This document shows, one piece after another, positions 1 through 54,845 of a stretch of 54,845 nucleotides of DNA. The notes beneath the pieces are model-generated. The model searched no databases and was not told the origin of the DNA. It saw only the letters and a program-made list of their open reading frames with translations. The stretch comes from Candidatus Micrarchaeia archaeon. GTDB lineage: Archaea; Micrarchaeota; Micrarchaeia; CABMEP01. The position numbers were made by a program, and so were the translations under genes. Within the stretch, counting starts at the first letter, position 1. Each line of letters starts with the position of its first letter. The stretch covers positions 1 to 54,845 of the forward strand of contig JAVZXS010000004.1 of assembly GCA_038886535.1 (NCBI GenBank). The letters run 5' to 3'.

Positions 1-86
1 GGAAGAAGTCTGTTCGAATCGTTTGCTTTTGTTTGATAATCCATTTGTAGGTGCCATACATTTATTTTATAGATTGTTATTTAAAA

Positions 87-905
87 TTATTCTTTTAATT
101 TATTTAATAACTCATTTATTTCATTATTCTGTTTTTGATAATCTTGCATTTGATTCGTCTTCAATTTTATGAAGTCTTCTTCCTTATCTGTAGGTTCTCT
201 AAATACAAACACACCTACTTTACCCCATATTTTCTTTACTTCTTCAAGATATTCGTTGTATTTATTACAATATTCGATTGATTTTTGTTTGTAGAAATCT
301 AATTTTGAGAAATCAACATGTCCCCATGCTACAGCACGTGGATCCTTAATATACCCCTTATAATATGCAACTGCTAAATTGTAATATATCATTAATTTAA
401 GATCTATGAAGTGGAAGTCTGGTTTTTCTTTTAGTCTTTCGTCTATTATTTTTATTGCTTCAAGACAGGTTTTTTCTGTTTCTTCAAATGTTTGATGATA
501 CATGGCTAAGGAATAGATACCATATAACTCTAGGTATAGTGCATCAACATCTTTCGTTTCTTCATATTTTTTCTTGAAATAATTGATTGCTGATTCATTT
601 AATTTTATTCCTAATGAATCATCTATATTAATTTCTCCGCTTTGATGCTTATCTACTTTTAGTAAAAGCTTCCAACCTGTATTGTATTTCTTTTCTATTA
701 CTTCAGATGCATAAAATGGCGGGTCTCTGGCCTTTGCAAATCCAACCGCATCTGCCTTCTTTACAGGACTGAAAAGTAATGAAGCACCTAAGAGACCTGC
801 AGCTAATGGTTTCTTTATCTTCTGCCATAGTGAAGCTTTCTTTTCTTCCTTCTTTTCTTCTTTCTTTATTTCCTTTTTCTCCTCTCTTTCTGCCATGAAT
901 ATCAT
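87..905 (-). CDS. Hypothetical exported/membrane-anchored helical (TPR-like) protein; probable paralog of 35291..36148
   Basis: 272-aa ORF. K/E-rich N-terminus, then hydrophobic KKPLAAGLLGASLLFSPVKKADA (signal-like, AxA), then Tyr/Leu-rich helical repeats (YYNLAVAYY). Confidence 0.6.
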   Translation of the reverse strand: MIFMAEREEKKEIKKEEKKEEKKASLWQKIKKPLAAGLLGASLLFSPVKKADAVGFAKARDPPFYASEVIEKKYNTGWKLLLKVDKHQSGEINIDDSLGIKLNESAINYFKKKYEETKDVDALYLELYGIYSLAMYHQTFEETEKTCLEAIKIIDERLKEKPDFHFIDLKLMIYYNLAVAYYKGYIKDPRAVAWGHVDFSKLDFYKQKSIEYCNKYNEYLEEVKKIWGKVGVFVFREPTDKEEDFIKLKTNQMQDYQKQNNEINELLNKLKE

Positions 906-1059
906 TCGCAGTTTAGGTATTTAAAGATAACGGACATGTCACTCTTTCCTCTCTTCTTCCTGCCCTGATCTTAATCAGTTTATCTGCGATGAACTCAATA
1001 ACAGAATTTATCCATACTTTTGTCAATAGAAAAGAATATGAGATACTAACATATCATAT

Positions 1060-1674
1060 TCACTGTTCGTATTCCTCTGCTTCCTGTTCCCTACACTCTT
1101 CGCATATGAGTTCTCCGTTTACATATTGTAGAGTATCGGAATATAGGCCACACTTTTGACATATTCCTACTGATTGTGACTCTTCAGCCAATCTATTGTA
1201 ATTACCTATCTCCTGAAGTATGTCTATCATTCCTGGTAATGCTCTCGTGATGTCAGTATCTGTTACTATTCCTACAAGCCTTCCTTCTCCATCCACAACA
1301 GCAAGTTTCTTTATCTTATATTTCTTCATTGCCAAAACTGCCTCCTGTATATCTTGTTCTGGTCTTGCAACTCTTAAGGGAGAAGACATAATCTGTTTAA
1401 GCTTGATTGTTGGTTTTTTCTTTACTGCCAATACTCTTCTAACAAGATCTCTCTCTGTCACAATTCCAATTGCCTTTCCCTTTTCTACAACAATTACTGA
1501 ACCAATCTTATTTTTTTCCATAGCCTTTGCTGCATCTAATGCACTCTTTGATGATTCTAAAACAACTACTCCTTTCTGCATGACAGCCTCTAAAGGAATA
1601 GAGGGTCTCTCCCCCTTCAATATTTTAATAAATCTTCTTATTGGACCTTGCTTTGTTTCCATAACATCACTCAC
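1060..1674 (-). CDS. CBS-domain pair protein with C-terminal Zn-ribbon
   Basis: Two CBS motifs (IGIVTERDLV, LVGIVTDTDI) plus CQKC...ICEEC. Confidence 0.9.
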   Translation of the reverse strand: MSDVMETKQGPIRRFIKILKGERPSIPLEAVMQKGVVVLESSKSALDAAKAMEKNKIGSVIVVEKGKAIGIVTERDLVRRVLAVKKKPTIKLKQIMSSPLRVARPEQDIQEAVLAMKKYKIKKLAVVDGEGRLVGIVTDTDITRALPGMIDILQEIGNYNRLAEESQSVGICQKCGLYSDTLQYVNGELICEECREQEAEEYEQ

Positions 1675-1764
1675 CTAATGTGATATAATATCTAATATTT
1701 TAAGACAATAATTTATAAATCTCTCTTATAAGATAATATAGCTATAGTTTGGAAGTGATGGCAG

Positions 1765-2145
1765 ATGTATAGATACAGAAAAGGGGCAAGAAATGAAAGG
1801 GAACTGATCCATATATTTGAAGAAAAAGGATACAGTGTAGTGAGATCTGCAGGTAGTGGGGTAAATGCAGTAAGCCCGGACATCCTTCTATTCAAGCGTG
1901 GAAAGCAGTATGCAGTTGAATGCAAAGCATGGAACAGTGATAGAATTGCGATAGACCACGATAAATTCGAAGCCCTAAACAAATGGGAAGAGAACACAGG
2001 AATTACAACATTGATTGCATGGAAGATGCCTTATGAAGGATGGTATTTTGCATATCTTCCAGAAATGGAAAGAAATGAAAAGTCATACTCGATAACAAAA
2101 AAAAGAATGATTGAAATAAATAGAAAAATCGAAGACATTATATAA
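1765..2145 (+). CDS. hjc: Archaeal Holliday junction resolvase Hjc
   Basis: GARNERELI...GYSVVRSAGSG...PDILL...AVECK, the Hjc PD-(D/E)xK signature. Confidence 0.9.
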   Translation: MYRYRKGARNERELIHIFEEKGYSVVRSAGSGVNAVSPDILLFKRGKQYAVECKAWNSDRIAIDHDKFEALNKWEENTGITTLIAWKMPYEGWYFAYLPEMERNEKSYSITKKRMIEINRKIEDII

Positions 2146-2250
2146 TCAAAGCATTCGCTAGAACAATTGAATGCGACTACAGAGAACAGCAAATAATTTA
2201 AAGATTAAACAACATAAATATGTGTTTGTAAATCTTATTTGTTAATGCTT

Positions 2251-2323
2251 GCCGCGGTAGCTCAATTGGGAGAGCATTCGGCTGAAGACCGAAAGGTTGG
2301 TGGTTCAAATCCGCCCCGCGGCA
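2251..2323 (+). tRNA. tRNA-Phe(GAA)
   Basis: GCCGCGG/CCGCGGC acceptor stem; anticodon arm TTCGG-CTGAAGA-CCGAA; T-loop GTTCAAATC; CCA not encoded. Confidence 0.97.
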
Positions 2324-2380
2324 CTTGACTTCTTATCTTAAAATAAAAACAATTTAATTAATTTTGATATAAACTATTTT

Positions 2381-3697
2381 ATGCATAATTTCAAACGCAA
2401 AGAAATAATTCTGTATATTTCATTCTTCTTTCTATTTACTCTTACTGTATCATATGCAAAGCCAACCAAGGCGCTATTAAATGTAACAATGAATTGGGAT
2501 ATTGTTGCTGATGGAATTATAGATAATGCCACTCTGGATGTGACAATACCTACAAACTCACAAAACCAAAAGATAATAAGCTCTGAATTCTCAGATTCAT
2601 TCAAAATTGTTTCTGGAACCGAATCTAAAATAAGATTTGAATTTGGCGGAATAAGATCAAAGCGAATAACTGCAAACTTTCTAATCCAAACCGACTACAT
2701 AAATCGAAACAATGACTCTAATACGCTAACTAAAAGTTATGTTAATGAAACTGAATATATTATAATCAATGAGGACATTAAAAATCTAAGCAAACTGTTT
2801 GTCTCTTCTTTTCCTTATGATTTGTATGAAATGCAGAACTGGGTTTATAGAAATATAAAGTATAATTCTTCATACACCGACGTAACAATAAGTGACATCA
2901 CTTTAAGTAACATGCCTTCTGACTGGGTTCTTCAAAAAAGGACCGGGGTATGTGATGAGTTTTCAAATTTATTTGCGGCGCTAGCAAGAGCAAAGAACTA
3001 TTCAACAAGGATCATAATCGGCTATGCATATATAGACAAAAAATGGGTTCCGCATGCTTGGTCTGAGGTTTATGACCCTAATTATGGGTGGATTGAAATA
3101 GACCCTACCCACAACCAATTTCTGAATTTGAATGCGTTAAGGGTAAGAACTGGCACTGGAGAGGACATTTCATTGCTTCATGATTCCATAAGCGCGATCT
3201 CGAAAGATGCAAAAAAGATAAATTTAGAAGAGAAAGTCGAGATAGAAATAATAAATTTCACGGAAGAAGACCCTATTGAAGTGAATATTGTTTTCTCACC
3301 ACAGCCTCCATTGGATCAAAACCAGCCGACAATTGTAAAAATAACAAACAAAGAAAACTCCCCAATCTTTGTTAATGCCTTATTCATCCCGCCTGTTTCA
3401 GTAGAATGTTCAGATTGTTTAAAGCAAATAATACTTGAGCCAAAAAATACGTATCAGATGGAATTCAACTTAAGGCTCCCTCCATTAAGTCCGAATGTTA
3501 GATATACTTTTCCTAATACTTTTTTGACTGACTATGAAAAAACAGAGATTTCGTTTGAAAGAGTCCATATAGAGCAAAGCCTTTCTGAAAAATATACAGA
3601 CATCCAAAGCCTTCCAAATGAATTTCAGATGTTTGTAGGCCTATTTGTAGTTGCTGCGGTTGCGATAGTTGCAATTGCAATCCTGCTTGGATTATAA
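2381..3697 (+). CDS. Membrane-anchored transglutaminase-like domain protein
   Basis: Signal peptide; Cys-His-Asp triad motifs GVCDEFSNLF, PHAWSEVY, GWIEIDPT; C-terminal TM helix. Confidence 0.88.
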   Translation: MHNFKRKEIILYISFFFLFTLTVSYAKPTKALLNVTMNWDIVADGIIDNATLDVTIPTNSQNQKIISSEFSDSFKIVSGTESKIRFEFGGIRSKRITANFLIQTDYINRNNDSNTLTKSYVNETEYIIINEDIKNLSKLFVSSFPYDLYEMQNWVYRNIKYNSSYTDVTISDITLSNMPSDWVLQKRTGVCDEFSNLFAALARAKNYSTRIIIGYAYIDKKWVPHAWSEVYDPNYGWIEIDPTHNQFLNLNALRVRTGTGEDISLLHDSISAISKDAKKINLEEKVEIEIINFTEEDPIEVNIVFSPQPPLDQNQPTIVKITNKENSPIFVNALFIPPVSVECSDCLKQIILEPKNTYQMEFNLRLPPLSPNVRYTFPNTFLTDYEKTEISFERVHIEQSLSEKYTDIQSLPNEFQMFVGLFVVAAVAIVAIAILLGL

Positions 3698-3756
3698 AGA
3701 TTCAATAGATTTTTAAAATCTGAGATGTATAATTTATATGTCTCTTCTAAAATTTA

Positions 3757-3830
3757 GCGGCGGTAGTCTAGTCTGGTTAGGACGCGGCCTTGCCAAGGCT
3801 GCAACCCGGGTTCAAATCCCGGCCGCCGCA
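3757..3830 (+). tRNA. tRNA-Gly(GCC)
   Basis: GCGGCGG/CCGCCGC acceptor stem; anticodon arm CGGCC-TTGCCAA-GGCTG; T arm CCGGG-TTCAAAT-CCCGG. Confidence 0.97.
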
Positions 3831-3848
3831 TTTATTTTTCTATTAAAA

Positions 3849-4316
3849 TCAGTTCATTAAATAGACATAATAGTTTAGAATTAAGGCAAAACTTACCCAG
3901 AGTATATAGGGAATAATGAGATAGGCTGCAATCTTTGACTCTTTATAGAATGAAAATGTTGTCAATAGAATTGAAATCTAAAGCAATACAATTATTATTA
4001 AAGCCAATAATAAATTCTTTATTCCAAAAAAGGCTACTGACCAAATTGAATTAAGAATTAATTGCAGGAAAAAATGCTTGTATGTATTAAAGTTTTTAGT
4101 TATTTCCTTCTTTTTCCAAACTAAATAAAAAGAAATACCGATTAATAAGTAAAGTAAAGTCCATATTGAACCAAAAACCCAATTTGGTGGATTAAATAAA
4201 GGTTTTGATAGACTGGCATACCATGAATTTATTTCTGGATAGGTAAAAAATGAACCTATTCCACCTGTTAAAAATGGAACCGATAATGCGATTATAATTT
4301 TTTGATAATTTTTCAT
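3849..4316 (-). pseudogene. tspO: TspO/MBR tryptophan-rich sensory protein interrupted by an in-frame TAG at 3978-3980
   Basis: WYASLSKPLFNPPNWVFGSIWTLLY and QLILNSIWSVAFFG motifs. The frame continues past the TAG as ISILLTTFSFYKESKIAAYLIIPYILWVSFALILNYYVYLMN*, giving a normal-length 155 codons. Confidence 0.85.
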
Positions 4317-4412
4317 TATAACAAATTAGAAGAAATAAATAAAAATCTGATTAAGCTGATTTTTTTAATTTTTATGTAATATAATAAGATATTTGATTGA
4401 CTTGGTGGGTTT

Positions 4413-4925
4413 ATGGATAAAGTTCTTATGATAATCGCTCCAGATAAATTTAGAGATGAAGAGCTATTTGAACCAAAGAATGTTTTTGAATCAAATGGAT
4501 ATAAAGTTGAGATATCCTCAAAAGGAGTCAAAAAATCTACAGGTATGCTAGGTGGAAATGTAAATATTGATATTGATATAACAAAAGTCAATATAAATGA
4601 TTATAAAGCAGTTGTTTTTGTAGGTGGAAGCGGAGCTTCTGTATATTTTGAAGATAAAGATGCACTTAAAATTGCAGAGGATGCTTATAAGAAAGGAAAG
4701 ATTGTTGCTGCAATATGCATTGCTCCTTCTATCCTAGCTAATGCAGGAATTTTGAAAGGAAAAAATGCTACAGCTTTTCCATCTGAAAAAGGCAATCTGA
4801 TACAAAAAGGTGCAAACTTCATAAATGAAGGAGTTGTAGTCGATGGAAAAATTATAACTGCAAGCGGACCTAAATTCGCAAAGAAATTTGGAGAAGAAAT
4901 AATAAAACTACTAAAAAGTGAGTGA
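4413..4925 (+). CDS. DJ-1/PfpI family protein
   Basis: FRDEELFEP, VFVGGSGA, AAICIAP (catalytic Cys), VVVDGKIITASGP. Confidence 0.93.
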   Translation: MDKVLMIIAPDKFRDEELFEPKNVFESNGYKVEISSKGVKKSTGMLGGNVNIDIDITKVNINDYKAVVFVGGSGASVYFEDKDALKIAEDAYKKGKIVAAICIAPSILANAGILKGKNATAFPSEKGNLIQKGANFINEGVVVDGKIITASGPKFAKKFGEEIIKLLKSE

Positions 4926-4930
4926 TAAAA

Positions 4931-6880
4931 ATGCAATTAGAAGAAGAAGTAGAAAATGCGTTTGGAAAACTTGTTGAAAAAGTGAAAAAAGAAAATGAAA
5001 AAATAGATATAAATGCATTAAGAAAAGCTATTGAATTTGCATCTATAGCACATAAAAATCAGTATAGACTATCTGGAGAGCCATATATTATGCATTGTAT
5101 AGCTGTAGCCGAGATAGTTTCAGATTATCTTAATGATGTGGTTTCAATTCAAGCAGCTATTATTCACGATGTTTGTAGAGATGCTGGAATACCTACTATT
5201 ACTATTGAAAAAGAGTTCGGAGAACAAGTTGCCAAAATAGTTGATGGATTAACAAAAATAGGTAAAATACCTTTCCTAAAGCTTGAACAGGCAGAAGCGG
5301 AGAACATAAGAAAAATGCTTTTAGTACTTAGTAAAGATGTAAGGATTATAATAATAAAACTTGCTGATAGACTTCACAACATGCGAACTATTTCATTCCT
5401 ACCAGAACATAAACAAAAAAGAATGGCAGAAGAAACATTTCAAATCTATATACCTATAGCACATAAACTTAATATAACGAAAATAAAAAATGAGCTTGAA
5501 GATCTTTATCTTTCTGTGATGGAACCAGAAGCTTATTTACAAATAAAAAATGCATTAGAAGAAAAAAGAAAAGGTAAAGAAAAAGAAACGGAAAGGATAA
5601 GAAATGAAATAGAAAAATTACTTAAAGCTAAAGGGATAGATGTAAGAGTAAAAAGCAGAGAAAAGCACATATATTCAATATACAGGAAAATGAAAAGAAA
5701 AGAACTTACCTTTGATCAATTGATGGATTTATTTGCTATAAGAATAATAACTAAGAGAGTAAGTGACTGCTATAGAATATTAGAAATAATTAGCGAAAAT
5801 TATAGAATAATTCCAGAAAGTCTTGATGATTATATTGCATCACCAAAATCAAATATGTATCAATCAATTCATATAAATTTCTTAACTGAAAATGATCAGA
5901 ATATTGAAGCGCAGATAAGAACAGAAGAAATGGATAGAATAGCTGAAATGGGTATAGCTGCACATTGGAAATACAAAGGTCATGGTGAAGAAGAATTCGA
6001 TAAAAAAATAGAATGGATGAAGAATTTATTAGAATGGCAAAAACAAATAACTGAAGAAAATGAGTATATTGAAGGAATAAAGATAGAATTATTTGAAAGA
6101 GGTGTTGTAGTCTTTACACCAAAAGGAGATATGATTGAATTACCTAATGGATCCACTGCACTTGATTTTGCATTTGCATTGCATACATCTATAGGTTTGA
6201 ATGCAGATAAAATAAAAGTAAACGGAAAAATTGTTCCTTTTAATCAAGTTCTCAATGATGGGGATATTGTTGAAGTATTAACTTCTCCTCAGAAAAGAGT
6301 TAATATAAACTGGCTTGGCATAGTTAAAACTTCAAAAGCTAAGGCTAAGATTAGAGCAGCTTTAAACCTTACTGGGCCAAAGAAGAACATTACTAAAGAA
6401 CCAGAAGTTGCAATATCTGAACGTGGAAAAAAAGCAAGAATGGAAAATGGAGAATTAATTGCACAAATAAATTCACCTAATATAAATATTGCAAAATGTT
6501 GTAATCCAACTATCAATGATAAAATTGTTACTTATCCGCCAAAAGACGGTAGATATACAATTCATAGAGCAGACTGTAAAACATTTGAAAAAACAGCAGA
6601 ATTTAAAAGAAAAATAAATGCTAGATGGGAAATACAAACTAATATATATCTACAAAAGATTAATGTAGTCAGCGAGGATAGACCTAAACTATTATCTGAT
6701 TTAATAAAGCTTATTATGGGTCAGCATATTGAAATTAAAAAAATAAATATAAGTGAGACAAAAGATGAAAGAATAATGATAAATTTAGTTCTTGCATATA
6801 ATTCCAATGAACAAATTGAAAAAATAAAGAACGAAGTTAAAAAGATACCAGGTATCAAAGAAGCATTTCTTATTGTTTAG
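4931..6880 (+). CDS. rel: Long RelA/SpoT homolog (HD hydrolase, synthetase, TGS, ZFD, ACT)
   Basis: HKNQYRLSGEPYIMH, IHDV, KLADRLHNMRT, DLFAIRII, DYIASPKSNMYQSIH, EAQIRT, GIAAHWKYK, TGS VFTPKGD..LP.GST.LDFAFALH, AKCCNP..IHRADC, ACT DRPKLLSDL. ATG at 4931 preferred over the GTG at 4922. Confidence 0.95.
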   Translation: MQLEEEVENAFGKLVEKVKKENEKIDINALRKAIEFASIAHKNQYRLSGEPYIMHCIAVAEIVSDYLNDVVSIQAAIIHDVCRDAGIPTITIEKEFGEQVAKIVDGLTKIGKIPFLKLEQAEAENIRKMLLVLSKDVRIIIIKLADRLHNMRTISFLPEHKQKRMAEETFQIYIPIAHKLNITKIKNELEDLYLSVMEPEAYLQIKNALEEKRKGKEKETERIRNEIEKLLKAKGIDVRVKSREKHIYSIYRKMKRKELTFDQLMDLFAIRIITKRVSDCYRILEIISENYRIIPESLDDYIASPKSNMYQSIHINFLTENDQNIEAQIRTEEMDRIAEMGIAAHWKYKGHGEEEFDKKIEWMKNLLEWQKQITEENEYIEGIKIELFERGVVVFTPKGDMIELPNGSTALDFAFALHTSIGLNADKIKVNGKIVPFNQVLNDGDIVEVLTSPQKRVNINWLGIVKTSKAKAKIRAALNLTGPKKNITKEPEVAISERGKKARMENGELIAQINSPNINIAKCCNPTINDKIVTYPPKDGRYTIHRADCKTFEKTAEFKRKINARWEIQTNIYLQKINVVSEDRPKLLSDLIKLIMGQHIEIKKINISETKDERIMINLVLAYNSNEQIEKIKNEVKKIPGIKEAFLIV

Positions 6881-6971
6881 TATTTCTAGTGTTCTTTAAA
6901 TCAAACGGGAAAGTATAAAACAGCAAAGATTATAAATGATTAACACATAATATATTTATCTATTTGTTCTA

Positions 6972-7005
6972 TTGCATTTTGATGCAAGTATGCATTATGC
7001 ATACT
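6972..7005 (+). promoter_or_regulatory. Two adjacent hairpins in the predicted 5' UTR of rpl7ae
   Basis: TTGCAT-tttg-ATGCAA (6972-6987) and AGTATGCA-tta-TGCATACT (6987-7005), downstream of a TTATAAAT TATA-like box near 6930. Confidence 0.45.
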
Positions 7006-7029
7006 CTATGAACTAAGAGGTGTGAGAGT

Positions 7030-7467
7030 ATGGCAAGCTACGTTAAATTTGAAGTACCAAAAGAAATATCTGACAGAATCATCAACGCTGTGAGCGTTGC
7101 AAAAGATACTGGAAAGATAAGAAAAGGTGCTAATGAGACAACAAAATCTATAGAATCTGGAAAGGCAAAGATAGTTGTAATAGCATCTGATGTTAATCCA
7201 GAAGAAATTGTAATGCATCTACCAATTCTTTGTGAAGAAAAAGGAATTCCTTTTGTATATGTTCCAACAAAAGCAGAACTTGGGAAAGCTGTTGGAATAA
7301 ATGTCAGTTGTGCAGCAGTAGCAATAGAGGATCTTGGTGGAGCAAAAGGAGAGATTGAAGATATTGTAGTAAAGCTCGGTCAGAAAATGCCATCTTCTGG
7401 AAAGGAAGAAGAGAAGGAAGATAAATCTACAAAACTCACTAAGGAAAAGAAAGGAAAGAAAAAATAA
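7030..7467 (+). CDS. rpl7ae: Ribosomal protein L7Ae (eL8)
   Basis: GKIRKGANETTKSIE, VIASDVNPEEIVMHLPILCEEKGIP; extra K/E-rich C-terminal tail. Confidence 0.97.
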   Translation: MASYVKFEVPKEISDRIINAVSVAKDTGKIRKGANETTKSIESGKAKIVVIASDVNPEEIVMHLPILCEEKGIPFVYVPTKAELGKAVGINVSCAAVAIEDLGGAKGEIEDIVVKLGQKMPSSGKEEEKEDKSTKLTKEKKGKKK

Positions 7468-7483
7468 TAATTGATGTATCAAG

Positions 7484-7798
7484 GTGATATTAATGGCAGA
7501 TGAAAAGAAAAATGAGAGTAAGAAAGAAACGAAAAAGAAAGAAACCTCACCATCCACAAAGCAAGAGGTACAACAAAGTCAAACTGAACAACAACTTAAT
7601 GGATATAGAGGAGAAGTTATCGAACTAATAGGAAAGACAGGAACTTGTGGAGAGGTCAGGCAAGTGATGTGTAGAATATTGGATGGTAGAGATAAAGGAA
7701 GAGTTATAAGAAGAAATGTTAAGGGTCAGGTTAAAGTAGGAGACATATTACTTCTTGTTGATACAGAAAGAGAAGCAAAGCAAATCAAGAGCAAGTAA
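7484..7798 (+). CDS. rps28e: Ribosomal protein S28e with N-terminal charged extension
   Basis: [41 protein letters not shown]. The likely start is the internal Met (MADEKK). Confidence 0.95.
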
Positions 7799-7830
7799 AC
7801 AATTAGATCAATTGAAATATAGGTGTTATT

Positions 7831-8013
7831 ATGAAGTGTTCATTCTGTAATAAAGAGATAAAGAAAGGATCTGGATTAGTGTATGTAAAAACTGACGGAA
7901 CTATGTTTTATTTTGATTCAGGAAAATGCATGAAGAATATGCTCAAACTTAAAAGAAAACCTACCAAACTTAAGTGGACTAGAACAAAGATCCAAACTGA
8001 AAATAAGAATTAA
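7831..8013 (+). CDS. rpl24e: Ribosomal protein L24e
   Basis: CSFCNKEIKKGSGLVYVKTDG...KC...KRKPTKLKWT. Confidence 0.95.
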   Translation: MKCSFCNKEIKKGSGLVYVKTDGTMFYFDSGKCMKNMLKLKRKPTKLKWTRTKIQTENKN

Positions 8014-8055
8014 TTTTTTCCTTTTTCTTGCTTTTATTTTTAATTTCGTTTTTTA
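8014..8055 (+). terminator. T-rich putative archaeal terminator after rpl24e
   Basis: Runs of T (TTTTTTCCTTTTTCTTGCTTTTATTTTT) directly after the stop, between convergent genes. Confidence 0.45.
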
Positions 8056-8067
8056 TTAATGATGGAA

Positions 8068-9258
8068 TCATAGAATTTTACCTGCACCTGCAAGTCGCCA
8101 CCTTTGATTAACCCTTCTAGATATTGCTATTTTTGATCCTATTGGAGCTGCTATTGGCCTTTTAAGTACGACTTCCATTTTATCTTTCTTTACCTTTTGT
8201 GCAACACCTAATGTAGTGGCAGTTCCTGCTGAAATTACAATCATTTCACCCTCTTTAATGCTTGAGTTTTCATAATCTACACGACTTAGTAATGAATATT
8301 CAATTTTCAGTGAATTATGTAATGGTGGAAGATTCCCAACAGTACTTATAACATTGCCTATTAACCCATCTGCCTTTGCTAAAGAAGGGTCAAGATCTGT
8401 CTGAATGGCAACAAGCCCTCCAGGGCCTGCCTCACTCAATTTTGATGAACCTGCAAACATTGCCACTATCTTTGTCTTTATTATTTCTGGATTTGTCTTT
8501 GAAATCCTAACTATTCCAGGTGCTAATTCTATCTCATCCCCAACCTTTAGTGTTCCAGAAACTATTGATCCTCCAACAACTCCTCCGACAAGCTTATCAA
8601 TAGGGGTACCTGGCTTATTAACATCAAATGAACGGGCAACAAAGAAAAGAGGTTTCTCTGATTTGTCTCTTTTTGGAGTTGGGATGTATTCCTCTATCGC
8701 TCTAAGAAGAACATCTAAATTTGCATTATAATTTGCTGCCACTGGAATGATTGGTGCATTTTCGTAAATTGAACCTTTAAGAAATTCCTTTATTTGCTTA
8801 TAGTGTTCCTTTGCCTTTTCTTTTGAAACTAGATCTATCTTATTCTGCACCACTACAAGATTCTTCACACCCAATATCTCAAGCACCATTTTGTGCTCTT
8901 TTGTCTGTGGTTGCGGACAGGGCTCATTTGCAGCAATTATCAACAACGCGCCATCTAGTATTGACGACGCTGAAATTACAGTGGCCATTAAAGTTTCATG
9001 GCCTGGAGCATCTACAAATGATATTTTCCTCAGTGGAATTGTTTTTCCTTCGCACTTTGGGCATTTATCAGAGGTTGTATAAAAATCACATTTTTCACAT
9101 TTCTTAGTTGTCATTTCAGCATATCCTAATTTTATGGTGATTCCTCTCTTTACTTCCATGCTATGGACATCAGTCCATGTACCAGTAAGCATCTTTGTAA
9201 TGCTTGTCTTTCCATGGTCTACATGTCCAAGAAGTCCTATATTAAGCTCTGCCTGCAT
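8068..9258 (-). CDS. eif2g: Translation initiation factor aIF2 gamma subunit
   Basis: GHVDHGKT, RGITIKLGYA, Zn knuckle, DAPGHE, PQPQTKEH, NKID, ARSFDVNKPG. Confidence 0.97.
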   Translation of the reverse strand: MQAELNIGLLGHVDHGKTSITKMLTGTWTDVHSMEVKRGITIKLGYAEMTTKKCEKCDFYTTSDKCPKCEGKTIPLRKISFVDAPGHETLMATVISASSILDGALLIIAANEPCPQPQTKEHKMVLEILGVKNLVVVQNKIDLVSKEKAKEHYKQIKEFLKGSIYENAPIIPVAANYNANLDVLLRAIEEYIPTPKRDKSEKPLFFVARSFDVNKPGTPIDKLVGGVVGGSIVSGTLKVGDEIELAPGIVRISKTNPEIIKTKIVAMFAGSSKLSEAGPGGLVAIQTDLDPSLAKADGLIGNVISTVGNLPPLHNSLKIEYSLLSRVDYENSSIKEGEMIVISAGTATTLGVAQKVKKDKMEVVLKRPIAAPIGSKIAISRRVNQRWRLAGAGKIL

Positions 9259-9308
9259 CTCTACACCATAAATGTAATAAAAATTAATGCAAATAAAAGA
9301 TTAAACAA

Positions 9309-9701
9309 CTATTCCTTCTTTTCCTCTTTCTTTTCTTTTCTTGGGAATAGTTGGTCTAAAGGAGTAGGTCCCTCTTTTACCACAATAAAATTCAATTGTG
9401 CTATTGACTCCGTTACTGTGTTTCCTCTCATTAATCTTCTTATTCTTTCTCCTTTCTTACCTTTTGGAAAACCTACTCCTGGGGATAGAAGAATGCTCTT
9501 TCTTCCACCACCCAATAGGTCTGCCTTCATAGGAAATCCATCTTTATCTGAACCACCTCTCAGCTTTAGGGTGTATCCTGCAGCTCCTATCAGAGAACCG
9601 TCTATCTGGTCTCCAATCTTTATTCCATAAAGATGTACTTCCTTCTCCTTTGGAATCTCTGTTTGATATGAATTTTCTTTATATGATATAACAATCTTCA
9701 T
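9309..9701 (-). CDS. rps6e: Ribosomal protein S6e
   Basis: LKLRGGSDKDGFPM...GERIRRLMRGN...QLN. Confidence 0.96.
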   Translation of the reverse strand: MKIVISYKENSYQTEIPKEKEVHLYGIKIGDQIDGSLIGAAGYTLKLRGGSDKDGFPMKADLLGGGRKSILLSPGVGFPKGKKGERIRRLMRGNTVTESIAQLNFIVVKEGPTPLDQLFPRKEKKEEKKE

Positions 9702-9853
9702 AAAATCAACGTCCTTTTTATTTTAAAAAAAACGACATTATATATTTATCATAAAGATATAAAAATACCTATGCTTGATGAAAATATTTTATTATAAATC
9801 ATTATTAATATTACTGTTTTTCGGTCTTTTATTTTTAAACTCTGCTTTGAATC

Positions 9854-10093
9854 CTAACCACGTATATAAAAAACGTTAATTAAATTTAATAAGAATGATA
9901 TTGAATTCAAACCTATAAAGATTGGATCGTTAATATAAATTGAGTATATAATCAGCCCTATACAGCCAAATAGATAAAACCAAAGAAACATTGGCTCGAT
10001 CCCAACTATTTTTGTTCTGATCGTTCTTAATGTCTGAGGTATCCAAGCTAAAACTATTAATATCATTCCGATTACACCTGCTAATTCAAACAT
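9854..10093 (-). CDS. SemiSWEET/PQ-loop small membrane protein
   Basis: 79 aa, three hydrophobic helices, AWIPQ motif after the first TM. Confidence 0.75.
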   Translation of the reverse strand: MFELAGVIGMILIVLAWIPQTLRTIRTKIVGIEPMFLWFYLFGCIGLIIYSIYINDPIFIGLNSISFLLNLINVFYIRG

Positions 10094-10146
10094 AATCGCA
10101 CCTTACTTATTATGTTTATGCCTTCTTAATTAAAAATCTTTATTCT

Positions 10147-11244
10147 TTAGTTTCTTTCATCCCATAGATTGATATAAAAATTATTTAACCTTTTTATAAC
10201 ATTCAGTTTTTCTTTTTCACCTAGATTGGAATTAGATATTGCATCCTTTAGAAATTCTATAGTTTTGTCGTAAGTTTTCCTATCTACAGGATAAGGGTAG
10301 CCATCCTTTCCGCCTAGTGCAAATGAATATTTTACTGGGTCTTTCCAAGATGGCTTTGAACCGTATATTAGTTCGCTTAACAATGCCAAGGCTCTTATCG
10401 TCTTTGGTCCCACTCCAGGATAATTTATAATCTCTTCGAATTTAGATGGATTGAATTCATTCAAATCCATAAATTTTTTATACAGATGCAAATCAATTTC
10501 ATGTCTAGACTGCATTGTAAATCCATATTCTAAAAGAGTGGTCTGTTTTAGATCTTTTACCTTTGCAGTTAATCTTCCTGGTGCTTCTTTTACAAGATCA
10601 ACTATTGATCTTCTTGATTCTTCACTTTCAAAGGCAGTTAGATTAAGGCACTCCTTGCTTTCATCGCAGCAGATTGCAGCATGCGGTTCTACTACAAAAT
10701 CAGATACTTTTTCATCAAGCCAATGATACCTTCTTGCATATCTAGTATTACTATTCAAACCCTGTTGTATGACTGCCCATCTTCCATCTTCTGTAACTAT
10801 AAATGAATGATGATATAGCTGATATCCATCCTGAATCAATGAGTTATCAACCTTTGCAGAGATCTTGCTTGCATAAAGAAGCGAATCCAACTTCCTTTGT
10901 GAAATATTTATTCTTTCTGATAAGCGACTGATTTCCTCTTTTACATTTATTGCAGACTTTCCCTTTCCACCTAAAAATTCTATTCCGTGCTCTTCTATAG
11001 ACAACGCTTCCTTCAAAGCTCCACATGTTACAGTAGTTGTCCCTGAACTGTGAAAATCAAAACCAAGAACACATGAGAGAGATTGAAACCAGAATGGATC
11101 TGACATTCTTTTCAAGAACTCATTTTTCCCATATTCTCCTTCAACTGCAATATAAATTACTCTGCCTAACTCAACCATCCTAGAAAATAGCCATTTTGGT
11201 GCATTTCCGTAATGCAATGGAAGGTCTGTATAGCCTGTTTTCAT
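10147..11244 (-). CDS. DUF763 family protein
   Basis: DLPLHYGNAPKWLF, DPFWFQSLSCVLGFDFHSSGTTT, KVDNSLIQDGYQLYHH, SFALGGKDGYPYPVD. Confidence 0.9.
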   Translation of the reverse strand: MKTGYTDLPLHYGNAPKWLFSRMVELGRVIYIAVEGEYGKNEFLKRMSDPFWFQSLSCVLGFDFHSSGTTTVTCGALKEALSIEEHGIEFLGGKGKSAINVKEEISRLSERINISQRKLDSLLYASKISAKVDNSLIQDGYQLYHHSFIVTEDGRWAVIQQGLNSNTRYARRYHWLDEKVSDFVVEPHAAICCDESKECLNLTAFESEESRRSIVDLVKEAPGRLTAKVKDLKQTTLLEYGFTMQSRHEIDLHLYKKFMDLNEFNPSKFEEIINYPGVGPKTIRALALLSELIYGSKPSWKDPVKYSFALGGKDGYPYPVDRKTYDKTIEFLKDAISNSNLGEKEKLNVIKRLNNFYINLWDERN

Positions 11245-11329
11245 AAATATCTATTATCAACTTATAGACTATATAAAATATAAAAATAGATGAGGCGACT
11301 GCGGGAATGCTGATTAAAAATATTATTAA

Positions 11330-11503
11330 TTACCAATCTAAAAGAGTCGGGGTTTTAACTTCTTTTTTCTCATTCTTTTCATTTAAAACAAGAAGGAATT
11401 TGTCATCCTTTCTCTCGATTTTAGAAGTCATACCTAACTTGTCCATCTTTGACATTATGGCACTCACTTCATCCAATCTTATATTTGTTATGTCTATTAT
11501 CAT
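11330..11503 (-). CDS. Small hypothetical protein (57 aa) missed by the ORF track
   Basis: GGTGA RBS, then MIIDITNIRLDEVSAIMSKMDKLGMTSKIERKDDKFLLVLNEKNEKKEVKTPTLLDW*; co-oriented with cdc6 and DUF763. Confidence 0.6.
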   Translation of the reverse strand: MIIDITNIRLDEVSAIMSKMDKLGMTSKIERKDDKFLLVLNEKNEKKEVKTPTLLDW

Positions 11504-11675
11504 ATTTCATCACCGAAAACAGAATCGCAAAGGCTATTTAAATACTAATTGGAAGGGTACATTTCCGGTGATCTAGATATTTGTTATAACACATAAAAAT
11601 AGCTAATCTACGGAGAAAGTCTCTTATAAATTTTAGAAATGTATCTTTTGTCTCTTAAGAATTTCTAGTCTTAAT

Positions 11676-12749
11676 TCATTTTCTTATTGATATCAACTTT
11701 GTTCTTCCCTTTGGTTTGACATCTATCTCTTTTGAAGTTAGTATGCCTGATTCCTCAAGCTTTGTTATGTAGAATTGAAGCATCCTGTTGCTTAAACCCA
11801 GATCTGAGAGTTTTTCATATATCTCTCCGCTTGTAAGAGGACCTGATAAAAGAAGATTGACAATTCTTTTCTCTGGATCTGAAAGAGAATCAAAATGCCT
11901 TGCTATAAAGTCTGTTTCTTGCTTTACCTCTTCTAATGCAAGCTTGACGTGCTTCAATAAAAGTTTCTTCGATCCTTCTCTTTCTGCATTCAATCCTGCC
12001 TGATAAAGAAGTGAAATTCCAACTCTTGCATCTCCACCTTGCTTTGCTGCATTTGCTGCACAGAGTGCGACTGCCTCTTCACTTATTGCAGAAGAGAAAA
12101 ACGCCAGTTTTGCTCTTTCCATCAAAATCTTTTTGAGCTGGAATGCATTGTATTTTTCAAATTTAATCCTGGACTCCAATAAAGATGATCTTATTCTCTC
12201 ATCAAGCTTTGCAGCGATTTCGTCGTCATTGCTTATAACAATTACAGAAACCCTTCCATTTGCAAGCTCGTCTCCTCTGCTCAGATAATATAATATTTCA
12301 GTTGAATTGTTTGCTATCAGCCTATCAACCTCATCAAGAACTACGATTAGAATCTTGTTATTTAGAACTAAATATTCTTTTATTCTCTTGAAGATTTCGT
12401 CAAATGCTATTCCTCTTCTTGGAAGAGGAAGCTTAAGTCTCTCTGCAATCTCAGAAAGCACTGCATTTGAAGTTGTAAAGTTCCAACAGTTGATATATAT
12501 TGCTATGGGTGTTTGACTGAATTCTGTCAATTGATTTAGAACATACTTTGTACAACTTGTCTTTCCGCTTCCTGTCGGACCAGTTATCAGTATATTTCTT
12601 CCCCTCTTTCCTTTTGAAGCTGCTGAAAGCGCGAACGCCAACTCCCTTAATTGTGTCTCTCTTTCAGGCATCTCAGGTGGTAGATATTCAAGACTTAATG
12701 CATTCTCATTCTTGAATATGGAGGAATCACTTTCATAGAAAAGCTTCAT
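11676..12749 (-). CDS. cdc6: Orc1/Cdc6 replication initiator AAA+ ATPase
   Basis: Walker A GPTGSGKT, YINCW, Walker B VVLDEVD, GDAR sensor 2, C-terminal wHTH. Confidence 0.93.
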   Translation of the reverse strand: MKLFYESDSSIFKNENALSLEYLPPEMPERETQLRELAFALSAASKGKRGRNILITGPTGSGKTSCTKYVLNQLTEFSQTPIAIYINCWNFTTSNAVLSEIAERLKLPLPRRGIAFDEIFKRIKEYLVLNNKILIVVLDEVDRLIANNSTEILYYLSRGDELANGRVSVIVISNDDEIAAKLDERIRSSLLESRIKFEKYNAFQLKKILMERAKLAFFSSAISEEAVALCAANAAKQGGDARVGISLLYQAGLNAEREGSKKLLLKHVKLALEEVKQETDFIARHFDSLSDPEKRIVNLLLSGPLTSGEIYEKLSDLGLSNRMLQFYITKLEESGILTSKEIDVKPKGRTKLISIRK

Positions 12750-12829
12750 AAAATTAAATGAACGTAATAATTAATAAATTTGACGATGTATAATATAATT
12801 ACAAATTCTATCGATAATACGTGATTATT

Positions 12830-12997
12830 ATGGCAAAACAAACAGTATCCACCCCACCAGGTTCTGCAGGTATATTTAGATTCTATGAAGCAGAAGGTGG
12901 AGGAATAAAACTTAAACCCGGGATAGTAATAGCTATAACTGCTATATTTATAGTCGCCATTCTTATTCTAAGATACATAACTACTGGCAAGATATAA
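12830..12997 (+). CDS. secG: Preprotein translocase subunit Sec61beta (SecG-like), missed by the ORF track
   Basis: MAKQTVSTPPGSAGIFRFYEAEGGGIKLKPGIVIAITAIFIVAILILRYITTGKI*: AG(L/I)xR(Y/F)Y motif plus a single C-terminal TM. Confidence 0.88.
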   Translation: MAKQTVSTPPGSAGIFRFYEAEGGGIKLKPGIVIAITAIFIVAILILRYITTGKI

Positions 12998-13834
12998 TTA
13001 ATCTATCAAAGAAAAGGTTCCCTTTCTTTTTTCTATTATTTCTCCTTCTTCTCTTAAGACTGTGAGAAGCGCGATTGCTGCCTCTTCTTCAATGCCTAAT
13101 GCATCAGCTATTTTGTCCGCCTGTTTAGGACCAGATTTCAGTATTGATTTTATCTTGGATTGAAATTTAAGAACGAAAGAATTCTTAACAAGATAATATT
13201 TCTTATCGAATCCCCTTATTCCTGTAACCTGATTTTTCTGAATCTTATCCTCAAGAAGCTTTGAAATCTCTCTTGCATCCGCTTCTGACTGTAGAACAAG
13301 ATATCCATTCTTATTTAGTATTTTTATTGGATCTGTCTCCTCTTTTTTGATCTCTTTCTGTTCTTTCTTTTCTTTTAATTCCTTCTTTTGTTTTTCTTGC
13401 TCTTTTAGTTGGACAACCTGCTCTTCCTGTTTAATGCCTTCTTTTGGCTTTGCTGCCTCCTGCCTCTTTTCAAGAAGCTGCCTGTAAACAAGGTTAGGAA
13501 CCTGATAAACACCTGTATTTAGATACTTTCCACCATAGTAAATATTCACAAGATGTTTCTTCACAAGTTCGTCAAGTAGTTTCAATTCTTCCTGAGAAAA
13601 GGTTTTTCTTACAACTTCAGGAGTTCTTTCTTCGAATTTAATCTGAAGAAGCTTGTTTAATATATTGATATCTGAATCGGATAAAGGAAGAAGTTTTACT
13701 TTCTCAATTGCTATAGTTCCTGCAGTTATCTCATATACTCTAATGGGTGTTTCTGGTCTTAGATCAAGCTTTCTTACTAATTCTTCTGGTATGATTATAG
13801 CAAGATCCTTTCCATATCTTATTATTTTTGAAAT
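12998..13834 (-). CDS. Putative DNA-binding protein: N-terminal AbrB/MazE-like domain and C-terminal wHTH; probable ATT start
   Basis: The frame is open 83 codons upstream of the track's TTG (13585) and reads ISKIIRYGKDLAIIIPEELVRKLDLRPETPIRVYE. GGTGAGG RBS precedes ATT at 13834. C-terminus IADALGI..LLTVLREEGEIIEKRKG is wHTH-like. Confidence 0.65.
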   Translation of the reverse strand: MSKIIRYGKDLAIIIPEELVRKLDLRPETPIRVYEITAGTIAIEKVKLLPLSDSDINILNKLLQIKFEERTPEVVRKTFSQEELKLLDELVKKHLVNIYYGGKYLNTGVYQVPNLVYRQLLEKRQEAAKPKEGIKQEEQVVQLKEQEKQKKELKEKKEQKEIKKEETDPIKILNKNGYLVLQSEADAREISKLLEDKIQKNQVTGIRGFDKKYYLVKNSFVLKFQSKIKSILKSGPKQADKIADALGIEEEAAIALLTVLREEGEIIEKRKGTFSLID

Positions 13835-13881
13835 AACCTCACCTTCAAATAAAAACAGATTGTTTTATAGCTATAATATTT

Positions 13882-13897
13882 CAGAAACATTTAAATA
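13882..13897 (+). promoter_or_regulatory. BRE + TATA box of the 5S rRNA gene
   Basis: CAGAAACA-TTTAAATA, with the TATA box about 22-29 nt upstream of the 5S 5' end. Confidence 0.55.
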
Positions 13898-13918
13898 TAT
13901 TACACACTATATTATATT

Positions 13919-14033
13919 GTCAGCGGCCATAGGAACCGGGAAACGCCCGATCCCATTCCGAACTCGGAAGCTAAGCCGGTTCACGATGTTATTTGTACTC
14001 TCCTGTCGGAGGGGAAGATGCATTGCTGCTGAC
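13919..14033 (+). rRNA. rrf: 5S rRNA, unlinked from 16S/23S
   Basis: Terminal helix GTCAGCGGC/GCTGCTGAC; conserved CCCGATCCCATTCCGAACTCGGAAGCTAAGCC. Confidence 0.93.
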
Positions 14034-14076
14034 TTTATCATTCTTATTCTATTGCAAAAAAAACAATGATGATTGA

Positions 14077-15459
14077 ATGCAGAACATATTCACAAAGAAA
14101 GATATTTTGAATCTCGTTATAATATTATTGTATGCCTATTTCTTATTAGGATTGGTTTCTAATCCCAGTGTTTTGACCTATGAGCGAGCTTCAAGTCTAA
14201 ACATGGGAAAGGAAAAGATGATGGAGGTATCTAATCTCTCTCTTTTCATAGGTATTGCTTTTGCATTTATTATATACATTGTATCAAGAGTTGTTTTCAA
14301 ACAATCCGAACTTCCAGTATTCGTATCTTCATTGTTAATGGTTTCTTCATATGCATTCATAAACAATTTCTCAATTGGAATATCCGATTTAACTTTCCTA
14401 CTGCTGGGAGGTTTTGCAACACCTTCATTCGGATTTGAAAAGATGTATCAAATACTTCCATTGCTTCCTTTGTCTTTGCTTTCTATCTATGTATTATATT
14501 CAAATAAAAAAATGAAATATGTATTTACTGGAATTATAGCATTGATTGCATCATTCTTCATACCACTCATCTCGCTTCCTGTCTTATTCATACTCAATGC
14601 AGACGGATTCAGCAGAATAAATAAAATAAAAGACAGAGGAATATTAAGCACCATAGCTGGTGGTGCGATTGCTGCAGCCATCTCTTTGATAATACTTGGT
14701 TCAGGAGTGGGTGCGATTGGCTTATCTGTTTTGATAGGTCTTGTGATAGCAGTTGTAATGCTTACATTTGAGAATAAGCATACCCTACTTTATTTATTGA
14801 CTATAACGCTCATAATGGTCTCAATCGAATATGCAATTGCAAACATGTTGAACAAACAAACTGTTGATCTAGATACTATTAATACCTTGTCATGGATAAA
14901 TGACATGGATGGAAGAATTGCATTTGCTTCAGTGTATGGAGATAATATAAGTAAGATATCCTTTGTTGAAACTGGAAAGAACGTCTTAACTAATGAGGCG
15001 TTTCTTTTCTTGTTCACAAATAGAACCCCAAGCTTTGATTATCTTATAATAGATACAATTATACTTGATTCTCCAAAGGAATATGCAAAACTAGTTAATG
15101 CTACAGTTACTTTTGAAACCTTTGCATTTGCTGGAATCCAAAGGCAAGGAGATATATATTATCAAACTTATTTGACTTACAAGCAAGATTATCTTTTAAT
15201 ACCAACAGACTCTGCAGGTAACATTCTAAGTAACAGGATAATTATAAACGGAGCTGAAGATTCATATTTCAAGCTTCTTATTCTGAATTCTTCAGATTCT
15301 TCTTATTTCAGATACATACATCCTATGTCTGATTCTAACAAGAATATTTTTAAGGTTCTTTACCCAAATCAATTTGGAAGCTTATCTGGCTATGAGATAA
15401 AAGAAATAAAAAGTTCCAATAATTCTAGATTCAGAATTTATCAGATAATAAAACAATAA
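14077..15459 (+). CDS. Polytopic membrane protein with extracellular C-terminal domain (possibly degenerate AglB/STT3-like)
   Basis: Many TM segments in the N-terminal half; soluble C-terminal half with FDYLIID; no WWDYG motif. Confidence 0.5.
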   Translation: MQNIFTKKDILNLVIILLYAYFLLGLVSNPSVLTYERASSLNMGKEKMMEVSNLSLFIGIAFAFIIYIVSRVVFKQSELPVFVSSLLMVSSYAFINNFSIGISDLTFLLLGGFATPSFGFEKMYQILPLLPLSLLSIYVLYSNKKMKYVFTGIIALIASFFIPLISLPVLFILNADGFSRINKIKDRGILSTIAGGAIAAAISLIILGSGVGAIGLSVLIGLVIAVVMLTFENKHTLLYLLTITLIMVSIEYAIANMLNKQTVDLDTINTLSWINDMDGRIAFASVYGDNISKISFVETGKNVLTNEAFLFLFTNRTPSFDYLIIDTIILDSPKEYAKLVNATVTFETFAFAGIQRQGDIYYQTYLTYKQDYLLIPTDSAGNILSNRIIINGAEDSYFKLLILNSSDSSYFRYIHPMSDSNKNIFKVLYPNQFGSLSGYEIKEIKSSNNSRFRIYQIIKQ

Positions 15460-15505
15460 TAGTATAGGAGTTACAAATACTATTATCTGATGGATGCGCT
15501 ATTCT

Positions 15506-18500
15506 TTAACTTGTTCCTGATTTTAGTGTATACTTGCCTACTGCGCATTGAGCAGTTTGAAGCAGTGTAAGCATCTTTGATGGATCGCACATTGAATAGT
15601 TTGTTTCCTTCATTGAGAATGTTGTAAATGATAATCCTTCAGCTGCATAATAATATCTTCCGCATCCTTCCCTGAACCATGCATCTGTCCATGGCTTGTT
15701 TGTCTTTCCTGAGGTAAGAAGACCATAGAAATCAAATGACGGACATGGGTCTGTCAAGCAGTATTGGGCTGTTCCAAGCACGCCTGAACCTGCAAGAATT
15801 GGAATCCATATTCCATAGAAATCTTGATATGCTGTTACAATAGATTCATCTGTCCAATTGCATGCTGAATTTGTATTAGATGTACCATCCTTTAATCCGA
15901 ATCTCATTATTATTGATGGTTTTGTGTAATTGTATAAACCAAGTTTTGATTTGTTTACTATTGAATTCATTATGTCTTCAAAACTGCAGGACGGATAATT
16001 GTTAAGGAATTCATCATAACCTATTACATCTACAAATTCAATTGCATTTTTGCCAAGTATTAGGGTTGAATTTGCTGAATTTAAAATATCCTTAAGCTGT
16101 GTGATATTAGCATCCCCGACATTTAAAACTGTAGTACAATTTGGACATATATTCTTGACAGAGGCAAGCTGCTGGAATGCACACAGCCTTTCAGATTCAT
16201 TTGAAAGATTCAGTCCGGATTCTGAGGCAAAGAATGTAACCGTAGCGGGACCGTATGGATTATAAGATGCACATTCAATCTGCTTTCCTGAGTCACAAGC
16301 CTGAGTTGCATAATCTAATCTCTCATAGCTTCCAATTGCAAGAGCCATTGAAGATAAGTCAGTTGAACAGTCTATATCTCCTGTTGAATTTATTATGGAC
16401 TTCACAGAGATTGGAAGCACGTTCTTTGTCTTATTATCAATATATACTAGTTCTTCAGTTTGTTGAGGTGAAAAGATCTGAATTTTTGAATTTGGATCAA
16501 TTATAATTGACTCTTCCCTGATTCCTTCTGGAGAAACGTAATAATAAAGTATTGAAATGTTGAATCCTTTTTGACCTGAACAACTGCATGTTGTAATTGA
16601 CATATTATTCTCTTCATTACCTAACTTAAGCAAACCTAAAGGTATCCTCCATTGTTGAGTTTGAGAATAGTTATCAATATAAGTAACACCCGACCCACTC
16701 GAATACTGACATCTAAATTTGGTTGTCGGTAAAATAGTTTGTCCATTTAAGAATATATTCCCGTTATCATTAAAAGAATAAATCAAATACGCTTTATAGG
16801 TAGATAACGGAAGCTTGAATGAAACATTAACCTGACTAACATCTGATCCATATAGTGGCGAATCACATGTTGTCTTTGGATAAGAAATACACTGTTTGAT
16901 TCCTAAATCACAATACTGGTTAGATGCACAGTGTGCATCGCTTGTACAATTTGTAGATGATTGACAGAATGCAGGAGAAGATGAAGAAGCATTTGTGCAT
17001 GCTGCACCGCTTTGCAATGAGTTACAATTTGTGGTGGAAGAACAGTTCTGCTTCTTTATACATTTCATTTCTTGACAAATTTCATCCAAATTACATTCTG
17101 AATCTGTAGTGCAAATCCTATCATGTAATATTCTGCAGAATCCATCTTGACATATCTCTCCAGATCTACAATCTGTTGAAGTTGAACATTTAACTGGGAT
17201 TTTACAGACAGAAGATTCGCATACTGATTGAATTCCATTGATCAGGCCACAATCAGAATCTTGTGAACAATTCTTTGAAATAACACATCTTCCTTCGATG
17301 CAACCACCTTCAAGACAGTCTGCATCAATTGTACACAATGGTTCTGTATAAGATGGACTATAAAGAGTACAATTATTTTCATTGGTAATAAAGTTGGTTA
17401 CGCATGCTGTATTGCTATCTTCGCTGCAATCTGAATTTGAAATACATGAGCTTGAAATACATGCCCTTATTTTTTCGCCATCTTCTGTTTCATCTACAAT
17501 TGTACAATACATTCCAATAGGACAATCGCTGTCTAAGCTACAATTATTGATTACTGGCATAGCACATTTACCTTGATAACATACTGAATTTATTGGACAA
17601 TCGCTGTTATCGGTACAACTTTCGATCATTGTGCATGTCTGAGACGAGCAGACAAAACCAGATGGACAATCTAATGAATTAGTACAGTTTGTTATACGTG
17701 TACACTTGTTGTTAATACAAATCGAATTTGGATCTGAAGAATAGCAATCAAAGGAATCTGAACATTGAATATCTAATGTAATACATTTCTTGATTCCAGT
17801 TCCATCATCAATACATTTACTATTGACTCCGCATTCTAAATCGGTTTGGCACTGTTTTGTAAGAATACATTTATAGTTATGGCAAATTGATGGAGATGGA
17901 CACTCATCATCCCTTATGCAGAATTTAATAGGATGACATCTTTTTTCTACATCACAGAACGAACCTTCCGGGCAGTCTGAATCATTCTTACATTCAATTA
18001 TATCCATCCATTCTGCTTTTAATATATTATAAAAGAATGAATCACTTGTTAAAATGTTATTTTGCAAAATAAGTTTGACAAAATTTGCAGAAGGTATTGC
18101 TTTGTTAAGTTGATGTGATTCTGAATCAGTGTTAATAAATGTGATAGATGTATTAGGTCTCAGAATAAGATCAGAAGGATCAAACATCTGTGACTTGACA
18201 ACTACTTCGATATCTTGTTTTATTGATTTAATGCCTGCAGCAACATCTGGCTTGTCTTGCAACCTTACAGTCCATGGCTCTGAATTGTATGGGAAATTAA
18301 GACATGTTTGCCTATCTGGATAAACATCAATATAACCATCACTCTTTACTCGATCTGGAACTGAAACTCTGTGTATTTTTCCATCAAGGCTTTGGAAACA
18401 TACTTCGCTCAGTGGGGATGTTGTAACGAAGGAAGGGGTAAACTCTGATTTCTGAATATCTATCTCTAATGGCTTATATCTGTCATAACCTTCAACTATC

Positions 18501-21500
18501 ATCATATTTCCAGTGTCTATATCCTCAACGACATAAGTCGAAGCTGGTGTGAAACAGAATTGCTCGATAGAACCGACTTTACATGTTTGTGTTAATTCAT
18601 CAAAACTGCAATCAACGTCCGGATAGGTTGGTTCGCATGAAATTAAATTCAAACTGCAATAAGAACCGTCGTCTTTTATTTTCTTTCCTTCTGATATTAA
18701 ACATGATGATCCATTAAGTTTGCATGATACTTTATCTTCATATCCTTGTTTAGGTGTGCATGTTTGAGTATACATATATTTACAATAATCACCATTATCG
18801 ACATTATAATTTGAAATTACTTTACAACCTCCTGGGGTTGAAACACAATTTATATTTCCTAGTGTTGAATAGTTGATCTTCTTACCGCATCCAAATTTAC
18901 ATGGACAGTTTTCTTCACTGCTGCATAAAAATACTGATGGAGAAGAGAACATACATTTTTCAGACTCTAAAATACAATTACTTGGAAATGGAGTGATTGA
19001 GCTTCCTCCTGTCTTAATGCTGCATGACTTAGCATATGTAACTGTTCTTTGGTTAGCTGCATAGCACTTGCATGCTTTGAAGCTTACACCAGGTTTCATA
19101 TATACGGTAAAGTTTGGATTATCTAAACCTGGAAAAACGAAATTATACTGTCCTGTTTTCAAGCATGTTTCAACTAATCTATCTCCTGAACAATTGTATG
19201 CATTTCTATTAAATATAGTACAGGAAGAAGACTTCTGATAAGACATACTTGCAAGAACATTGCTTCCGTCACAAGGCAGGGCACCGCACATTTTATTAGT
19301 GGGACATGTACATCTACCATCATAACCTATATCACATGCGTATGTTGTATAATATCTTTCAGTTCTTTGAGCAGTTGTTACTGAACAGAAACGATTGTCA
19401 GTCAATGTGTATGGATTTGATTTTTCTGCTGATGTCAATAATGAAGGTGTATAATAACAATATGGATCATTTATTGAGTTATTAATACAACCTATATCTG
19501 AGTATAAACCAGTTGGACTACATATTATATTATTACCTGATTTTTGGACATTACATAATAAATTAGATACATCTGTCTTTTCCTTCCCTGAAAAGTAATT
19601 AAATTGAAGAAGACCAGTACTTGAAACTGAACAATTAATTATCGAAGCTAGAGAAGAATCCTTAACTACAGAACCACCACTACATGCTCCACCATCTAAT
19701 CTTGCTTGGAACAGACATTGTGGTTGAATGCCTGGCACTCCAGGTTGAGTATCTTTAGAATAGTCTGTTGTGCATTCTAAATCATTTGAATACTGGTCTT
19801 TGACAACACATGAAATATTATTATCTAATCTACATGCTATTGATGGATTAATTAAATAATAAGAGCAATATGTAGATGGATCTGATTCATTTACTATTCC
19901 TGTGCATCTATAATCTCCAGTCTGCTGCTTTACAGAACAGTTATAAATTCTCTTACAAACGCTACCTGAATCTATCGCTTGAATACCTAATGGATAAATA
20001 GTTCTTTCAGCTATCTTCTCACCAGTATCTAGGTTAGTAATTGATATATTCCTAGGAGAGTCTGGAATAAAACATACTTTGCTATCGTGATCAACCGCAA
20101 TTGATTTAGTTTCAAACTCCCCATTTCTAATGGAAATATTAATGATTGAATTCCTGACAACTATCTCTCCAGTGCCAACAATTATTGTATTATTTCTAAC
20201 TGTATAAGTTGCATTTCCAGCCTTGTCTGGAATCCATGTTACAATCCCTGGAATTCCATTTGCATATTTAGGAAGATTTAAACTATATGTATGATCAACG
20301 TTTAATTCATCTGTAAGTTTAATTTCAACTCTATAATCCGAATCAGGATCATAGTTATTGAATTTGACAGGCCCACCAACTGCAACCATTCCAGATTCTG
20401 GATAAATAGGAGTTGATATTATCCCAATATTTGCATCATAAGCAACTGTTGTAATGTTTCCTTTCATGTTGGAAAGCTGATCATAGAATTGGAATGATGT
20501 ATTTTTTGGCGTGTCGGAAGTTGAATTTGATTGTAATGGTAATAGAGTGAAAGATCTTGAAGAAATGATATTGCTTTCATTTTTAATTAAATCGATTGTA
20601 TGGTCGATTACGTCCTTGTTTGTGAATGTAATTGTACTTCCTGCAGGTATGAATGCTTCAGATGGAGAGAAAACAGATGAATGTATCTTTACTGTGACAT
20701 TGTGGAATGAAGGAATAAGCAATGACATTGCGCCTTCATCTGCATACTTTCTCATATCATAAAGAATTTGAGAGGATAAATCTCCATGAATAACCTGAGT
20801 TGGAAGATCTAATGTTTGATTGTTTAGTGGGTTTTCTAATATGGATTCGTTTGTATCTGCAAAGGTGATCACGATGGTCTTATTTGTATTATTTTCATAA
20901 AGTATTGAAGTATAAGGTTCAATTGGAGCAGGCAGTATTAATAAATCCCCATTTGAACCTGATTTATTTAATTTTATCTGTGGAGGACCTAATATATTTA
21001 TCGGGATCTGTGACAATGCATTTATTATGGTTTGATTTGTAATTCCACTTCTAGTCAAATTTTCTTTAATAGTTAAATCAGTTAATACTGTACTTTGACT
21101 AATTTCAAATAAATAAAATGAATTAGACAAAATATTAATTTCATCTCCATTTGATTCTACTCTTATAGTGTGGTTTTTATCATCAGTATTTTCCACATAA
21201 AGCAATAGCTTTGTATAGCTCTTAACTGGAGAATTAATTATAGTAATTTCATTTTCGGTTTTCACTATATCTGCCAATCCAGTTGAATTAGCCAATAAAG
21301 TAATATAGGAAATCTCATACAACTCAGATGGAACGCTCTGCCTGTTTATGATCTTGAAATACGAAGGAGAGGTGATGTATAATTCTCCTGATTGAGTCAT
21401 ATTAACATTTGGTGGATTTACAAATAGTGAAAATGGAATAGGACCTCTTGGAGCCAAGATTGCACCTTTACCATCTATAACTCCAACATCTGAATAAATC

Positions 21501-23881
21501 TCCTTTCCATCCAGCTGGCGCGTATAAATATTTCCTTCCTGCATAGTAGACTTATCTATACAGTTTGTTTGCGATGGAGCTAAGATTATGTAATTTCCAT
21601 TTTCATCTTTTAAGGTGTGATTCTTATTATCGTTATTAATCCAACATATTTGAGAGCCAGGCTTTACAATTAATGAAATAGTATCGAAGCCTGCGCCACC
21701 TGAGAGTATTTGGATGTTTCTTGAATCAACCTCTTTAATATTCACAATGTTCTTCACATCTAAATTAGGTACAAATGTAGTTACATATGAATCTGTCTTG
21801 TTCATAGTGGGCCAACATACATTATCTGAAAGTGGTGGGATCTTGCCTGAGAAGAATGTCTTTCCTGACGAAGATTTCGTTATAATATTTCTTGAGATTG
21901 CTGATGGATTAACCCAGCATATCTTTGTTCCAGGTGTACTTTCTACTTCTTCAGGTTCAAAACCAATAGGCTGAATAGAAACTGTTGCGGAAGGCTTTCC
22001 ATTTCCTATTGTCCAATTTGCAACTCTTCCATCTGTTGTTATTCCCTGATATTTTCCAGGTAACGCACCTTTAATGCAGCAATATGAATTTGTAGACAAT
22101 GTTTCATTAGTCAGCCATATCCATTCATATCCATTTTCAGTTTCTGTGTATCTTGAAATTGAAATGCTTAAACCTTCAGTTTCGCTTCTAAAACAAATCA
22201 AATCTCCAAGCGGCCTGTATATTTCATATCCTGGATCAATAGTTCCATCTCTCTTAAACAAGAATCTCTGAAGTGGAGACTGAACGAATAAATAACCAGT
22301 TTTACCTGTTGTGATATCATTAATCTTATACTCTCCTGTTTGTGGCGCTCTTATTGTTTCAACTGGATTTGAAAGATTGAGAGTAAAATTATTTTCATAG
22401 CTATAATTATCAAATCTATTCACACTTGTCATACTCAAGTTATGCTCTTTTCTTTCAATCAGGCTAAAATTAACAAATCCATCTGCATTAACCACTGTAT
22501 AATTCGGAACTATATTATTTCCTATATAAATCTGAGTAGTATCTTTTGCGCTTAGTACTGATAAATAAGCATAGTCTCCATTTGAATCTTTTATGTGATA
22601 AAAGCCTTCATATGGTAGATAGCATGAAGATTGTTTTGGCTGAAGAATGTATTGTCTCACTATACTTTGATCCTGAAGATTGATTATAGTTATATCATGT
22701 CTCTTATTGTCTTTATTATCAATACAGAGCTCTAAGCCTGATGGGATTGTCATAAATGGAGGATCAAATGTTGTATTTCCAAGTGAGATGTTTACTATAG
22801 TTTCTTTCCATGGGACACAGAGCTTCTTTGCCTCTTCATAATCCTGGAATGATGGGCCTTGGCCTAACATAAAGAATGGAACCTGTATTTTTCCAGCTGG
22901 CTGTGTTTCTTTAGTAACTGGATTGTATGAATACGTTCCATAATATGATTGAAGATAGTTGCTAAGCTTGCTGAATGGGGTATTGTTATCAAGAAATGTT
23001 CTTCCGCCCTGGAATGTAGAAAATGAGTCATAACTGCAGTTTACAAAATCATATGATTCTGAAGTATAAACATTTTTACATCTCCAATTAACATTATAGC
23101 TTGCGAAAGGTGTACAAGAAATAAAGTAAGAAACATCCATGTTTGATTTGTGTTTTTTATTTGGCCAACTACCGTATTCTTTTCCAGTAACTGTCCATGT
23201 ACCTAAAAAACTAAGATTCCCAACTAATCTGTTATTTTCTGGAGTTAAAGTTAATGGTAGTACGAAAAACGAGTATTGTCCATCAAAATGGTCTCCTGGA
23301 GATAAGATGTCAGATGAACCATCAAACATCAAGGTAAATGAACCCCCCTGATATTTACCTTTTGAAACACTAACAAATACACCTACATAACATTTCAAAG
23401 TTAGATTACTCATTCCATAAGATATTGGTGATACTACATTTCTTGAATCTTCTAATGTTATGCTACCACCATGTGGAGTCCCCACATGGCCTGAACCTGA
23501 CATTATATAGCTATTTCCTGCTAAAACTAGATATGTATTTGTTTCCTCACAACTCCAACCTTTTTCAGCTGAAAGAGAATAAGTCACTTCGTCGACCTTT
23601 GAATAAGAAGGACCTATGGGTCCTTTACAGATATAATCAGAAGTTGCAGTTCTCTTCTCCTTAAGAAAAGCACCGCAGGTAGATTCATTGTAACCAGCAC
23701 AGACATCGCTTCCTTTCGTTACCGTAACTGGAACTGTTGTACTTATCCCTTCTCTTGGCTTTAATTCAATGCATCCAGAGACAAGAATAAATATTAAAGA
23801 AAAGATGATCAGAAAAACCATCATATTTGAAAAAGATGAAGGCTTGATTTCAATTTCTTTTTTCATTTCAGATTTATTCAT
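15506..23881 (-). CDS. Giant (2791 aa) predicted surface lipoprotein with cupredoxin-fold repeats, Cys-rich repeats and an alpha/beta C-terminal domain
   Basis: Hydrophobic N-region ending LVSG|C (lipobox-like); repeated F(D/E/S)Px5-6PGxx(I/V)x(W/F)xNxDxxxH units; 14 C-x5-C-xn-C-xn-C units; many NxS/T sequons. Confidence 0.8.
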   Translation of the reverse strand: MNKSEMKKEIEIKPSSFSNMMVFLIIFSLIFILVSGCIELKPREGISTTVPVTVTKGSDVCAGYNESTCGAFLKEKRTATSDYICKGPIGPSYSKVDEVTYSLSAEKGWSCEETNTYLVLAGNSYIMSGSGHVGTPHGGSITLEDSRNVVSPISYGMSNLTLKCYVGVFVSVSKGKYQGGSFTLMFDGSSDILSPGDHFDGQYSFFVLPLTLTPENNRLVGNLSFLGTWTVTGKEYGSWPNKKHKSNMDVSYFISCTPFASYNVNWRCKNVYTSESYDFVNCSYDSFSTFQGGRTFLDNNTPFSKLSNYLQSYYGTYSYNPVTKETQPAGKIQVPFFMLGQGPSFQDYEEAKKLCVPWKETIVNISLGNTTFDPPFMTIPSGLELCIDNKDNKRHDITIINLQDQSIVRQYILQPKQSSCYLPYEGFYHIKDSNGDYAYLSVLSAKDTTQIYIGNNIVPNYTVVNADGFVNFSLIERKEHNLSMTSVNRFDNYSYENNFTLNLSNPVETIRAPQTGEYKINDITTGKTGYLFVQSPLQRFLFKRDGTIDPGYEIYRPLGDLICFRSETEGLSISISRYTETENGYEWIWLTNETLSTNSYCCIKGALPGKYQGITTDGRVANWTIGNGKPSATVSIQPIGFEPEEVESTPGTKICWVNPSAISRNIITKSSSGKTFFSGKIPPLSDNVCWPTMNKTDSYVTTFVPNLDVKNIVNIKEVDSRNIQILSGGAGFDTISLIVKPGSQICWINNDNKNHTLKDENGNYIILAPSQTNCIDKSTMQEGNIYTRQLDGKEIYSDVGVIDGKGAILAPRGPIPFSLFVNPPNVNMTQSGELYITSPSYFKIINRQSVPSELYEISYITLLANSTGLADIVKTENEITIINSPVKSYTKLLLYVENTDDKNHTIRVESNGDEINILSNSFYLFEISQSTVLTDLTIKENLTRSGITNQTIINALSQIPINILGPPQIKLNKSGSNGDLLILPAPIEPYTSILYENNTNKTIVITFADTNESILENPLNNQTLDLPTQVIHGDLSSQILYDMRKYADEGAMSLLIPSFHNVTVKIHSSVFSPSEAFIPAGSTITFTNKDVIDHTIDLIKNESNIISSRSFTLLPLQSNSTSDTPKNTSFQFYDQLSNMKGNITTVAYDANIGIISTPIYPESGMVAVGGPVKFNNYDPDSDYRVEIKLTDELNVDHTYSLNLPKYANGIPGIVTWIPDKAGNATYTVRNNTIIVGTGEIVVRNSIINISIRNGEFETKSIAVDHDSKVCFIPDSPRNISITNLDTGEKIAERTIYPLGIQAIDSGSVCKRIYNCSVKQQTGDYRCTGIVNESDPSTYCSYYLINPSIACRLDNNISCVVKDQYSNDLECTTDYSKDTQPGVPGIQPQCLFQARLDGGACSGGSVVKDSSLASIINCSVSSTGLLQFNYFSGKEKTDVSNLLCNVQKSGNNIICSPTGLYSDIGCINNSINDPYCYYTPSLLTSAEKSNPYTLTDNRFCSVTTAQRTERYYTTYACDIGYDGRCTCPTNKMCGALPCDGSNVLASMSYQKSSSCTIFNRNAYNCSGDRLVETCLKTGQYNFVFPGLDNPNFTVYMKPGVSFKACKCYAANQRTVTYAKSCSIKTGGSSITPFPSNCILESEKCMFSSPSVFLCSSEENCPCKFGCGKKINYSTLGNINCVSTPGGCKVISNYNVDNGDYCKYMYTQTCTPKQGYEDKVSCKLNGSSCLISEGKKIKDDGSYCSLNLISCEPTYPDVDCSFDELTQTCKVGSIEQFCFTPASTYVVEDIDTGNMMIVEGYDRYKPLEIDIQKSEFTPSFVTTSPLSEVCFQSLDGKIHRVSVPDRVKSDGYIDVYPDRQTCLNFPYNSEPWTVRLQDKPDVAAGIKSIKQDIEVVVKSQMFDPSDLILRPNTSITFINTDSESHQLNKAIPSANFVKLILQNNILTSDSFFYNILKAEWMDIIECKNDSDCPEGSFCDVEKRCHPIKFCIRDDECPSPSICHNYKCILTKQCQTDLECGVNSKCIDDGTGIKKCITLDIQCSDSFDCYSSDPNSICINNKCTRITNCTNSLDCPSGFVCSSQTCTMIESCTDNSDCPINSVCYQGKCAMPVINNCSLDSDCPIGMYCTIVDETEDGEKIRACISSSCISNSDCSEDSNTACVTNFITNENNCTLYSPSYTEPLCTIDADCLEGGCIEGRCVISKNCSQDSDCGLINGIQSVCESSVCKIPVKCSTSTDCRSGEICQDGFCRILHDRICTTDSECNLDEICQEMKCIKKQNCSSTTNCNSLQSGAACTNASSSSPAFCQSSTNCTSDAHCASNQYCDLGIKQCISYPKTTCDSPLYGSDVSQVNVSFKLPLSTYKAYLIYSFNDNGNIFLNGQTILPTTKFRCQYSSGSGVTYIDNYSQTQQWRIPLGLLKLGNEENNMSITTCSCSGQKGFNISILYYYVSPEGIREESIIIDPNSKIQIFSPQQTEELVYIDNKTKNVLPISVKSIINSTGDIDCSTDLSSMALAIGSYERLDYATQACDSGKQIECASYNPYGPATVTFFASESGLNLSNESERLCAFQQLASVKNICPNCTTVLNVGDANITQLKDILNSANSTLILGKNAIEFVDVIGYDEFLNNYPSCSFEDIMNSIVNKSKLGLYNYTKPSIIMRFGLKDGTSNTNSACNWTDESIVTAYQDFYGIWIPILAGSGVLGTAQYCLTDPCPSFDFYGLLTSGKTNKPWTDAWFREGCGRYYYAAEGLSFTTFSMKETNYSMCDPSKMLTLLQTAQCAVGKYTLKSGTS
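16890..17995 (-). repeat. Tandem array of 14 four-Cys protein repeats (CxxDxDC...C...C) inside the giant protein
   Basis: e.g. CKNDSDCPEGSFCDVEKRC, CIRDDECPSPSICHNYKC, CTDNSDCPINSVCYQGKC, CSTSTDCRSGEICQDGFC, CTSDAHCASNQYCDLGIKQC. Boundaries approximate. Confidence 0.85.
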
Positions 23882-23973
23882 CTATTCACCTTCTTCATCT
23901 TTTCTTCTTGATTTAATTTATACGTAAAGCATTTAAGTTTAATTTATTATTTATTGAAAAAGTTCTATTATTT

Positions 23974-24741
23974 TCATGATTGATATTGTTTTTTTGTATA
24001 GTTTGAAAGGATCAAATAAAATTCTGAATCACCTACTTTTATTGGGAATGGAAGATCTGAAAACCAAAGGTATAAAGTTTGTGTTTCTTTAAGACCTTCG
24101 ATAATTTGTGAGTGGGTATATTCATATTTTATTGCATTGAATGTAAACGCTCCTGCCTCTATCTTTTCATTTAATAGTTCTTTCATATTTTGCTTGCATA
24201 TTTTGAAGGGAATGTCTGGGGGGCTGCACTCTCCAGAATAATTATAAGTTGAGTTTCCTAAAATTAATATATAGGAAGAGTTTTTACAATTATAATCTGA
24301 ATCATAAATAGTTTCTATTATTGTAATCGCAGATGATAAAAGTGAAATGTTTGAATTTTTAATAGCTTGAGAATAATCTTCTAACTTTGTGAAATCTATC
24401 GTGCTTATTTCTTTTTTAATGAATCCAGAATCAGCTTCAGAAAAATTATATTCTAGAGTTCCTATTTGCGTTCCGTTTTTTATAATCAAATATGTAATAT
24501 TGTACTCAATAGAATCTTTTGTGAAGCTTGAATTGCAAGAATAGTCTTCTATAGACAATTCTGTTTGTTCAACTTTTGGAGAATTTTTTACCAACAAAGA
24601 TGGAAGAATTGCAAGAACGTAGGCTATTACCATTAGTCCAAATATAATTGCAAAATAAAAAGTAAACTGCTTAATGAAATCTTTTTTATTATTGTTTTGA
24701 ACTGATGAAACTTCAGCTTCGAATTTCTTTTTCTTATTCAT
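23974..24741 (-). CDS. Single-TM membrane-anchored extracellular protein (possible DUF3108-like beta fold)
   Basis: N-terminal TM; sequon-rich ectodomain; EKIEAGAFTFNAIKY resembles the ExITVPAGTF motif. Confidence 0.55.
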   Translation of the reverse strand: MNKKKKFEAEVSSVQNNNKKDFIKQFTFYFAIIFGLMVIAYVLAILPSLLVKNSPKVEQTELSIEDYSCNSSFTKDSIEYNITYLIIKNGTQIGTLEYNFSEADSGFIKKEISTIDFTKLEDYSQAIKNSNISLLSSAITIIETIYDSDYNCKNSSYILILGNSTYNYSGECSPPDIPFKICKQNMKELLNEKIEAGAFTFNAIKYEYTHSQIIEGLKETQTLYLWFSDLPFPIKVGDSEFYLILSNYTKKQYQS

Positions 24742-24763
24742 ATTATCACTCCAATATCGCAGT

Positions 24764-26011
24764 TTATAATAATCTTAACATTGTTCTTCCTATCTCTGAA
24801 ATGTCTGCACCTAATATGCTTGACAATGAACGGACAAATATAAATGTGACTCCTAATGAAATAAGCATATACAAGAACGCAGTGAATCTAATAGAAGACG
24901 TCCCTGCCTGCAATTGCGGTATAGCCGCGTCTAATGTTGCAGCGAGATCAGATGCAGAAGAGAGGATCTGAGTGGTTGCACCAATGTTTAACGGGCATGT
25001 CTTTTCCAATTGAGAGTAATCAAATGCAACTTGAAGATTGCATCCTTCTATCTGCTTAGGTGTTCCAGTGTATAATAAAGTGAATGTCAAAGGATAGATT
25101 AGATAAAATCCTATCGCTATCGCAACCAGCACAGCCCCAGCACCCCTGGTAGGTGGAAATGTTCTAAGTATTAACCCTATAGGCAAAAAGACCGTAAACA
25201 TGGATGTCTCTATAAATTTCAGAACTGCTATCTGGGCATAAAGAAATATCATAAGCCAAGTAAGTTCATTTGCTTGAAATTCATACTTTGCTGCAGTTTC
25301 TGATAGAGATGTGAACGCAAGAGGGTTTGGAACTGAAAATTTCACTTTTCCTGGCGTAATTACTTGTACATCTATATTCAGATTAATTATTGTTTGAATC
25401 GCTTTTGAATTCTCATATGTTGTTTTTAATTTATTTTGAACACAACTTATCATATTCTTAAGAAATGCATATGAAACATCAAATGGATTGATCTGTACAT
25501 TTCCAGAAAGTGCAGCGGCAGGTGAGGTACCTTGAGATTGAAGGACTAACGCAGCTGTGATTGCTCCTGAAGTATTTTCTAATCTTGTAAGCATATCTGT
25601 TTCAAATATTTCAAATCCAAATAAAAATGCAATCAAAAGAAATGAAGCTAACACTTGCATTAATTCAGCAAATGCGATTCTCTTGTACTGATCAGATTGG
25701 AATGCATAAGCTATCATATAAAATATTGCAACACCTAAAAGCGATATAAGCAAAACTATTACAGATATGCTAACCCAAGGTGAAATTCCTCCAATTGGAG
25801 TGGATCTAATTAGAGTTTTGCTCCAGCATTCTGCACTTGTGAGGCATTCCCTGCATTCTCCATTTTCACATATCTGTCCGCTTGGGCAATTTTGATCTGT
25901 AATGCTGCATGAAATTGCACTCACTTGATTTAAAATAAGTAAAAATAGTATTATATGTAGAAATAATGAATGAATTGATTTTATTTTACTTTTTTGTGGA
26001 TTTACAAACAT
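24764..26011 (-). CDS. CedA/VirB6-like polytopic membrane protein, paralog 6, with N-terminal Cys-rich module
   Basis: KRIAFAELMQVLAS; LPIGLILRTFPPTRGAGAVLVAIAIGFYLIYP; ends SLSSILGADISEIGRTMLRLL. Start moved to the ATG at 26011 (GGTGA RBS, removes overlap). Confidence 0.65.
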   Translation of the reverse strand: MFVNPQKSKIKSIHSLFLHIILFLLILNQVSAISCSITDQNCPSGQICENGECRECLTSAECWSKTLIRSTPIGGISPWVSISVIVLLISLLGVAIFYMIAYAFQSDQYKRIAFAELMQVLASFLLIAFLFGFEIFETDMLTRLENTSGAITAALVLQSQGTSPAAALSGNVQINPFDVSYAFLKNMISCVQNKLKTTYENSKAIQTIINLNIDVQVITPGKVKFSVPNPLAFTSLSETAAKYEFQANELTWLMIFLYAQIAVLKFIETSMFTVFLPIGLILRTFPPTRGAGAVLVAIAIGFYLIYPLTFTLLYTGTPKQIEGCNLQVAFDYSQLEKTCPLNIGATTQILSSASDLAATLDAAIPQLQAGTSSIRFTAFLYMLISLGVTFIFVRSLSSILGADISEIGRTMLRLL

Positions 26012-26025
26012 AATTTCACCGTATC

Positions 26026-27162
26026 TCAGATCATTCTTGCCAAACCAGAGATGTCTACTTCCTGGCCTAATGCCTTGCTTAATTCTCTGACGATTGCTAC
26101 TAATATAATCCAATTAATTGCAGGCAATATAAAAACATATAAAATCACACCGCCTGTTGCAATATATGCCTCGTTCAGTCTATCTATTGCTTCTCCACCT
26201 TTGCCGAATAATGAATTGTAGATAGTTATAAGACTGCCTAAAGGAGCTGCTGATAGTGCTACAGATTTGGCTACAGCACTATTTATCTCACTTTCCCAAT
26301 CCATATCTGGCAAACCTACATTTGGATCTGGCTGACCAATAATCATGTATGAAAATGAAAACAGTAATGGATAGAAAAAGAATAAGCCTACACTTATTGC
26401 AATCAGGACACCGCCTAAATCTCTTGTTGGCGAAAAACATCTCAATACTACTCCTGCTGGAAGAAGCAGATTAAGGAAATACAGCTGAATTGCATCTAGC
26501 ACCACAATATATCCAGTAATCAATGAATATGAAAGTTGAACTAGACTGGAGAACCAGTTAAGAGCACCTATTGTAATTCCATACCCTGCAAAAGGTTTAA
26601 AGTAAACTCCTATATGCAGAAATGCGCCCAAGTCTATAAAGTTTGGATTGTTTATATTGAATGTAGATAATCCAGTTATAATCATCATTGCATTTGTACA
26701 TTTAAGATAGGCATTAAGCGCTGATGCCCTTGAGTATTCAAGATACATTCTTGCTCCATCGAAAAATGAAGTAAAATTAAATCCAAATTGAGATGCATCA
26801 ATGCTACAAATAAAGAGCAATATTGAATAAAGAACTCCAAGCATTATTGCGGTCACAACTACCTGGATCATATCTGTCTTAGCTCTAGCTATAAGTTGTG
26901 GGGAATCTAAAGATTTACCTATTAAATATGCAAAAATTAACAGAAATAAAGAAACCAATAATCCAATAAATGACAAAGATTTCCAATTCTGTTCTACGCC
27001 TATGGCACTGTTGCTTTGATTTCCAAAATCCAAAAGCAATGCAACTTCACAACCATTTGGCATATTGTCTTGGTTAGTATTTGTTTGAGCATGTACAGGA
27101 TTAAGTAGAATAATGAGAAGCTGCAAAGCTAAATACAATATATGTTCGAATCTCATTTTCAT
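26026..27162 (-). CDS. CedA/VirB6-like polytopic membrane protein, paralog 5
   Basis: ARAKTDMIQVVVTA; LPAGVVLRCFSPTRDLGGVLIAISVGLFFFYP; ends ELSKALGQEVDISGLARMI. Confidence 0.65.
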   Translation of the reverse strand: MKMRFEHILYLALQLLIILLNPVHAQTNTNQDNMPNGCEVALLLDFGNQSNSAIGVEQNWKSLSFIGLLVSLFLLIFAYLIGKSLDSPQLIARAKTDMIQVVVTAIMLGVLYSILLFICSIDASQFGFNFTSFFDGARMYLEYSRASALNAYLKCTNAMMIITGLSTFNINNPNFIDLGAFLHIGVYFKPFAGYGITIGALNWFSSLVQLSYSLITGYIVVLDAIQLYFLNLLLPAGVVLRCFSPTRDLGGVLIAISVGLFFFYPLLFSFSYMIIGQPDPNVGLPDMDWESEINSAVAKSVALSAAPLGSLITIYNSLFGKGGEAIDRLNEAYIATGGVILYVFILPAINWIILVAIVRELSKALGQEVDISGLARMI

Positions 27163-28310
27163 ATCAATCTCACCAATGTGCTGAAGTCTATCTCTCCACC
27201 TAGCACCTCTGCAAGCCTCTTAATTATATTTAGAACTACTAAATAAGCTACAAATGGAAGAATGGTAGCTTGTATTAATAAAACTGTTGTCAGACTTTCA
27301 AAATCGCCTCCGACTCCAAAGTATTTTTGAAGAGTTGAAAGAACTTCGTCTTTAGCTATTTTTATTCCTATTTTTACTTGCTCAAAAAATCCTATTGATG
27401 GCGGATGTATTGAACATACATCTTTTTGATAAAAATGATAACCTATATCCTCTATGATCAAATAAAATATGGGCAGAAAAATTGTAAATCCGAATGTTAT
27501 TGCTATCATCGCTGCTCCTGCCCCCCTGGTATATGGAAATGATCTCAATATCAATCCAAGTGGAAGCACGATACTAAACAATGCAGAATTCAGTTTTAGT
27601 ATTTCAAGTTGAAGCTTAAGCTGGATAATAGTTGTTGCAAGCGCACCTATTAGAACTGACATTATAGAAGTGAGACCTCCTCCGGTTGGAAATAATGGAT
27701 AAAAGTTGCTAAATGAACCAGAAATTAATTGAATAGAGGTGGATGCTAAAGAGGACAATGAAGAGGATATTCTTACTATTTCCAATGTTGCGTCTTTAGT
27801 GTAACTTAAAAGACAGCCTACATATTTTTCAGAATGTGACTGGACATTTATCCATTTAGTATCTGAAAGTGAACGAACAGTGCTTTCAGCCGGATATGCT
27901 AGATTTGAATTATAAATTGCAGGTGCGAAAATGTTTAAAGAAGCTAAAAGGCCTAGATAAACAGAAAGAATTACTGCTGTGCCAAGTATTTGATAAAGAA
28001 ATTCTTTAGACCATTCTTTAATTCTTGTATGCTCGAATGCAATGCCCAGACCATAAAATATTGAGCCTATAATGATACCGATTAAAATTAGTATTGTACT
28101 CAAATTGACTAATAAGTCAGGGACACATACATTGTTGTAAAGATATGTTCCAAAGTAACCGCATTCTGTTGCAGCAAAGGATATTGAAATTAAGATGAAA
28201 AATATAATTAAGCTTCTTGCAGATAAATCTAATATCGAACTTGCGTTTTTCTTTTTCTTTGTTTTATTATTTTTCATAAACTCACTTACACCAAACATCA
28301 TAGTATCCAC
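27159..28310 (-). CDS. CedA/VirB6-like polytopic membrane protein, paralog 4
   Basis: KEWSKEFLYQILGTA; LPLGLILRSFPYTRGAGAAMIAITFGFTIFLP; ends RLAEVLGGEIDFSTLVRLI. Confidence 0.65.
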   Translation of the reverse strand: MDTMMFGVSEFMKNNKTKKKKNASSILDLSARSLIIFFILISISFAATECGYFGTYLYNNVCVPDLLVNLSTILILIGIIIGSIFYGLGIAFEHTRIKEWSKEFLYQILGTAVILSVYLGLLASLNIFAPAIYNSNLAYPAESTVRSLSDTKWINVQSHSEKYVGCLLSYTKDATLEIVRISSSLSSLASTSIQLISGSFSNFYPLFPTGGGLTSIMSVLIGALATTIIQLKLQLEILKLNSALFSIVLPLGLILRSFPYTRGAGAAMIAITFGFTIFLPIFYLIIEDIGYHFYQKDVCSIHPPSIGFFEQVKIGIKIAKDEVLSTLQKYFGVGGDFESLTTVLLIQATILPFVAYLVVLNIIKRLAEVLGGEIDFSTLVRLI

Positions 28311-28324
28311 TTATTTTCATATGC

Positions 28325-29512
28325 TTAAATGATTCTTGTAAGACCTGCTATTTCAGGATCTCCACCTATCATTGGTGAGAAATGTCTTATAAATCCAAGA
28401 GTGGTAAAAATTGCAAGGATTGGTACTACTATTATTGGTATGTATGACCTCCCTAATGAATCTAACATTCCGATTGAAATTACAGATCCGTTCTCATCAT
28501 ATTTTGTAAACAATAAATCAACATTTCCTAAACCCCCAATCCCACCAGTGAAGAATGAAAGCGGATCATCGGAGGATACAGGTTCTGGAAGATCCACTTC
28601 AAATATTATTGCAGATCTGTCAATCGTGTACCAACTTAAAACATAAACCATTGGAAATATTAAATATAAGCCTATGCCTGCAGCTACAAACAGACCTCCG
28701 AATTTTCTTAAAAACCAAACTGAACGCGAGATTATTCCAAGTATAAAGAACATGCCTGCAAGAGATGAAAGATAAGCTAAAGCAATTTCTTGCATTTTTA
28801 TGGCTGTAATTATTTTCAAATACTCGCTTACTACTGTTGCTAGTATATTGTTATATATAGTTAAACCTGCATTCAACGGAAATCCCATTCCAAACTCAAA
28901 TTTAAATTTGCCCCAGGTAAAATCAACACCAGATCCTACGGATTGAGTGGAATAGAACACTGAAACGAAATAATATTGGGCGATACTCTTTAAAGACCCT
29001 CCATATTTTTCATACAAAGAACCTAGGAAGCCTCTCGCCATATATATGTAACATGGGTATTCGCAAGATGGGTTGGAAGTTTCTACTGTTTTCCACCTGC
29101 CCTCATTTGGTATATATTGCCAGTAACTTATGTTTCCTGAAGCACTTGCAGAAACACTTGAAGATAGAACGTCTTTAGATAAAGAATTTGCAATTTGTTC
29201 AGCTACACCGACAAATGCGGTAAATAAAACAAGAATTGCAATTGATATAATAAGATTCATTGCCTCTTCTCTTGTCCATGCCTCTAACTCACGCATTGCA
29301 AATACTTTAGATATCATAAATGCGATTCCTAATAGTAGTGCAACAATAAGTATAACTAAATATGCGATTAGAATCCAATCAACATCTGTATGAAAACCGA
29401 AAACATCTTGAGCTGCAAATGAAAATGAGACAAATAAAAATAGAATAAACACTACCGTAGCCACCTTTCTATCGCATCTGTTACCTTTGTTATTTATTTT
29501 GTCTAACACCAA
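28325..29512 (-). CDS. CedA/VirB6-like polytopic membrane protein, paralog 3
   Basis: EAWTREEAMNLIIS; LGIISRSVWFLRKFGGLFVAAGIGLYLIFP; ends HFSPMIGGDPEIAGLTRII. Confidence 0.65.
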   Translation of the reverse strand: MVLDKINNKGNRCDRKVATVVFILFLFVSFSFAAQDVFGFHTDVDWILIAYLVILIVALLLGIAFMISKVFAMRELEAWTREEAMNLIISIAILVLFTAFVGVAEQIANSLSKDVLSSSVSASASGNISYWQYIPNEGRWKTVETSNPSCEYPCYIYMARGFLGSLYEKYGGSLKSIAQYYFVSVFYSTQSVGSGVDFTWGKFKFEFGMGFPLNAGLTIYNNILATVVSEYLKIITAIKMQEIALAYLSSLAGMFFILGIISRSVWFLRKFGGLFVAAGIGLYLIFPMVYVLSWYTIDRSAIIFEVDLPEPVSSDDPLSFFTGGIGGLGNVDLLFTKYDENGSVISIGMLDSLGRSYIPIIVVPILAIFTTLGFIRHFSPMIGGDPEIAGLTRII

Positions 29513-29513
29513 T

Positions 29514-30386
29514 TTATCCCCTTAGTTCAATGAAATCATATTTAAATATCTCTGCAAGCGCTCTTGCTGCCCCAATTGTAATAATACTACTTAAAGCAGG
29601 AAAGAATACCGCCTGTGGCAAAAGCAATCCAACATCAGTTAATATAGTTTGAATTTCATTAGCAGAGACACAATCATTTGCATCTGTATCAATCGGAGAT
29701 AATGAAATCCCTTCAGTTGCCTTTTGCGCGAAAACATAGGTTAAAGGCAAGATAATATAAAATGCAAAGGCAATGGCAATAACATATGAAGATGCGTCTT
29801 TAAATCCTGGAATCAAGCGAAGAATTATTCCGATAGGAAGTAGATAAGTGAATGCTATCTGGCTTATAAAAATTAAAGCATACTGCTGAATCAAAAGACT
29901 GGCAACGAATGGAGATAACATAAATGAAAAATTCTCATACACTGATGCAACATTATCACAACCTGCCTTTGGCGAATACATAAAATTGGCAAATGCGTCA
30001 TAATACGCTGTTTCTATCCTTATATTCTTTGCTTTCTCATACAAGGAATTTATAATACTGCTTAATTTTGAATTGATTGTGTTAAGGTAGTTAATTGAAG
30101 ATGTGAATGGACTCTCATCTTTAGTTATTGAACATGATAATGAACACGTAATGTTGGCAACTATTGCGATTAATCCGATCCAAATAACTGCAACTGACAG
30201 GTGGTATAATTCTAATCTTATCATTGCCTCCCAATCGCGTCTATTTAGAAATCTAGATATCATAAAGCCTATAGATATTCCAAGCAGAACTATGAATATT
30301 ATCATACCAGCTAAAGGAAGCCAGTTTGAATACTCTGATGATAATGTGCATGTGCTTAAACATGTTGGTATATCGCTAAATCCCAT
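29514..30386 (-). CDS. CedA/VirB6-like polytopic membrane protein, paralog 2
   Basis: EAMIRLELYHLSVA; LPIGIILRLIPGFKDASSYVIAIAFAFYIILP. Confidence 0.62.
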   Translation of the reverse strand: MGFSDIPTCLSTCTLSSEYSNWLPLAGMIIFIVLLGISIGFMISRFLNRRDWEAMIRLELYHLSVAVIWIGLIAIVANITCSLSCSITKDESPFTSSINYLNTINSKLSSIINSLYEKAKNIRIETAYYDAFANFMYSPKAGCDNVASVYENFSFMLSPFVASLLIQQYALIFISQIAFTYLLPIGIILRLIPGFKDASSYVIAIAFAFYIILPLTYVFAQKATEGISLSPIDTDANDCVSANEIQTILTDVGLLLPQAVFFPALSSIITIGAARALAEIFKYDFIELRG

Positions 30387-30409
30387 GGTCTAACGCTCCT
30401 TGTATTATT

Positions 30410-32038
30410 TCATATAAGTTCTGAAACTCCTAGTATTTGAACTTCCCCTCCAATAGCTGGAGAAATTGACCTTATACCAGTTATGACTGTAAATATGATT
30501 ATAAACGGAATAAGCAATACTGGAACTGCATCTTGCATTACATATGGAGTGTATGCAAGCGCGATGTTTGTTAACTTGATTGCTAGGTATTGATTCATGT
30601 TTGCATATAGAGAAGCTGTCAAAACCGATACTTCATACTGCCCAAAGTTCATTAATTGCTGCAGAACTGGCATAATGTAATTTATAGTTATCACATTTGA
30701 TGGAATTAAATGGAATATAAATGTGGATGCAACACCTGCAATACCTAGACTTACAATAGTTGCACTCGCTGAAGCTAATTGATCAGAGATTGGTACATCA
30801 AGAATCATGCTTAAAGAAGCAACTCTCAAAACAGAAAGAACGTTTTGTATTGTATTTATATTATCTAACCCGCTTCCCACGTCAGACATGCCACCAAGCA
30901 TAGAGCATATCATTGTAAATACTGGAGCACAAGCTGGAGCAGCTATCCCACATATCGAAGAAAGAGAAACTGCTCCGGTTGCACAACTTGGCAGTAGTGA
31001 TTTATCTCCATTACTTAAAATTGCATATTGGGCAATTGCTAACTGTGAAAGCAAATCTAAAGCTTCATAAGCAAACACCTCTGTTGTAAATCGATCTATA
31101 TTTGAATTTCCTGAAGGTCTACTTATCGCAGGAATTGAAGAATTCGGCTTAAATGCAGAATCATACATTGTTTGAGCAATTATTATGGAAAGCGGAACAA
31201 AAAGGTAGAGCCCCACCCCAAATGCAATTATGGTTCTTCCCATTTTTCTTGTGAATGCAAATATGCTCAAAAACAATCCAAATGGAATTAAAAATGGAAT
31301 TGCAATACTATTTATAAAATTCAATAAGATATGAGAAAATATAGAAATTGCTAAAGAAGTTAAAGTTATAGATTGAACTAAGTTAAAATGACCATTAAAA
31401 ACATCTGCAGCATAAAATGTTAAGTAATTCATTTTAAAAGATTTAATAGCTACCATCCAGATTCTATTTGGTGTCTCTGAAGACTGCACTGGTTTACCAT
31501 CGTTGCCTCCTGTAGCTTGAGTACCACTTCCTTGATTTATCTGACCGCTTTTATCCGATGTGGAAGATGTTGCTCCTAAATATTGGACTGGTGGACCTGA
31601 AAGCATACCTACTGCTGCACCTAGCTTAACAGAATCAATATATCTATCCATCAGCCTTTCTGAAATCCTATTTGTGAAATCAAGTGAAAGATCTGTTGGT
31701 TTCATTCCTAAGGTCGCAATGAATAGATTGTCAATTACTCCCAATGTTATTAGTATTATTAAAACTAAGAATGCACTCCCAGTTACCTCAAACAATTCTG
31801 CTCTTGCCCATGTTTCCATCTGTGGAAGTTGGAAGGTTCTTGCTAACATGAATGCAAGTCCAGTTATTCCAAATCCTATCCCAATCGCAACTGCAAACAA
31901 AGGAAACCAATTAGGAACATACTGCTGCCATGTCTGTTGGCTTTGTGTTTGCGTTTGAGCACAAGCAAAAATAATTAAGCTAAACAGAATGAATAATGAA
32001 TAAGTAAACTTTATATCTAATTTATTAGATTTCTTCAT
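30410..32038 (-). CDS. CedA/VirB6-like polytopic membrane protein, paralog 1 (longest, first in operon)
   Basis: ETWARAELFEVTGSA; IPFGLFLSIFAFTRKMGRTIIAFGVGLYLFVP; ends SISPAIGGEVQILGVSELI. Confidence 0.62.
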   Translation of the reverse strand: MKKSNKLDIKFTYSLFILFSLIIFACAQTQTQSQQTWQQYVPNWFPLFAVAIGIGFGITGLAFMLARTFQLPQMETWARAELFEVTGSAFLVLIILITLGVIDNLFIATLGMKPTDLSLDFTNRISERLMDRYIDSVKLGAAVGMLSGPPVQYLGATSSTSDKSGQINQGSGTQATGGNDGKPVQSSETPNRIWMVAIKSFKMNYLTFYAADVFNGHFNLVQSITLTSLAISIFSHILLNFINSIAIPFLIPFGLFLSIFAFTRKMGRTIIAFGVGLYLFVPLSIIIAQTMYDSAFKPNSSIPAISRPSGNSNIDRFTTEVFAYEALDLLSQLAIAQYAILSNGDKSLLPSCATGAVSLSSICGIAAPACAPVFTMICSMLGGMSDVGSGLDNINTIQNVLSVLRVASLSMILDVPISDQLASASATIVSLGIAGVASTFIFHLIPSNVITINYIMPVLQQLMNFGQYEVSVLTASLYANMNQYLAIKLTNIALAYTPYVMQDAVPVLLIPFIIIFTVITGIRSISPAIGGEVQILGVSELI

Positions 32039-32086
32039 TGATATTATATTAATAAAAAGATTTAAAATTCAAACTTATATAATGTA
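32039..32086. promoter_or_regulatory. Very short AT-rich divergent promoter region
   Basis: 48 nt between head-to-head genes, containing TTTAAAA and TTATATAA TATA-like words. Confidence 0.45.
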
Positions 32087-35000
32087 TTGATACAAATGAA
32101 AGTATCTGGATTAGTTATTATACTTGTCCTCTTTGCAATCCCTCTAGTTTTCACAGTTAATATCTGTCCTGTAGATAAAAATCCAACTGAAATTATAATT
32201 CAGCATTCAAGGCACCCGATAAATATACCTGTAGGTATAACTGATAATACAATTGATGTTAATATACAGCTTAATGCAATTGATAGGAAAACACAAAATA
32301 GAATACCTCTTGCAAACAAAAATATAACTATAGAATTAGTAATAGGAAGTAAATTTGTAACAAAAAATGCAGCAGGTGAGTTTGTCCTTTCAGATGAATC
32401 AGCACCTTTTGTAGTAAATACAAATGAAAACGGGAGTGTTTCTTTTACAATATATACTCAACCACCCTTATTAGAAAACTCGACAGATCCTAGAAAGATC
32501 TCATATTCAATAACCGCTACATTTACACCGAAACCGAAAGAACCATTTATGGGAAGCGCGAAAACAGAAAGATATGTACCCGGAGTATTTCCGTTAATAA
32601 GTTTGACTGCTTGTGCCCCTCTTTTCATAATATTTGCACTCCTTGTTGCTGCAATGTTTGCATCTGGAAAGAATCCGTTTGGTCTATTTGACTTTTCAAG
32701 AGTTGCATTTAAAGCACCAGGAATCTCTGGAGGTAGAGTCACTACAAGGCAAAGAACTACATTATTAGGTACTGCTGTGGGTGCAGCACAGAGTGCATTA
32801 AAATCTGCTACCTCAACCGGTGCATACAAACTTGCAAAGTTCCTCACTCCCTCAATTGAAGAAGAAAAAAAGGCAAAAGGAACCTTTGGAATATTGCAAA
32901 AGATATCCTCTATACCTGGAAAAGTATTAATGAGTACTACTTCCAGAAGATTGAATAAAGAAGAATTAGAAAAATTAAAGAAAGCGGAACAAGCTGCAAA
33001 AGGAAAACTAACTACACAAGAAATGGAAGATGTATTGGGTGGAAATAGAAGAATTGTTAAAGGAGTTTTTGGTGAAATAAGAGTTGTTACTGCATCAGAT
33101 AAAGTATCAAGTTCATCATTATTAGATTTATTCAGACAAACGTTCTTTCTCTCATTAGGCAGAATGGGTGTAAGACCTTGGAGTTTATCTTATGCTTCGA
33201 TACCTGAGATCAGAAGACCATCAAAAGAGATATACACTAAAGAAGAGCAAGAAGAGATAAAGAATAAAGTAAATTCAACATATGGATATAGTTTTAGTTT
33301 AGAAAAGGGAGATATAGATGTGTATGGATTGACTGAGAAGGGAAAGATGAAAATATTGAATGCGATAGCTAAAGATGAAGTTGCAAATTTAGAAACGTTA
33401 AGAAATGTAATAGAGGCATTAAAAAGAGGGGCAATAGTAAAGCCTGCAGAATTACAAGATATTAGAACATATCTAGATAGTAGAATCCAAAGAATTGAGG
33501 AACAACTAAAATCTGTTTACTTAAGTGATGAACAAAAATCTAGACTTATAAAAGAAAAATCTGATTTAAGTGTAGAAGATACAAATAAATTAATAAGAAA
33601 CTTAGAAAGGATTCTTAAAGAAGATACTGAAAGGCTGCTTAATAGAATTAGTAGCAATGGAGCATTAATAGGTTTTGACAAAGAATCTTTGATAATAGCA
33701 AGAAAAATCAATGCGAAAAAATACTATAGTAACTATGGAGTTGATGAATTTAAGTCCAAATTGAGAGACGTGAAAGAATTGGCTGATGCTTATGGAATTA
33801 ATGTTCAACGAATTTATGAAGCATATGAAAGCGGTGATCCAAGTAAGATTAATACTGTTCTAAAAGAGAACCTAGAATTAATTAAAGACGATTCTAATAA
33901 AATAGCTGCATTTAATTATATTATAAAAGACATACAAATAGGAACTATCCATAGATTTTTAGACCAATTAGAATTGACTGATGAAAAAGGAAGAAAGATA
34001 ACTAATCCCAATGAAAAAATAATTGCCTTTTCTAATATGAATTATGAGTTGCCAGAGAATAAAGAGAAACTCACTAAAAACATAATAGATACATTAGATC
34101 TTGAAAAGAAACTTTACTCAAAAGGATTAGAAAAAGCCGTAAAGATAGTTAATGGAGAGAAAGCGAATGTTACACCAGAAACAGTATTATTTACTGTTTT
34201 AAAGGGTGAAGAAATAATAAATAACAAAATAAAAAACCTTCAAAAAGAACTAGAAGAACTCAATATAAAATATAGAAATCCAACAATTGGTACCCCAGGT
34301 TATGACGAAGTTAAATCTAAAGAAAAGCAGATTGAAGCTGCAAAATTTGAATTAGAAAACGTAAGAAAAGGAACAGAATTCATTAGAAAAGAAAGAGATA
34401 ATCTTTTATTACTGAAAGATATATATGAAAATGCTAAAGATATTCCTTCATTGTCTGCTGTCAGTTCTTTGACTGTAGATTCTGCAATGATAATGAAAAA
34501 AGCACTTGAGGCAGCAGAAATAAAATCTGCTGCAGAAACCACCAGTAGTATAAATTCCGGAAATGGATACACTCGTTATAAACTTGATGAAGCACAAAAA
34601 GACCTAAATAAAGCACTTGAACTCTTATCACCACCATATAAATTAAATGAAAGTGAAATTAAGTTACGAGAAGGCTTAAGTAAAGTAAAAGAAGATTTCG
34701 AAAAATATAATTCTGAAATCTACATTCCCAAAGATAATAATCAAACATTCGCAGTAGCGGGAAAATTAGATTCATTGAATAAGCAAATTAAGGAAGAAAT
34801 ACAAAAACTAGAAACTTCATATAAATCTAAGGAAGTGCATTCACCTGAAGAAAGAACTAGATACAATGAGCTCTTGAAACAGCTTAATAATTTAAATACA
34901 AACATAACTGCAGGTAAAGAGAGAACAGAAGAAGAGATAAAGAAACACATACAAACTAACAGATATAACCCATTCGCAAGTTTAATAGATGAAATTGAAT

Positions 35001-35215
35001 ATAAACACTTTAGTGAAGATGGAATTAAGCCAGAAATATTAGAGAAAAAACTCAACGAAAATAAGATTTTTGGAACTGGAACTATAATCTACATTTATTC
35101 CGGCAAAAAAGAGTATGAGAAGAACATGGAAGAAGAAAAAAGAAAGTGGATTGAAGCTTTTTATAGTGGAGTATCAAAAGGCAAATTTACTGATATTAAA
35201 GTCAAAAATAAATAA
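32087..35215 (+). CDS. Large single-pass membrane protein: signal peptide, Ig-like ectodomain, TM, long coiled-coil-rich region
   Basis: N-terminal hydrophobic leader; beta-rich PLANKNITIEL..TNENGSVSF..YSITATF; TM PLFIIFALLVAAMFA followed by GKNPFGLFDF; ~800 aa K/E/L-rich helical region. Confidence 0.7.
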   Translation: MIQMKVSGLVIILVLFAIPLVFTVNICPVDKNPTEIIIQHSRHPINIPVGITDNTIDVNIQLNAIDRKTQNRIPLANKNITIELVIGSKFVTKNAAGEFVLSDESAPFVVNTNENGSVSFTIYTQPPLLENSTDPRKISYSITATFTPKPKEPFMGSAKTERYVPGVFPLISLTACAPLFIIFALLVAAMFASGKNPFGLFDFSRVAFKAPGISGGRVTTRQRTTLLGTAVGAAQSALKSATSTGAYKLAKFLTPSIEEEKKAKGTFGILQKISSIPGKVLMSTTSRRLNKEELEKLKKAEQAAKGKLTTQEMEDVLGGNRRIVKGVFGEIRVVTASDKVSSSSLLDLFRQTFFLSLGRMGVRPWSLSYASIPEIRRPSKEIYTKEEQEEIKNKVNSTYGYSFSLEKGDIDVYGLTEKGKMKILNAIAKDEVANLETLRNVIEALKRGAIVKPAELQDIRTYLDSRIQRIEEQLKSVYLSDEQKSRLIKEKSDLSVEDTNKLIRNLERILKEDTERLLNRISSNGALIGFDKESLIIARKINAKKYYSNYGVDEFKSKLRDVKELADAYGINVQRIYEAYESGDPSKINTVLKENLELIKDDSNKIAAFNYIIKDIQIGTIHRFLDQLELTDEKGRKITNPNEKIIAFSNMNYELPENKEKLTKNIIDTLDLEKKLYSKGLEKAVKIVNGEKANVTPETVLFTVLKGEEIINNKIKNLQKELEELNIKYRNPTIGTPGYDEVKSKEKQIEAAKFELENVRKGTEFIRKERDNLLLLKDIYENAKDIPSLSAVSSLTVDSAMIMKKALEAAEIKSAAETTSSINSGNGYTRYKLDEAQKDLNKALELLSPPYKLNESEIKLREGLSKVKEDFEKYNSEIYIPKDNNQTFAVAGKLDSLNKQIKEEIQKLETSYKSKEVHSPEERTRYNELLKQLNNLNTNITAGKERTEEEIKKHIQTNRYNPFASLIDEIEYKHFSEDGIKPEILEKKLNENKIFGTGTIIYIYSGKKEYEKNMEEEKRKWIEAFYSGVSKGKFTDIKVKNK

Positions 35216-35290
35216 TTTATAGAAATCACACATCCATAAAATTAATAAATAAATTATACTATATGATTATATATAAACTGAGGTGGAGAG

Positions 35291-36148
35291 ATGTCGAATG
35301 AAAAGAAAATTAAGGAGATAAAAACTGAAAAAAAGTTCGATTTCAAAAAACGAATTGGAAAACTATTAGCAGAAGGGATTTTAGCTTTAGGTTTATCTGT
35401 AACACCAACCCAAACAAATGCATTCTATAGTATTTATCCATTTACAAACTATGAAAAGATAGAAAAAAGCTTAGAGAGTGTTTGTAGTAAAGGAGATTTA
35501 AAGAAGATAAAATATTATTACTATCTTTATGGCAATTCATTTATAAAGAATTCTGGAGACATAATAATAGAGATTGATGAAAGTATAACTGAATTGGAAA
35601 GGATATATGAAGAGACTAAAAATAAAGCTGTGTTTTTTGTTTTAGAAAAACTGAAAATGAAAAAAGCAGATGCTTTGACAATAATTAATGATGTCGAAGA
35701 AAAAGAATCAATATTAACAGAAACTGATAAGGAAATAAAAGAACTCCTAAAAGACGATCCTTATAATGTTAATTTATTAGAGTTATACCATGATAATGTT
35801 ATATTAAGAATTGAACTTTATTCTGGAGGTTCATTTAATTGGGAAGGAGAGGTAAACATCGATTATCATAAAGCTCGATATGAGGGCTCATTAGAAATTA
35901 AAGATAGAAAGGAAAAGTTTTACAAAACATTAGAGGAATATAAAAAACTACATGAGCTGTTCTTATATCTTAATGATAATTTTAGCAAAAATAAGGATAA
36001 GATAACATCTTATTTTGATCTAACGAATAAAGAAAAAAAAAGAATAATAGAATCAATTAATGTAAAATTGGAAGAGGAAATTAAACTACTTAATACGAAT
36101 ATAAGAACTTTTGAAGAAAGACTAAATGGATTGAGAGGATTTCCTTAA
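35291..36148 (+). CDS. Hypothetical exported helical protein; probable paralog of 87..905
   Basis: Charged N-terminus plus KLLAEGILALGLSVTPTQTNA signal-like segment; shares YEETK with 87..905; GAGGTGG RBS. Confidence 0.6.
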   Translation: MSNEKKIKEIKTEKKFDFKKRIGKLLAEGILALGLSVTPTQTNAFYSIYPFTNYEKIEKSLESVCSKGDLKKIKYYYYLYGNSFIKNSGDIIIEIDESITELERIYEETKNKAVFFVLEKLKMKKADALTIINDVEEKESILTETDKEIKELLKDDPYNVNLLELYHDNVILRIELYSGGSFNWEGEVNIDYHKARYEGSLEIKDRKEKFYKTLEEYKKLHELFLYLNDNFSKNKDKITSYFDLTNKEKKRIIESINVKLEEEIKLLNTNIRTFEERLNGLRGFP

Positions 36149-36231
36149 TTAATAATTATCGTTTCTTTTGCTGAGAGTTTTGACAAAGGAAAAGTAACTA
36201 AAGATATTAAAAAATAAAAACAAATTATAAA

Positions 36232-36510
36232 TCATCTCTTCTTCTGTGCTTTTTGAAGAATTGCCATTGCATTTCTGATTGCTAATTTTACTTCTTTTTC
36301 TGTCTTACAACCAGTACAAATTATCTTTCCATTCTTGAAGAGAAGTAATGACGATTTTGGTTCTCTAAGCTTAAGGATGGCTCCTGGAAATTGCTCAGGC
36401 TCATATTCGATATTTGGAACTTTCCTTCCAAGAGAATAAAGATCCAATTCAATTCCTAAGTTTGCAGATGCTACAATATTTTCAATCTTAAATTTAACAT
36501 CTTTCACCAT
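36232..36510 (-). CDS. tbp: Single-repeat (half-size) TATA-box binding protein homolog
   Basis: KIENIVASANLG..LDL..EYEPEQFPGAILKLREPKSSLLLFKNGKIICTG, then a stop and a T-rich tract; only one TBP repeat (92 aa from the ATG at 36510). Confidence 0.88.
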   Translation of the reverse strand: MVKDVKFKIENIVASANLGIELDLYSLGRKVPNIEYEPEQFPGAILKLREPKSSLLLFKNGKIICTGCKTEKEVKLAIRNAMAILQKAQKKR

Positions 36511-36743
36511 TAAAAACACCCTTTAAAACCCAAATGGGGCTCAACATTTTTAAATGCTTTAAAAATATATACCTCGGAAGGTATTTAAACCTATTTAAAA
36601 AAGTAATAATGGTCATATAAAACTATAGTTTTTGGGATATGGCACATTTTTAAACTTATCCCACTATATTATATTTATTAATTCACACCTTTTGTTTAGG
36701 TAGAGTTAATTGTAACAATTTTTAAGTCAATAGAAGTGATAAT

Positions 36744-37028
36744 ATGGTTAAAGCATCTAAAGGAAGAATGAGCAGGAAAAGCAGAGTGCTTGGAAGAAAA
36801 TCGACTAAAAGAAAAGTTACTGTAGTTGATCAATTAAAAACTATTGAGATAGGAAAAAAGGTACAATTAGTTCCAAATGTTAAGTTCGAAGACTTCCCTC
36901 ATCCAAGATATGCTGGTCGTGTTGGTATAGTTAAAGGAAAACAAGGAAACGCTTATGTAGTAGAAGTAGAAGATGGAGGAGTTAAAAAGAAATTTATAGT
37001 CTCAGCTGTCCACCTAAGAGAATGTTGA
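36744..37028 (+). CDS. rpl21e: Ribosomal protein L21e
   Basis: SKGRMSRKSR, PHPRYAGRVG, KKFIVSAVHL. Confidence 0.95.
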   Translation: MVKASKGRMSRKSRVLGRKSTKRKVTVVDQLKTIEIGKKVQLVPNVKFEDFPHPRYAGRVGIVKGKQGNAYVVEVEDGGVKKKFIVSAVHLREC

Positions 37029-37038
37029 TCTGTAAAAA

Positions 37039-37389
37039 GTGATTGGAATGATAGGTAAAAAAATCCTCGATGTTAAAGAAGTAACGCTTGCTGAAGTAAA
37101 AGAAATACTAGAAATGCCTAGTGAAATAGAAATGGGATTTGAACAGGCAAAGACTTTAGAATATGCAAAAAAAATGACCAAATTAAGCAAAGAAAAGGCA
37201 GAAGAAATGATAAATGAATTAATGAGCGAAGTTACAAAACTAAATAGGGCAAAGGCAGTTAAGATTGTAGATTTAATGCCGAAGAAAAAGGAAGAAATAG
37301 ACCAAATATTCTCAAAGGAAACTTATTCTTTAACGGAAGACGAAGTTAATAAGATATTAGAAATAGTTTCAAAATACCAGAAACAATAG
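37039..37389 (+). CDS. rpoF: RNA polymerase subunit Rpo4 (RpoF)
   Basis: MIGKKIL..VTLAEVKEIL..EQAKTLEYAKK..AVKIVDLMP; conserved position after rpl21e. Confidence 0.92.
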   Translation: MIGMIGKKILDVKEVTLAEVKEILEMPSEIEMGFEQAKTLEYAKKMTKLSKEKAEEMINELMSEVTKLNRAKAVKIVDLMPKKKEEIDQIFSKETYSLTEDEVNKILEIVSKYQKQ

Positions 37390-37402
37390 CTGGTGATTTT
37401 TT

Positions 37403-37975
37403 ATGGAAGACTATGGAATTGTAATAGACTATTTACCACTAGGTAAACCAACGGATATCAAAAGAGAACCGGTTGCCTACCTAGTTGGTGAAAGGTTCTT
37501 TACGCTTCTAGAAGTTATAATAAAAAGAAACGTCTCAATTCAGCTCCATAGTAAGCTATATGTAGGAAAAGATTTGAATCAAAGAAAGGAAGTAGAAAGA
37601 ATAAAAGGAAGAGTTGAGTACTCTGAACTTACTGGGGCTGCTAAAAATGAACTGAAAACTGCAATAAAAACAATAGTTAAAAATAGAGAGAGCGATTTTA
37701 TAAATTTTATAAATAAGTGCGGACCGGTAACAATAAGACTACATCAGCTGGAACTTCTTCCAGGTATCGGAAAAAAACATCTTGAAGATATACTCAGAGA
37801 AAGAGAAATCAAACCTTTTGAAAGTTTTGATGATCTTACAAAAAGAGTGCCACATCTACTTAATCCAGTAGAAATGATAGCTGAAAGAATAATAAATGAA
37901 ATGAGTGGTAAGGAAAGGTATTATTTATTCATTAAGCCACCAATGCCGACAACAAGTGGTTTTAGAAGACACTAA
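37403..37975 (+). CDS. DUF655 putative RNA-binding protein
   Basis: IDYLPLGK, GERFFTLLE, RLHQLELLPGIGKK, KPFESFDDL; canonical neighbour of rpo4/ksgA. Confidence 0.92.
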   Translation: MEDYGIVIDYLPLGKPTDIKREPVAYLVGERFFTLLEVIIKRNVSIQLHSKLYVGKDLNQRKEVERIKGRVEYSELTGAAKNELKTAIKTIVKNRESDFINFINKCGPVTIRLHQLELLPGIGKKHLEDILREREIKPFESFDDLTKRVPHLLNPVEMIAERIINEMSGKERYYLFIKPPMPTTSGFRRH

Positions 37976-38003
37976 GAAGATAAAAAAATTATCAAGTGAT
38001 TTT

Positions 38004-38660
38004 ATGGAAAAAAAGAGAATTAAAAGAAATGAGATCGAGAAAGAAGAGGTTAAAAATAAAGATTCGCAGGAATCTCTTATTGATTCCTTCAAAAGTATGG
38101 TAAATTTATTTTTCGATCCTGCAAAGTCTACTGAATACACATATGAAACGAATCAAACCATAAAAAATTCGTATTTATTCATTTATTTGTCTTTTTTAGT
38201 TGTTTTAACTTTATCGTTTTTGCCTTCTCTTAACGTCTTTGGCATTATTATAGGTGCTTTAGGATTTATATTCTATGTGTTTTTCATATTGGTAGCTATT
38301 GTCGCAGGTAGTTCATTCATATGGTTATCTGCAAGAATTTTTGATGTAAAAGCAGACTTTGAAAGACAAACTAATCTTATTTTAATGTTCTCTACAGTTG
38401 CAATCATTTTGATAACAATTATAGGAATAATTAATTCTATAATTACAGAGGTTGATTTATTGAATGCGTTAGTCTTTATCTATGGAATATATGTTATATA
38501 TGGTATAATTTCAATAATCAAGCACACTAACAACATTTCATGGATAAAGGCATTAATAATAGTTTTATGGCCGATCTTAGTACTTTTAGTACTTTTAATT
38601 CCATACATCTTTCTTTATCTAGCTAAAGAAACAATAATGCCATATGGTGTTTCTTTTTAA
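38004..38660 (+). CDS. Yip1-like membrane protein
   Basis: About 5 TM; LFFDP, ARIFDVKADF, IKHTNNISWIKA patterns. Start moved to the ATG at 38004 to avoid overlap. Confidence 0.65.
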   Translation: MEKKRIKRNEIEKEEVKNKDSQESLIDSFKSMVNLFFDPAKSTEYTYETNQTIKNSYLFIYLSFLVVLTLSFLPSLNVFGIIIGALGFIFYVFFILVAIVAGSSFIWLSARIFDVKADFERQTNLILMFSTVAIILITIIGIINSIITEVDLLNALVFIYGIYVIYGIISIIKHTNNISWIKALIIVLWPILVLLVLLIPYIFLYLAKETIMPYGVSF

Positions 38661-38675
38661 TAAAATGTAGATAAA

Positions 38676-39455
38676 ATGTACAATAAAAGAAAACATTTTG
38701 GCCAGTATATGCTGGAGAATGAAGAGACACTGAAATACGAAGTAGATATGCTGCAACCGAAAGGAAAAGTAGTGCTAGAGATTGGCGGGGGGACTGGAAA
38801 CCTTAGCAGATTGATTGCAGAGACTGCAAAGCACCTTATTATTATCGAAAAAGACTTTAGTTTTGCAGATTCCCTTAAATTTTTATTCAAGAAAAAAAAG
38901 AATGTTACAGTCATAGAAGCTGACTTCTTAGATTTAAATGAAAAAGAGATCCTAGAAGACTCGAAACAAAAAAGGATAGATTTGATAATAAGCAATGTTC
39001 CATATTCTATATCCTCTCCGCTTCTTTTCAAGCTTAAGGAATTTAATTTTGAAAAGGCTATTCTCTGCTTGCAGAAGGAATTCGTAGAGAGAATGATAGC
39101 AAAACCAGGCGAAAAGGATTGGTCAAGATTAAGTGTGATGACTAACTACTACTTTAAACCAATATATCTAAAGAAAGTTCCTAAAGGAAGCTTTAAACCA
39201 GTACCTAAAGTTGATTCTGCAATTGTTATGCTGTTCAAAAGAGAAAAAACAGATAACCCTGAATTCGATAAATTCATAGAGCGACTCTTTTCACATAGGA
39301 AAAAAACATTAGGTGCAGCAGCAAAAGCAAAGGAGTTAATGAGCGAGTATCCAAAATTAATTTTAGTTGCTGAAAAACTCGGTATGCAAAAAAGAAGAGT
39401 ATTCACATTAACTATAGAAGAATTGGAAAAAGTTCATTCAATGTTAAAAGAATAA
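38676..39455 (+). CDS. ksgA: 16S rRNA adenine dimethyltransferase KsgA/RsmA
   Basis: FGQYML, VLEIGGGTG, SNVPYSISSP, LQKEFVERM, FKPVPKVDSA. Confidence 0.95.
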   Translation: MYNKRKHFGQYMLENEETLKYEVDMLQPKGKVVLEIGGGTGNLSRLIAETAKHLIIIEKDFSFADSLKFLFKKKKNVTVIEADFLDLNEKEILEDSKQKRIDLIISNVPYSISSPLLFKLKEFNFEKAILCLQKEFVERMIAKPGEKDWSRLSVMTNYYFKPIYLKKVPKGSFKPVPKVDSAIVMLFKREKTDNPEFDKFIERLFSHRKKTLGAAAKAKELMSEYPKLILVAEKLGMQKRRVFTLTIEELEKVHSMLKE

Positions 39456-39522
39456 AAATAATAAAATATCTATCAATTTAATTCTATTTGCATTTAAATT
39501 TGATAATCTGCTTAACTTATTA

Positions 39523-41076
39523 TTAACTTACTAATTCAATTAGCATCTTCTTTACTTTCCCAGGGCCTATGGCATGAATAAGCTTTCCTAATTTAGGACC
39601 TCTATCCTTGCCTATTAATGCAGTGTATAATGTCTTAAAGAAATCTTTAGGCTCTATTCCTAATGATTTAGCTGTATCAAAAACAAGATTATGAATGTCC
39701 AGTGGATCCATTTTATCATCAAGCCTTTCTGCAAACTCTTTTATTCCTCGTGTATCTAATGGTTTTTTCGGATTTATTGAAAATGAATAATCTTCTGGCA
39801 CATACCCATTCTCTATCCAATAAATAATATATGGTTTTAGATATTCAACCCCTTCTGGATCATCGAAAAGAGACTTCACCCTTTCCCAATCTCTGTATAT
39901 CTGATAGTAAAGAAGAATGTCCAAGAATTTTGCCTTCCATTTTCTTTCACCGCTTATCTCATAGGCAATTCTTTTCTTTCTATCTGCCCTGCTAAGTGTT
40001 TCCTTTGGCTGTGAAAGGGTGCTTGCATATTCATAATCCTCAAATATAAGAAGCATGTTCTGACCTGTAGGATCAAAGTTCTTATCCTCCTGTGAATCTG
40101 ACCTGTATATGAAATATTTGATTACTTCTGGTGGCATTAGCTTTAAAACCGTATTAACATCCAACCCTATTCCTTTCGATTTGGAATACTTCTTTCCACC
40201 TAAAAGGAAAAATCCGAATCTGTAGAAAAACGGTGGTTTTCTACCCAATATCTTTTCATGCATTTCCCTTGCAGTATCTGCTGACCCTCCCCTAGTAGCA
40301 TGATCCTTTCCAAAACCTTCTATTGTGACATTAAGAAAATCCTGTCTTGAAGGCCATTCTACTCTCCAAACTAGCTTGTATTGATGATCACTTATTCTTG
40401 CCTTTCCTTCATGACCGCATCCTTTTGTATACTCAACATCCTTATTGCACTTATAATAATAATATTCTCCATCAAAACCAGTAACTGTACAGGTAGATAT
40501 CTTTCCACATTTTTCACATATCGGAGCTATTGGAGACCAGTTTTCCCATTCTTTGCCCTCTTTTTTTCTTAGAGAGGATTCAAAAACAACATCTCTAACC
40601 TTCTCACGTTCATTCAGATATTTTATTGCGTACTTATCATAGAGTCCTTTTGCATAAAGATCGCTGTTTCTCACTATCTCTGGATTGACCTTAAATCTCT
40701 TCATTAGATCTGCTGCCTCAGAAAGAAAATGATCCCCGTAAGATTCATGGCATCCGAATGGATCTGGGACATGTACCAGAGGCTTTCCTAAATGAGGTTC
40801 TAACACGTCTTTGAACCTTTCTAATGGTTTAGGAATTGAGTCAAAGGCGTCCATTATGTCTCCAATGAATATGAATCGAACATCATAACCGTTGTTTTTG
40901 AAGTATGACACAATTGCATTTGGGTATATGAATTCGCTTGCTGTTCCTATATGAGTAGGTCCACTAGTTGTTATACCTGATGCAACTACAAATGGTGGAT
41001 TAGTGGATGATAATATCTCTTTTACTAATACTGAAACCCAGTGTTCTGATATTTTATCCTCTTTTATCTCTTGCAT
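39523..41076 (-). CDS. lysS: Class I lysyl-tRNA synthetase
   Basis: SGITTSGPTHIG (HIGH), KLVWRVEWPSR, GKDHATRGGS, KYSKSKG (KMSKS), GPKLG. Confidence 0.96.
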   Translation of the reverse strand: MQEIKEDKISEHWVSVLVKEILSSTNPPFVVASGITTSGPTHIGTASEFIYPNAIVSYFKNNGYDVRFIFIGDIMDAFDSIPKPLERFKDVLEPHLGKPLVHVPDPFGCHESYGDHFLSEAADLMKRFKVNPEIVRNSDLYAKGLYDKYAIKYLNEREKVRDVVFESSLRKKEGKEWENWSPIAPICEKCGKISTCTVTGFDGEYYYYKCNKDVEYTKGCGHEGKARISDHQYKLVWRVEWPSRQDFLNVTIEGFGKDHATRGGSADTAREMHEKILGRKPPFFYRFGFFLLGGKKYSKSKGIGLDVNTVLKLMPPEVIKYFIYRSDSQEDKNFDPTGQNMLLIFEDYEYASTLSQPKETLSRADRKKRIAYEISGERKWKAKFLDILLYYQIYRDWERVKSLFDDPEGVEYLKPYIIYWIENGYVPEDYSFSINPKKPLDTRGIKEFAERLDDKMDPLDIHNLVFDTAKSLGIEPKDFFKTLYTALIGKDRGPKLGKLIHAIGPGKVKKMLIELVS

Positions 41077-41133
41077 AAAATCACTTAATAAATATATAAG
41101 TAATAAAATTTAAACTTATCTCAATAATTTATA

Positions 41134-42252
41134 ATGATGATAAAATTTGTAATGCCTAAAGTATGTAAAAGATGCTGGAACAGGAATGGATTCTCTAAAG
41201 TTAGTTCTGAATTCATAGAAAATGAACAGGAATGCAAACTTTGCAATGGTTGCTTCTTAAAATTAAATGAAATAGCAGATAGAATAATAAAAGAATTAGA
41301 ATCAATTCCAGGAATACGGACATTTAGTATAGGAACAAGTATACCAAAGGAATCAGAGGCTATAGAGGAAAAAATCTGGGATTTTGCTGAATTTAACAAA
41401 TGGAAAAGCATAAAACCTGAATTAAACACTGAATTAGGGAAAATAATAGAAAAGAAAACAAAATATAAATTCAGCCAAGATCCTGATGTAAGAATTATAT
41501 ATGATATTAAAAATAATAAGATATCAAAGCAAATATCCTCTGTTTATCTGTATGGAAAATACAATAAGCTTCAAAGAGGAATAAGACAAACAAAAAAGGA
41601 GGATGCAAAAGAGGAATCTGTTGAGGGACTGATAGAGAGAATCTTGATAAAAGAAATTGGCACTGAAAAAAGCAAGGCGATTTTGCATGGTAGTGGTAGG
41701 GAAGACATAGATGTATTGATGTTGGGTGAGGGAAGACCTTTTGTAATGGAAGTGACTAATCCAAGAAAAAGAGTATTAAATGAAAAGGAAATAGAAAGAA
41801 TAAATAATATTATAAATAAAATAAATGAAGGAAAGATAAAGGTAAAGTTTGAGAAAATAGTAAATAAAGAATGGGTAGAGATAATAAAGAGAGCTAAATT
41901 TGACAAGGAATATGAAGCAATAGTGAATCTGGAAAAACCTATTGATAAGAATGAAATTTATAAATTACCTAAAAGTGTTTTATTAATGCAAAGAACCCCT
42001 AAAAGAGTGCTTATAAGAAGATCTGATCTTATTAGGAAAAGAAGAATAAAGATGCTTAAACCAGAATGGATTGACAGCCATACAATAAAACTGCATATAC
42101 TATCTGAATCCGGTACTTATATTAAAGAATTCATAAGTGGAGATGAAGGAAGAACGCAACCTAGCATATCATCACTTCTTAAAACAAATGCTACATGCAA
42201 AGAGCTAAACGTTATTTCTATCCATAGTGAATGGCTGGATGATTTATGGTGA
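41134..42252 (+). CDS. pus10: tRNA pseudouridine(54/55) synthase Pus10
   Basis: N-terminal CxxC pairs, GKYNKLQRGIRQT, HGSGREDIDVLMLGEGRPF, QRTPKRV, GTYIKEFISGDEGRTQPS. Confidence 0.95.
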   Translation: MMIKFVMPKVCKRCWNRNGFSKVSSEFIENEQECKLCNGCFLKLNEIADRIIKELESIPGIRTFSIGTSIPKESEAIEEKIWDFAEFNKWKSIKPELNTELGKIIEKKTKYKFSQDPDVRIIYDIKNNKISKQISSVYLYGKYNKLQRGIRQTKKEDAKEESVEGLIERILIKEIGTEKSKAILHGSGREDIDVLMLGEGRPFVMEVTNPRKRVLNEKEIERINNIINKINEGKIKVKFEKIVNKEWVEIIKRAKFDKEYEAIVNLEKPIDKNEIYKLPKSVLLMQRTPKRVLIRRSDLIRKRRIKMLKPEWIDSHTIKLHILSESGTYIKEFISGDEGRTQPSISSLLKTNATCKELNVISIHSEWLDDLW

Positions 42253-42360
42253 AATTATTCTTTCCTATAAGTTTGAAGTAGCAGATAGAATTATTAAAGA
42301 TTGTATATAAAATAGTGATATTAATCGAATAAGAGTGATATTCCGATTGAGGGTGCAAAA

Positions 42361-43167
42361 ATGATAGAAATTATTAGAATATTAGTTGCATTAGCAGGAA
42401 CTGGAATTGCTGCTTATTATGATATTTTCAATAAAAAGAACGTACCTGAGCTATTTCTTTACTTATTCCTTGGAATTTCATTACTTTTGAATATATTTGA
42501 CTATTCATTGTTTCTAAAATTCCTTCCGATTGCAATTCCCTTGGTACTTGTGCTTTATATATTATATCTTAATGGACAGATTGGTGGTGCAGATGTTATA
42601 GTATTGGCAGCAATATACTCTGCATTGCCTGCATTTCCACTTGACGAAAATCAATTTGTTCCTTCTTCATTGATGGTTCTTGCAATTGCTACTGTGCTTG
42701 CTTCCATATGGATTATGATAAAATACTTCCCAAAAATTATCAAGAGATTTAATGAAGGAAAGATGAAAATAAATCTGTGGCAAGCACTCCAGATCATATT
42801 GCTCTTATTTTCATTTGCTCTGTTAATTTATATGTTTATGTTATTCCCATTCCTGCCTGCTTGGCTGCTTTTGATTTCAGGAATACTTTTCTTTGAATCA
42901 ATATTCTTCATAATTTCAAAAGAACAACTGATGGAAGAAATGATAGTTATGAAGAAGAAAATAGAACCAGAAGATGTAATTGCAATAGAAATGTTGGACA
43001 AAAAAACTATAGAAAGATACAAAATAAAAAGACTAAGTGACGAGAAGCAGGCGAATATGCTAAGTAAAACAGGAAGGAAATGGCCTGTCTTGGATATGCC
43101 TATGTTTCTTCCATTCATATTTATCGGCCTGATTATTTACATATTGGCTGGCGTTTCTCTTATATAA
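42361..43167 (+). CDS. A24 family prepilin/prearchaellin peptidase
   Basis: AYYD (first Asp), IGGAD (GxGD), C-terminal PMFLPFI; multiple TM. Confidence 0.85.
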   Translation: MIEIIRILVALAGTGIAAYYDIFNKKNVPELFLYLFLGISLLLNIFDYSLFLKFLPIAIPLVLVLYILYLNGQIGGADVIVLAAIYSALPAFPLDENQFVPSSLMVLAIATVLASIWIMIKYFPKIIKRFNEGKMKINLWQALQIILLLFSFALLIYMFMLFPFLPAWLLLISGILFFESIFFIISKEQLMEEMIVMKKKIEPEDVIAIEMLDKKTIERYKIKRLSDEKQANMLSKTGRKWPVLDMPMFLPFIFIGLIIYILAGVSLI

Positions 43168-43182
43168 AAATGAGATGGGAAA

Positions 43183-43962
43183 ATGCAAATTTTGTATTCA
43201 ATAGCAGATCCAGCAGGAGTCAATATAGCAAGAAGCCTAAAATCTATCATTGAAAAAGGGGATTCGTATCTTTCTGAAAAAAATTTAACTGAGGTTAAGG
43301 AATCATTACTATATTCAGATAATTTAGTTGAAAAAATAGAAGATGAGTTTATATTATTTGCAAGTAAGCATAAAAGTGAAAGTGGGAAGCCTTCTTTTAC
43401 AGTTCATGTTCCTGGAAATTGGGGAAAGGCTGAAATGGGAGGAAAGGATAAAGAAATTTCTTTCAGTGATCCACTAAGAATGAAGACTCTGATTGCTCTT
43501 CTTAATGAGAGAAACAAGCAAATGAAACTTAATATGAATGTAACAATGGAAGTTGATCACCATGGTCCACTTTGCATGAGGCCATGTGCTTTTGTTGAAA
43601 TTGGAAGCAGTGAAAAAGAATGGAAAAATGAGAAGTATGCAGAATTTATAGCAGAGACAATAAATGAATTTGAAGAATATATAGAAAAAATAGAAGTTAA
43701 AGAAATCTCTTTAGGTGTCGGTGGTGGGCATTATTGCCCTGCTTTTAACAAACACGAGATAGAAGGAAAAATTGCATTTGCACACCTCATTCCAAATTAT
43801 GCAGTAGATAATCTTGAGTATTCAACATTCACAAAAGCATTTGAAAGATCTTCTGAAGAAGTTGAAAATGTATACATAGATTGGAAAGGGTTAAAGCAAG
43901 AGCAAAGGAAAAAAATAATTGAATTTTGCAACGAATATGGAGTAGAATATAAAAGAATATAA
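43183..43962 (+). CDS. dtdA: D-aminoacyl-tRNA deacylase (archaeal DTD2)
   Basis: SKHKSESGKPSFTVHVPGN, EVDHHGP, FVEIGSSEKEW, GGGHY. Confidence 0.93.
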   Translation: MQILYSIADPAGVNIARSLKSIIEKGDSYLSEKNLTEVKESLLYSDNLVEKIEDEFILFASKHKSESGKPSFTVHVPGNWGKAEMGGKDKEISFSDPLRMKTLIALLNERNKQMKLNMNVTMEVDHHGPLCMRPCAFVEIGSSEKEWKNEKYAEFIAETINEFEEYIEKIEVKEISLGVGGGHYCPAFNKHEIEGKIAFAHLIPNYAVDNLEYSTFTKAFERSSEEVENVYIDWKGLKQEQRKKIIEFCNEYGVEYKRI

Positions 43963-44001
43963 AATAATGATAGTTAATGGTAGTAATAAACTAGTGATAC
44001 G

Positions 44002-44877
44002 ATGATAGATAATTTTATCCAAGATTATTTCATTAATCCAATAATTGAACATACAGGATATAATATAATTAATACTCTTGTTTATGCAGTTATTGCAATA
44101 GTTGCAGCTTTTTTAATATACAAGAAATTCAAAAAATATTTTACAAAAGAACTGATTGTATATACTATTCCATTCATAATATTTGGATCAACAGTTAGAG
44201 TTATTACAGATGCTACAGAAGCAGGAATTGATTGGAGCGAACATCAATTCTATTGGCTTTTTGGTCCATTTCTTAATAGCGGAATATATAACTATGGATT
44301 TCTTACGGCCACACCTGGAATATATATAATCATAGGATTGATAACAATATTTTCATTGTATATAAGCATCAAACTTAAACAACCTAAAATCTATCCTGCA
44401 ATAGGTATATTACTGTGTCTTCCTCACTTGATTGTTGTATTAAGCATGATTCAAGATCTGACTTATCTAATAACAATATTGGCTCTTTCAGGAATGATTA
44501 TGATGTTCTCGCATCTTATAATGGAAAGATATAAGTTAAATAAAATACTTCCAAGAATCGCAGTTGCAGCCCATACCATCGATGGTGTTTCAAGCTTTGT
44601 TGCTATAGAGATCTTCAATAGATTTTCTCCTATTTGCACACAAAAAGGAATCTGTTATTTTGGCCAGCATGTGGTAGAAAGGTTCTTTAGCGAAATTATT
44701 ATTTATGGAACAATAATTTATCTATTCATAAAGGTGCTCTTTGCTATTTTCGCCTCTTTAATTATAGAAAGAGAGGCTGAAAATGAAAACGAAAGATATT
44801 TTCTATATCTTCTTATAATCATATTCGGTCTTGCACCTGGAATAAGAAATCTTTTGAGGGTAACTCTTGGAGTATAA
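44002..44877 (+). CDS. DUF63 family membrane protein
   Basis: GYNIINTLVYA, PFIIFGSTVRVITD, TPGIY, AHTIDG, GLAPGIRNLLR. Confidence 0.88.
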   Translation: MIDNFIQDYFINPIIEHTGYNIINTLVYAVIAIVAAFLIYKKFKKYFTKELIVYTIPFIIFGSTVRVITDATEAGIDWSEHQFYWLFGPFLNSGIYNYGFLTATPGIYIIIGLITIFSLYISIKLKQPKIYPAIGILLCLPHLIVVLSMIQDLTYLITILALSGMIMMFSHLIMERYKLNKILPRIAVAAHTIDGVSSFVAIEIFNRFSPICTQKGICYFGQHVVERFFSEIIIYGTIIYLFIKVLFAIFASLIIEREAENENERYFLYLLIIIFGLAPGIRNLLRVTLGV

Positions 44878-44987
44878 TGAATTTTATATATAGACAGGCA
44901 AAATGCAGTTACTAAAGATAGTATTCTAAATTAATTTTAGAAATGTATAAAAAGATAGATTTTTAAGATTCACAAACATAGAATAAA

Positions 44988-45623
44988 TTGAGTTATATGG
45001 TTGATGAATTCAAATCTATATCAAAAAAAGAAGAATTTGTGGAAAGAAGAAATGAAATAAATATACTTAAAGATAAGATAAAGCTTCTTGAACTAATAAT
45101 AGATAGATATAGATCTACAATAGAACAAAGTGAAACAAAAACAATAGCGGATCTAAAGGCGATGATAAACACAAAAGATGAAGAGGTAAAAAGGATTAGC
45201 GAGGAAATAAAATCCAAATTCAAGCCTTATATCTATGAAAGAGATTTCATTGCAGCGGCAAAAGAAGCTCATGAATACATAAGAAGAATAAGGACCATAA
45301 GAACACCTATTGACTTCTGGCTAATGCCAAAGGACATTATTAAGCTAAGAGGCGGAGATCCGATGGACAAGGCTATTTTCCTCTGTTCCATCTTGATAGC
45401 ACTTGATAATTATGACAGCTATGTTGTAGTTGGAATAAATGACGGAACGAAAGTAGCTGTATCTTTTAAATTCAAAGATGAATGGTATTTTATAGACCCT
45501 ACTGGAAGTGAAATGATAAATGGAAAAAAGGAAGAGTTGATAGAAAGATGGATGTCTGAAGAAAAAGATATCTATGAATTTAATAATCTTCATTATAATA
45601 AAATAAAGGAAGTGGGAGAATGA
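44988..45623 (+). CDS. Coiled-coil plus degenerate transglutaminase-like domain protein
   Basis: FWLMPKDIIKLRGGDPMDKAIFLCSILIAL and WYFIDPT match the transglutaminase-like core, but the catalytic Cys and His positions are altered. Confidence 0.55.
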   Translation: MSYMVDEFKSISKKEEFVERRNEINILKDKIKLLELIIDRYRSTIEQSETKTIADLKAMINTKDEEVKRISEEIKSKFKPYIYERDFIAAAKEAHEYIRRIRTIRTPIDFWLMPKDIIKLRGGDPMDKAIFLCSILIALDNYDSYVVVGINDGTKVAVSFKFKDEWYFIDPTGSEMINGKKEELIERWMSEEKDIYEFNNLHYNKIKEVGE

Positions 45624-46288
45624 AAGAAATAAACGCTTCAAAAGAATATTTATTTTCACTTTTAACTAAAGTTCTTGTTGTTTTGATTGTCTTTTGGGGA
45701 GTAATTTATTTGGTACTTTCTTTGCTAGATTCTATTAACCTAAATATAGAGCTATCTAAAGGACAAGACAATTCTGTAGTTATTCTCACTTTATTCATAA
45801 TTACTTTTGCAATAGCTGGAATGGGTGCATTTCTCTTTTATACATTTATTATAAAAAGAAAAAAATTGATCATAGAGGACAATGGTATTAAAATAACAGA
45901 TGGATTAATATTTGTGAAGGAAAGATTCGTCCCTTATACCGAACTCAAAGATGCCCATTGTGATGAAGATAACTTAGCGGCTATAGATAAGTTGTTTAAG
46001 ATAAGCGTAATCAAAATACATGGGAATGAAACATTTTACTTACCTGGCATATTAAATGCAGAAGAGATAACAAAAGAGATAAAGCTAAACATCGATGCTA
46101 ACAAAGAAAAGAAAGCGGACCCTGTAACTCTACTTACAGAAGAAGTTAAGAATTTGAAAAACGAAATAAATGAATTGAAAAATTCATTTGAAATTCTAAA
46201 GAAAGTATCAAGAGAAAAGGAAACAAAAGAAAAAAAGCAACCTGTAAAAAAGAAATTTGTTTTAGGACCATTTGATGAAAAAATATAG
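45620..46288 (+). CDS. Two-TM protein with bacterial PH-like (bPH_2) domain and coiled coil
   Basis: 2 TM, then IEDNGIKITDGLIFVKERFVPYTELKD..IDKLFKISVIKI. Confidence 0.6.
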   Translation: MKEINASKEYLFSLLTKVLVVLIVFWGVIYLVLSLLDSINLNIELSKGQDNSVVILTLFIITFAIAGMGAFLFYTFIIKRKKLIIEDNGIKITDGLIFVKERFVPYTELKDAHCDEDNLAAIDKLFKISVIKIHGNETFYLPGILNAEEITKEIKLNIDANKEKKADPVTLLTEEVKNLKNEINELKNSFEILKKVSREKETKEKKQPVKKKFVLGPFDEKI

Positions 46289-46363
46289 GAATAATTATTA
46301 TAAATAATAAATTAGTATAAAGAGTATATAATAAAACAGATATAACAGATATAAAGTGATAAA

Positions 46364-47293
46364 ATGTCAATGAAATTAGAGAGAGATGTAATTACATTGA
46401 AAGCTTACGCAAAAATAAATCTTTTCTTGCAAGTAGGAAAAAAAGATGAAAAAGGATATCATTTATTGAAAACTGTTTTCCAGCCTCTAGATTTATATGA
46501 TGAAATAATAATAAAAGAAACGAAAGACAAAGGAATCAAACTTACTAGCAATGAAAACATACCCCTTAATGAAAAAAACAGTGTTTACAAGGCAATAATT
46601 AAAATCTGCGAAAAAACAAAATTGAAGATAGATGAAATCAATTATCAAATACATATAGAAAAAAAGATTCCTATAGCAAGCGGTTTAGGTGGAAGTGCGG
46701 TTGATGCAGTTCCTGTAATTAAATTTATTAATGAGAGATTTAAGTTAGGGCTTAAGGAAGAAGAAATGTTAGAAATAGGTGCAGAAATAGGCGCTGATGT
46801 TCCACAGGGGATGTATAGAAATGCGACGTATGCTGAAAGATATGGAGATAAGATAATAGAACAATATAATCTCCCTAATAGATATGTATCGATATATATA
46901 CCTCATGGATATATGGCAGAATATCCTTCTAAAACTGAAACTCTTTATAATATGATAGACAAAGAAAAAGAAAAACTAGGACCTAATTATGACAAGGCTT
47001 TAATGGCAAGATTATGTTTGATGAAGAAAGAGTTGACAAAAGGAAACTGGAAGGGAATAGGGGACCTTGCGTACAATGATTTTGAACTTGTGGTATTCAA
47101 AATGTATCCTATTCTTGATAAAGTAAAAAAGTGTTTTAAGGAAGCTGGAGCTGAATGTGCATTGTTGTCTGGTTCTGGTGGTGCAGTCTTTGGAATATAT
47201 AAGACACCAAGGGAATCACTTAATGCTTCACAACAAGTAGAAAGTTTAGTTGGAAGAAACAGTGGAATATTTATCCTGACTGAAACAAGTTAA
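46364..47293 (+). CDS. ispE: IspE-like GHMP kinase (4-diphosphocytidyl-2-C-methyl-D-erythritol kinase family)
   Basis: AYAKINLFLQVGKKDEKGYHLLKTVFQPLDLYD, IEKKIPIASGLGGS, IGADVP, NDFE, LSGSGGAVFG. Confidence 0.85.
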   Translation: MSMKLERDVITLKAYAKINLFLQVGKKDEKGYHLLKTVFQPLDLYDEIIIKETKDKGIKLTSNENIPLNEKNSVYKAIIKICEKTKLKIDEINYQIHIEKKIPIASGLGGSAVDAVPVIKFINERFKLGLKEEEMLEIGAEIGADVPQGMYRNATYAERYGDKIIEQYNLPNRYVSIYIPHGYMAEYPSKTETLYNMIDKEKEKLGPNYDKALMARLCLMKKELTKGNWKGIGDLAYNDFELVVFKMYPILDKVKKCFKEAGAECALLSGSGGAVFGIYKTPRESLNASQQVESLVGRNSGIFILTETS

Positions 47294-47401
47294 CTACTTA
47301 AGATATGATGGTTAAGTAAAGTTAAGAAAAATAAACATAAAAATGATCCTAAGATAAAATAATAAGTAAAGCTAAAAATAAAAAACCGAAATTAGTTTAA
47401 G

Positions 47402-47947
47402 TCAGAATTTGACTTCAGGTGCCTTCTTTGCCTCTTCTTCAGTCTTGAAGTATTCCTTTTCTTTGAAACCGAAAATTCCAGCTATGATGTTGTTCGGGAT
47501 TGTTTGGATTGTTCTGTTGAATAATAAAACATTGTCGTTGTACAACTGTCTAGCATATGCCACTTTGTTTTCTGTGTCTGAAAGATCCTCTTGTAATCTA
47601 AGGAAGTTTTCACTTGCTCTTAAATTTGGATAATTCTCCGCAACTGCAAATAATGACTTGAGTGCATTTGAAAGTGTATTGTCTGCTTCCGCTGCCTCTT
47701 TTGGTGTTTTTGCTGACATTAATGCAGCTCTCGCTTTTGTTATATTTTCAAGAGTTTCTTTCTCATGTTTCATATACCCTTTCACTGTGTTTACCAAATT
47801 AGGGATAAGATCTGCTCTTCTCTTTAACTGAACATCTATCTGTGCCCATGCATTTTCAACATTGTTTCTCAATATAACCAGATTATTATATATTAAAACA
47901 GCAATAATTATTATAAGTAATATTAAACCAAGTATCAATTCCAACAT
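47402..47947 (-). CDS. lemA: LemA family protein
   Basis: [54 protein letters not shown]. Confidence 0.96.
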
Positions 47948-47977
47948 TTTTAATCACCTTTAAATAATATCCAAATT

Positions 47978-48166
47978 TTAGCTTTTATTTGGTCTATAAA
48001 CTGTAAGTGGAATAACTCCCTTTTCAAATTCTAGCTTTGCAATTGCAGAGGGTTCAAATATATTATTTGGCAATTCTATCATTGGTGGTGCACCCATTGA
48101 TAATTGAAGAGCTCTTGCACCGATTAATCTTGCAATTTCAAACTTAGTAAATTCAGAATAATTCAT
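47978..48166 (-). CDS. rpoK: RNA polymerase subunit Rpo6 (RpoK)
   Basis: TKFEIARLIGARALQLSMGAP...IPLTV. Confidence 0.95.
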   Translation of the reverse strand: MNYSEFTKFEIARLIGARALQLSMGAPPMIELPNNIFEPSAIAKLEFEKGVIPLTVYRPNKS

Positions 48167-48221
48167 ATATTCACCTGTAATATGAAGTATAAATTAATTT
48201 AATAGAATAAACCATCAAATA

Positions 48222-48261
48222 AAATATACAATTGCATAAACAAATATACAATTGCATAAAC
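48222..48261. repeat. Perfect 20-bp tandem duplication between tfe and rpoK
   Basis: AAATATACAATTGCATAAAC repeated twice (48222-48241, 48242-48261). Confidence 0.9.
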
Positions 48262-48329
48262 TTTAGTTATATTATGAATTATATTAACTGAATGAATAAT
48301 CATATGAAAAAATATTTAAACCATTAAGG

Positions 48330-49211
48330 TCATCTCTTTTTCTTACCTTTTAGTTTTCCAGTCTTGTTTGACTTCTTTTGAATAATTGCTTTTTTGCCTT
48401 GTACTGCTTTCTTCGATTTTAGATGCTTAGCTTTAATAGATGACTTTCTGTTTAAATTATTATTTAACTTCTTATTTAACTTTATGTTTGATTTCTTAGT
48501 TAGCCTCTTACTTACTGCAGTTTTAGCCTTTGTTTTAGATTTAGATACTTCTTCTATCTTTGTCATCTCTGCCATCTTTGCCTGGAGTTCTTTTATCCTA
48601 ATTTCTTCCTGCCGTTTACGTTCTTCGAACTTTTTTATGTCTTCAAGTAAAGAAATGTGTTTGGATTTTAGTTCATTAAGCTCTTTTTCATACTTATCTT
48701 TTAAATCTCTTTCTTTCTCTAAGAGTTTATTTTCGCAATTTGGACACCTAAACATCATATCAGCTGCAAGATCAAAACTTATTAGATTTGTTTTTGAGCA
48801 CTGTGGACAGTAATATACAAACTCTGTATTCATTTTCTCTACTGTTTTATCGAGCTCCTCTATTCTGTTTATTGTTTGTTCCTTTATTATGTTAAGAATG
48901 TTAGATACATCTATCTTCCATATGTAGGAAAACCAGCCAGTCTCCCTGTCTTTTATTCTCTTATATTCTGCCATTTTATAGTTGTAAAGCTTATTTAGTA
49001 TTGCTCTTACTTCCGCAACTTTAAGTTTGCATCTTGCTGCGATTGCATCATCTGTCATTTCTTCCATAGCGGCGGAAATTACTTTTATTGAGTTCTCACC
49101 AAAATTAGTTTTTAGATATTCAGTAACCAGTGGATTATAAAGAAGCTCTGTTTCAAGTTTGATTTGACTTTTTAATGCCTCTTCTTTTATATCTTTGATA
49201 TCCATTTCCAT
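48330..49211 (-). CDS. tfe: Transcription factor E (TFE alpha) with long Lys-rich C-terminal tail
   Basis: wHTH TDDAIA..VRAILNKLY..YKRIKDRETGWFSYIW; Zn ribbon CPQC..FRCPNC. Confidence 0.92.
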   Translation of the reverse strand: MEMDIKDIKEEALKSQIKLETELLYNPLVTEYLKTNFGENSIKVISAAMEEMTDDAIAARCKLKVAEVRAILNKLYNYKMAEYKRIKDRETGWFSYIWKIDVSNILNIIKEQTINRIEELDKTVEKMNTEFVYYCPQCSKTNLISFDLAADMMFRCPNCENKLLEKERDLKDKYEKELNELKSKHISLLEDIKKFEERKRQEEIRIKELQAKMAEMTKIEEVSKSKTKAKTAVSKRLTKKSNIKLNKKLNNNLNRKSSIKAKHLKSKKAVQGKKAIIQKKSNKTGKLKGKKKR

Positions 49212-49352
49212 TCAATCTAGCCTCACTGGGTGCATCGTATAGTGTTTATTTTTAATCACATTTTTTTATGCTTCATATATAATGTATTTTGTTATTTAAA
49301 TTCTTTTCTAAATTTTTAAGCATATATAAAAAGGTTTCTTTTTATATCTCGA

Positions 49353-50102
49353 TTAAGAACTGTTTTTTGAATTGTTTTTACCCCATTCTACAATCAAAGC
49401 GTGAAACTCATTGAAAATTTTAAATTTGTCTTTATTTGATAAACCTGAAAATGCTGAATGAACCATATCTTGAATAATGTGGTACTCTTTTTCATGTGAC
49501 ATATTTCCAGCTTGTAGCAAACCTTCTTTTCTGAAAAGTCTTTTTGTATATGTATCTACCACAAATATAGGTAAATTATAAGCGTATAAAAGGATAGAAT
49601 CCGCAGTCTCAAAACCAACTCCATGTACACCAAGAAGATTCTTTCGTGCTTCAAGGATTTTGGCTTCCTCTTCTTTTGAATCGATCAATTCTCTGTTAAG
49701 CTTCTTAAGCTTATTATCATTTTTCATAAACCATAATGATATATTCTTTAATCTTTCTGCTTTTTGATTGAAATAACCTGCTGGACGAATCTTTTCAGCT
49801 AGTATTTTTTCATCTAAACTTACTATTGCTTCTGGAGATATTAAATTAAAATAAAATAAGTTTTCCAATGCTTTCTCAACATTTTTCCAGTTTGTATTTT
49901 GAGTTAATATTGCTCCTATGATAATTTCAAATCTTTGTTCCTTTGATTGAGGATAAGTAAAAATTCCCTTATGATATCCTCTTTCATCGAATCCTTTCTT
50001 TCCTGCTAATGATTTTATTGGCCACCAGCCCTGTTGACCATAATTTGAAAGTAATTTATTATATATTTCTATAATCTTTAATTCCTTTGATTGGGAAGGC
50101 AT
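49353..50102 (-). CDS. HhH-GPD endonuclease III-related protein (no Fe-S cluster motif)
   Basis: GWWP, FEIIIGAILTQNTNWKNVEKAL, GVGFETADSILLYA, FVVDTYTKR, EFHALIVEWGK. Confidence 0.88.
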   Translation of the reverse strand: MPSQSKELKIIEIYNKLLSNYGQQGWWPIKSLAGKKGFDERGYHKGIFTYPQSKEQRFEIIIGAILTQNTNWKNVEKALENLFYFNLISPEAIVSLDEKILAEKIRPAGYFNQKAERLKNISLWFMKNDNKLKKLNRELIDSKEEEAKILEARKNLLGVHGVGFETADSILLYAYNLPIFVVDTYTKRLFRKEGLLQAGNMSHEKEYHIIQDMVHSAFSGLSNKDKFKIFNEFHALIVEWGKNNSKNSS

Positions 50103-50167
50103 AAAAACACCAGATAGACTTTTTATTTTGATTTGAATTAGTCATGATATAGTTTGGCTGAAAAACA

Positions 50168-50875
50168 CTATTTTTTATTAAGTAATGATTTAAGAAAACT
50201 TAGCATTGATTTTTTCTCCTTCTTTGTCTTAACAAGATCCAATCGCTTCAGTATTACCATAACTGTTTGCAATGCCATCTTTGGAGGTATTCCTCTCTTT
50301 ATCTCTCTTTCCAGTAATTCCTTTGCAATATCTTTTACAGGTTCTAACATTCCTTTCTTCCTTGCATCATCAAGAAGCTTCTTTATCTGCTCCTTTTCCT
50401 TCCTTATCATTTCTTGCGCCTTTTCTTTCTCTAACTTTTCTTTAATCTTTGCCTCTTTGATTTCCTTTTCTCCGATCTTTTTTATTTCTTCCTTCCTCTG
50501 TTTTATTGCCTCTTCCTCTTGTCTGATTTTTTCTTCAGCCTTTTTTATTTCCTCTGTAATTCTCTCTTTCTCTTTTTCAATCTCTTTTTTCCTCTCTTCC
50601 TCAATCAGCTTTACTGCAAGCGATTCCTTTACAACAGGCTCATATTTTTCAGAAGCAAGCGTTCCTTTTATATGTACTTTCATGTATCCTACTTCAACAA
50701 TAGGTTTTGCCTCTCCAAAAGACATTTCTTTCATTTCTCCTTTTGCAATTGCATCCTTCTTTGCTTCTGTTTTGTGGTGTAGTTCTTCCTTTGACTGCTG
50801 CTCTTTTTTCTTTTTCTCTTCCTCTCTTCTTTTCTTTTCTCTTTCCTCTTCTTCTTTAACTGCCAAAGATGCCAT
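50168..50875 (-). CDS. Hypothetical low-complexity Glu/Lys-rich protein
   Basis: 235-aa ORF co-oriented with its neighbours; purine-rich coding strand typical of this genome. Confidence 0.6.
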   Translation of the reverse strand: MASLAVKEEEEREKKRREEEKKKKEQQSKEELHHKTEAKKDAIAKGEMKEMSFGEAKPIVEVGYMKVHIKGTLASEKYEPVVKESLAVKLIEEERKKEIEKEKERITEEIKKAEEKIRQEEEAIKQRKEEIKKIGEKEIKEAKIKEKLEKEKAQEMIRKEKEQIKKLLDDARKKGMLEPVKDIAKELLEREIKRGIPPKMALQTVMVILKRLDLVKTKKEKKSMLSFLKSLLNKK

Positions 50876-50906
50876 TAAATAGATATCAAAAAAAGGTATT
50901 TTATTA

Positions 50907-51863
50907 TTAACGTTTCTGTTTGTTTTTTACCATAGTAGTCTTCGCCCATTCAAAAGTAAGCCTTATTCCATCTGAAATAGAAACTGAAGGTAAGAAACCT
51001 AATTCTCTCTTGGCTCTGCTTATATCAAGATATGTATCTCTGACCTCTCCTTTTATTGCATCTTCTCTTTTTATCATTATCCTTTTGCCTACTATTTTTT
51101 CAATCTCTTTTGCTATTTGATTTATTGAAGTAGGAATTCCTGTTCCTATATTGAATATTTTGAAGTTTCCTCTGTAAATTAAAGAAAGAATGTTTGCATT
51201 CACTACATCATTAACAAAAATAAAATCCCTTGTTTGATTCCCATCTCCAAATATTGTTAATGGTTCCTCTGATAAAGCGTTTTTTATGAATATTGCAATA
51301 ACTCCTGCCTCTCCAAGAAAATCCTGCCTTGGACCATAAACATTTGCATATCTTAATGTTATGTAATCTAATCCATAAATTGAATTGTAAACTGAAAGAT
51401 AGCTCTCCACAGCAAATTTTGATGCTCCGTAATGAGAGAGAGGTTTTATTTTATGTTCTTCTGGTGCTGGTAGCTTATTAGGCTCACCATAAACTGCCCC
51501 GCCTGATGATGAATATATTATTCTTTTTACACCATAGTCTTTGCAATATTCCAAAAGATTCAGTGAACCCACTACATTTACAGATTCATCGTAGAAAGGA
51601 TCTTTGATTGATTTTCTTACATTTATCTGTGCAGCTAAATGATAAACTATCTCTGGTCTTTCTTTTTCAAAAAGAGACTTTAATTTTAAACTGTCTCTCA
51701 AATCGATATTATAAAAAACAGCATTTTCATTTATATTTTCAATCTTTCCTGTTGAGAGATTATCTAAAACTATAACTTCGTGATTTTTTCTGATTAAAGT
51801 ATCAACAAGATTTGAGCCTATAAATCCAGCTCCACCCGTCACAAGAATCTTCATAAAATTCAA
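50907..51863 (-). CDS. galE: NAD-dependent epimerase/dehydratase (UDP-glucose 4-epimerase-like)
   Basis: VTGGAGFIGS, HLAAQ, SSGGAVYG, YGASK, LRYANVYGPRQ, GDGNQTRDF. Confidence 0.9.
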   Translation of the reverse strand: MNFMKILVTGGAGFIGSNLVDTLIRKNHEVIVLDNLSTGKIENINENAVFYNIDLRDSLKLKSLFEKERPEIVYHLAAQINVRKSIKDPFYDESVNVVGSLNLLEYCKDYGVKRIIYSSSGGAVYGEPNKLPAPEEHKIKPLSHYGASKFAVESYLSVYNSIYGLDYITLRYANVYGPRQDFLGEAGVIAIFIKNALSEEPLTIFGDGNQTRDFIFVNDVVNANILSLIYRGNFKIFNIGTGIPTSINQIAKEIEKIVGKRIMIKREDAIKGEVRDTYLDISRAKRELGFLPSVSISDGIRLTFEWAKTTMVKNKQKR

Positions 51864-51877
51864 CTTTTATTTAGAAG

Positions 51878-51952
51878 CGGGCCCGGTGGGATTTGAACCC
51901 ACGACTTTTCGGTTAAGAGCCGAACGCTCTGGCCAAACTGAGCTACGGGCCC
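51878..51952 (-). tRNA. tRNA-Lys(CTT)
   Basis: Reverse complement GGGCCCGTAGCTCAGTTTGGCCAGAGCG-TTCGG-CTCTTAA-CCGAA-AAGTCGTGGGTTCAAATCCCACCGGGCCCG. Confidence 0.97.
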
Positions 51953-52085
51953 ATTTAAAAGAGTAGAAAATTAAATAGTAATTAAATAATATGAAATAAT
52001 AAATAAAAATATTCGCTTTTTAGCTTTAGATAATCACATGAAATTAACTTTAGGAACAAATATAAAGATAAGTTAGAAATAATAA

Positions 52086-52772
52086 GTGAGATATATGGTG
52101 GAATACATAGATTTTGACAAACTTATAGATAGATATCTTCATAGGGAACTCAAACAAAGAATAGAAAATAGATACTATCCTTCTGAAATTGGGCAGTGCT
52201 TAAGAAAGTCTTGGTTTAACATTAAAATACCAAAACCAGTAGAGCCAGAAGTTACTAAAGTATTTGAGGCAGGAAATTTATTTCATGCATTCATAGTAGA
52301 AGTTCTAAAGAGTGAAAAAAACCCTGAAGTAAAACTTATAGAAAGTGAATTGCCTTTGAAATATAAAATAGATGAATTCGAAGTAATTGGTAGAATTGAT
52401 GATCTTATACAATTAGAACATAATGGGGAAAAGGTCCTTGTTGAGGTTAAGTCAACAAAATCATTAGATACACTTAAAGAACCTTCAGAATCATATGTAA
52501 TGCAACTACAATTCTACATGCATGTAACTGGCGTAAAAAACGGTGCAATACTATATATAGAGAAAAACACGTTAAAAAGTAAGGCGTTTTTCTTAGAATA
52601 CGACCCCACTATTGCAGAAAAGATAATTGAAAGATTCAAAAAATTACACCATTCTGTTAAGAACAATGAAATTCCAGAACCAGAGGCTAAATTAGATTTA
52701 AAGAAAAGATGGATGTGTAATTTCTGTCCTTATAGACAAGAATGTGATGGAATAGAAAAAGGAGAACAATGA
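52086..52772 (+). CDS. Stand-alone Cas4-like PD-(D/E)xK nuclease
   Basis: YPSEIGQCLRK, GNLFH, GRIDD, VEVKS, QLQFYM, CNFCPYRQEC (1+3 Cys Fe-S motif); no cas1/cas2 or array nearby. Confidence 0.85.
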   Translation: MRYMVEYIDFDKLIDRYLHRELKQRIENRYYPSEIGQCLRKSWFNIKIPKPVEPEVTKVFEAGNLFHAFIVEVLKSEKNPEVKLIESELPLKYKIDEFEVIGRIDDLIQLEHNGEKVLVEVKSTKSLDTLKEPSESYVMQLQFYMHVTGVKNGAILYIEKNTLKSKAFFLEYDPTIAEKIIERFKKLHHSVKNNEIPEPEAKLDLKKRWMCNFCPYRQECDGIEKGEQ

Positions 52773-52791
52773 TATTTGAAATGGTGATAAA

Positions 52792-53235
52792 ATGAAAGAA
52801 TACAGACCTACTGCTGTTGATGTTGTAGTAATCCATAATAATGAAATACTTCTTATAAAAAGAAAAAAACCTCCTTTTATAGGAAAATGGTGTTTACCTG
52901 GAGGGTTCGTAGAAATTAATGAAGATATTGAACATGCAGCAATAAGAGAAACAAAAGAAGAGACTGGAGTTGATATTGAATTATTAGGTATAATTGGTGT
53001 ATATTCAAGCCCTAAAAGGGATAAAAGACATACTATAAGCATAGCATTTCTTGCATTTCCAAAAGATAATACTATTAATTTGATTAAAAATGAGGAAGTT
53101 AAAGAGGTAAAATGGTTTGATTTAGATAAAGTACCAAAACTTGGTTTCGATCATAATGAAATAATTAAAGATGCTATTAAATTGTATACATCGATGCAAT
53201 GCCATGGTTGTGAACATTGTATGGGCTGTGAATGA
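52792..53235 (+). CDS. NUDIX hydrolase with C-terminal Cys tail
   Basis: Nudix box GGFVEINEDIEHAAIRETKEETG; ends CHGCEHCMGCE. Confidence 0.92.
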   Translation: MKEYRPTAVDVVVIHNNEILLIKRKKPPFIGKWCLPGGFVEINEDIEHAAIRETKEETGVDIELLGIIGVYSSPKRDKRHTISIAFLAFPKDNTINLIKNEEVKEVKWFDLDKVPKLGFDHNEIIKDAIKLYTSMQCHGCEHCMGCE

Positions 53236-53345
53236 TATTCTAACCTCTATATTAACTCTACTTTTAGGTGTTACAGAAAGAATTATATATTTTATAATAT
53301 AATATTAATTCTGCTATTCTACAGTATTTAGTGTCTATATAATAA

Positions 53346-53456
53346 GGGCCGGTAGCTCAGCCAGGTCAGAGCGACAGTCTTATATGGCGCGTTCTGATAT
53401 ATTCAGAACTGGTTTAGGATAACTGTAGGTCCGGAGTTCAAATCTCCGCCGGCCCA
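53346..53456 (+). tRNA. tRNA-Ile(TAT) with 36-nt intron at position 37/38 (53385-53420)
   Basis: GGGCCGG/CCGGCCC-A; anticodon stem ACAGT/ACTGT, loop CT-TAT-A|intron|A; bulge-helix-bulge with CTTA pairing to TAGG. Confidence 0.9.
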
Positions 53457-53471
53457 CTTAAAGGTTTCAAA

Positions 53472-53771
53472 ATGAACAAGAGAGAGCTGGTTCTTGAGAG
53501 AATAGAATGGCTTCTTGAACTAGCAGAAAAATATGTAAAAACGAAAGAAGAAAGAACTAAAAGATATGTATCTCTTGCAAGGAAGCTCTCTTCAAGATAC
53601 AGGGTTGCTATTCCGAAAAGATTTAAAAAAAGAATATGCAAGATATGTAATATAATATGGATTCCAGGATATAATGTTAAAATAAAATTAAACAAGCGAA
53701 GCAAGTCCGTTGAATATGTGTGCTCATGCGGATCAGTGCGACGCTTTGGATATGCTAAAAAGAGGGATTGA
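53472..53771 (+). CDS. rnp4: RNase P protein subunit Rpp21
   Basis: ERIEWL..RYVSLARKLS..KKRICKIC..WIPG..CSCGSVRRFGY. Confidence 0.92.
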   Translation: MNKRELVLERIEWLLELAEKYVKTKEERTKRYVSLARKLSSRYRVAIPKRFKKRICKICNIIWIPGYNVKIKLNKRSKSVEYVCSCGSVRRFGYAKKRD

Positions 53772-53772
53772 A

Positions 53773-54189
53773 ATGATTACTGCGTTTGATGTAGAACCGA
53801 ATAAACTGATAAAGGGAGTTGCTCAGAAGCTCAAACAGGATGGATTGGTTAACCCACCTGAATGGATAATATATGTTAAAACAGGATCACACAGAGAAAG
53901 AGTTCCACAAGATGAAGACTTCTGGTATATAAGATGTGCAGCTATATTGAGGGCTCTTTATATTCACGGTCCTATGGGTGTCAACACTCTTAGAGAAAGA
54001 TTCGGAGGAAAACCTGGAAGTAAAAGCGGAAGAATGCATGCTACCAAAGCTGGTGGTTCTATCATCAGAAAAGCATTGCAACAACTTGAGAAAGCAAACT
54101 TGATAGCAAAAGACAAAAAAGGAAGGTGTATTTCAAATAAAGGGATCTCTCTTCTTAATAACGTAGCAAAGCAGGTTTCAAACCAATAA
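53773..54189 (+). CDS. rps19e: Ribosomal protein S19e
   Basis: PPEWIIYVKTGSHRERVPQDEDFWYIRCAAILR, GGSIIRKALQQLE; start at the ATG at 53773. Confidence 0.96.
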   Translation: MITAFDVEPNKLIKGVAQKLKQDGLVNPPEWIIYVKTGSHRERVPQDEDFWYIRCAAILRALYIHGPMGVNTLRERFGGKPGSKSGRMHATKAGGSIIRKALQQLEKANLIAKDKKGRCISNKGISLLNNVAKQVSNQ

Positions 54190-54201
54190 GAAGGTGGGAT
54201 C

Positions 54202-54471
54202 TTGGAGGAAGATAAAGTTCTAGCTGCACAACAGGCTGAACTCCAGCTAAAAAAGACATTGAGTGTTATTTTGGAAGATGATGCTTATACTCGTCTTATG
54301 AATGTAAGACTTTCCAATCCAGAACTTTATCTAAAGGTTGCAAATGCATTAATTCATTATTACCAAAAAATAAGAAGAAGAGTAACTGAAAAAGAATTAT
54401 TAACGATACTAAATATGAATTTGGCTGTTTCAAAACAGCCAGAAACTAAAATTCATATAAGGAGGAAATAA
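54202..54471 (+). CDS. PDCD5/TFAR19-like DNA-binding protein
   Basis: ILEDDAYTRLMNVRLSNPE..ELLTIL..KIHIRRK; canonical position between rps19e and rpl39e. Confidence 0.85.
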   Translation: MEEDKVLAAQQAELQLKKTLSVILEDDAYTRLMNVRLSNPELYLKVANALIHYYQKIRRRVTEKELLTILNMNLAVSKQPETKIHIRRK

Positions 54472-54472
54472 T

Positions 54473-54640
54473 ATGGGAAGCAAAAAATCTGCTCAAAAGA
54501 AAAAGAGATTGGTCAGTGCAGCTAAATCAGCAAGACCTGTTCCAATCTTTGTTAGGTTGAAAACTGGAAGAAGAGTAAATACAACTCCGTCAAGAAGACA
54601 TTGGAGAAGCCAAAAACTTAGAGCAAGAGAGAAAGAATAG
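54473..54640 (+). CDS. rpl39e: Ribosomal protein L39e (missed by the ORF track)
   Basis: MGSKKSAQKKKRLVSAAKSARPVPIFVRLKTGRRVNTTPSRRHWRSQKLRAREKE*. Confidence 0.92.
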   Translation: MGSKKSAQKKKRLVSAAKSARPVPIFVRLKTGRRVNTTPSRRHWRSQKLRAREKE

Positions 54641-54648
54641 GTGATCGT

Positions 54649-54845
54649 ATGGAAAAATTAATGATTTTAAATTTAAAGAAGGCTTACGAAAAGCCAAGAA
54701 CAAAAAGAAGACAAGTTGTAATTAAGCTACTTAGGGAATTAGCGGCAAGACATGCTAAGGCAAATTATTTTGATGTTAAAATTGATAATGCAGTCACAAA
54801 AGAGATATACAAAAATGGAAGTAGATTTCCACTAAAAAGAATTAA
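54649..54845 (+). CDS. rpl31e: Ribosomal protein L31e (partial, runs off window)
   Basis: MEKLMILNLKKAYEKPRTKRRQVVIKLLRELAARH..VKIDNAVTKEIYKNG; follows rpl39e. Confidence 0.88.
   Translation, partial: MEKLMILNLKKAYEKPRTKRRQVVIKLLRELAARHAKANYFDVKIDNAVTKEIYKNGSRFPLKRI

Follow-up and report, generated by a model that had tools for sequence, protein, structure and literature searches.

Six tandem VirB6/CedA-like membrane paralogs of Micrarchaeota as the candidate base of a cell-surface apparatus

Six co-oriented, tightly packed open reading frames (ORFs) on the minus strand (24764-32038) of a 54,845-nucleotide stretch of DNA from a Candidatus Micrarchaeia archaeon, referred to here as the window, encode membrane paralogs that are probably the base of an undescribed cell-surface contact or transfer apparatus, because in relatives the gene of this family sits between a pilin and a motor ATPase. 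We put the probability at roughly 60% that the six genes are ancient, non-interchangeable versions of a VirB6/CedA-type protein, and that these form one hetero-oligomeric platform of a vertically inherited chromosomal machine descended from type IV secretion. No published description of the six-gene array or of its membrane family was found. The gene set is phylum-wide, with six ordered VirB6-like subunits and two conserved partners, and with pilins and an ATPase encoded elsewhere in the genome. It gives the question of how DPANN archaea bind to hosts and exchange material a concrete set of candidates; tomography of this phylum has revealed nanotubes, which were assigned to the host, and the available portion of that report names no symbiont genes (PMC11329633).

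An earlier note on this DNA had described six packed, co-oriented membrane genes, and all six minus-strand ORFs are present. Position 1 (30410..32038) encodes 542 aa with about ten hydrophobic segments and matches the family hidden Markov model (HMM) with an E value of 3.3e-44. Position 2 (29514..30386, 290 aa) is the minimal form, followed by position 3 (28325..29512, 395 aa), position 4 (27159..28310, 383 aa) and position 5 (26026..27162, 378 aa), these three likewise assigned by the family HMM. Position 6 (24764..26113; HMM E value 1.2e-113), the most conserved position of the array, has 449 aa by longest ORF and carries an N-terminal Cys-rich ectodomain. The six proteins total 2437 aa. Their genes are spaced, in order, by gaps of 23, 1 and 14 nt, a 4-nt overlap and an 88-nt overlap, the last arising because the longest ORF was taken. 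The likely start of position 6 is Met35 at 26011, which would give a protein of 415 aa and would therefore replace the 88-nt overlap by a 14-nt gap; a 416-aa relative (P0008) is 96% identical to it at 92% coverage.

All 15 pairs of array proteins gave BLASTP E values of 0.002 or lower, most of them between 1e-5 and 1e-13. When the 2396 ORFs of the genome were searched with the family HMM, 12 matches were obtained, corresponding to the six array proteins and to a second six-gene set on contig C1. The three common motifs previously proposed for these proteins are legible in an alignment of the six: a helix after the first transmembrane (TM) segment, a block LPxGxxLRxFPxTRxxG...P that is degenerate in three of them, and a C-terminal LGxE-type tail, (L/I)G(G/Q/A)(E/D), in five, the exception being the 290-aa protein of position 2.

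The same strand had been said to continue into a membrane-anchored protein and then a giant lipoprotein, and both ORFs are there. Directly after the array, across a 22-nt gap, lies the gene for a 255-aa protein (23974..24741, minus strand) with a single TM segment (hydrophobic residues 22-40) and nine sequons. Relatives of this protein were found by jackhmmer within the genus only, the one homolog lying in L036, a locus from the same genus. Four other loci (L037, L040, L043 and L049) have a small single-TM gene at the corresponding position, with no detectable relationship to that of the 255-aa protein. A further 92 nt on begins the gene for a 2791-aa predicted lipoprotein (15506..23881, minus strand), whose N-terminus ends in a lipobox-like LVSGC. 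It is rich in cysteine and in sequons (138 Cys, 70 N-x-S/T), and contains a cupredoxin-like domain and Cys-rich repeats. A jackhmmer search with its last 311 residues found no relatives beyond the genus. The lipoprotein family to which it belongs, defined by BLAST single linkage, includes the 710-aa lipoprotein that follows the array on C1, and flanks 10 of the 19 arrays examined; counts out of 19 are not an unbiased sample, because the loci were picked from clusters of family hits among 151 sampled genomes.

On the other side of the array, and across 48 nt from the position 1 gene as the earlier note had it, a divergent gene (32087..35215, plus strand) encodes a bitopic protein of 1042 aa. 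Its two hydrophobic segments comprise an N-terminal signal or anchor segment and a TM segment at about residues 163-200; the ectodomain has about 140 aa, and the predicted cytoplasmic tail of about 840 aa is without a family match and conserved only within the genus. Relatives of the N-terminal module (residues 1-330) flank 13 of the 19 arrays, so that the linkage of the array to giant and coiled-coil genes, whose absence was earlier named as a refuting result, is conserved for both partners. Bitopic protein and lipoprotein are both present at both arrays of this genome, and no Walker A motif was found in the two bitopic proteins. An Atlas look-up with the first 340 residues of the bitopic protein gave scores of at most 0.78, with hints of Ig-like clusters only.

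A whole-genome check for a VirB4-type ATPase and VirB2-like pilins, which the earlier note had proposed, located both on contig C2, where VirB2-like pilins are accompanied by a VirB4-like ATPase of 523 aa and a 273-aa protein with two TM segments (2-TM). This operon has no family member, and neither array of the genome is linked to the pilins or the ATPase. At seven loci of relatives (L053-L058 and L063, read at ORF level), a single-copy family gene encoding 345-363 aa is followed directly by a 2-TM gene and a DUF87/AAA_10/TrwB-type ATPase, and at six of the seven a pilin (PF04956/PF18895-type or homologous) lies directly upstream of the family gene. These single-copy operons have two DUF87-type ATPases. 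Adjacency of family and ATPase genes was seen in eleven more genomes, by coordinates only, and wherever only one family gene was detected in a genome (five cases) that gene was ATPase-linked. The operons of relatives, like the C2 operon of this genome, fit a chromosomal system of pilin, membrane protein and HerA/VirB4-like ATPase without a relaxase.

Complete arrays also occur in such surroundings. Two genomes of family-level group f7 (G006, locus L041; G078, locus L044) carry on one strand one or more pilins, six family genes, two 2-TM genes and an ATPase; the 2-TM genes match the 273-aa protein of C2 with E values of 1e-64 to 1e-80, and the ATPase is 56-57% identical to the 523-aa ATPase of C2. 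In G139 a module of the kind seen in the window (array, 1294-aa lipoprotein, 1689-aa bitopic protein) leads, on a single strand, directly into a 2-TM gene and the ATPase. In G123 (locus L046) N-terminal pilin domains are present on positions 1 and 6 (E values 8.4e-21 and 1.2e-10), each in one open frame, which argues for a continuing link with pilins. Across the 151 sampled genomes of the phylum the family was detected in 135, the ATPase in 135, with a query that may also catch HerA-type paralogs, and the pilin in 134. The same 16 genomes were negative for all three, and none had the family without the ATPase; this match is confounded by shared ancestry, because all 16 belong to just six family-level groups (f10, f11, f15, f16, f17 and f19).

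The arrays could alternatively have been exapted from VirB6/CedA as a passive membrane raft or anchor that displays giant lipoproteins, in an S-layer-like or adhesin-anchoring role and without pilus or ATPase work. Consistent with this, the arrays here and in most genomes are unlinked, only 3 of the 19 being contiguous with the ATPase; they keep lipoprotein and bitopic partners of their own; and Ig-like ectodomains occur on 3 of 23 long family members, besides the Cys-rich ectodomain at position 6. Such an anchor is, however, difficult to reconcile with the presence of the ATPase in every sampled genome that has the family, with the f7 operons and the G139 cluster, which put whole arrays in an ATPase operon, and with the pilin fusions of G123. 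We consider it unlikely, though well short of negligible.

The likeness to CedA/VirB6 claimed in the earlier note stood in part: gene context, phyletic pattern, pilin fusions, an N-terminal pilin likeness and a weak whole-length fold match to TrwI speak for it, but no sequence-profile match to TrbL/VirB6 was obtained. PF04610 (TrbL/VirB6) gave no match at E ≤ 1 in the six proteins or in the whole genome, and none at E ≤ 5 in 36 family members; Pfam and NCBIfam scans of the same six and 36 proteins, and of the partners, otherwise returned matches at noise level only. Alignment of the family with R388 TrwI alone by hhalign gave a probability of 0.18%, and alignment of 165 family rows with TrwI and 120 homologs gave 0.35%, a comparison of low power because none of the homologs is less than 51% identical to TrwI. 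Profiles from three alignments, compared with PDB sequences, retrieved only designed or unrelated proteins. With filters off, the best non-family matches of the family HMM among the ORFs of the genome were two of the C2 pilins (E values 0.0074 and 0.046), in a collinear alignment of about 90 residues; hhalign of the family against the C2 pilins gave 51% over 20 columns and 1.4% with larger alignments. These matches echo the N-terminal likeness of VirB6 to VirB2 and of CedA to CedA1 that is reported in the accessible part of PMC9905601. As a lead only, an Atlas neighbour cluster (score 0.88) has Pfam CedA1 on 23% of its members.

In the VirB6 fold about seven long helices, of which five are hydrophobic, are bundled together. 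AF2 models of array proteins have six to seven long helices (position 2, six helices, pLDDT 88.5; position 4, pLDDT 70). The first Foldseek match for positions 4 and 2 was TrwI/VirB6, with E values of 0.065 and 0.041 and TM scores of 0.23-0.35. In VIA searches, where every Z obtained was below the value of about 13 under which a match may be a common helical arrangement, position 4 placed TrwI/VirB6 at rank 1 of 48161 in the wide search (Z 7.4, 205 residues) with DotA second (Z 7.0), and the best solved match of position 2 was TrwI/VirB6 (8rt9_F), aligned end to end over 227 of 290 residues (Z 9.4). In the wide search with position 2, VirB6 was absent from the top 50, and the best matches (Z up to 8.3) were unrelated helical proteins.

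These comparisons leave some room for a family unrelated to VirB6, that is, a lineage-specific multi-subunit permease or a lipid or solute uptake complex whose likeness is that of a generic long-helix bundle. The missing sequence-profile link, the low Z scores and a wide search that, with the best model, returned unrelated helical proteins only are all as expected from such a family. It would nevertheless leave as coincidence the pilin fusions, the pilin-ATPase slot that the family gene occupies in many genomes, the common presence and absence of the three parts, the pilins as best non-family HMM matches and VirB6 as first Foldseek match for two models, with end-to-end alignments, and no transporter family was matched in the Pfam or NCBIfam scans of the family. 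We regard it as improbable.

Six genes were found in all 19 arrays examined. Their order is fixed, and for the most part each position corresponds to an orthologous clade of its own. The tree required 18 changes of position label, against a mean of 75.3 for shuffled labels, and none of 200 shuffles was as low; clades were recovered for position 1 (17 rows, support 98), position 3 (18 rows, support 99), position 5 (18 rows, support 98) and position 6 (19 rows, support 98). The six orthologous positions span 10 family-level groups, which indicates vertical descent. Around the array, and in keeping with the earlier view that this is not a conjugative element, no VirB4/HerA-type ATPase, coupling protein, relaxase or integrase was found among the 34 other ORFs of the window; core genes (Orc1/Cdc6, aIF2-gamma, L7Ae, Rpo4, KsgA, LysRS and Pus10) make up the flanks, and G+C content is even across the region. 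An integrative conjugative element or plasmid was rejected on account of the core-gene flanks together with the phylum-wide ordered orthologs. Although its parts are related to type IV secretion and T4SS-like clusters of bacterial look are present on contigs C7 and C8 of the assembly, these same observations make it very improbable that the block belongs to any integrated conjugative or other mobile element.

In bacteria the VirB6 subunit ring is the base for recruitment and polymerisation of VirB2 pilin, and a tip protein sits there. If the six genes do encode a VirB6/CedA-type platform, the paralogs would assemble as one hetero-oligomer in the cytoplasmic membrane, as part of a Ced/Ted-like chromosomal machine inherited vertically from a type IV secretion ancestor. 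By analogy with VirB6, this platform would receive the VirB2-like pilins encoded on C2, and the VirB4-like ATPase encoded beside them would power it by way of the 2-TM adaptor protein; the bitopic protein and the giant lipoprotein, Cys-rich and glycosylated, may be carried or positioned by it as the part that faces outward and adheres. In this genome the array would work with the unlinked C2 pilins and ATPase, and the machine would presumably serve host contact. A more specific proposal, that array, bitopic protein, lipoprotein and unlinked pilins and ATPase make up a vertically inherited, T4SS-derived host-contact/transfer organelle of Micrarchaeota, with a VirB6-like hetero-hexamer base and a lineage-specific adhesin, moving DNA, protein or lipid between symbiont and host, is tentative, and we think it has clearly less than an even chance of being correct. 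A hetero-hexamer base would suit the six-fold symmetry of the ATPase, unlike the bacterial stalk, which is five-fold; if the six form one ring, this would show that a VirB6 platform can become a fixed hetero-oligomer. Positions 4, 5 and 6, shortened to 993 residues, were co-folded from 14-row alignments without controls, with an uninformative score of 0.01.

Like VirB6/TrbL proteins (R388 TrwI; PDB 7o3v, 8rt9, 8rtd), the array proteins are polytopic with long, mostly hydrophobic helices. In relatives the family gene, too, has a VirB2-type pilin on one side and a VirB4-type ATPase on the other, and the N-terminal module of the family may resemble VirB2-type pilins. VirB6 is described as a homopentamer in the part of PMC9259494 available, whereas the array has six distinct subunits in fixed order. 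The array family also differs in being without PF04610 or a profile-profile match, and in having a giant lipoprotein and a bitopic protein as partners; of other T4SS parts, no VirB5, VirB3, VirB8 or outer-membrane component was recognised for the array system.

[quoted passage not shown] Both are characterised, in the accessible text of PMC9905601, as archaeal, chromosomal, non-mobile T4SS derivatives that combine a VirB6-like membrane protein with a VirB2-like pilin and a VirB4-like ATPase. CedA has a paralog with five TM segments, CedE, and the ATPases CedB and CedD work together (PMC11868833, available part); the two DUF87-type ATPases of the single-copy operons, set beside Ced by description, are a point of likeness. 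Compared in the same way, Ced has one or two CedA-type proteins against the ordered six here, and the array belongs to a DPANN lineage and has other partner genes.

If our reading is true, the array would be the archaeal counterpart of the tandem VirB6 expansions known from Rickettsiales. These too are host-dependent, with reduced genomes and several tandem, highly diverged VirB6-type genes, of which some are greatly extended: the five paralogs of Rickettsia, RvhB6a-e, have 674-1154 aa (PMC2653234), and in Anaplasma, with VirB6-1 to VirB6-4, VirB6-4 reaches 4322 aa (PMC7648143), as given in the portions of these reports at hand. The two expansions, one bacterial and one archaeal, are independent. 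The rickettsial paralogs match PF04610 and the array proteins do not; for the array, a lipoprotein gene of its own mostly supplies the large surface part, and the order of the six-gene set is kept phylum-wide, unlike in Rickettsiales. Patescibacteria (CPR), which are ultra-small epibionts, are reported in the available part of PMC12102498 to retain on the chromosome a T4SS that includes VirB4, VirB6 and several diverged VirB2 pilins in arrays but no relaxases, some of its genes being essential for epibiotic growth. Unlike the array family, the VirB6 of that bacterial system can be recognised with existing profiles; a six-fold VirB6 set is not described in the same part of that report.

The gene after that of the bitopic protein encodes 285 aa (35291..36148, plus strand) and its membership of the system is uncertain. 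The protein had no family match in Pfam or NCBIfam, and the one homolog found has the equivalent position in locus L036, from the same genus.

The window is the entire 54.8-kb contig C4 of a 1.14-Mb genome that is in 40 contigs and 88% complete, and its phylum is called Microcaldota by NCBI. Its close homologs are labelled Candidatus Micrarchaeia or Micrarchaeota. Six tightly packed ORFs of 542, 290, 395, 383, 378 and 449 aa run on the minus strand from 30410-32038 down to 24764-26113 (array positions 1 to 6). Two further genes follow them on the minus strand, one (23974-24741) for a 255-aa protein with a single TM segment and the other (15506-23881) for a giant protein of 2791 aa; a 1042-aa gene (32087-35215) is divergent, 48 nt from the first paralog. 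BLASTP matched all 15 pairs among the six proteins at E ≤ 0.002, and the family HMM matched 12 of 2396 genome ORFs, these being the six window paralogs and six more that form another array on contig C1 (44838-52704). ORF reading, BLASTP and HMM thus confirmed the earlier note's description of six tightly packed, co-oriented, diverged membrane paralogs, and the three sequence motifs that it listed are legible in their alignment. To judge from the relative P0008, the last array gene probably starts at Met35 (26011), and the apparent 88-nt overlap then vanishes. The N-terminal ~100 aa of this position-6 paralog form an ectodomain with a short Cys-rich knot. Weak matches to DUF7107 were seen in 7 of 36 family members and to Dickkopf_N in 4 of 36; the giant lipoprotein, too, has weak matches to these two repeat families.

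No Pfam or NCBIfam model matches the family. When 1.84 billion representative proteins were searched with a profile, 2924 matched at E ≤ 0.001, of which 2026 passed E ≤ 1e-10. The family was present in 135 of 151 sampled genomes of the phylum, a tally that takes in one genome flagged unpublished (G029), mostly with 6 to 13 scored matches each. N-terminal Ig-like domains were found in 3 of 23 long members, which fits an outward-facing N-terminus. For reading at ORF level, 20 loci were picked from clusters of matches, giving a biased sample, and a few more were added later; within this sample, six family genes were present in 19 of 19 arrays. Sixteen arrays were clear at once and the other three after a stop-to-stop rescan. 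The 19 arrays, among them both of the window genome, represent 16 genomes and 10 family-level groups.

A FastTree tree was made from 109 family proteins, each 200 aa or longer, with one 139-aa row dropped and locus L059 left out. Positions 1, 3, 5 and 6 each fell in clades with support of 98-99, and position 2 in a clade with support of 83. Position 4 was less clean, with 14 of its 15 rows in one group shared with position 5. The position labels required 18 changes on the tree, against a mean of 75.3 after shuffling, and none of 200 shuffles was as low. As read from this protein tree, the six-gene set is ancient and ordered. The window and C1 arrays occupied separate sub-branches within every position clade, indicating that the whole set was duplicated long ago.

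A lipobox-like LVSGC is present in the giant protein, together with 138 cysteines, 70 sequons, Cys-rich repeats and a cupredoxin-like domain. The linkage of this protein, and that of the bitopic 1042-aa protein, to the paralog array had been proposed in the earlier note, and recurs among the 19 arrays: members of a BLAST-linked giant-protein family (710-2791 aa) adjoin 10, and relatives of the N-terminal module of the bitopic protein (ectodomain, TM and juxtamembrane part) adjoin 13, either upstream and divergent or downstream. A jackhmmer search with the last 311 residues of the giant protein recruited no other locus. The long tail of the 1042-aa protein is conserved only within the genus, as is the 255-aa protein. 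After the C1 array come genes for a bitopic-family protein of 587 aa and for a lipoprotein-family protein of 710 aa with a lipobox-like LFGC, and both arrays of the window genome have both partner families. A third partner family, of ~920-1006 aa and with no TM segments, is divergent from or adjoins four arrays of the type without the giant lipoprotein (L038, L040, L046 and L049).

Single-copy members of the family formed a separate seventh clade with support of 100. At seven loci read at ORF level (L053-L058 and L063), the seventh-clade gene was immediately followed by a 2-TM gene and a gene for a DUF87/AAA_10/TrwB-type ATPase. A VirB2/TrbC-type or homologous pilin was encoded directly upstream of the single-copy member in six of the seven, and at L056 no recognised pilin was found there. 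A second DUF87 ATPase, of 676-855 aa, was often present further downstream. In 11 more genomes, coordinates alone showed the family gene next to the ATPase gene. All five genomes with one detected family gene had it linked to an ATPase; two of these belong to the family-level group f11, with no array detected.

Complete arrays were found in the same kind of context. In two genomes of group f7 (G006 and G078), one strand carries pilin gene(s), six family genes, two 2-TM genes and an ATPase gene; the 2-TM genes match a 273-aa protein encoded on contig C2 of the window genome (E 1e-64 to 1e-80), and the ATPases are 56-57% identical to a 523-aa ATPase from the same contig. In the other four f7 genomes of the sample, coordinates place pilins 3-7 kb upstream of family genes on the same strand. 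In genome G139, an array accompanied by a lipoprotein of 1294 aa and a bitopic protein of 1689 aa, a module of the same type as the window's, runs directly into a 2-TM gene and an ATPase gene. In genome G123, N-terminal pilin domains (E 8.4e-21 and 1.2e-10) are fused in one open frame to position 1 and position 6 members (L046:14158-15873 and L046:7309-8700). The family HMM, in its N-terminal part, also gives a weak match to the fused pilin. In G006, the VirB4-like ATPase of the T4SS-like operon (L041:3485-6628) is split by an intein that carries a LAGLIDADG homing endonuclease (Intein_splicing, E 1.7e-20; LAGLIDADG_3, E 8.7e-24).

Across the same 151 genomes the ATPase was detected in 135, like the family, and the pilin in 134, an agreement that is inflated by shared ancestry; the ATPase query may also catch HerA-type paralogs. 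All three were absent from the same 16 genomes, and the one extra pilin negative was G076, whose family gene sits at a contig start.

The earlier note had reported no ATPase in the window, and this stood; a search of the genome, however, found a VirB4-like ATPase and VirB2-like pilins on C2. Three TrbC-like pilin genes (C2 54117-55344) are followed by the gene for the 273-aa 2-TM protein, the gene for the 523-aa DUF87/AAA_10/P-loop_TraG ATPase (C2 56295-57866) and genes of 160, 248 and 873 aa, and a fourth TrbC-like pilin lies at C2 67504-67860. No family member is among the genes listed for this operon. By sequence comparison, the C2 operon is orthologous to the array-containing f7 operon, and the arrays of the window lineage seem to have left the pilin-ATPase operon. 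Two further T4SS-like clusters are present in the window genome, on contigs C7 (~5800-25500) and C8 (~10500-20000), with VirB4-like ATPases of 868 and 804 aa and, in one cluster, a strong TrbC pilin match (48 bits, C8:18933-19199) and many small secreted proteins. Both clusters have a bacterial look, and they may belong to plasmids or to contaminant contigs of the bin.

On sequence, the family does not qualify as Pfam TrbL: no TrbL match was found in the six paralogs, in 36 family members or in the genome. Alignment by hhalign with R388 TrwI/VirB6 and close homologs gave a probability of 0.2-0.4%, and PDB sequence searches with the family found nothing relevant. Structure models were compared with known folds. 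For the 383-aa paralog (pLDDT 70), the first Foldseek match was TrwI/VirB6 (E 0.065), and VIA placed TrwI first of 48161 chains (Z 7.4, rmsd 7.8, 205 residues), with DotA second (Z 7.0). The 290-aa paralog, modelled from a 142-row alignment (pLDDT 88.5, pTM 0.83), has six long helices, and TrwI chains took Foldseek ranks 1, 2, 3 and 5 (E 0.041-0.14). VirB6 was absent from the top 50 of a wide VIA search with this model (best Z 8.3). In a second look with VIA, TrwI aligned over 227 residues (model residues 12-285; Z 9.4, rmsd 6.4), and the next rows over 85-145 residues. With the unfiltered family HMM, the best non-family matches in the genome were two C2 pilins (E 0.0074 and 0.046), with collinear alignments that span the signal peptide, TM1, the loop and TM2. 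This N-terminal likeness recalls the relation that PMC9905601 describes between CedA and CedA1 and between VirB6 and VirB2. The VirB6 likeness put forward in the earlier note thus drew indirect support from gene context, phyletic pattern, pilin fusions and the weak Foldseek and VIA matches to TrwI, but not from TrbL or hhalign. That the family works like VirB6/CedA is well supported on the basis of gene context.

According to PMC9259494, R388 VirB6 is a homopentamer whose subunits have seven helices each and which forms the foot of the stalk, with its first helix as the proposed VirB2 recruitment site and VirB5 on top. We propose that the six window proteins would form one hetero-oligomeric platform with VirB6's job; the lipoprotein would face outward as its adhesive part, and the bitopic protein would act as a cytoplasmic tether. 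Among the papers listed by full-text searches, which covered main texts in open journals, none describes this array or reports a T4SS-like system for the phylum. The nearest known counterparts are bacterial VirB6, archaeal Ced/Ted, the five tandem Rickettsia RvhB6 paralogs and the chromosomal T4SS of Patescibacteria. The Ced parts relevant for comparison are CedA, its paralog CedE and two ATPases, likened here by their published descriptions.

The array is flanked by core genes (Orc1/Cdc6, aIF2-gamma, L7Ae, Rpo4, KsgA, class I LysRS and Pus10), and G+C content is even throughout the array region. Nothing here points to a mobile element, in keeping with the earlier note, to which the block did not look like a conjugative element. 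The gene at 14077-15459 encodes a 460-aa protein that has six hydrophobic segments and matches no family; this gene converges on the end of the giant gene. A 268-aa membrane protein (42361-43167), in a position unrelated to the array, has a weak, below-cut-off match to Peptidase_A24 (type IV prepilin peptidase; E 1.1e-4). Finally, this archaeal genome encodes a full-length RelA/SpoT homolog with HD_4, RelA_SpoT, TGS and ACT domains (window 4922-6880), adjoining a DJ-1/PfpI gene.

Follow-up and report, generated by a model that had tools for sequence, protein, structure and literature searches.

Can an archaeon mark its promoters with half of a TATA-binding protein (TBP), and if so, how would it do this and how did it come to it? 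To our knowledge, TBP has been described as two-lobed and pseudo-symmetric in every archaeon and eukaryote, and the textbook idea that it arose from a single lobe acting as a homodimer is one for which we know of no living example. The window analysed here, a stretch of 54,845 nucleotides, belongs to Candidatus Micrarchaeia archaeon, a DPANN archaeon (NCBI phylum name Microcaldota) with near-identical contigs from hot-spring metagenomes, and it carries a TBP gene with a single repeat. The host assembly comprises 1.14 Mb in 40 contigs, with 33% G+C, and is 88% complete.

The gene occupies 36232..36510 on the minus strand. Read from the sequence, it runs from an ATG at 36510 through 92 codons to a TGA stop at 36234..36232; the translation, Pfam, an AF2 model and dN/dS all bear on its assignment. 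A Shine-Dalgarno-like GGGTG (36517..36521, minus strand) stands 6 nt 5' of the ATG. The list of open reading frames also has a 95-aa form of the gene that starts with a GTG at 36519. Because this GTG lies inside the Shine-Dalgarno-like GGGTG and the orthologues begin M[VTA]KD, the ATG at 36510 is the likelier start. Downstream of the stop follows a T-rich tract (about 36200..36231, minus strand), which on the coding strand reads TTTATAATTTGTTTTTATTTTTT (reverse complement of about 36207..36231) and is likely an archaeal oligo-T terminator. The gene has its own Shine-Dalgarno-like motif, stop and T run, as the original prediction described.

The 92-aa protein matches Pfam PF00352 in one stretch, residues 6-87 against profile positions 1-84 of 85, with 103.8 bits (E 4.2e-30; the cut-off is 22.9 bits), a match far beyond chance. 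Instead of two tandem repeats per polypeptide it has exactly one, which confirms the central claim of the original prediction. The motifs noticed at that time, NIVAS, the stirrup EYEPEQFPG and the two Phe positions, the second in LLF, are all present and align with both repeats of 2z8u, 1mp9 and 1ais. In phmmer comparisons, the protein scores about equally against either half of solved TBPs (N/C lobes, in bits: 2z8u, 68.0/69.1; 1mp9, 74.2/59.8; 1ais, 63.2/70.5), and its identity to canonical lobes is 40-46%. In other archaea, only 4 alignment columns tell N lobes from C lobes, too few for assigning the single lobe to either type.

In an alignment of 39 one-repeat orthologues, which are 47-99% identical to the 92-aa protein, the following are invariant in 39/39: N11, I12, V13, A16, L18, L22, D23, L24, Y36-I45 (YEPEQFPGAI), L56, F58-K62, I64, C65 and G67. 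Among these, F41 and F58 match the Phe residues found in each lobe of 2z8u, 1mp9 and 1ais in the alignment, and E37 and E39 (in YEPEQ) match the YEPEQ of the 1ais C lobe. F41, the Phe of QFPG, we take to be the DNA-contacting Phe on the stirrup side. The available part of Ravarani 2020 (PMC7221094) gives the loop-5 Phe of TBP as the TATA contact and assigns the contact with TFB/TFIIB to two C-lobe loop 3 glutamates (E284 and E286 in human). Going by the alignment with the 1ais C lobe, their counterparts here would be F58 and the pair E37 and E39. The monomer modelled with AF2 from the orthologue alignment (pLDDT 87.8, pTM 0.75) has strands at 12-17, 34-36, 44-48, 53-57 and 62-68 and helices at 24-30 and 71-90, that is, the helix-grip fold of a TBP lobe. 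All 44 Foldseek matches at E<=0.001 are TBP entries, and the best overlays place the model on one lobe of solved TBPs (TM 0.80-0.83, rmsd 0.8-1.0 Å over 78-79 columns).

The gene also sits at the TBP locus of the chromosome. It is separated from its neighbours by 83 nt downstream and 233 nt upstream, and it diverges from a conserved operon, L21e-RpoF(Rpo4)-DUF655-(Yip1)-KsgA. The divergent intergenic region, 36511..36743 (233 nt), is common to the TBP gene and rpl21e and contains A/T-rich, TATA-like stretches that may serve both genes. The operon begins with ribosomal protein L21e (36744..37028, plus strand; PF01157, 49.3 bits), which adjoins TBP in one- and two-repeat relatives, and continues in conserved synteny on the plus strand with the RNA polymerase subunit Rpo4/RpoF of the Rpb4 family (37039..37389; PF03874, 44.4 bits), a DUF655 protein (37403..37975; PF04919, 202.9 bits) and the rRNA adenine dimethylase KsgA/Dim1 (38676..39455; PF00398, 168.8 bits). 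TBP diverges from L21e-RpoF-DUF655(-KsgA) in the one-repeat families f1 (that of the host), f3, f5 (its A-type copy), f6, f7, f8, f10, f11, f12, f15 and f21-f26. A two-repeat TBP sits at the same place in families f4, f9, f13, f14, f16 and f19 and in Iainarchaeia. The one-repeat gene is a positional orthologue of the two-repeat TBPs of relatives, and the search for single-repeat orthologues beside rpl21e, proposed with the original prediction, finds them in many families. On the other side of the TBP gene lie two plus-strand ORFs of 1042 and 285 aa (32087..35215 and 35291..36148) with no Pfam match. In both, the N-terminal part has hydrophobic stretches and long regions are rich in Lys/Glu; beside TBP, the two are conserved within the genus only.

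Searches of the whole host genome show that the 92-aa gene is the only TBP in the assembly. With PF00352 at E<=10, we found the TBP gene and one weak domain of 26.5 bits in another protein; with an unfiltered HMM specific to the TBP lobes of the clade, the sole significant match was the TBP gene itself (137.2 bits, E 9.2e-41). The original prediction saw no remnant of a second repeat on either side, and this holds more widely: no second repeat or remnant came up in the flanks or across the genome's 15,840 stop-to-stop frames (30 aa or longer), the next best match having an E of 0.29. Since the host assembly is 88% complete, the absence of a second gene rests partly on relatives, and a two-repeat TBP was found neither in the host assembly nor in genomes of the same genus that are 90-92% complete. 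The host has one gene for TFB, with two cyclin repeats. Upstream of its 791 ORFs, TATA-like words are more frequent at -50..-6 than at -100..-56 (TTATAT, 121 vs 54; TATATA, 111 vs 46; TTTATATA, 23 vs 5), and AAGGTG and AAAGGAGG are likewise enriched upstream of the ORFs. An EM motif search in the 75 nt upstream of the same ORFs returned weak A/T and Shine-Dalgarno-like patterns and no usable TATA/BRE model.

The one-repeat state is not peculiar to this genome. We surveyed the class with PF00352 at E<=1e-10 in 193 genomes, namely the host genome (88% complete) and genomes at least 90% complete; the tallies take in two unpublished genomes (G120 and G188), and gene layouts come from the matches listed and 80 regions examined. 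Six genomes had no TBP match. Exactly one match was found in 52 genomes: all 4 of f1, further f3, f6, f8, f11, f12, f15, f20 and f23-f27, parts of f7, f10 and f22, and one of f5. Among them are G112 and G124, each a single contig, and G017, G014 and G024, which are 97-100% complete. Two matches occurred in 62 genomes (f4, f9, f13, f14, f16-f19), both in one frame of 188-264 aa among the matches listed. The other 73 genomes (f5; parts of f10, f7, f21, f22 and f3) had two to four matches, which, among those listed, were separate, short, unlinked one-repeat frames. The one-repeat state is seen across more than 20 families; the single-repeat TBP characterises much of the class rather than one genome, a spread that the original prediction did not foresee. 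Close relatives in the genus, family and order of the host have the one-repeat gene, and two repeats at this locus appear only in distant families of the class, so that the two-repeat gene in close relatives that could have spoken for a recent truncation is missing.

How would a single lobe mark a promoter? We consider it probable that the 92-aa protein is the general TBP of this organism reduced to one lobe, and that it works as a symmetric homodimer whose direction comes from TFB and the BRE. This reading is based on the conservation of the gene, its positional orthology and the DNA- and TFB-contacting residues that it keeps; that two chains dimerise, bind TATA and are oriented by TFB is what we infer from these. 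Canonical archaeal TBPs (two fused repeats, about 180-200 aa; 2z8u of M. jannaschii, 1mp9 of S. acidocaldarius, 1ais/1pcz of P. woesei) have in common with it the PF00352 family, the lobe fold, the Phe positions and the stirrup glutamates, and its chromosomal locus is also that of the two-repeat TBPs in related Micrarchaeia and Iainarchaeia. The canonical protein has two repeats per chain, whereas the host protein has one; a saddle would therefore need two chains and would be exactly symmetric. In canonical TBP, strand S1 of one lobe forms a pair with S1' of the second. A couple of identical chains of 92 aa may likewise join via their edge strand S1 (the invariant ENIVAS) and rebuild the ten-stranded saddle that two fused repeats make in canonical TBP: Each chain would contribute one pair of DNA-kinking Phe residues (F41 and F58) and one stirrup with the TFB-contacting E37 and E39. 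As such a saddle would be fully symmetric, TBP itself could not set the direction of transcription, and direction would come from a single TFB reading the BRE beside the TATA box. In archaeal pre-initiation complexes, orientation comes from TFB-BRE, not from TBP. Lobe symmetry is tolerated in this clade, where gene conversion keeps the lobes of the two-repeat relatives alike. A point against this reading is that two identical, TFB-competent stirrups could lead to pre-initiation complexes in both directions.

The protein might instead act as a monomer, or dimerise only on DNA: It would then bind a half-site, kink the DNA once and give a promoter mark that is weaker than a preformed saddle and different in mechanism. 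There is a precedent for single copies in the N-terminal domain of bacterial RNase HIII, which, according to the available parts of Brindefalk 2013 (PMC3597702) and Ravarani 2020 (PMC7221094), has a single helix-grip TBP fold and binds duplex nucleic acid. In this TBP-like domain, Tyr or His replaces the loop-5 Phe (PMC7221094, available part), and RNase HIII differs further in being a multidomain enzyme with no stirrup glutamates and no role in initiation. The host protein, by contrast, retains the complete sequence signature of TBP, being 40-46% identical to canonical lobes, and its S1 edge strand is invariant in all 39 orthologues, which an interface explains more easily than solvent exposure. 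We regard a monomer as unlikely.

A heterodimer, in which the lobe pairs with a second, unrecognised partner, has one candidate in a 269-aa protein encoded on another contig of the host (C2 of G000, about 40889..41707; L002 1480..2289). This TBP-V4R protein, the source of the weak 26.5-bit match in the genome-wide search, joins an N-terminal TBP-like domain (24.1 bits) to a C-terminal V4R domain (41.5 bits), and its gene stands between two ORFs of about 230 aa that by eye resemble RecA/KaiC-type ATPases. The class does offer examples of two different lobes. Family f5 and part of f10 have two unlinked, divergent one-repeat genes. In Micrarchaeaceae (A_DKE and the f5 loci L101-L110), the copy at the L21e locus is of A-type, and the second, a divergent B-type, lies elsewhere; the cultured Ca. 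Micrarchaeum sp. A_DKE, with a closed genome (NZ_CP060530.1, L212), has two such unlinked one-repeat genes and no two-repeat gene. This arrangement suggests a two-chain TBP, and since these genomes have a second, divergent lobe gene elsewhere, a heterodimer is likely in the f5 lineages. Many relatives have two different one-repeat genes, a sign that some lineages favour a heterodimer and a point against the homodimer reading. The host lineage f1 belongs to the same class and has the same one-lobe architecture at the same locus, but it has a single gene: The B-type paralogue of f5 and f10 scores 80-90 bits with Pfam and so is detectable, and none was found in the host. As for the TBP-V4R protein, it lacks the YEPEQFPG stirrup when its sequence is read by eye, it is matched in only 4/7 genomes of the genus (in G003 weakly), and it has no match in two genus members that are 92% and 90% complete (G004 and G005) or in other one-repeat families. 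A heterodimer in the host is thus, in our estimate, quite improbable.

The original prediction named two possible roles, a homodimer that forms a fully symmetric TBP, or a regulator or decoy alongside a canonical TBP elsewhere. Of these, the homodimer stands as the best explanation of the sequence data, and the second role has fared badly. Its canonical two-repeat partner would have to lie in the unassembled 12% of the genome; the genome-wide search of the 88%-complete assembly did not find it. Published monopartite TBP-domain proteins could be cited in favour of such a role, as those described in the available part of Brindefalk 2013 (PMC3597702), the halobacterial TbpA and a Thermococcales group, all coexist with full TBPs. 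According to the same part of that paper, TbpA consists of one TBP domain standing alone, groups with genuine TBP lobes, is non-essential and occurs beside several full-length TBPs; the Thermococcales proteins are 82-136 aa long and highly diverged, and every genome in its Table 3 also has a TBP of 174-192 aa. The host protein resembles TbpA, as there described, in that a single TBP domain makes up the whole protein, and the Thermococcales group in its length and its one TBP-like domain. It differs from both in being the only TBP found: It is 40-46% identical to canonical lobes, it occupies the TBP locus itself across a large clade, and no full-length TBP accompanies it in the host or in its near-complete or single-contig relatives. 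Since 52/193 genomes of the class have one repeat only, two of them (G112 and G124) as single contigs, and the closed A_DKE genome also lacks a two-repeat TBP, we consider a regulator or decoy very improbable.

Identical runs of up to 95 nt between the repeats of two-repeat relatives could collapse in a short-read assembly, but a collapsed tandem repeat, or a recent truncation or pseudogene, is scarcely credible here: Several species show the gene in assemblies of their own, contigs from another sample span it, more than 20 families are in the one-repeat state and dN/dS is 0.02-0.035. Related species, each assembled separately, have this 92-aa gene with 100% (L022), 99% (L023), 98% (L024) and 91% (L025) protein identity. 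Logan contigs of two samples span the TBP locus without indels or joints; one is a 42-kb contig, which may itself be the source, and in the second sample a contig of 539 nt covers 36234..36772 with zero differences. The assembly deletion that was named beforehand as a way for the prediction to fail is contradicted by this agreement. Comparison with same-genus orthologues gave 20 synonymous and 2 non-synonymous differences (dN/dS 0.021), 13 and 2 (0.035), and 15 and 0: The gene is under strong purifying selection. The one-repeat TBP is neither an artefact nor a remnant, and the one-repeat state in the host lineage is ancient under either evolutionary polarity.

The two-repeat relatives provide clues to how one-repeat genes may arise or be lost. 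Identity between N and C lobes is 57-73% in 13 Micrarchaeia genes (f4, f9, f13, f14, f16 and f19), 44-56% in 5 further Micrarchaeota genes, 44-58% in Iainarchaeia and 38-53% in other archaea, with one outlier at 25%. At the nucleotide level, the longest identical run between the N and C lobes within a gene was 15-95 nt in 12 genes (at least 31 nt in 10/12), and third-position identity at identical residues was 0.58-0.88; an ungapped N-C comparison for L073 was out of register and is left aside. For the same lobe compared between species (152 pairs of 60-90% protein identity), the longest run had a median of 11 and a maximum of 32, and third-position identity a median of 0.39 and a maximum of 0.67. 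Substitutions peculiar to one species turn up in the N as well as the C lobe of a two-repeat gene (L017, L021 and L121-L132, in the six families just named). From the identical runs and these recurring substitutions, we conclude that gene conversion between the lobes, that is, concerted evolution, is ongoing. We propose that the identical tracts open a ready route both ways: Recombination between them can remove exactly one repeat in frame, and unequal exchange can add one.

Trees bear on which way the changes may have gone. In a lobe tree of 116 rows and 92 columns, built by a quick search, the N, C and single lobes of Micrarchaeia and Iainarchaeia form one clade apart from other archaeal lobes (SH-aLRT 99); archaeon GW2011_AR10, whose complete genome has a normal two-repeat gene, is among the Iainarchaeia sequences. 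The classical topology, all 28 N against all 28 C lobes, is not rejected in an AU test (log-likelihood difference 22.3, p-AU 0.162), so the lobe tree alone is unable to show a re-duplication. We also built a locus tree from the four genes next to TBP (a quick LG+G4 run on 66 loci and 654 columns, with Iainarchaeia as the root), which describes linked genes and is not a species tree. In it, the host family f1 belongs to a deep clade of one-repeat families only, with f3, f8, f12, f15 and f24-f26 (support 88); f7, f11 and f21-f23 form a second such clade (support 99); and every two-repeat family falls within a third clade, which also includes the one-repeat f6 and f5+f10 (support 94). By this tree, with its modest supports and four linked genes, a one-repeat base of Micrarchaeia followed by re-doubling takes 2-3 changes and repeated collapse 3-4. 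A possible history, which we put forward tentatively and hold to be somewhat short of an even chance, is that the TBP of Micrarchaeia toggles between one and two lobes through recombination of conversion-homogenised repeats, with a self-sufficient one-lobe homodimer as the ancestral state and the two-lobe genes of some families secondarily re-created. If true, this toggling with secondary re-doubling would repeat in nature the duplication and fusion from which TBP arose.

A large archaeal clade with one lobe as its only TBP would be a living example of the supposed TBP ancestor. It would permit direct tests of a symmetric saddle as a promoter mark, of direction given by TFB/BRE alone and of the benefit of fusion. 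Material is within reach in the form of the 92-aa protein and of the cultured A_DKE, whose closed genome carries only one-lobe genes, and sister families present natural one-gene, two-gene and fused versions to compare. Our full-text literature search, which covered main texts, found no paper on a single-repeat protein as sole TBP, the nearest being Brindefalk 2013; two comparative DPANN papers simply list TBP as present (PMC8407392; bioRxiv 10.1101/2021.01.12.426361). Short TBP proteins are present in public databases: A PF00352-type TBP search of a protein database returned 942 proteins of 50-161 aa at E<=1e-10, and the public names of such proteins, where they are named, are 'hypothetical protein', 'TATA-box-binding protein' or 'TATA-box-binding protein, partial', which makes the single-repeat form a matter for annotation as well.

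Several smaller observations were made among the TBP loci of the survey. In some f7 genomes, the one-repeat TBP is present as two or three near-identical copies, with three loci on contig C1 of G034; at L027, two near-identical copies lie about 1 kb apart (3711..4019 and 4980..5294). A divergent two-repeat TBP (L118, on the 3.7-kb contig C77 of G116) was found in an f10 genome that also has one-repeat genes; its lobes form long branches beside Methanomassiliicoccales lobes, and the contig may be a mis-binned one of another archaeon. Finally, archaeal TBP contigs appear under bacterial names (L039, L167, L215 and protein P0007; Chloroflexota, Acidiferrales/Acidoferrum and Brevinematia) and are probably mis-binned.
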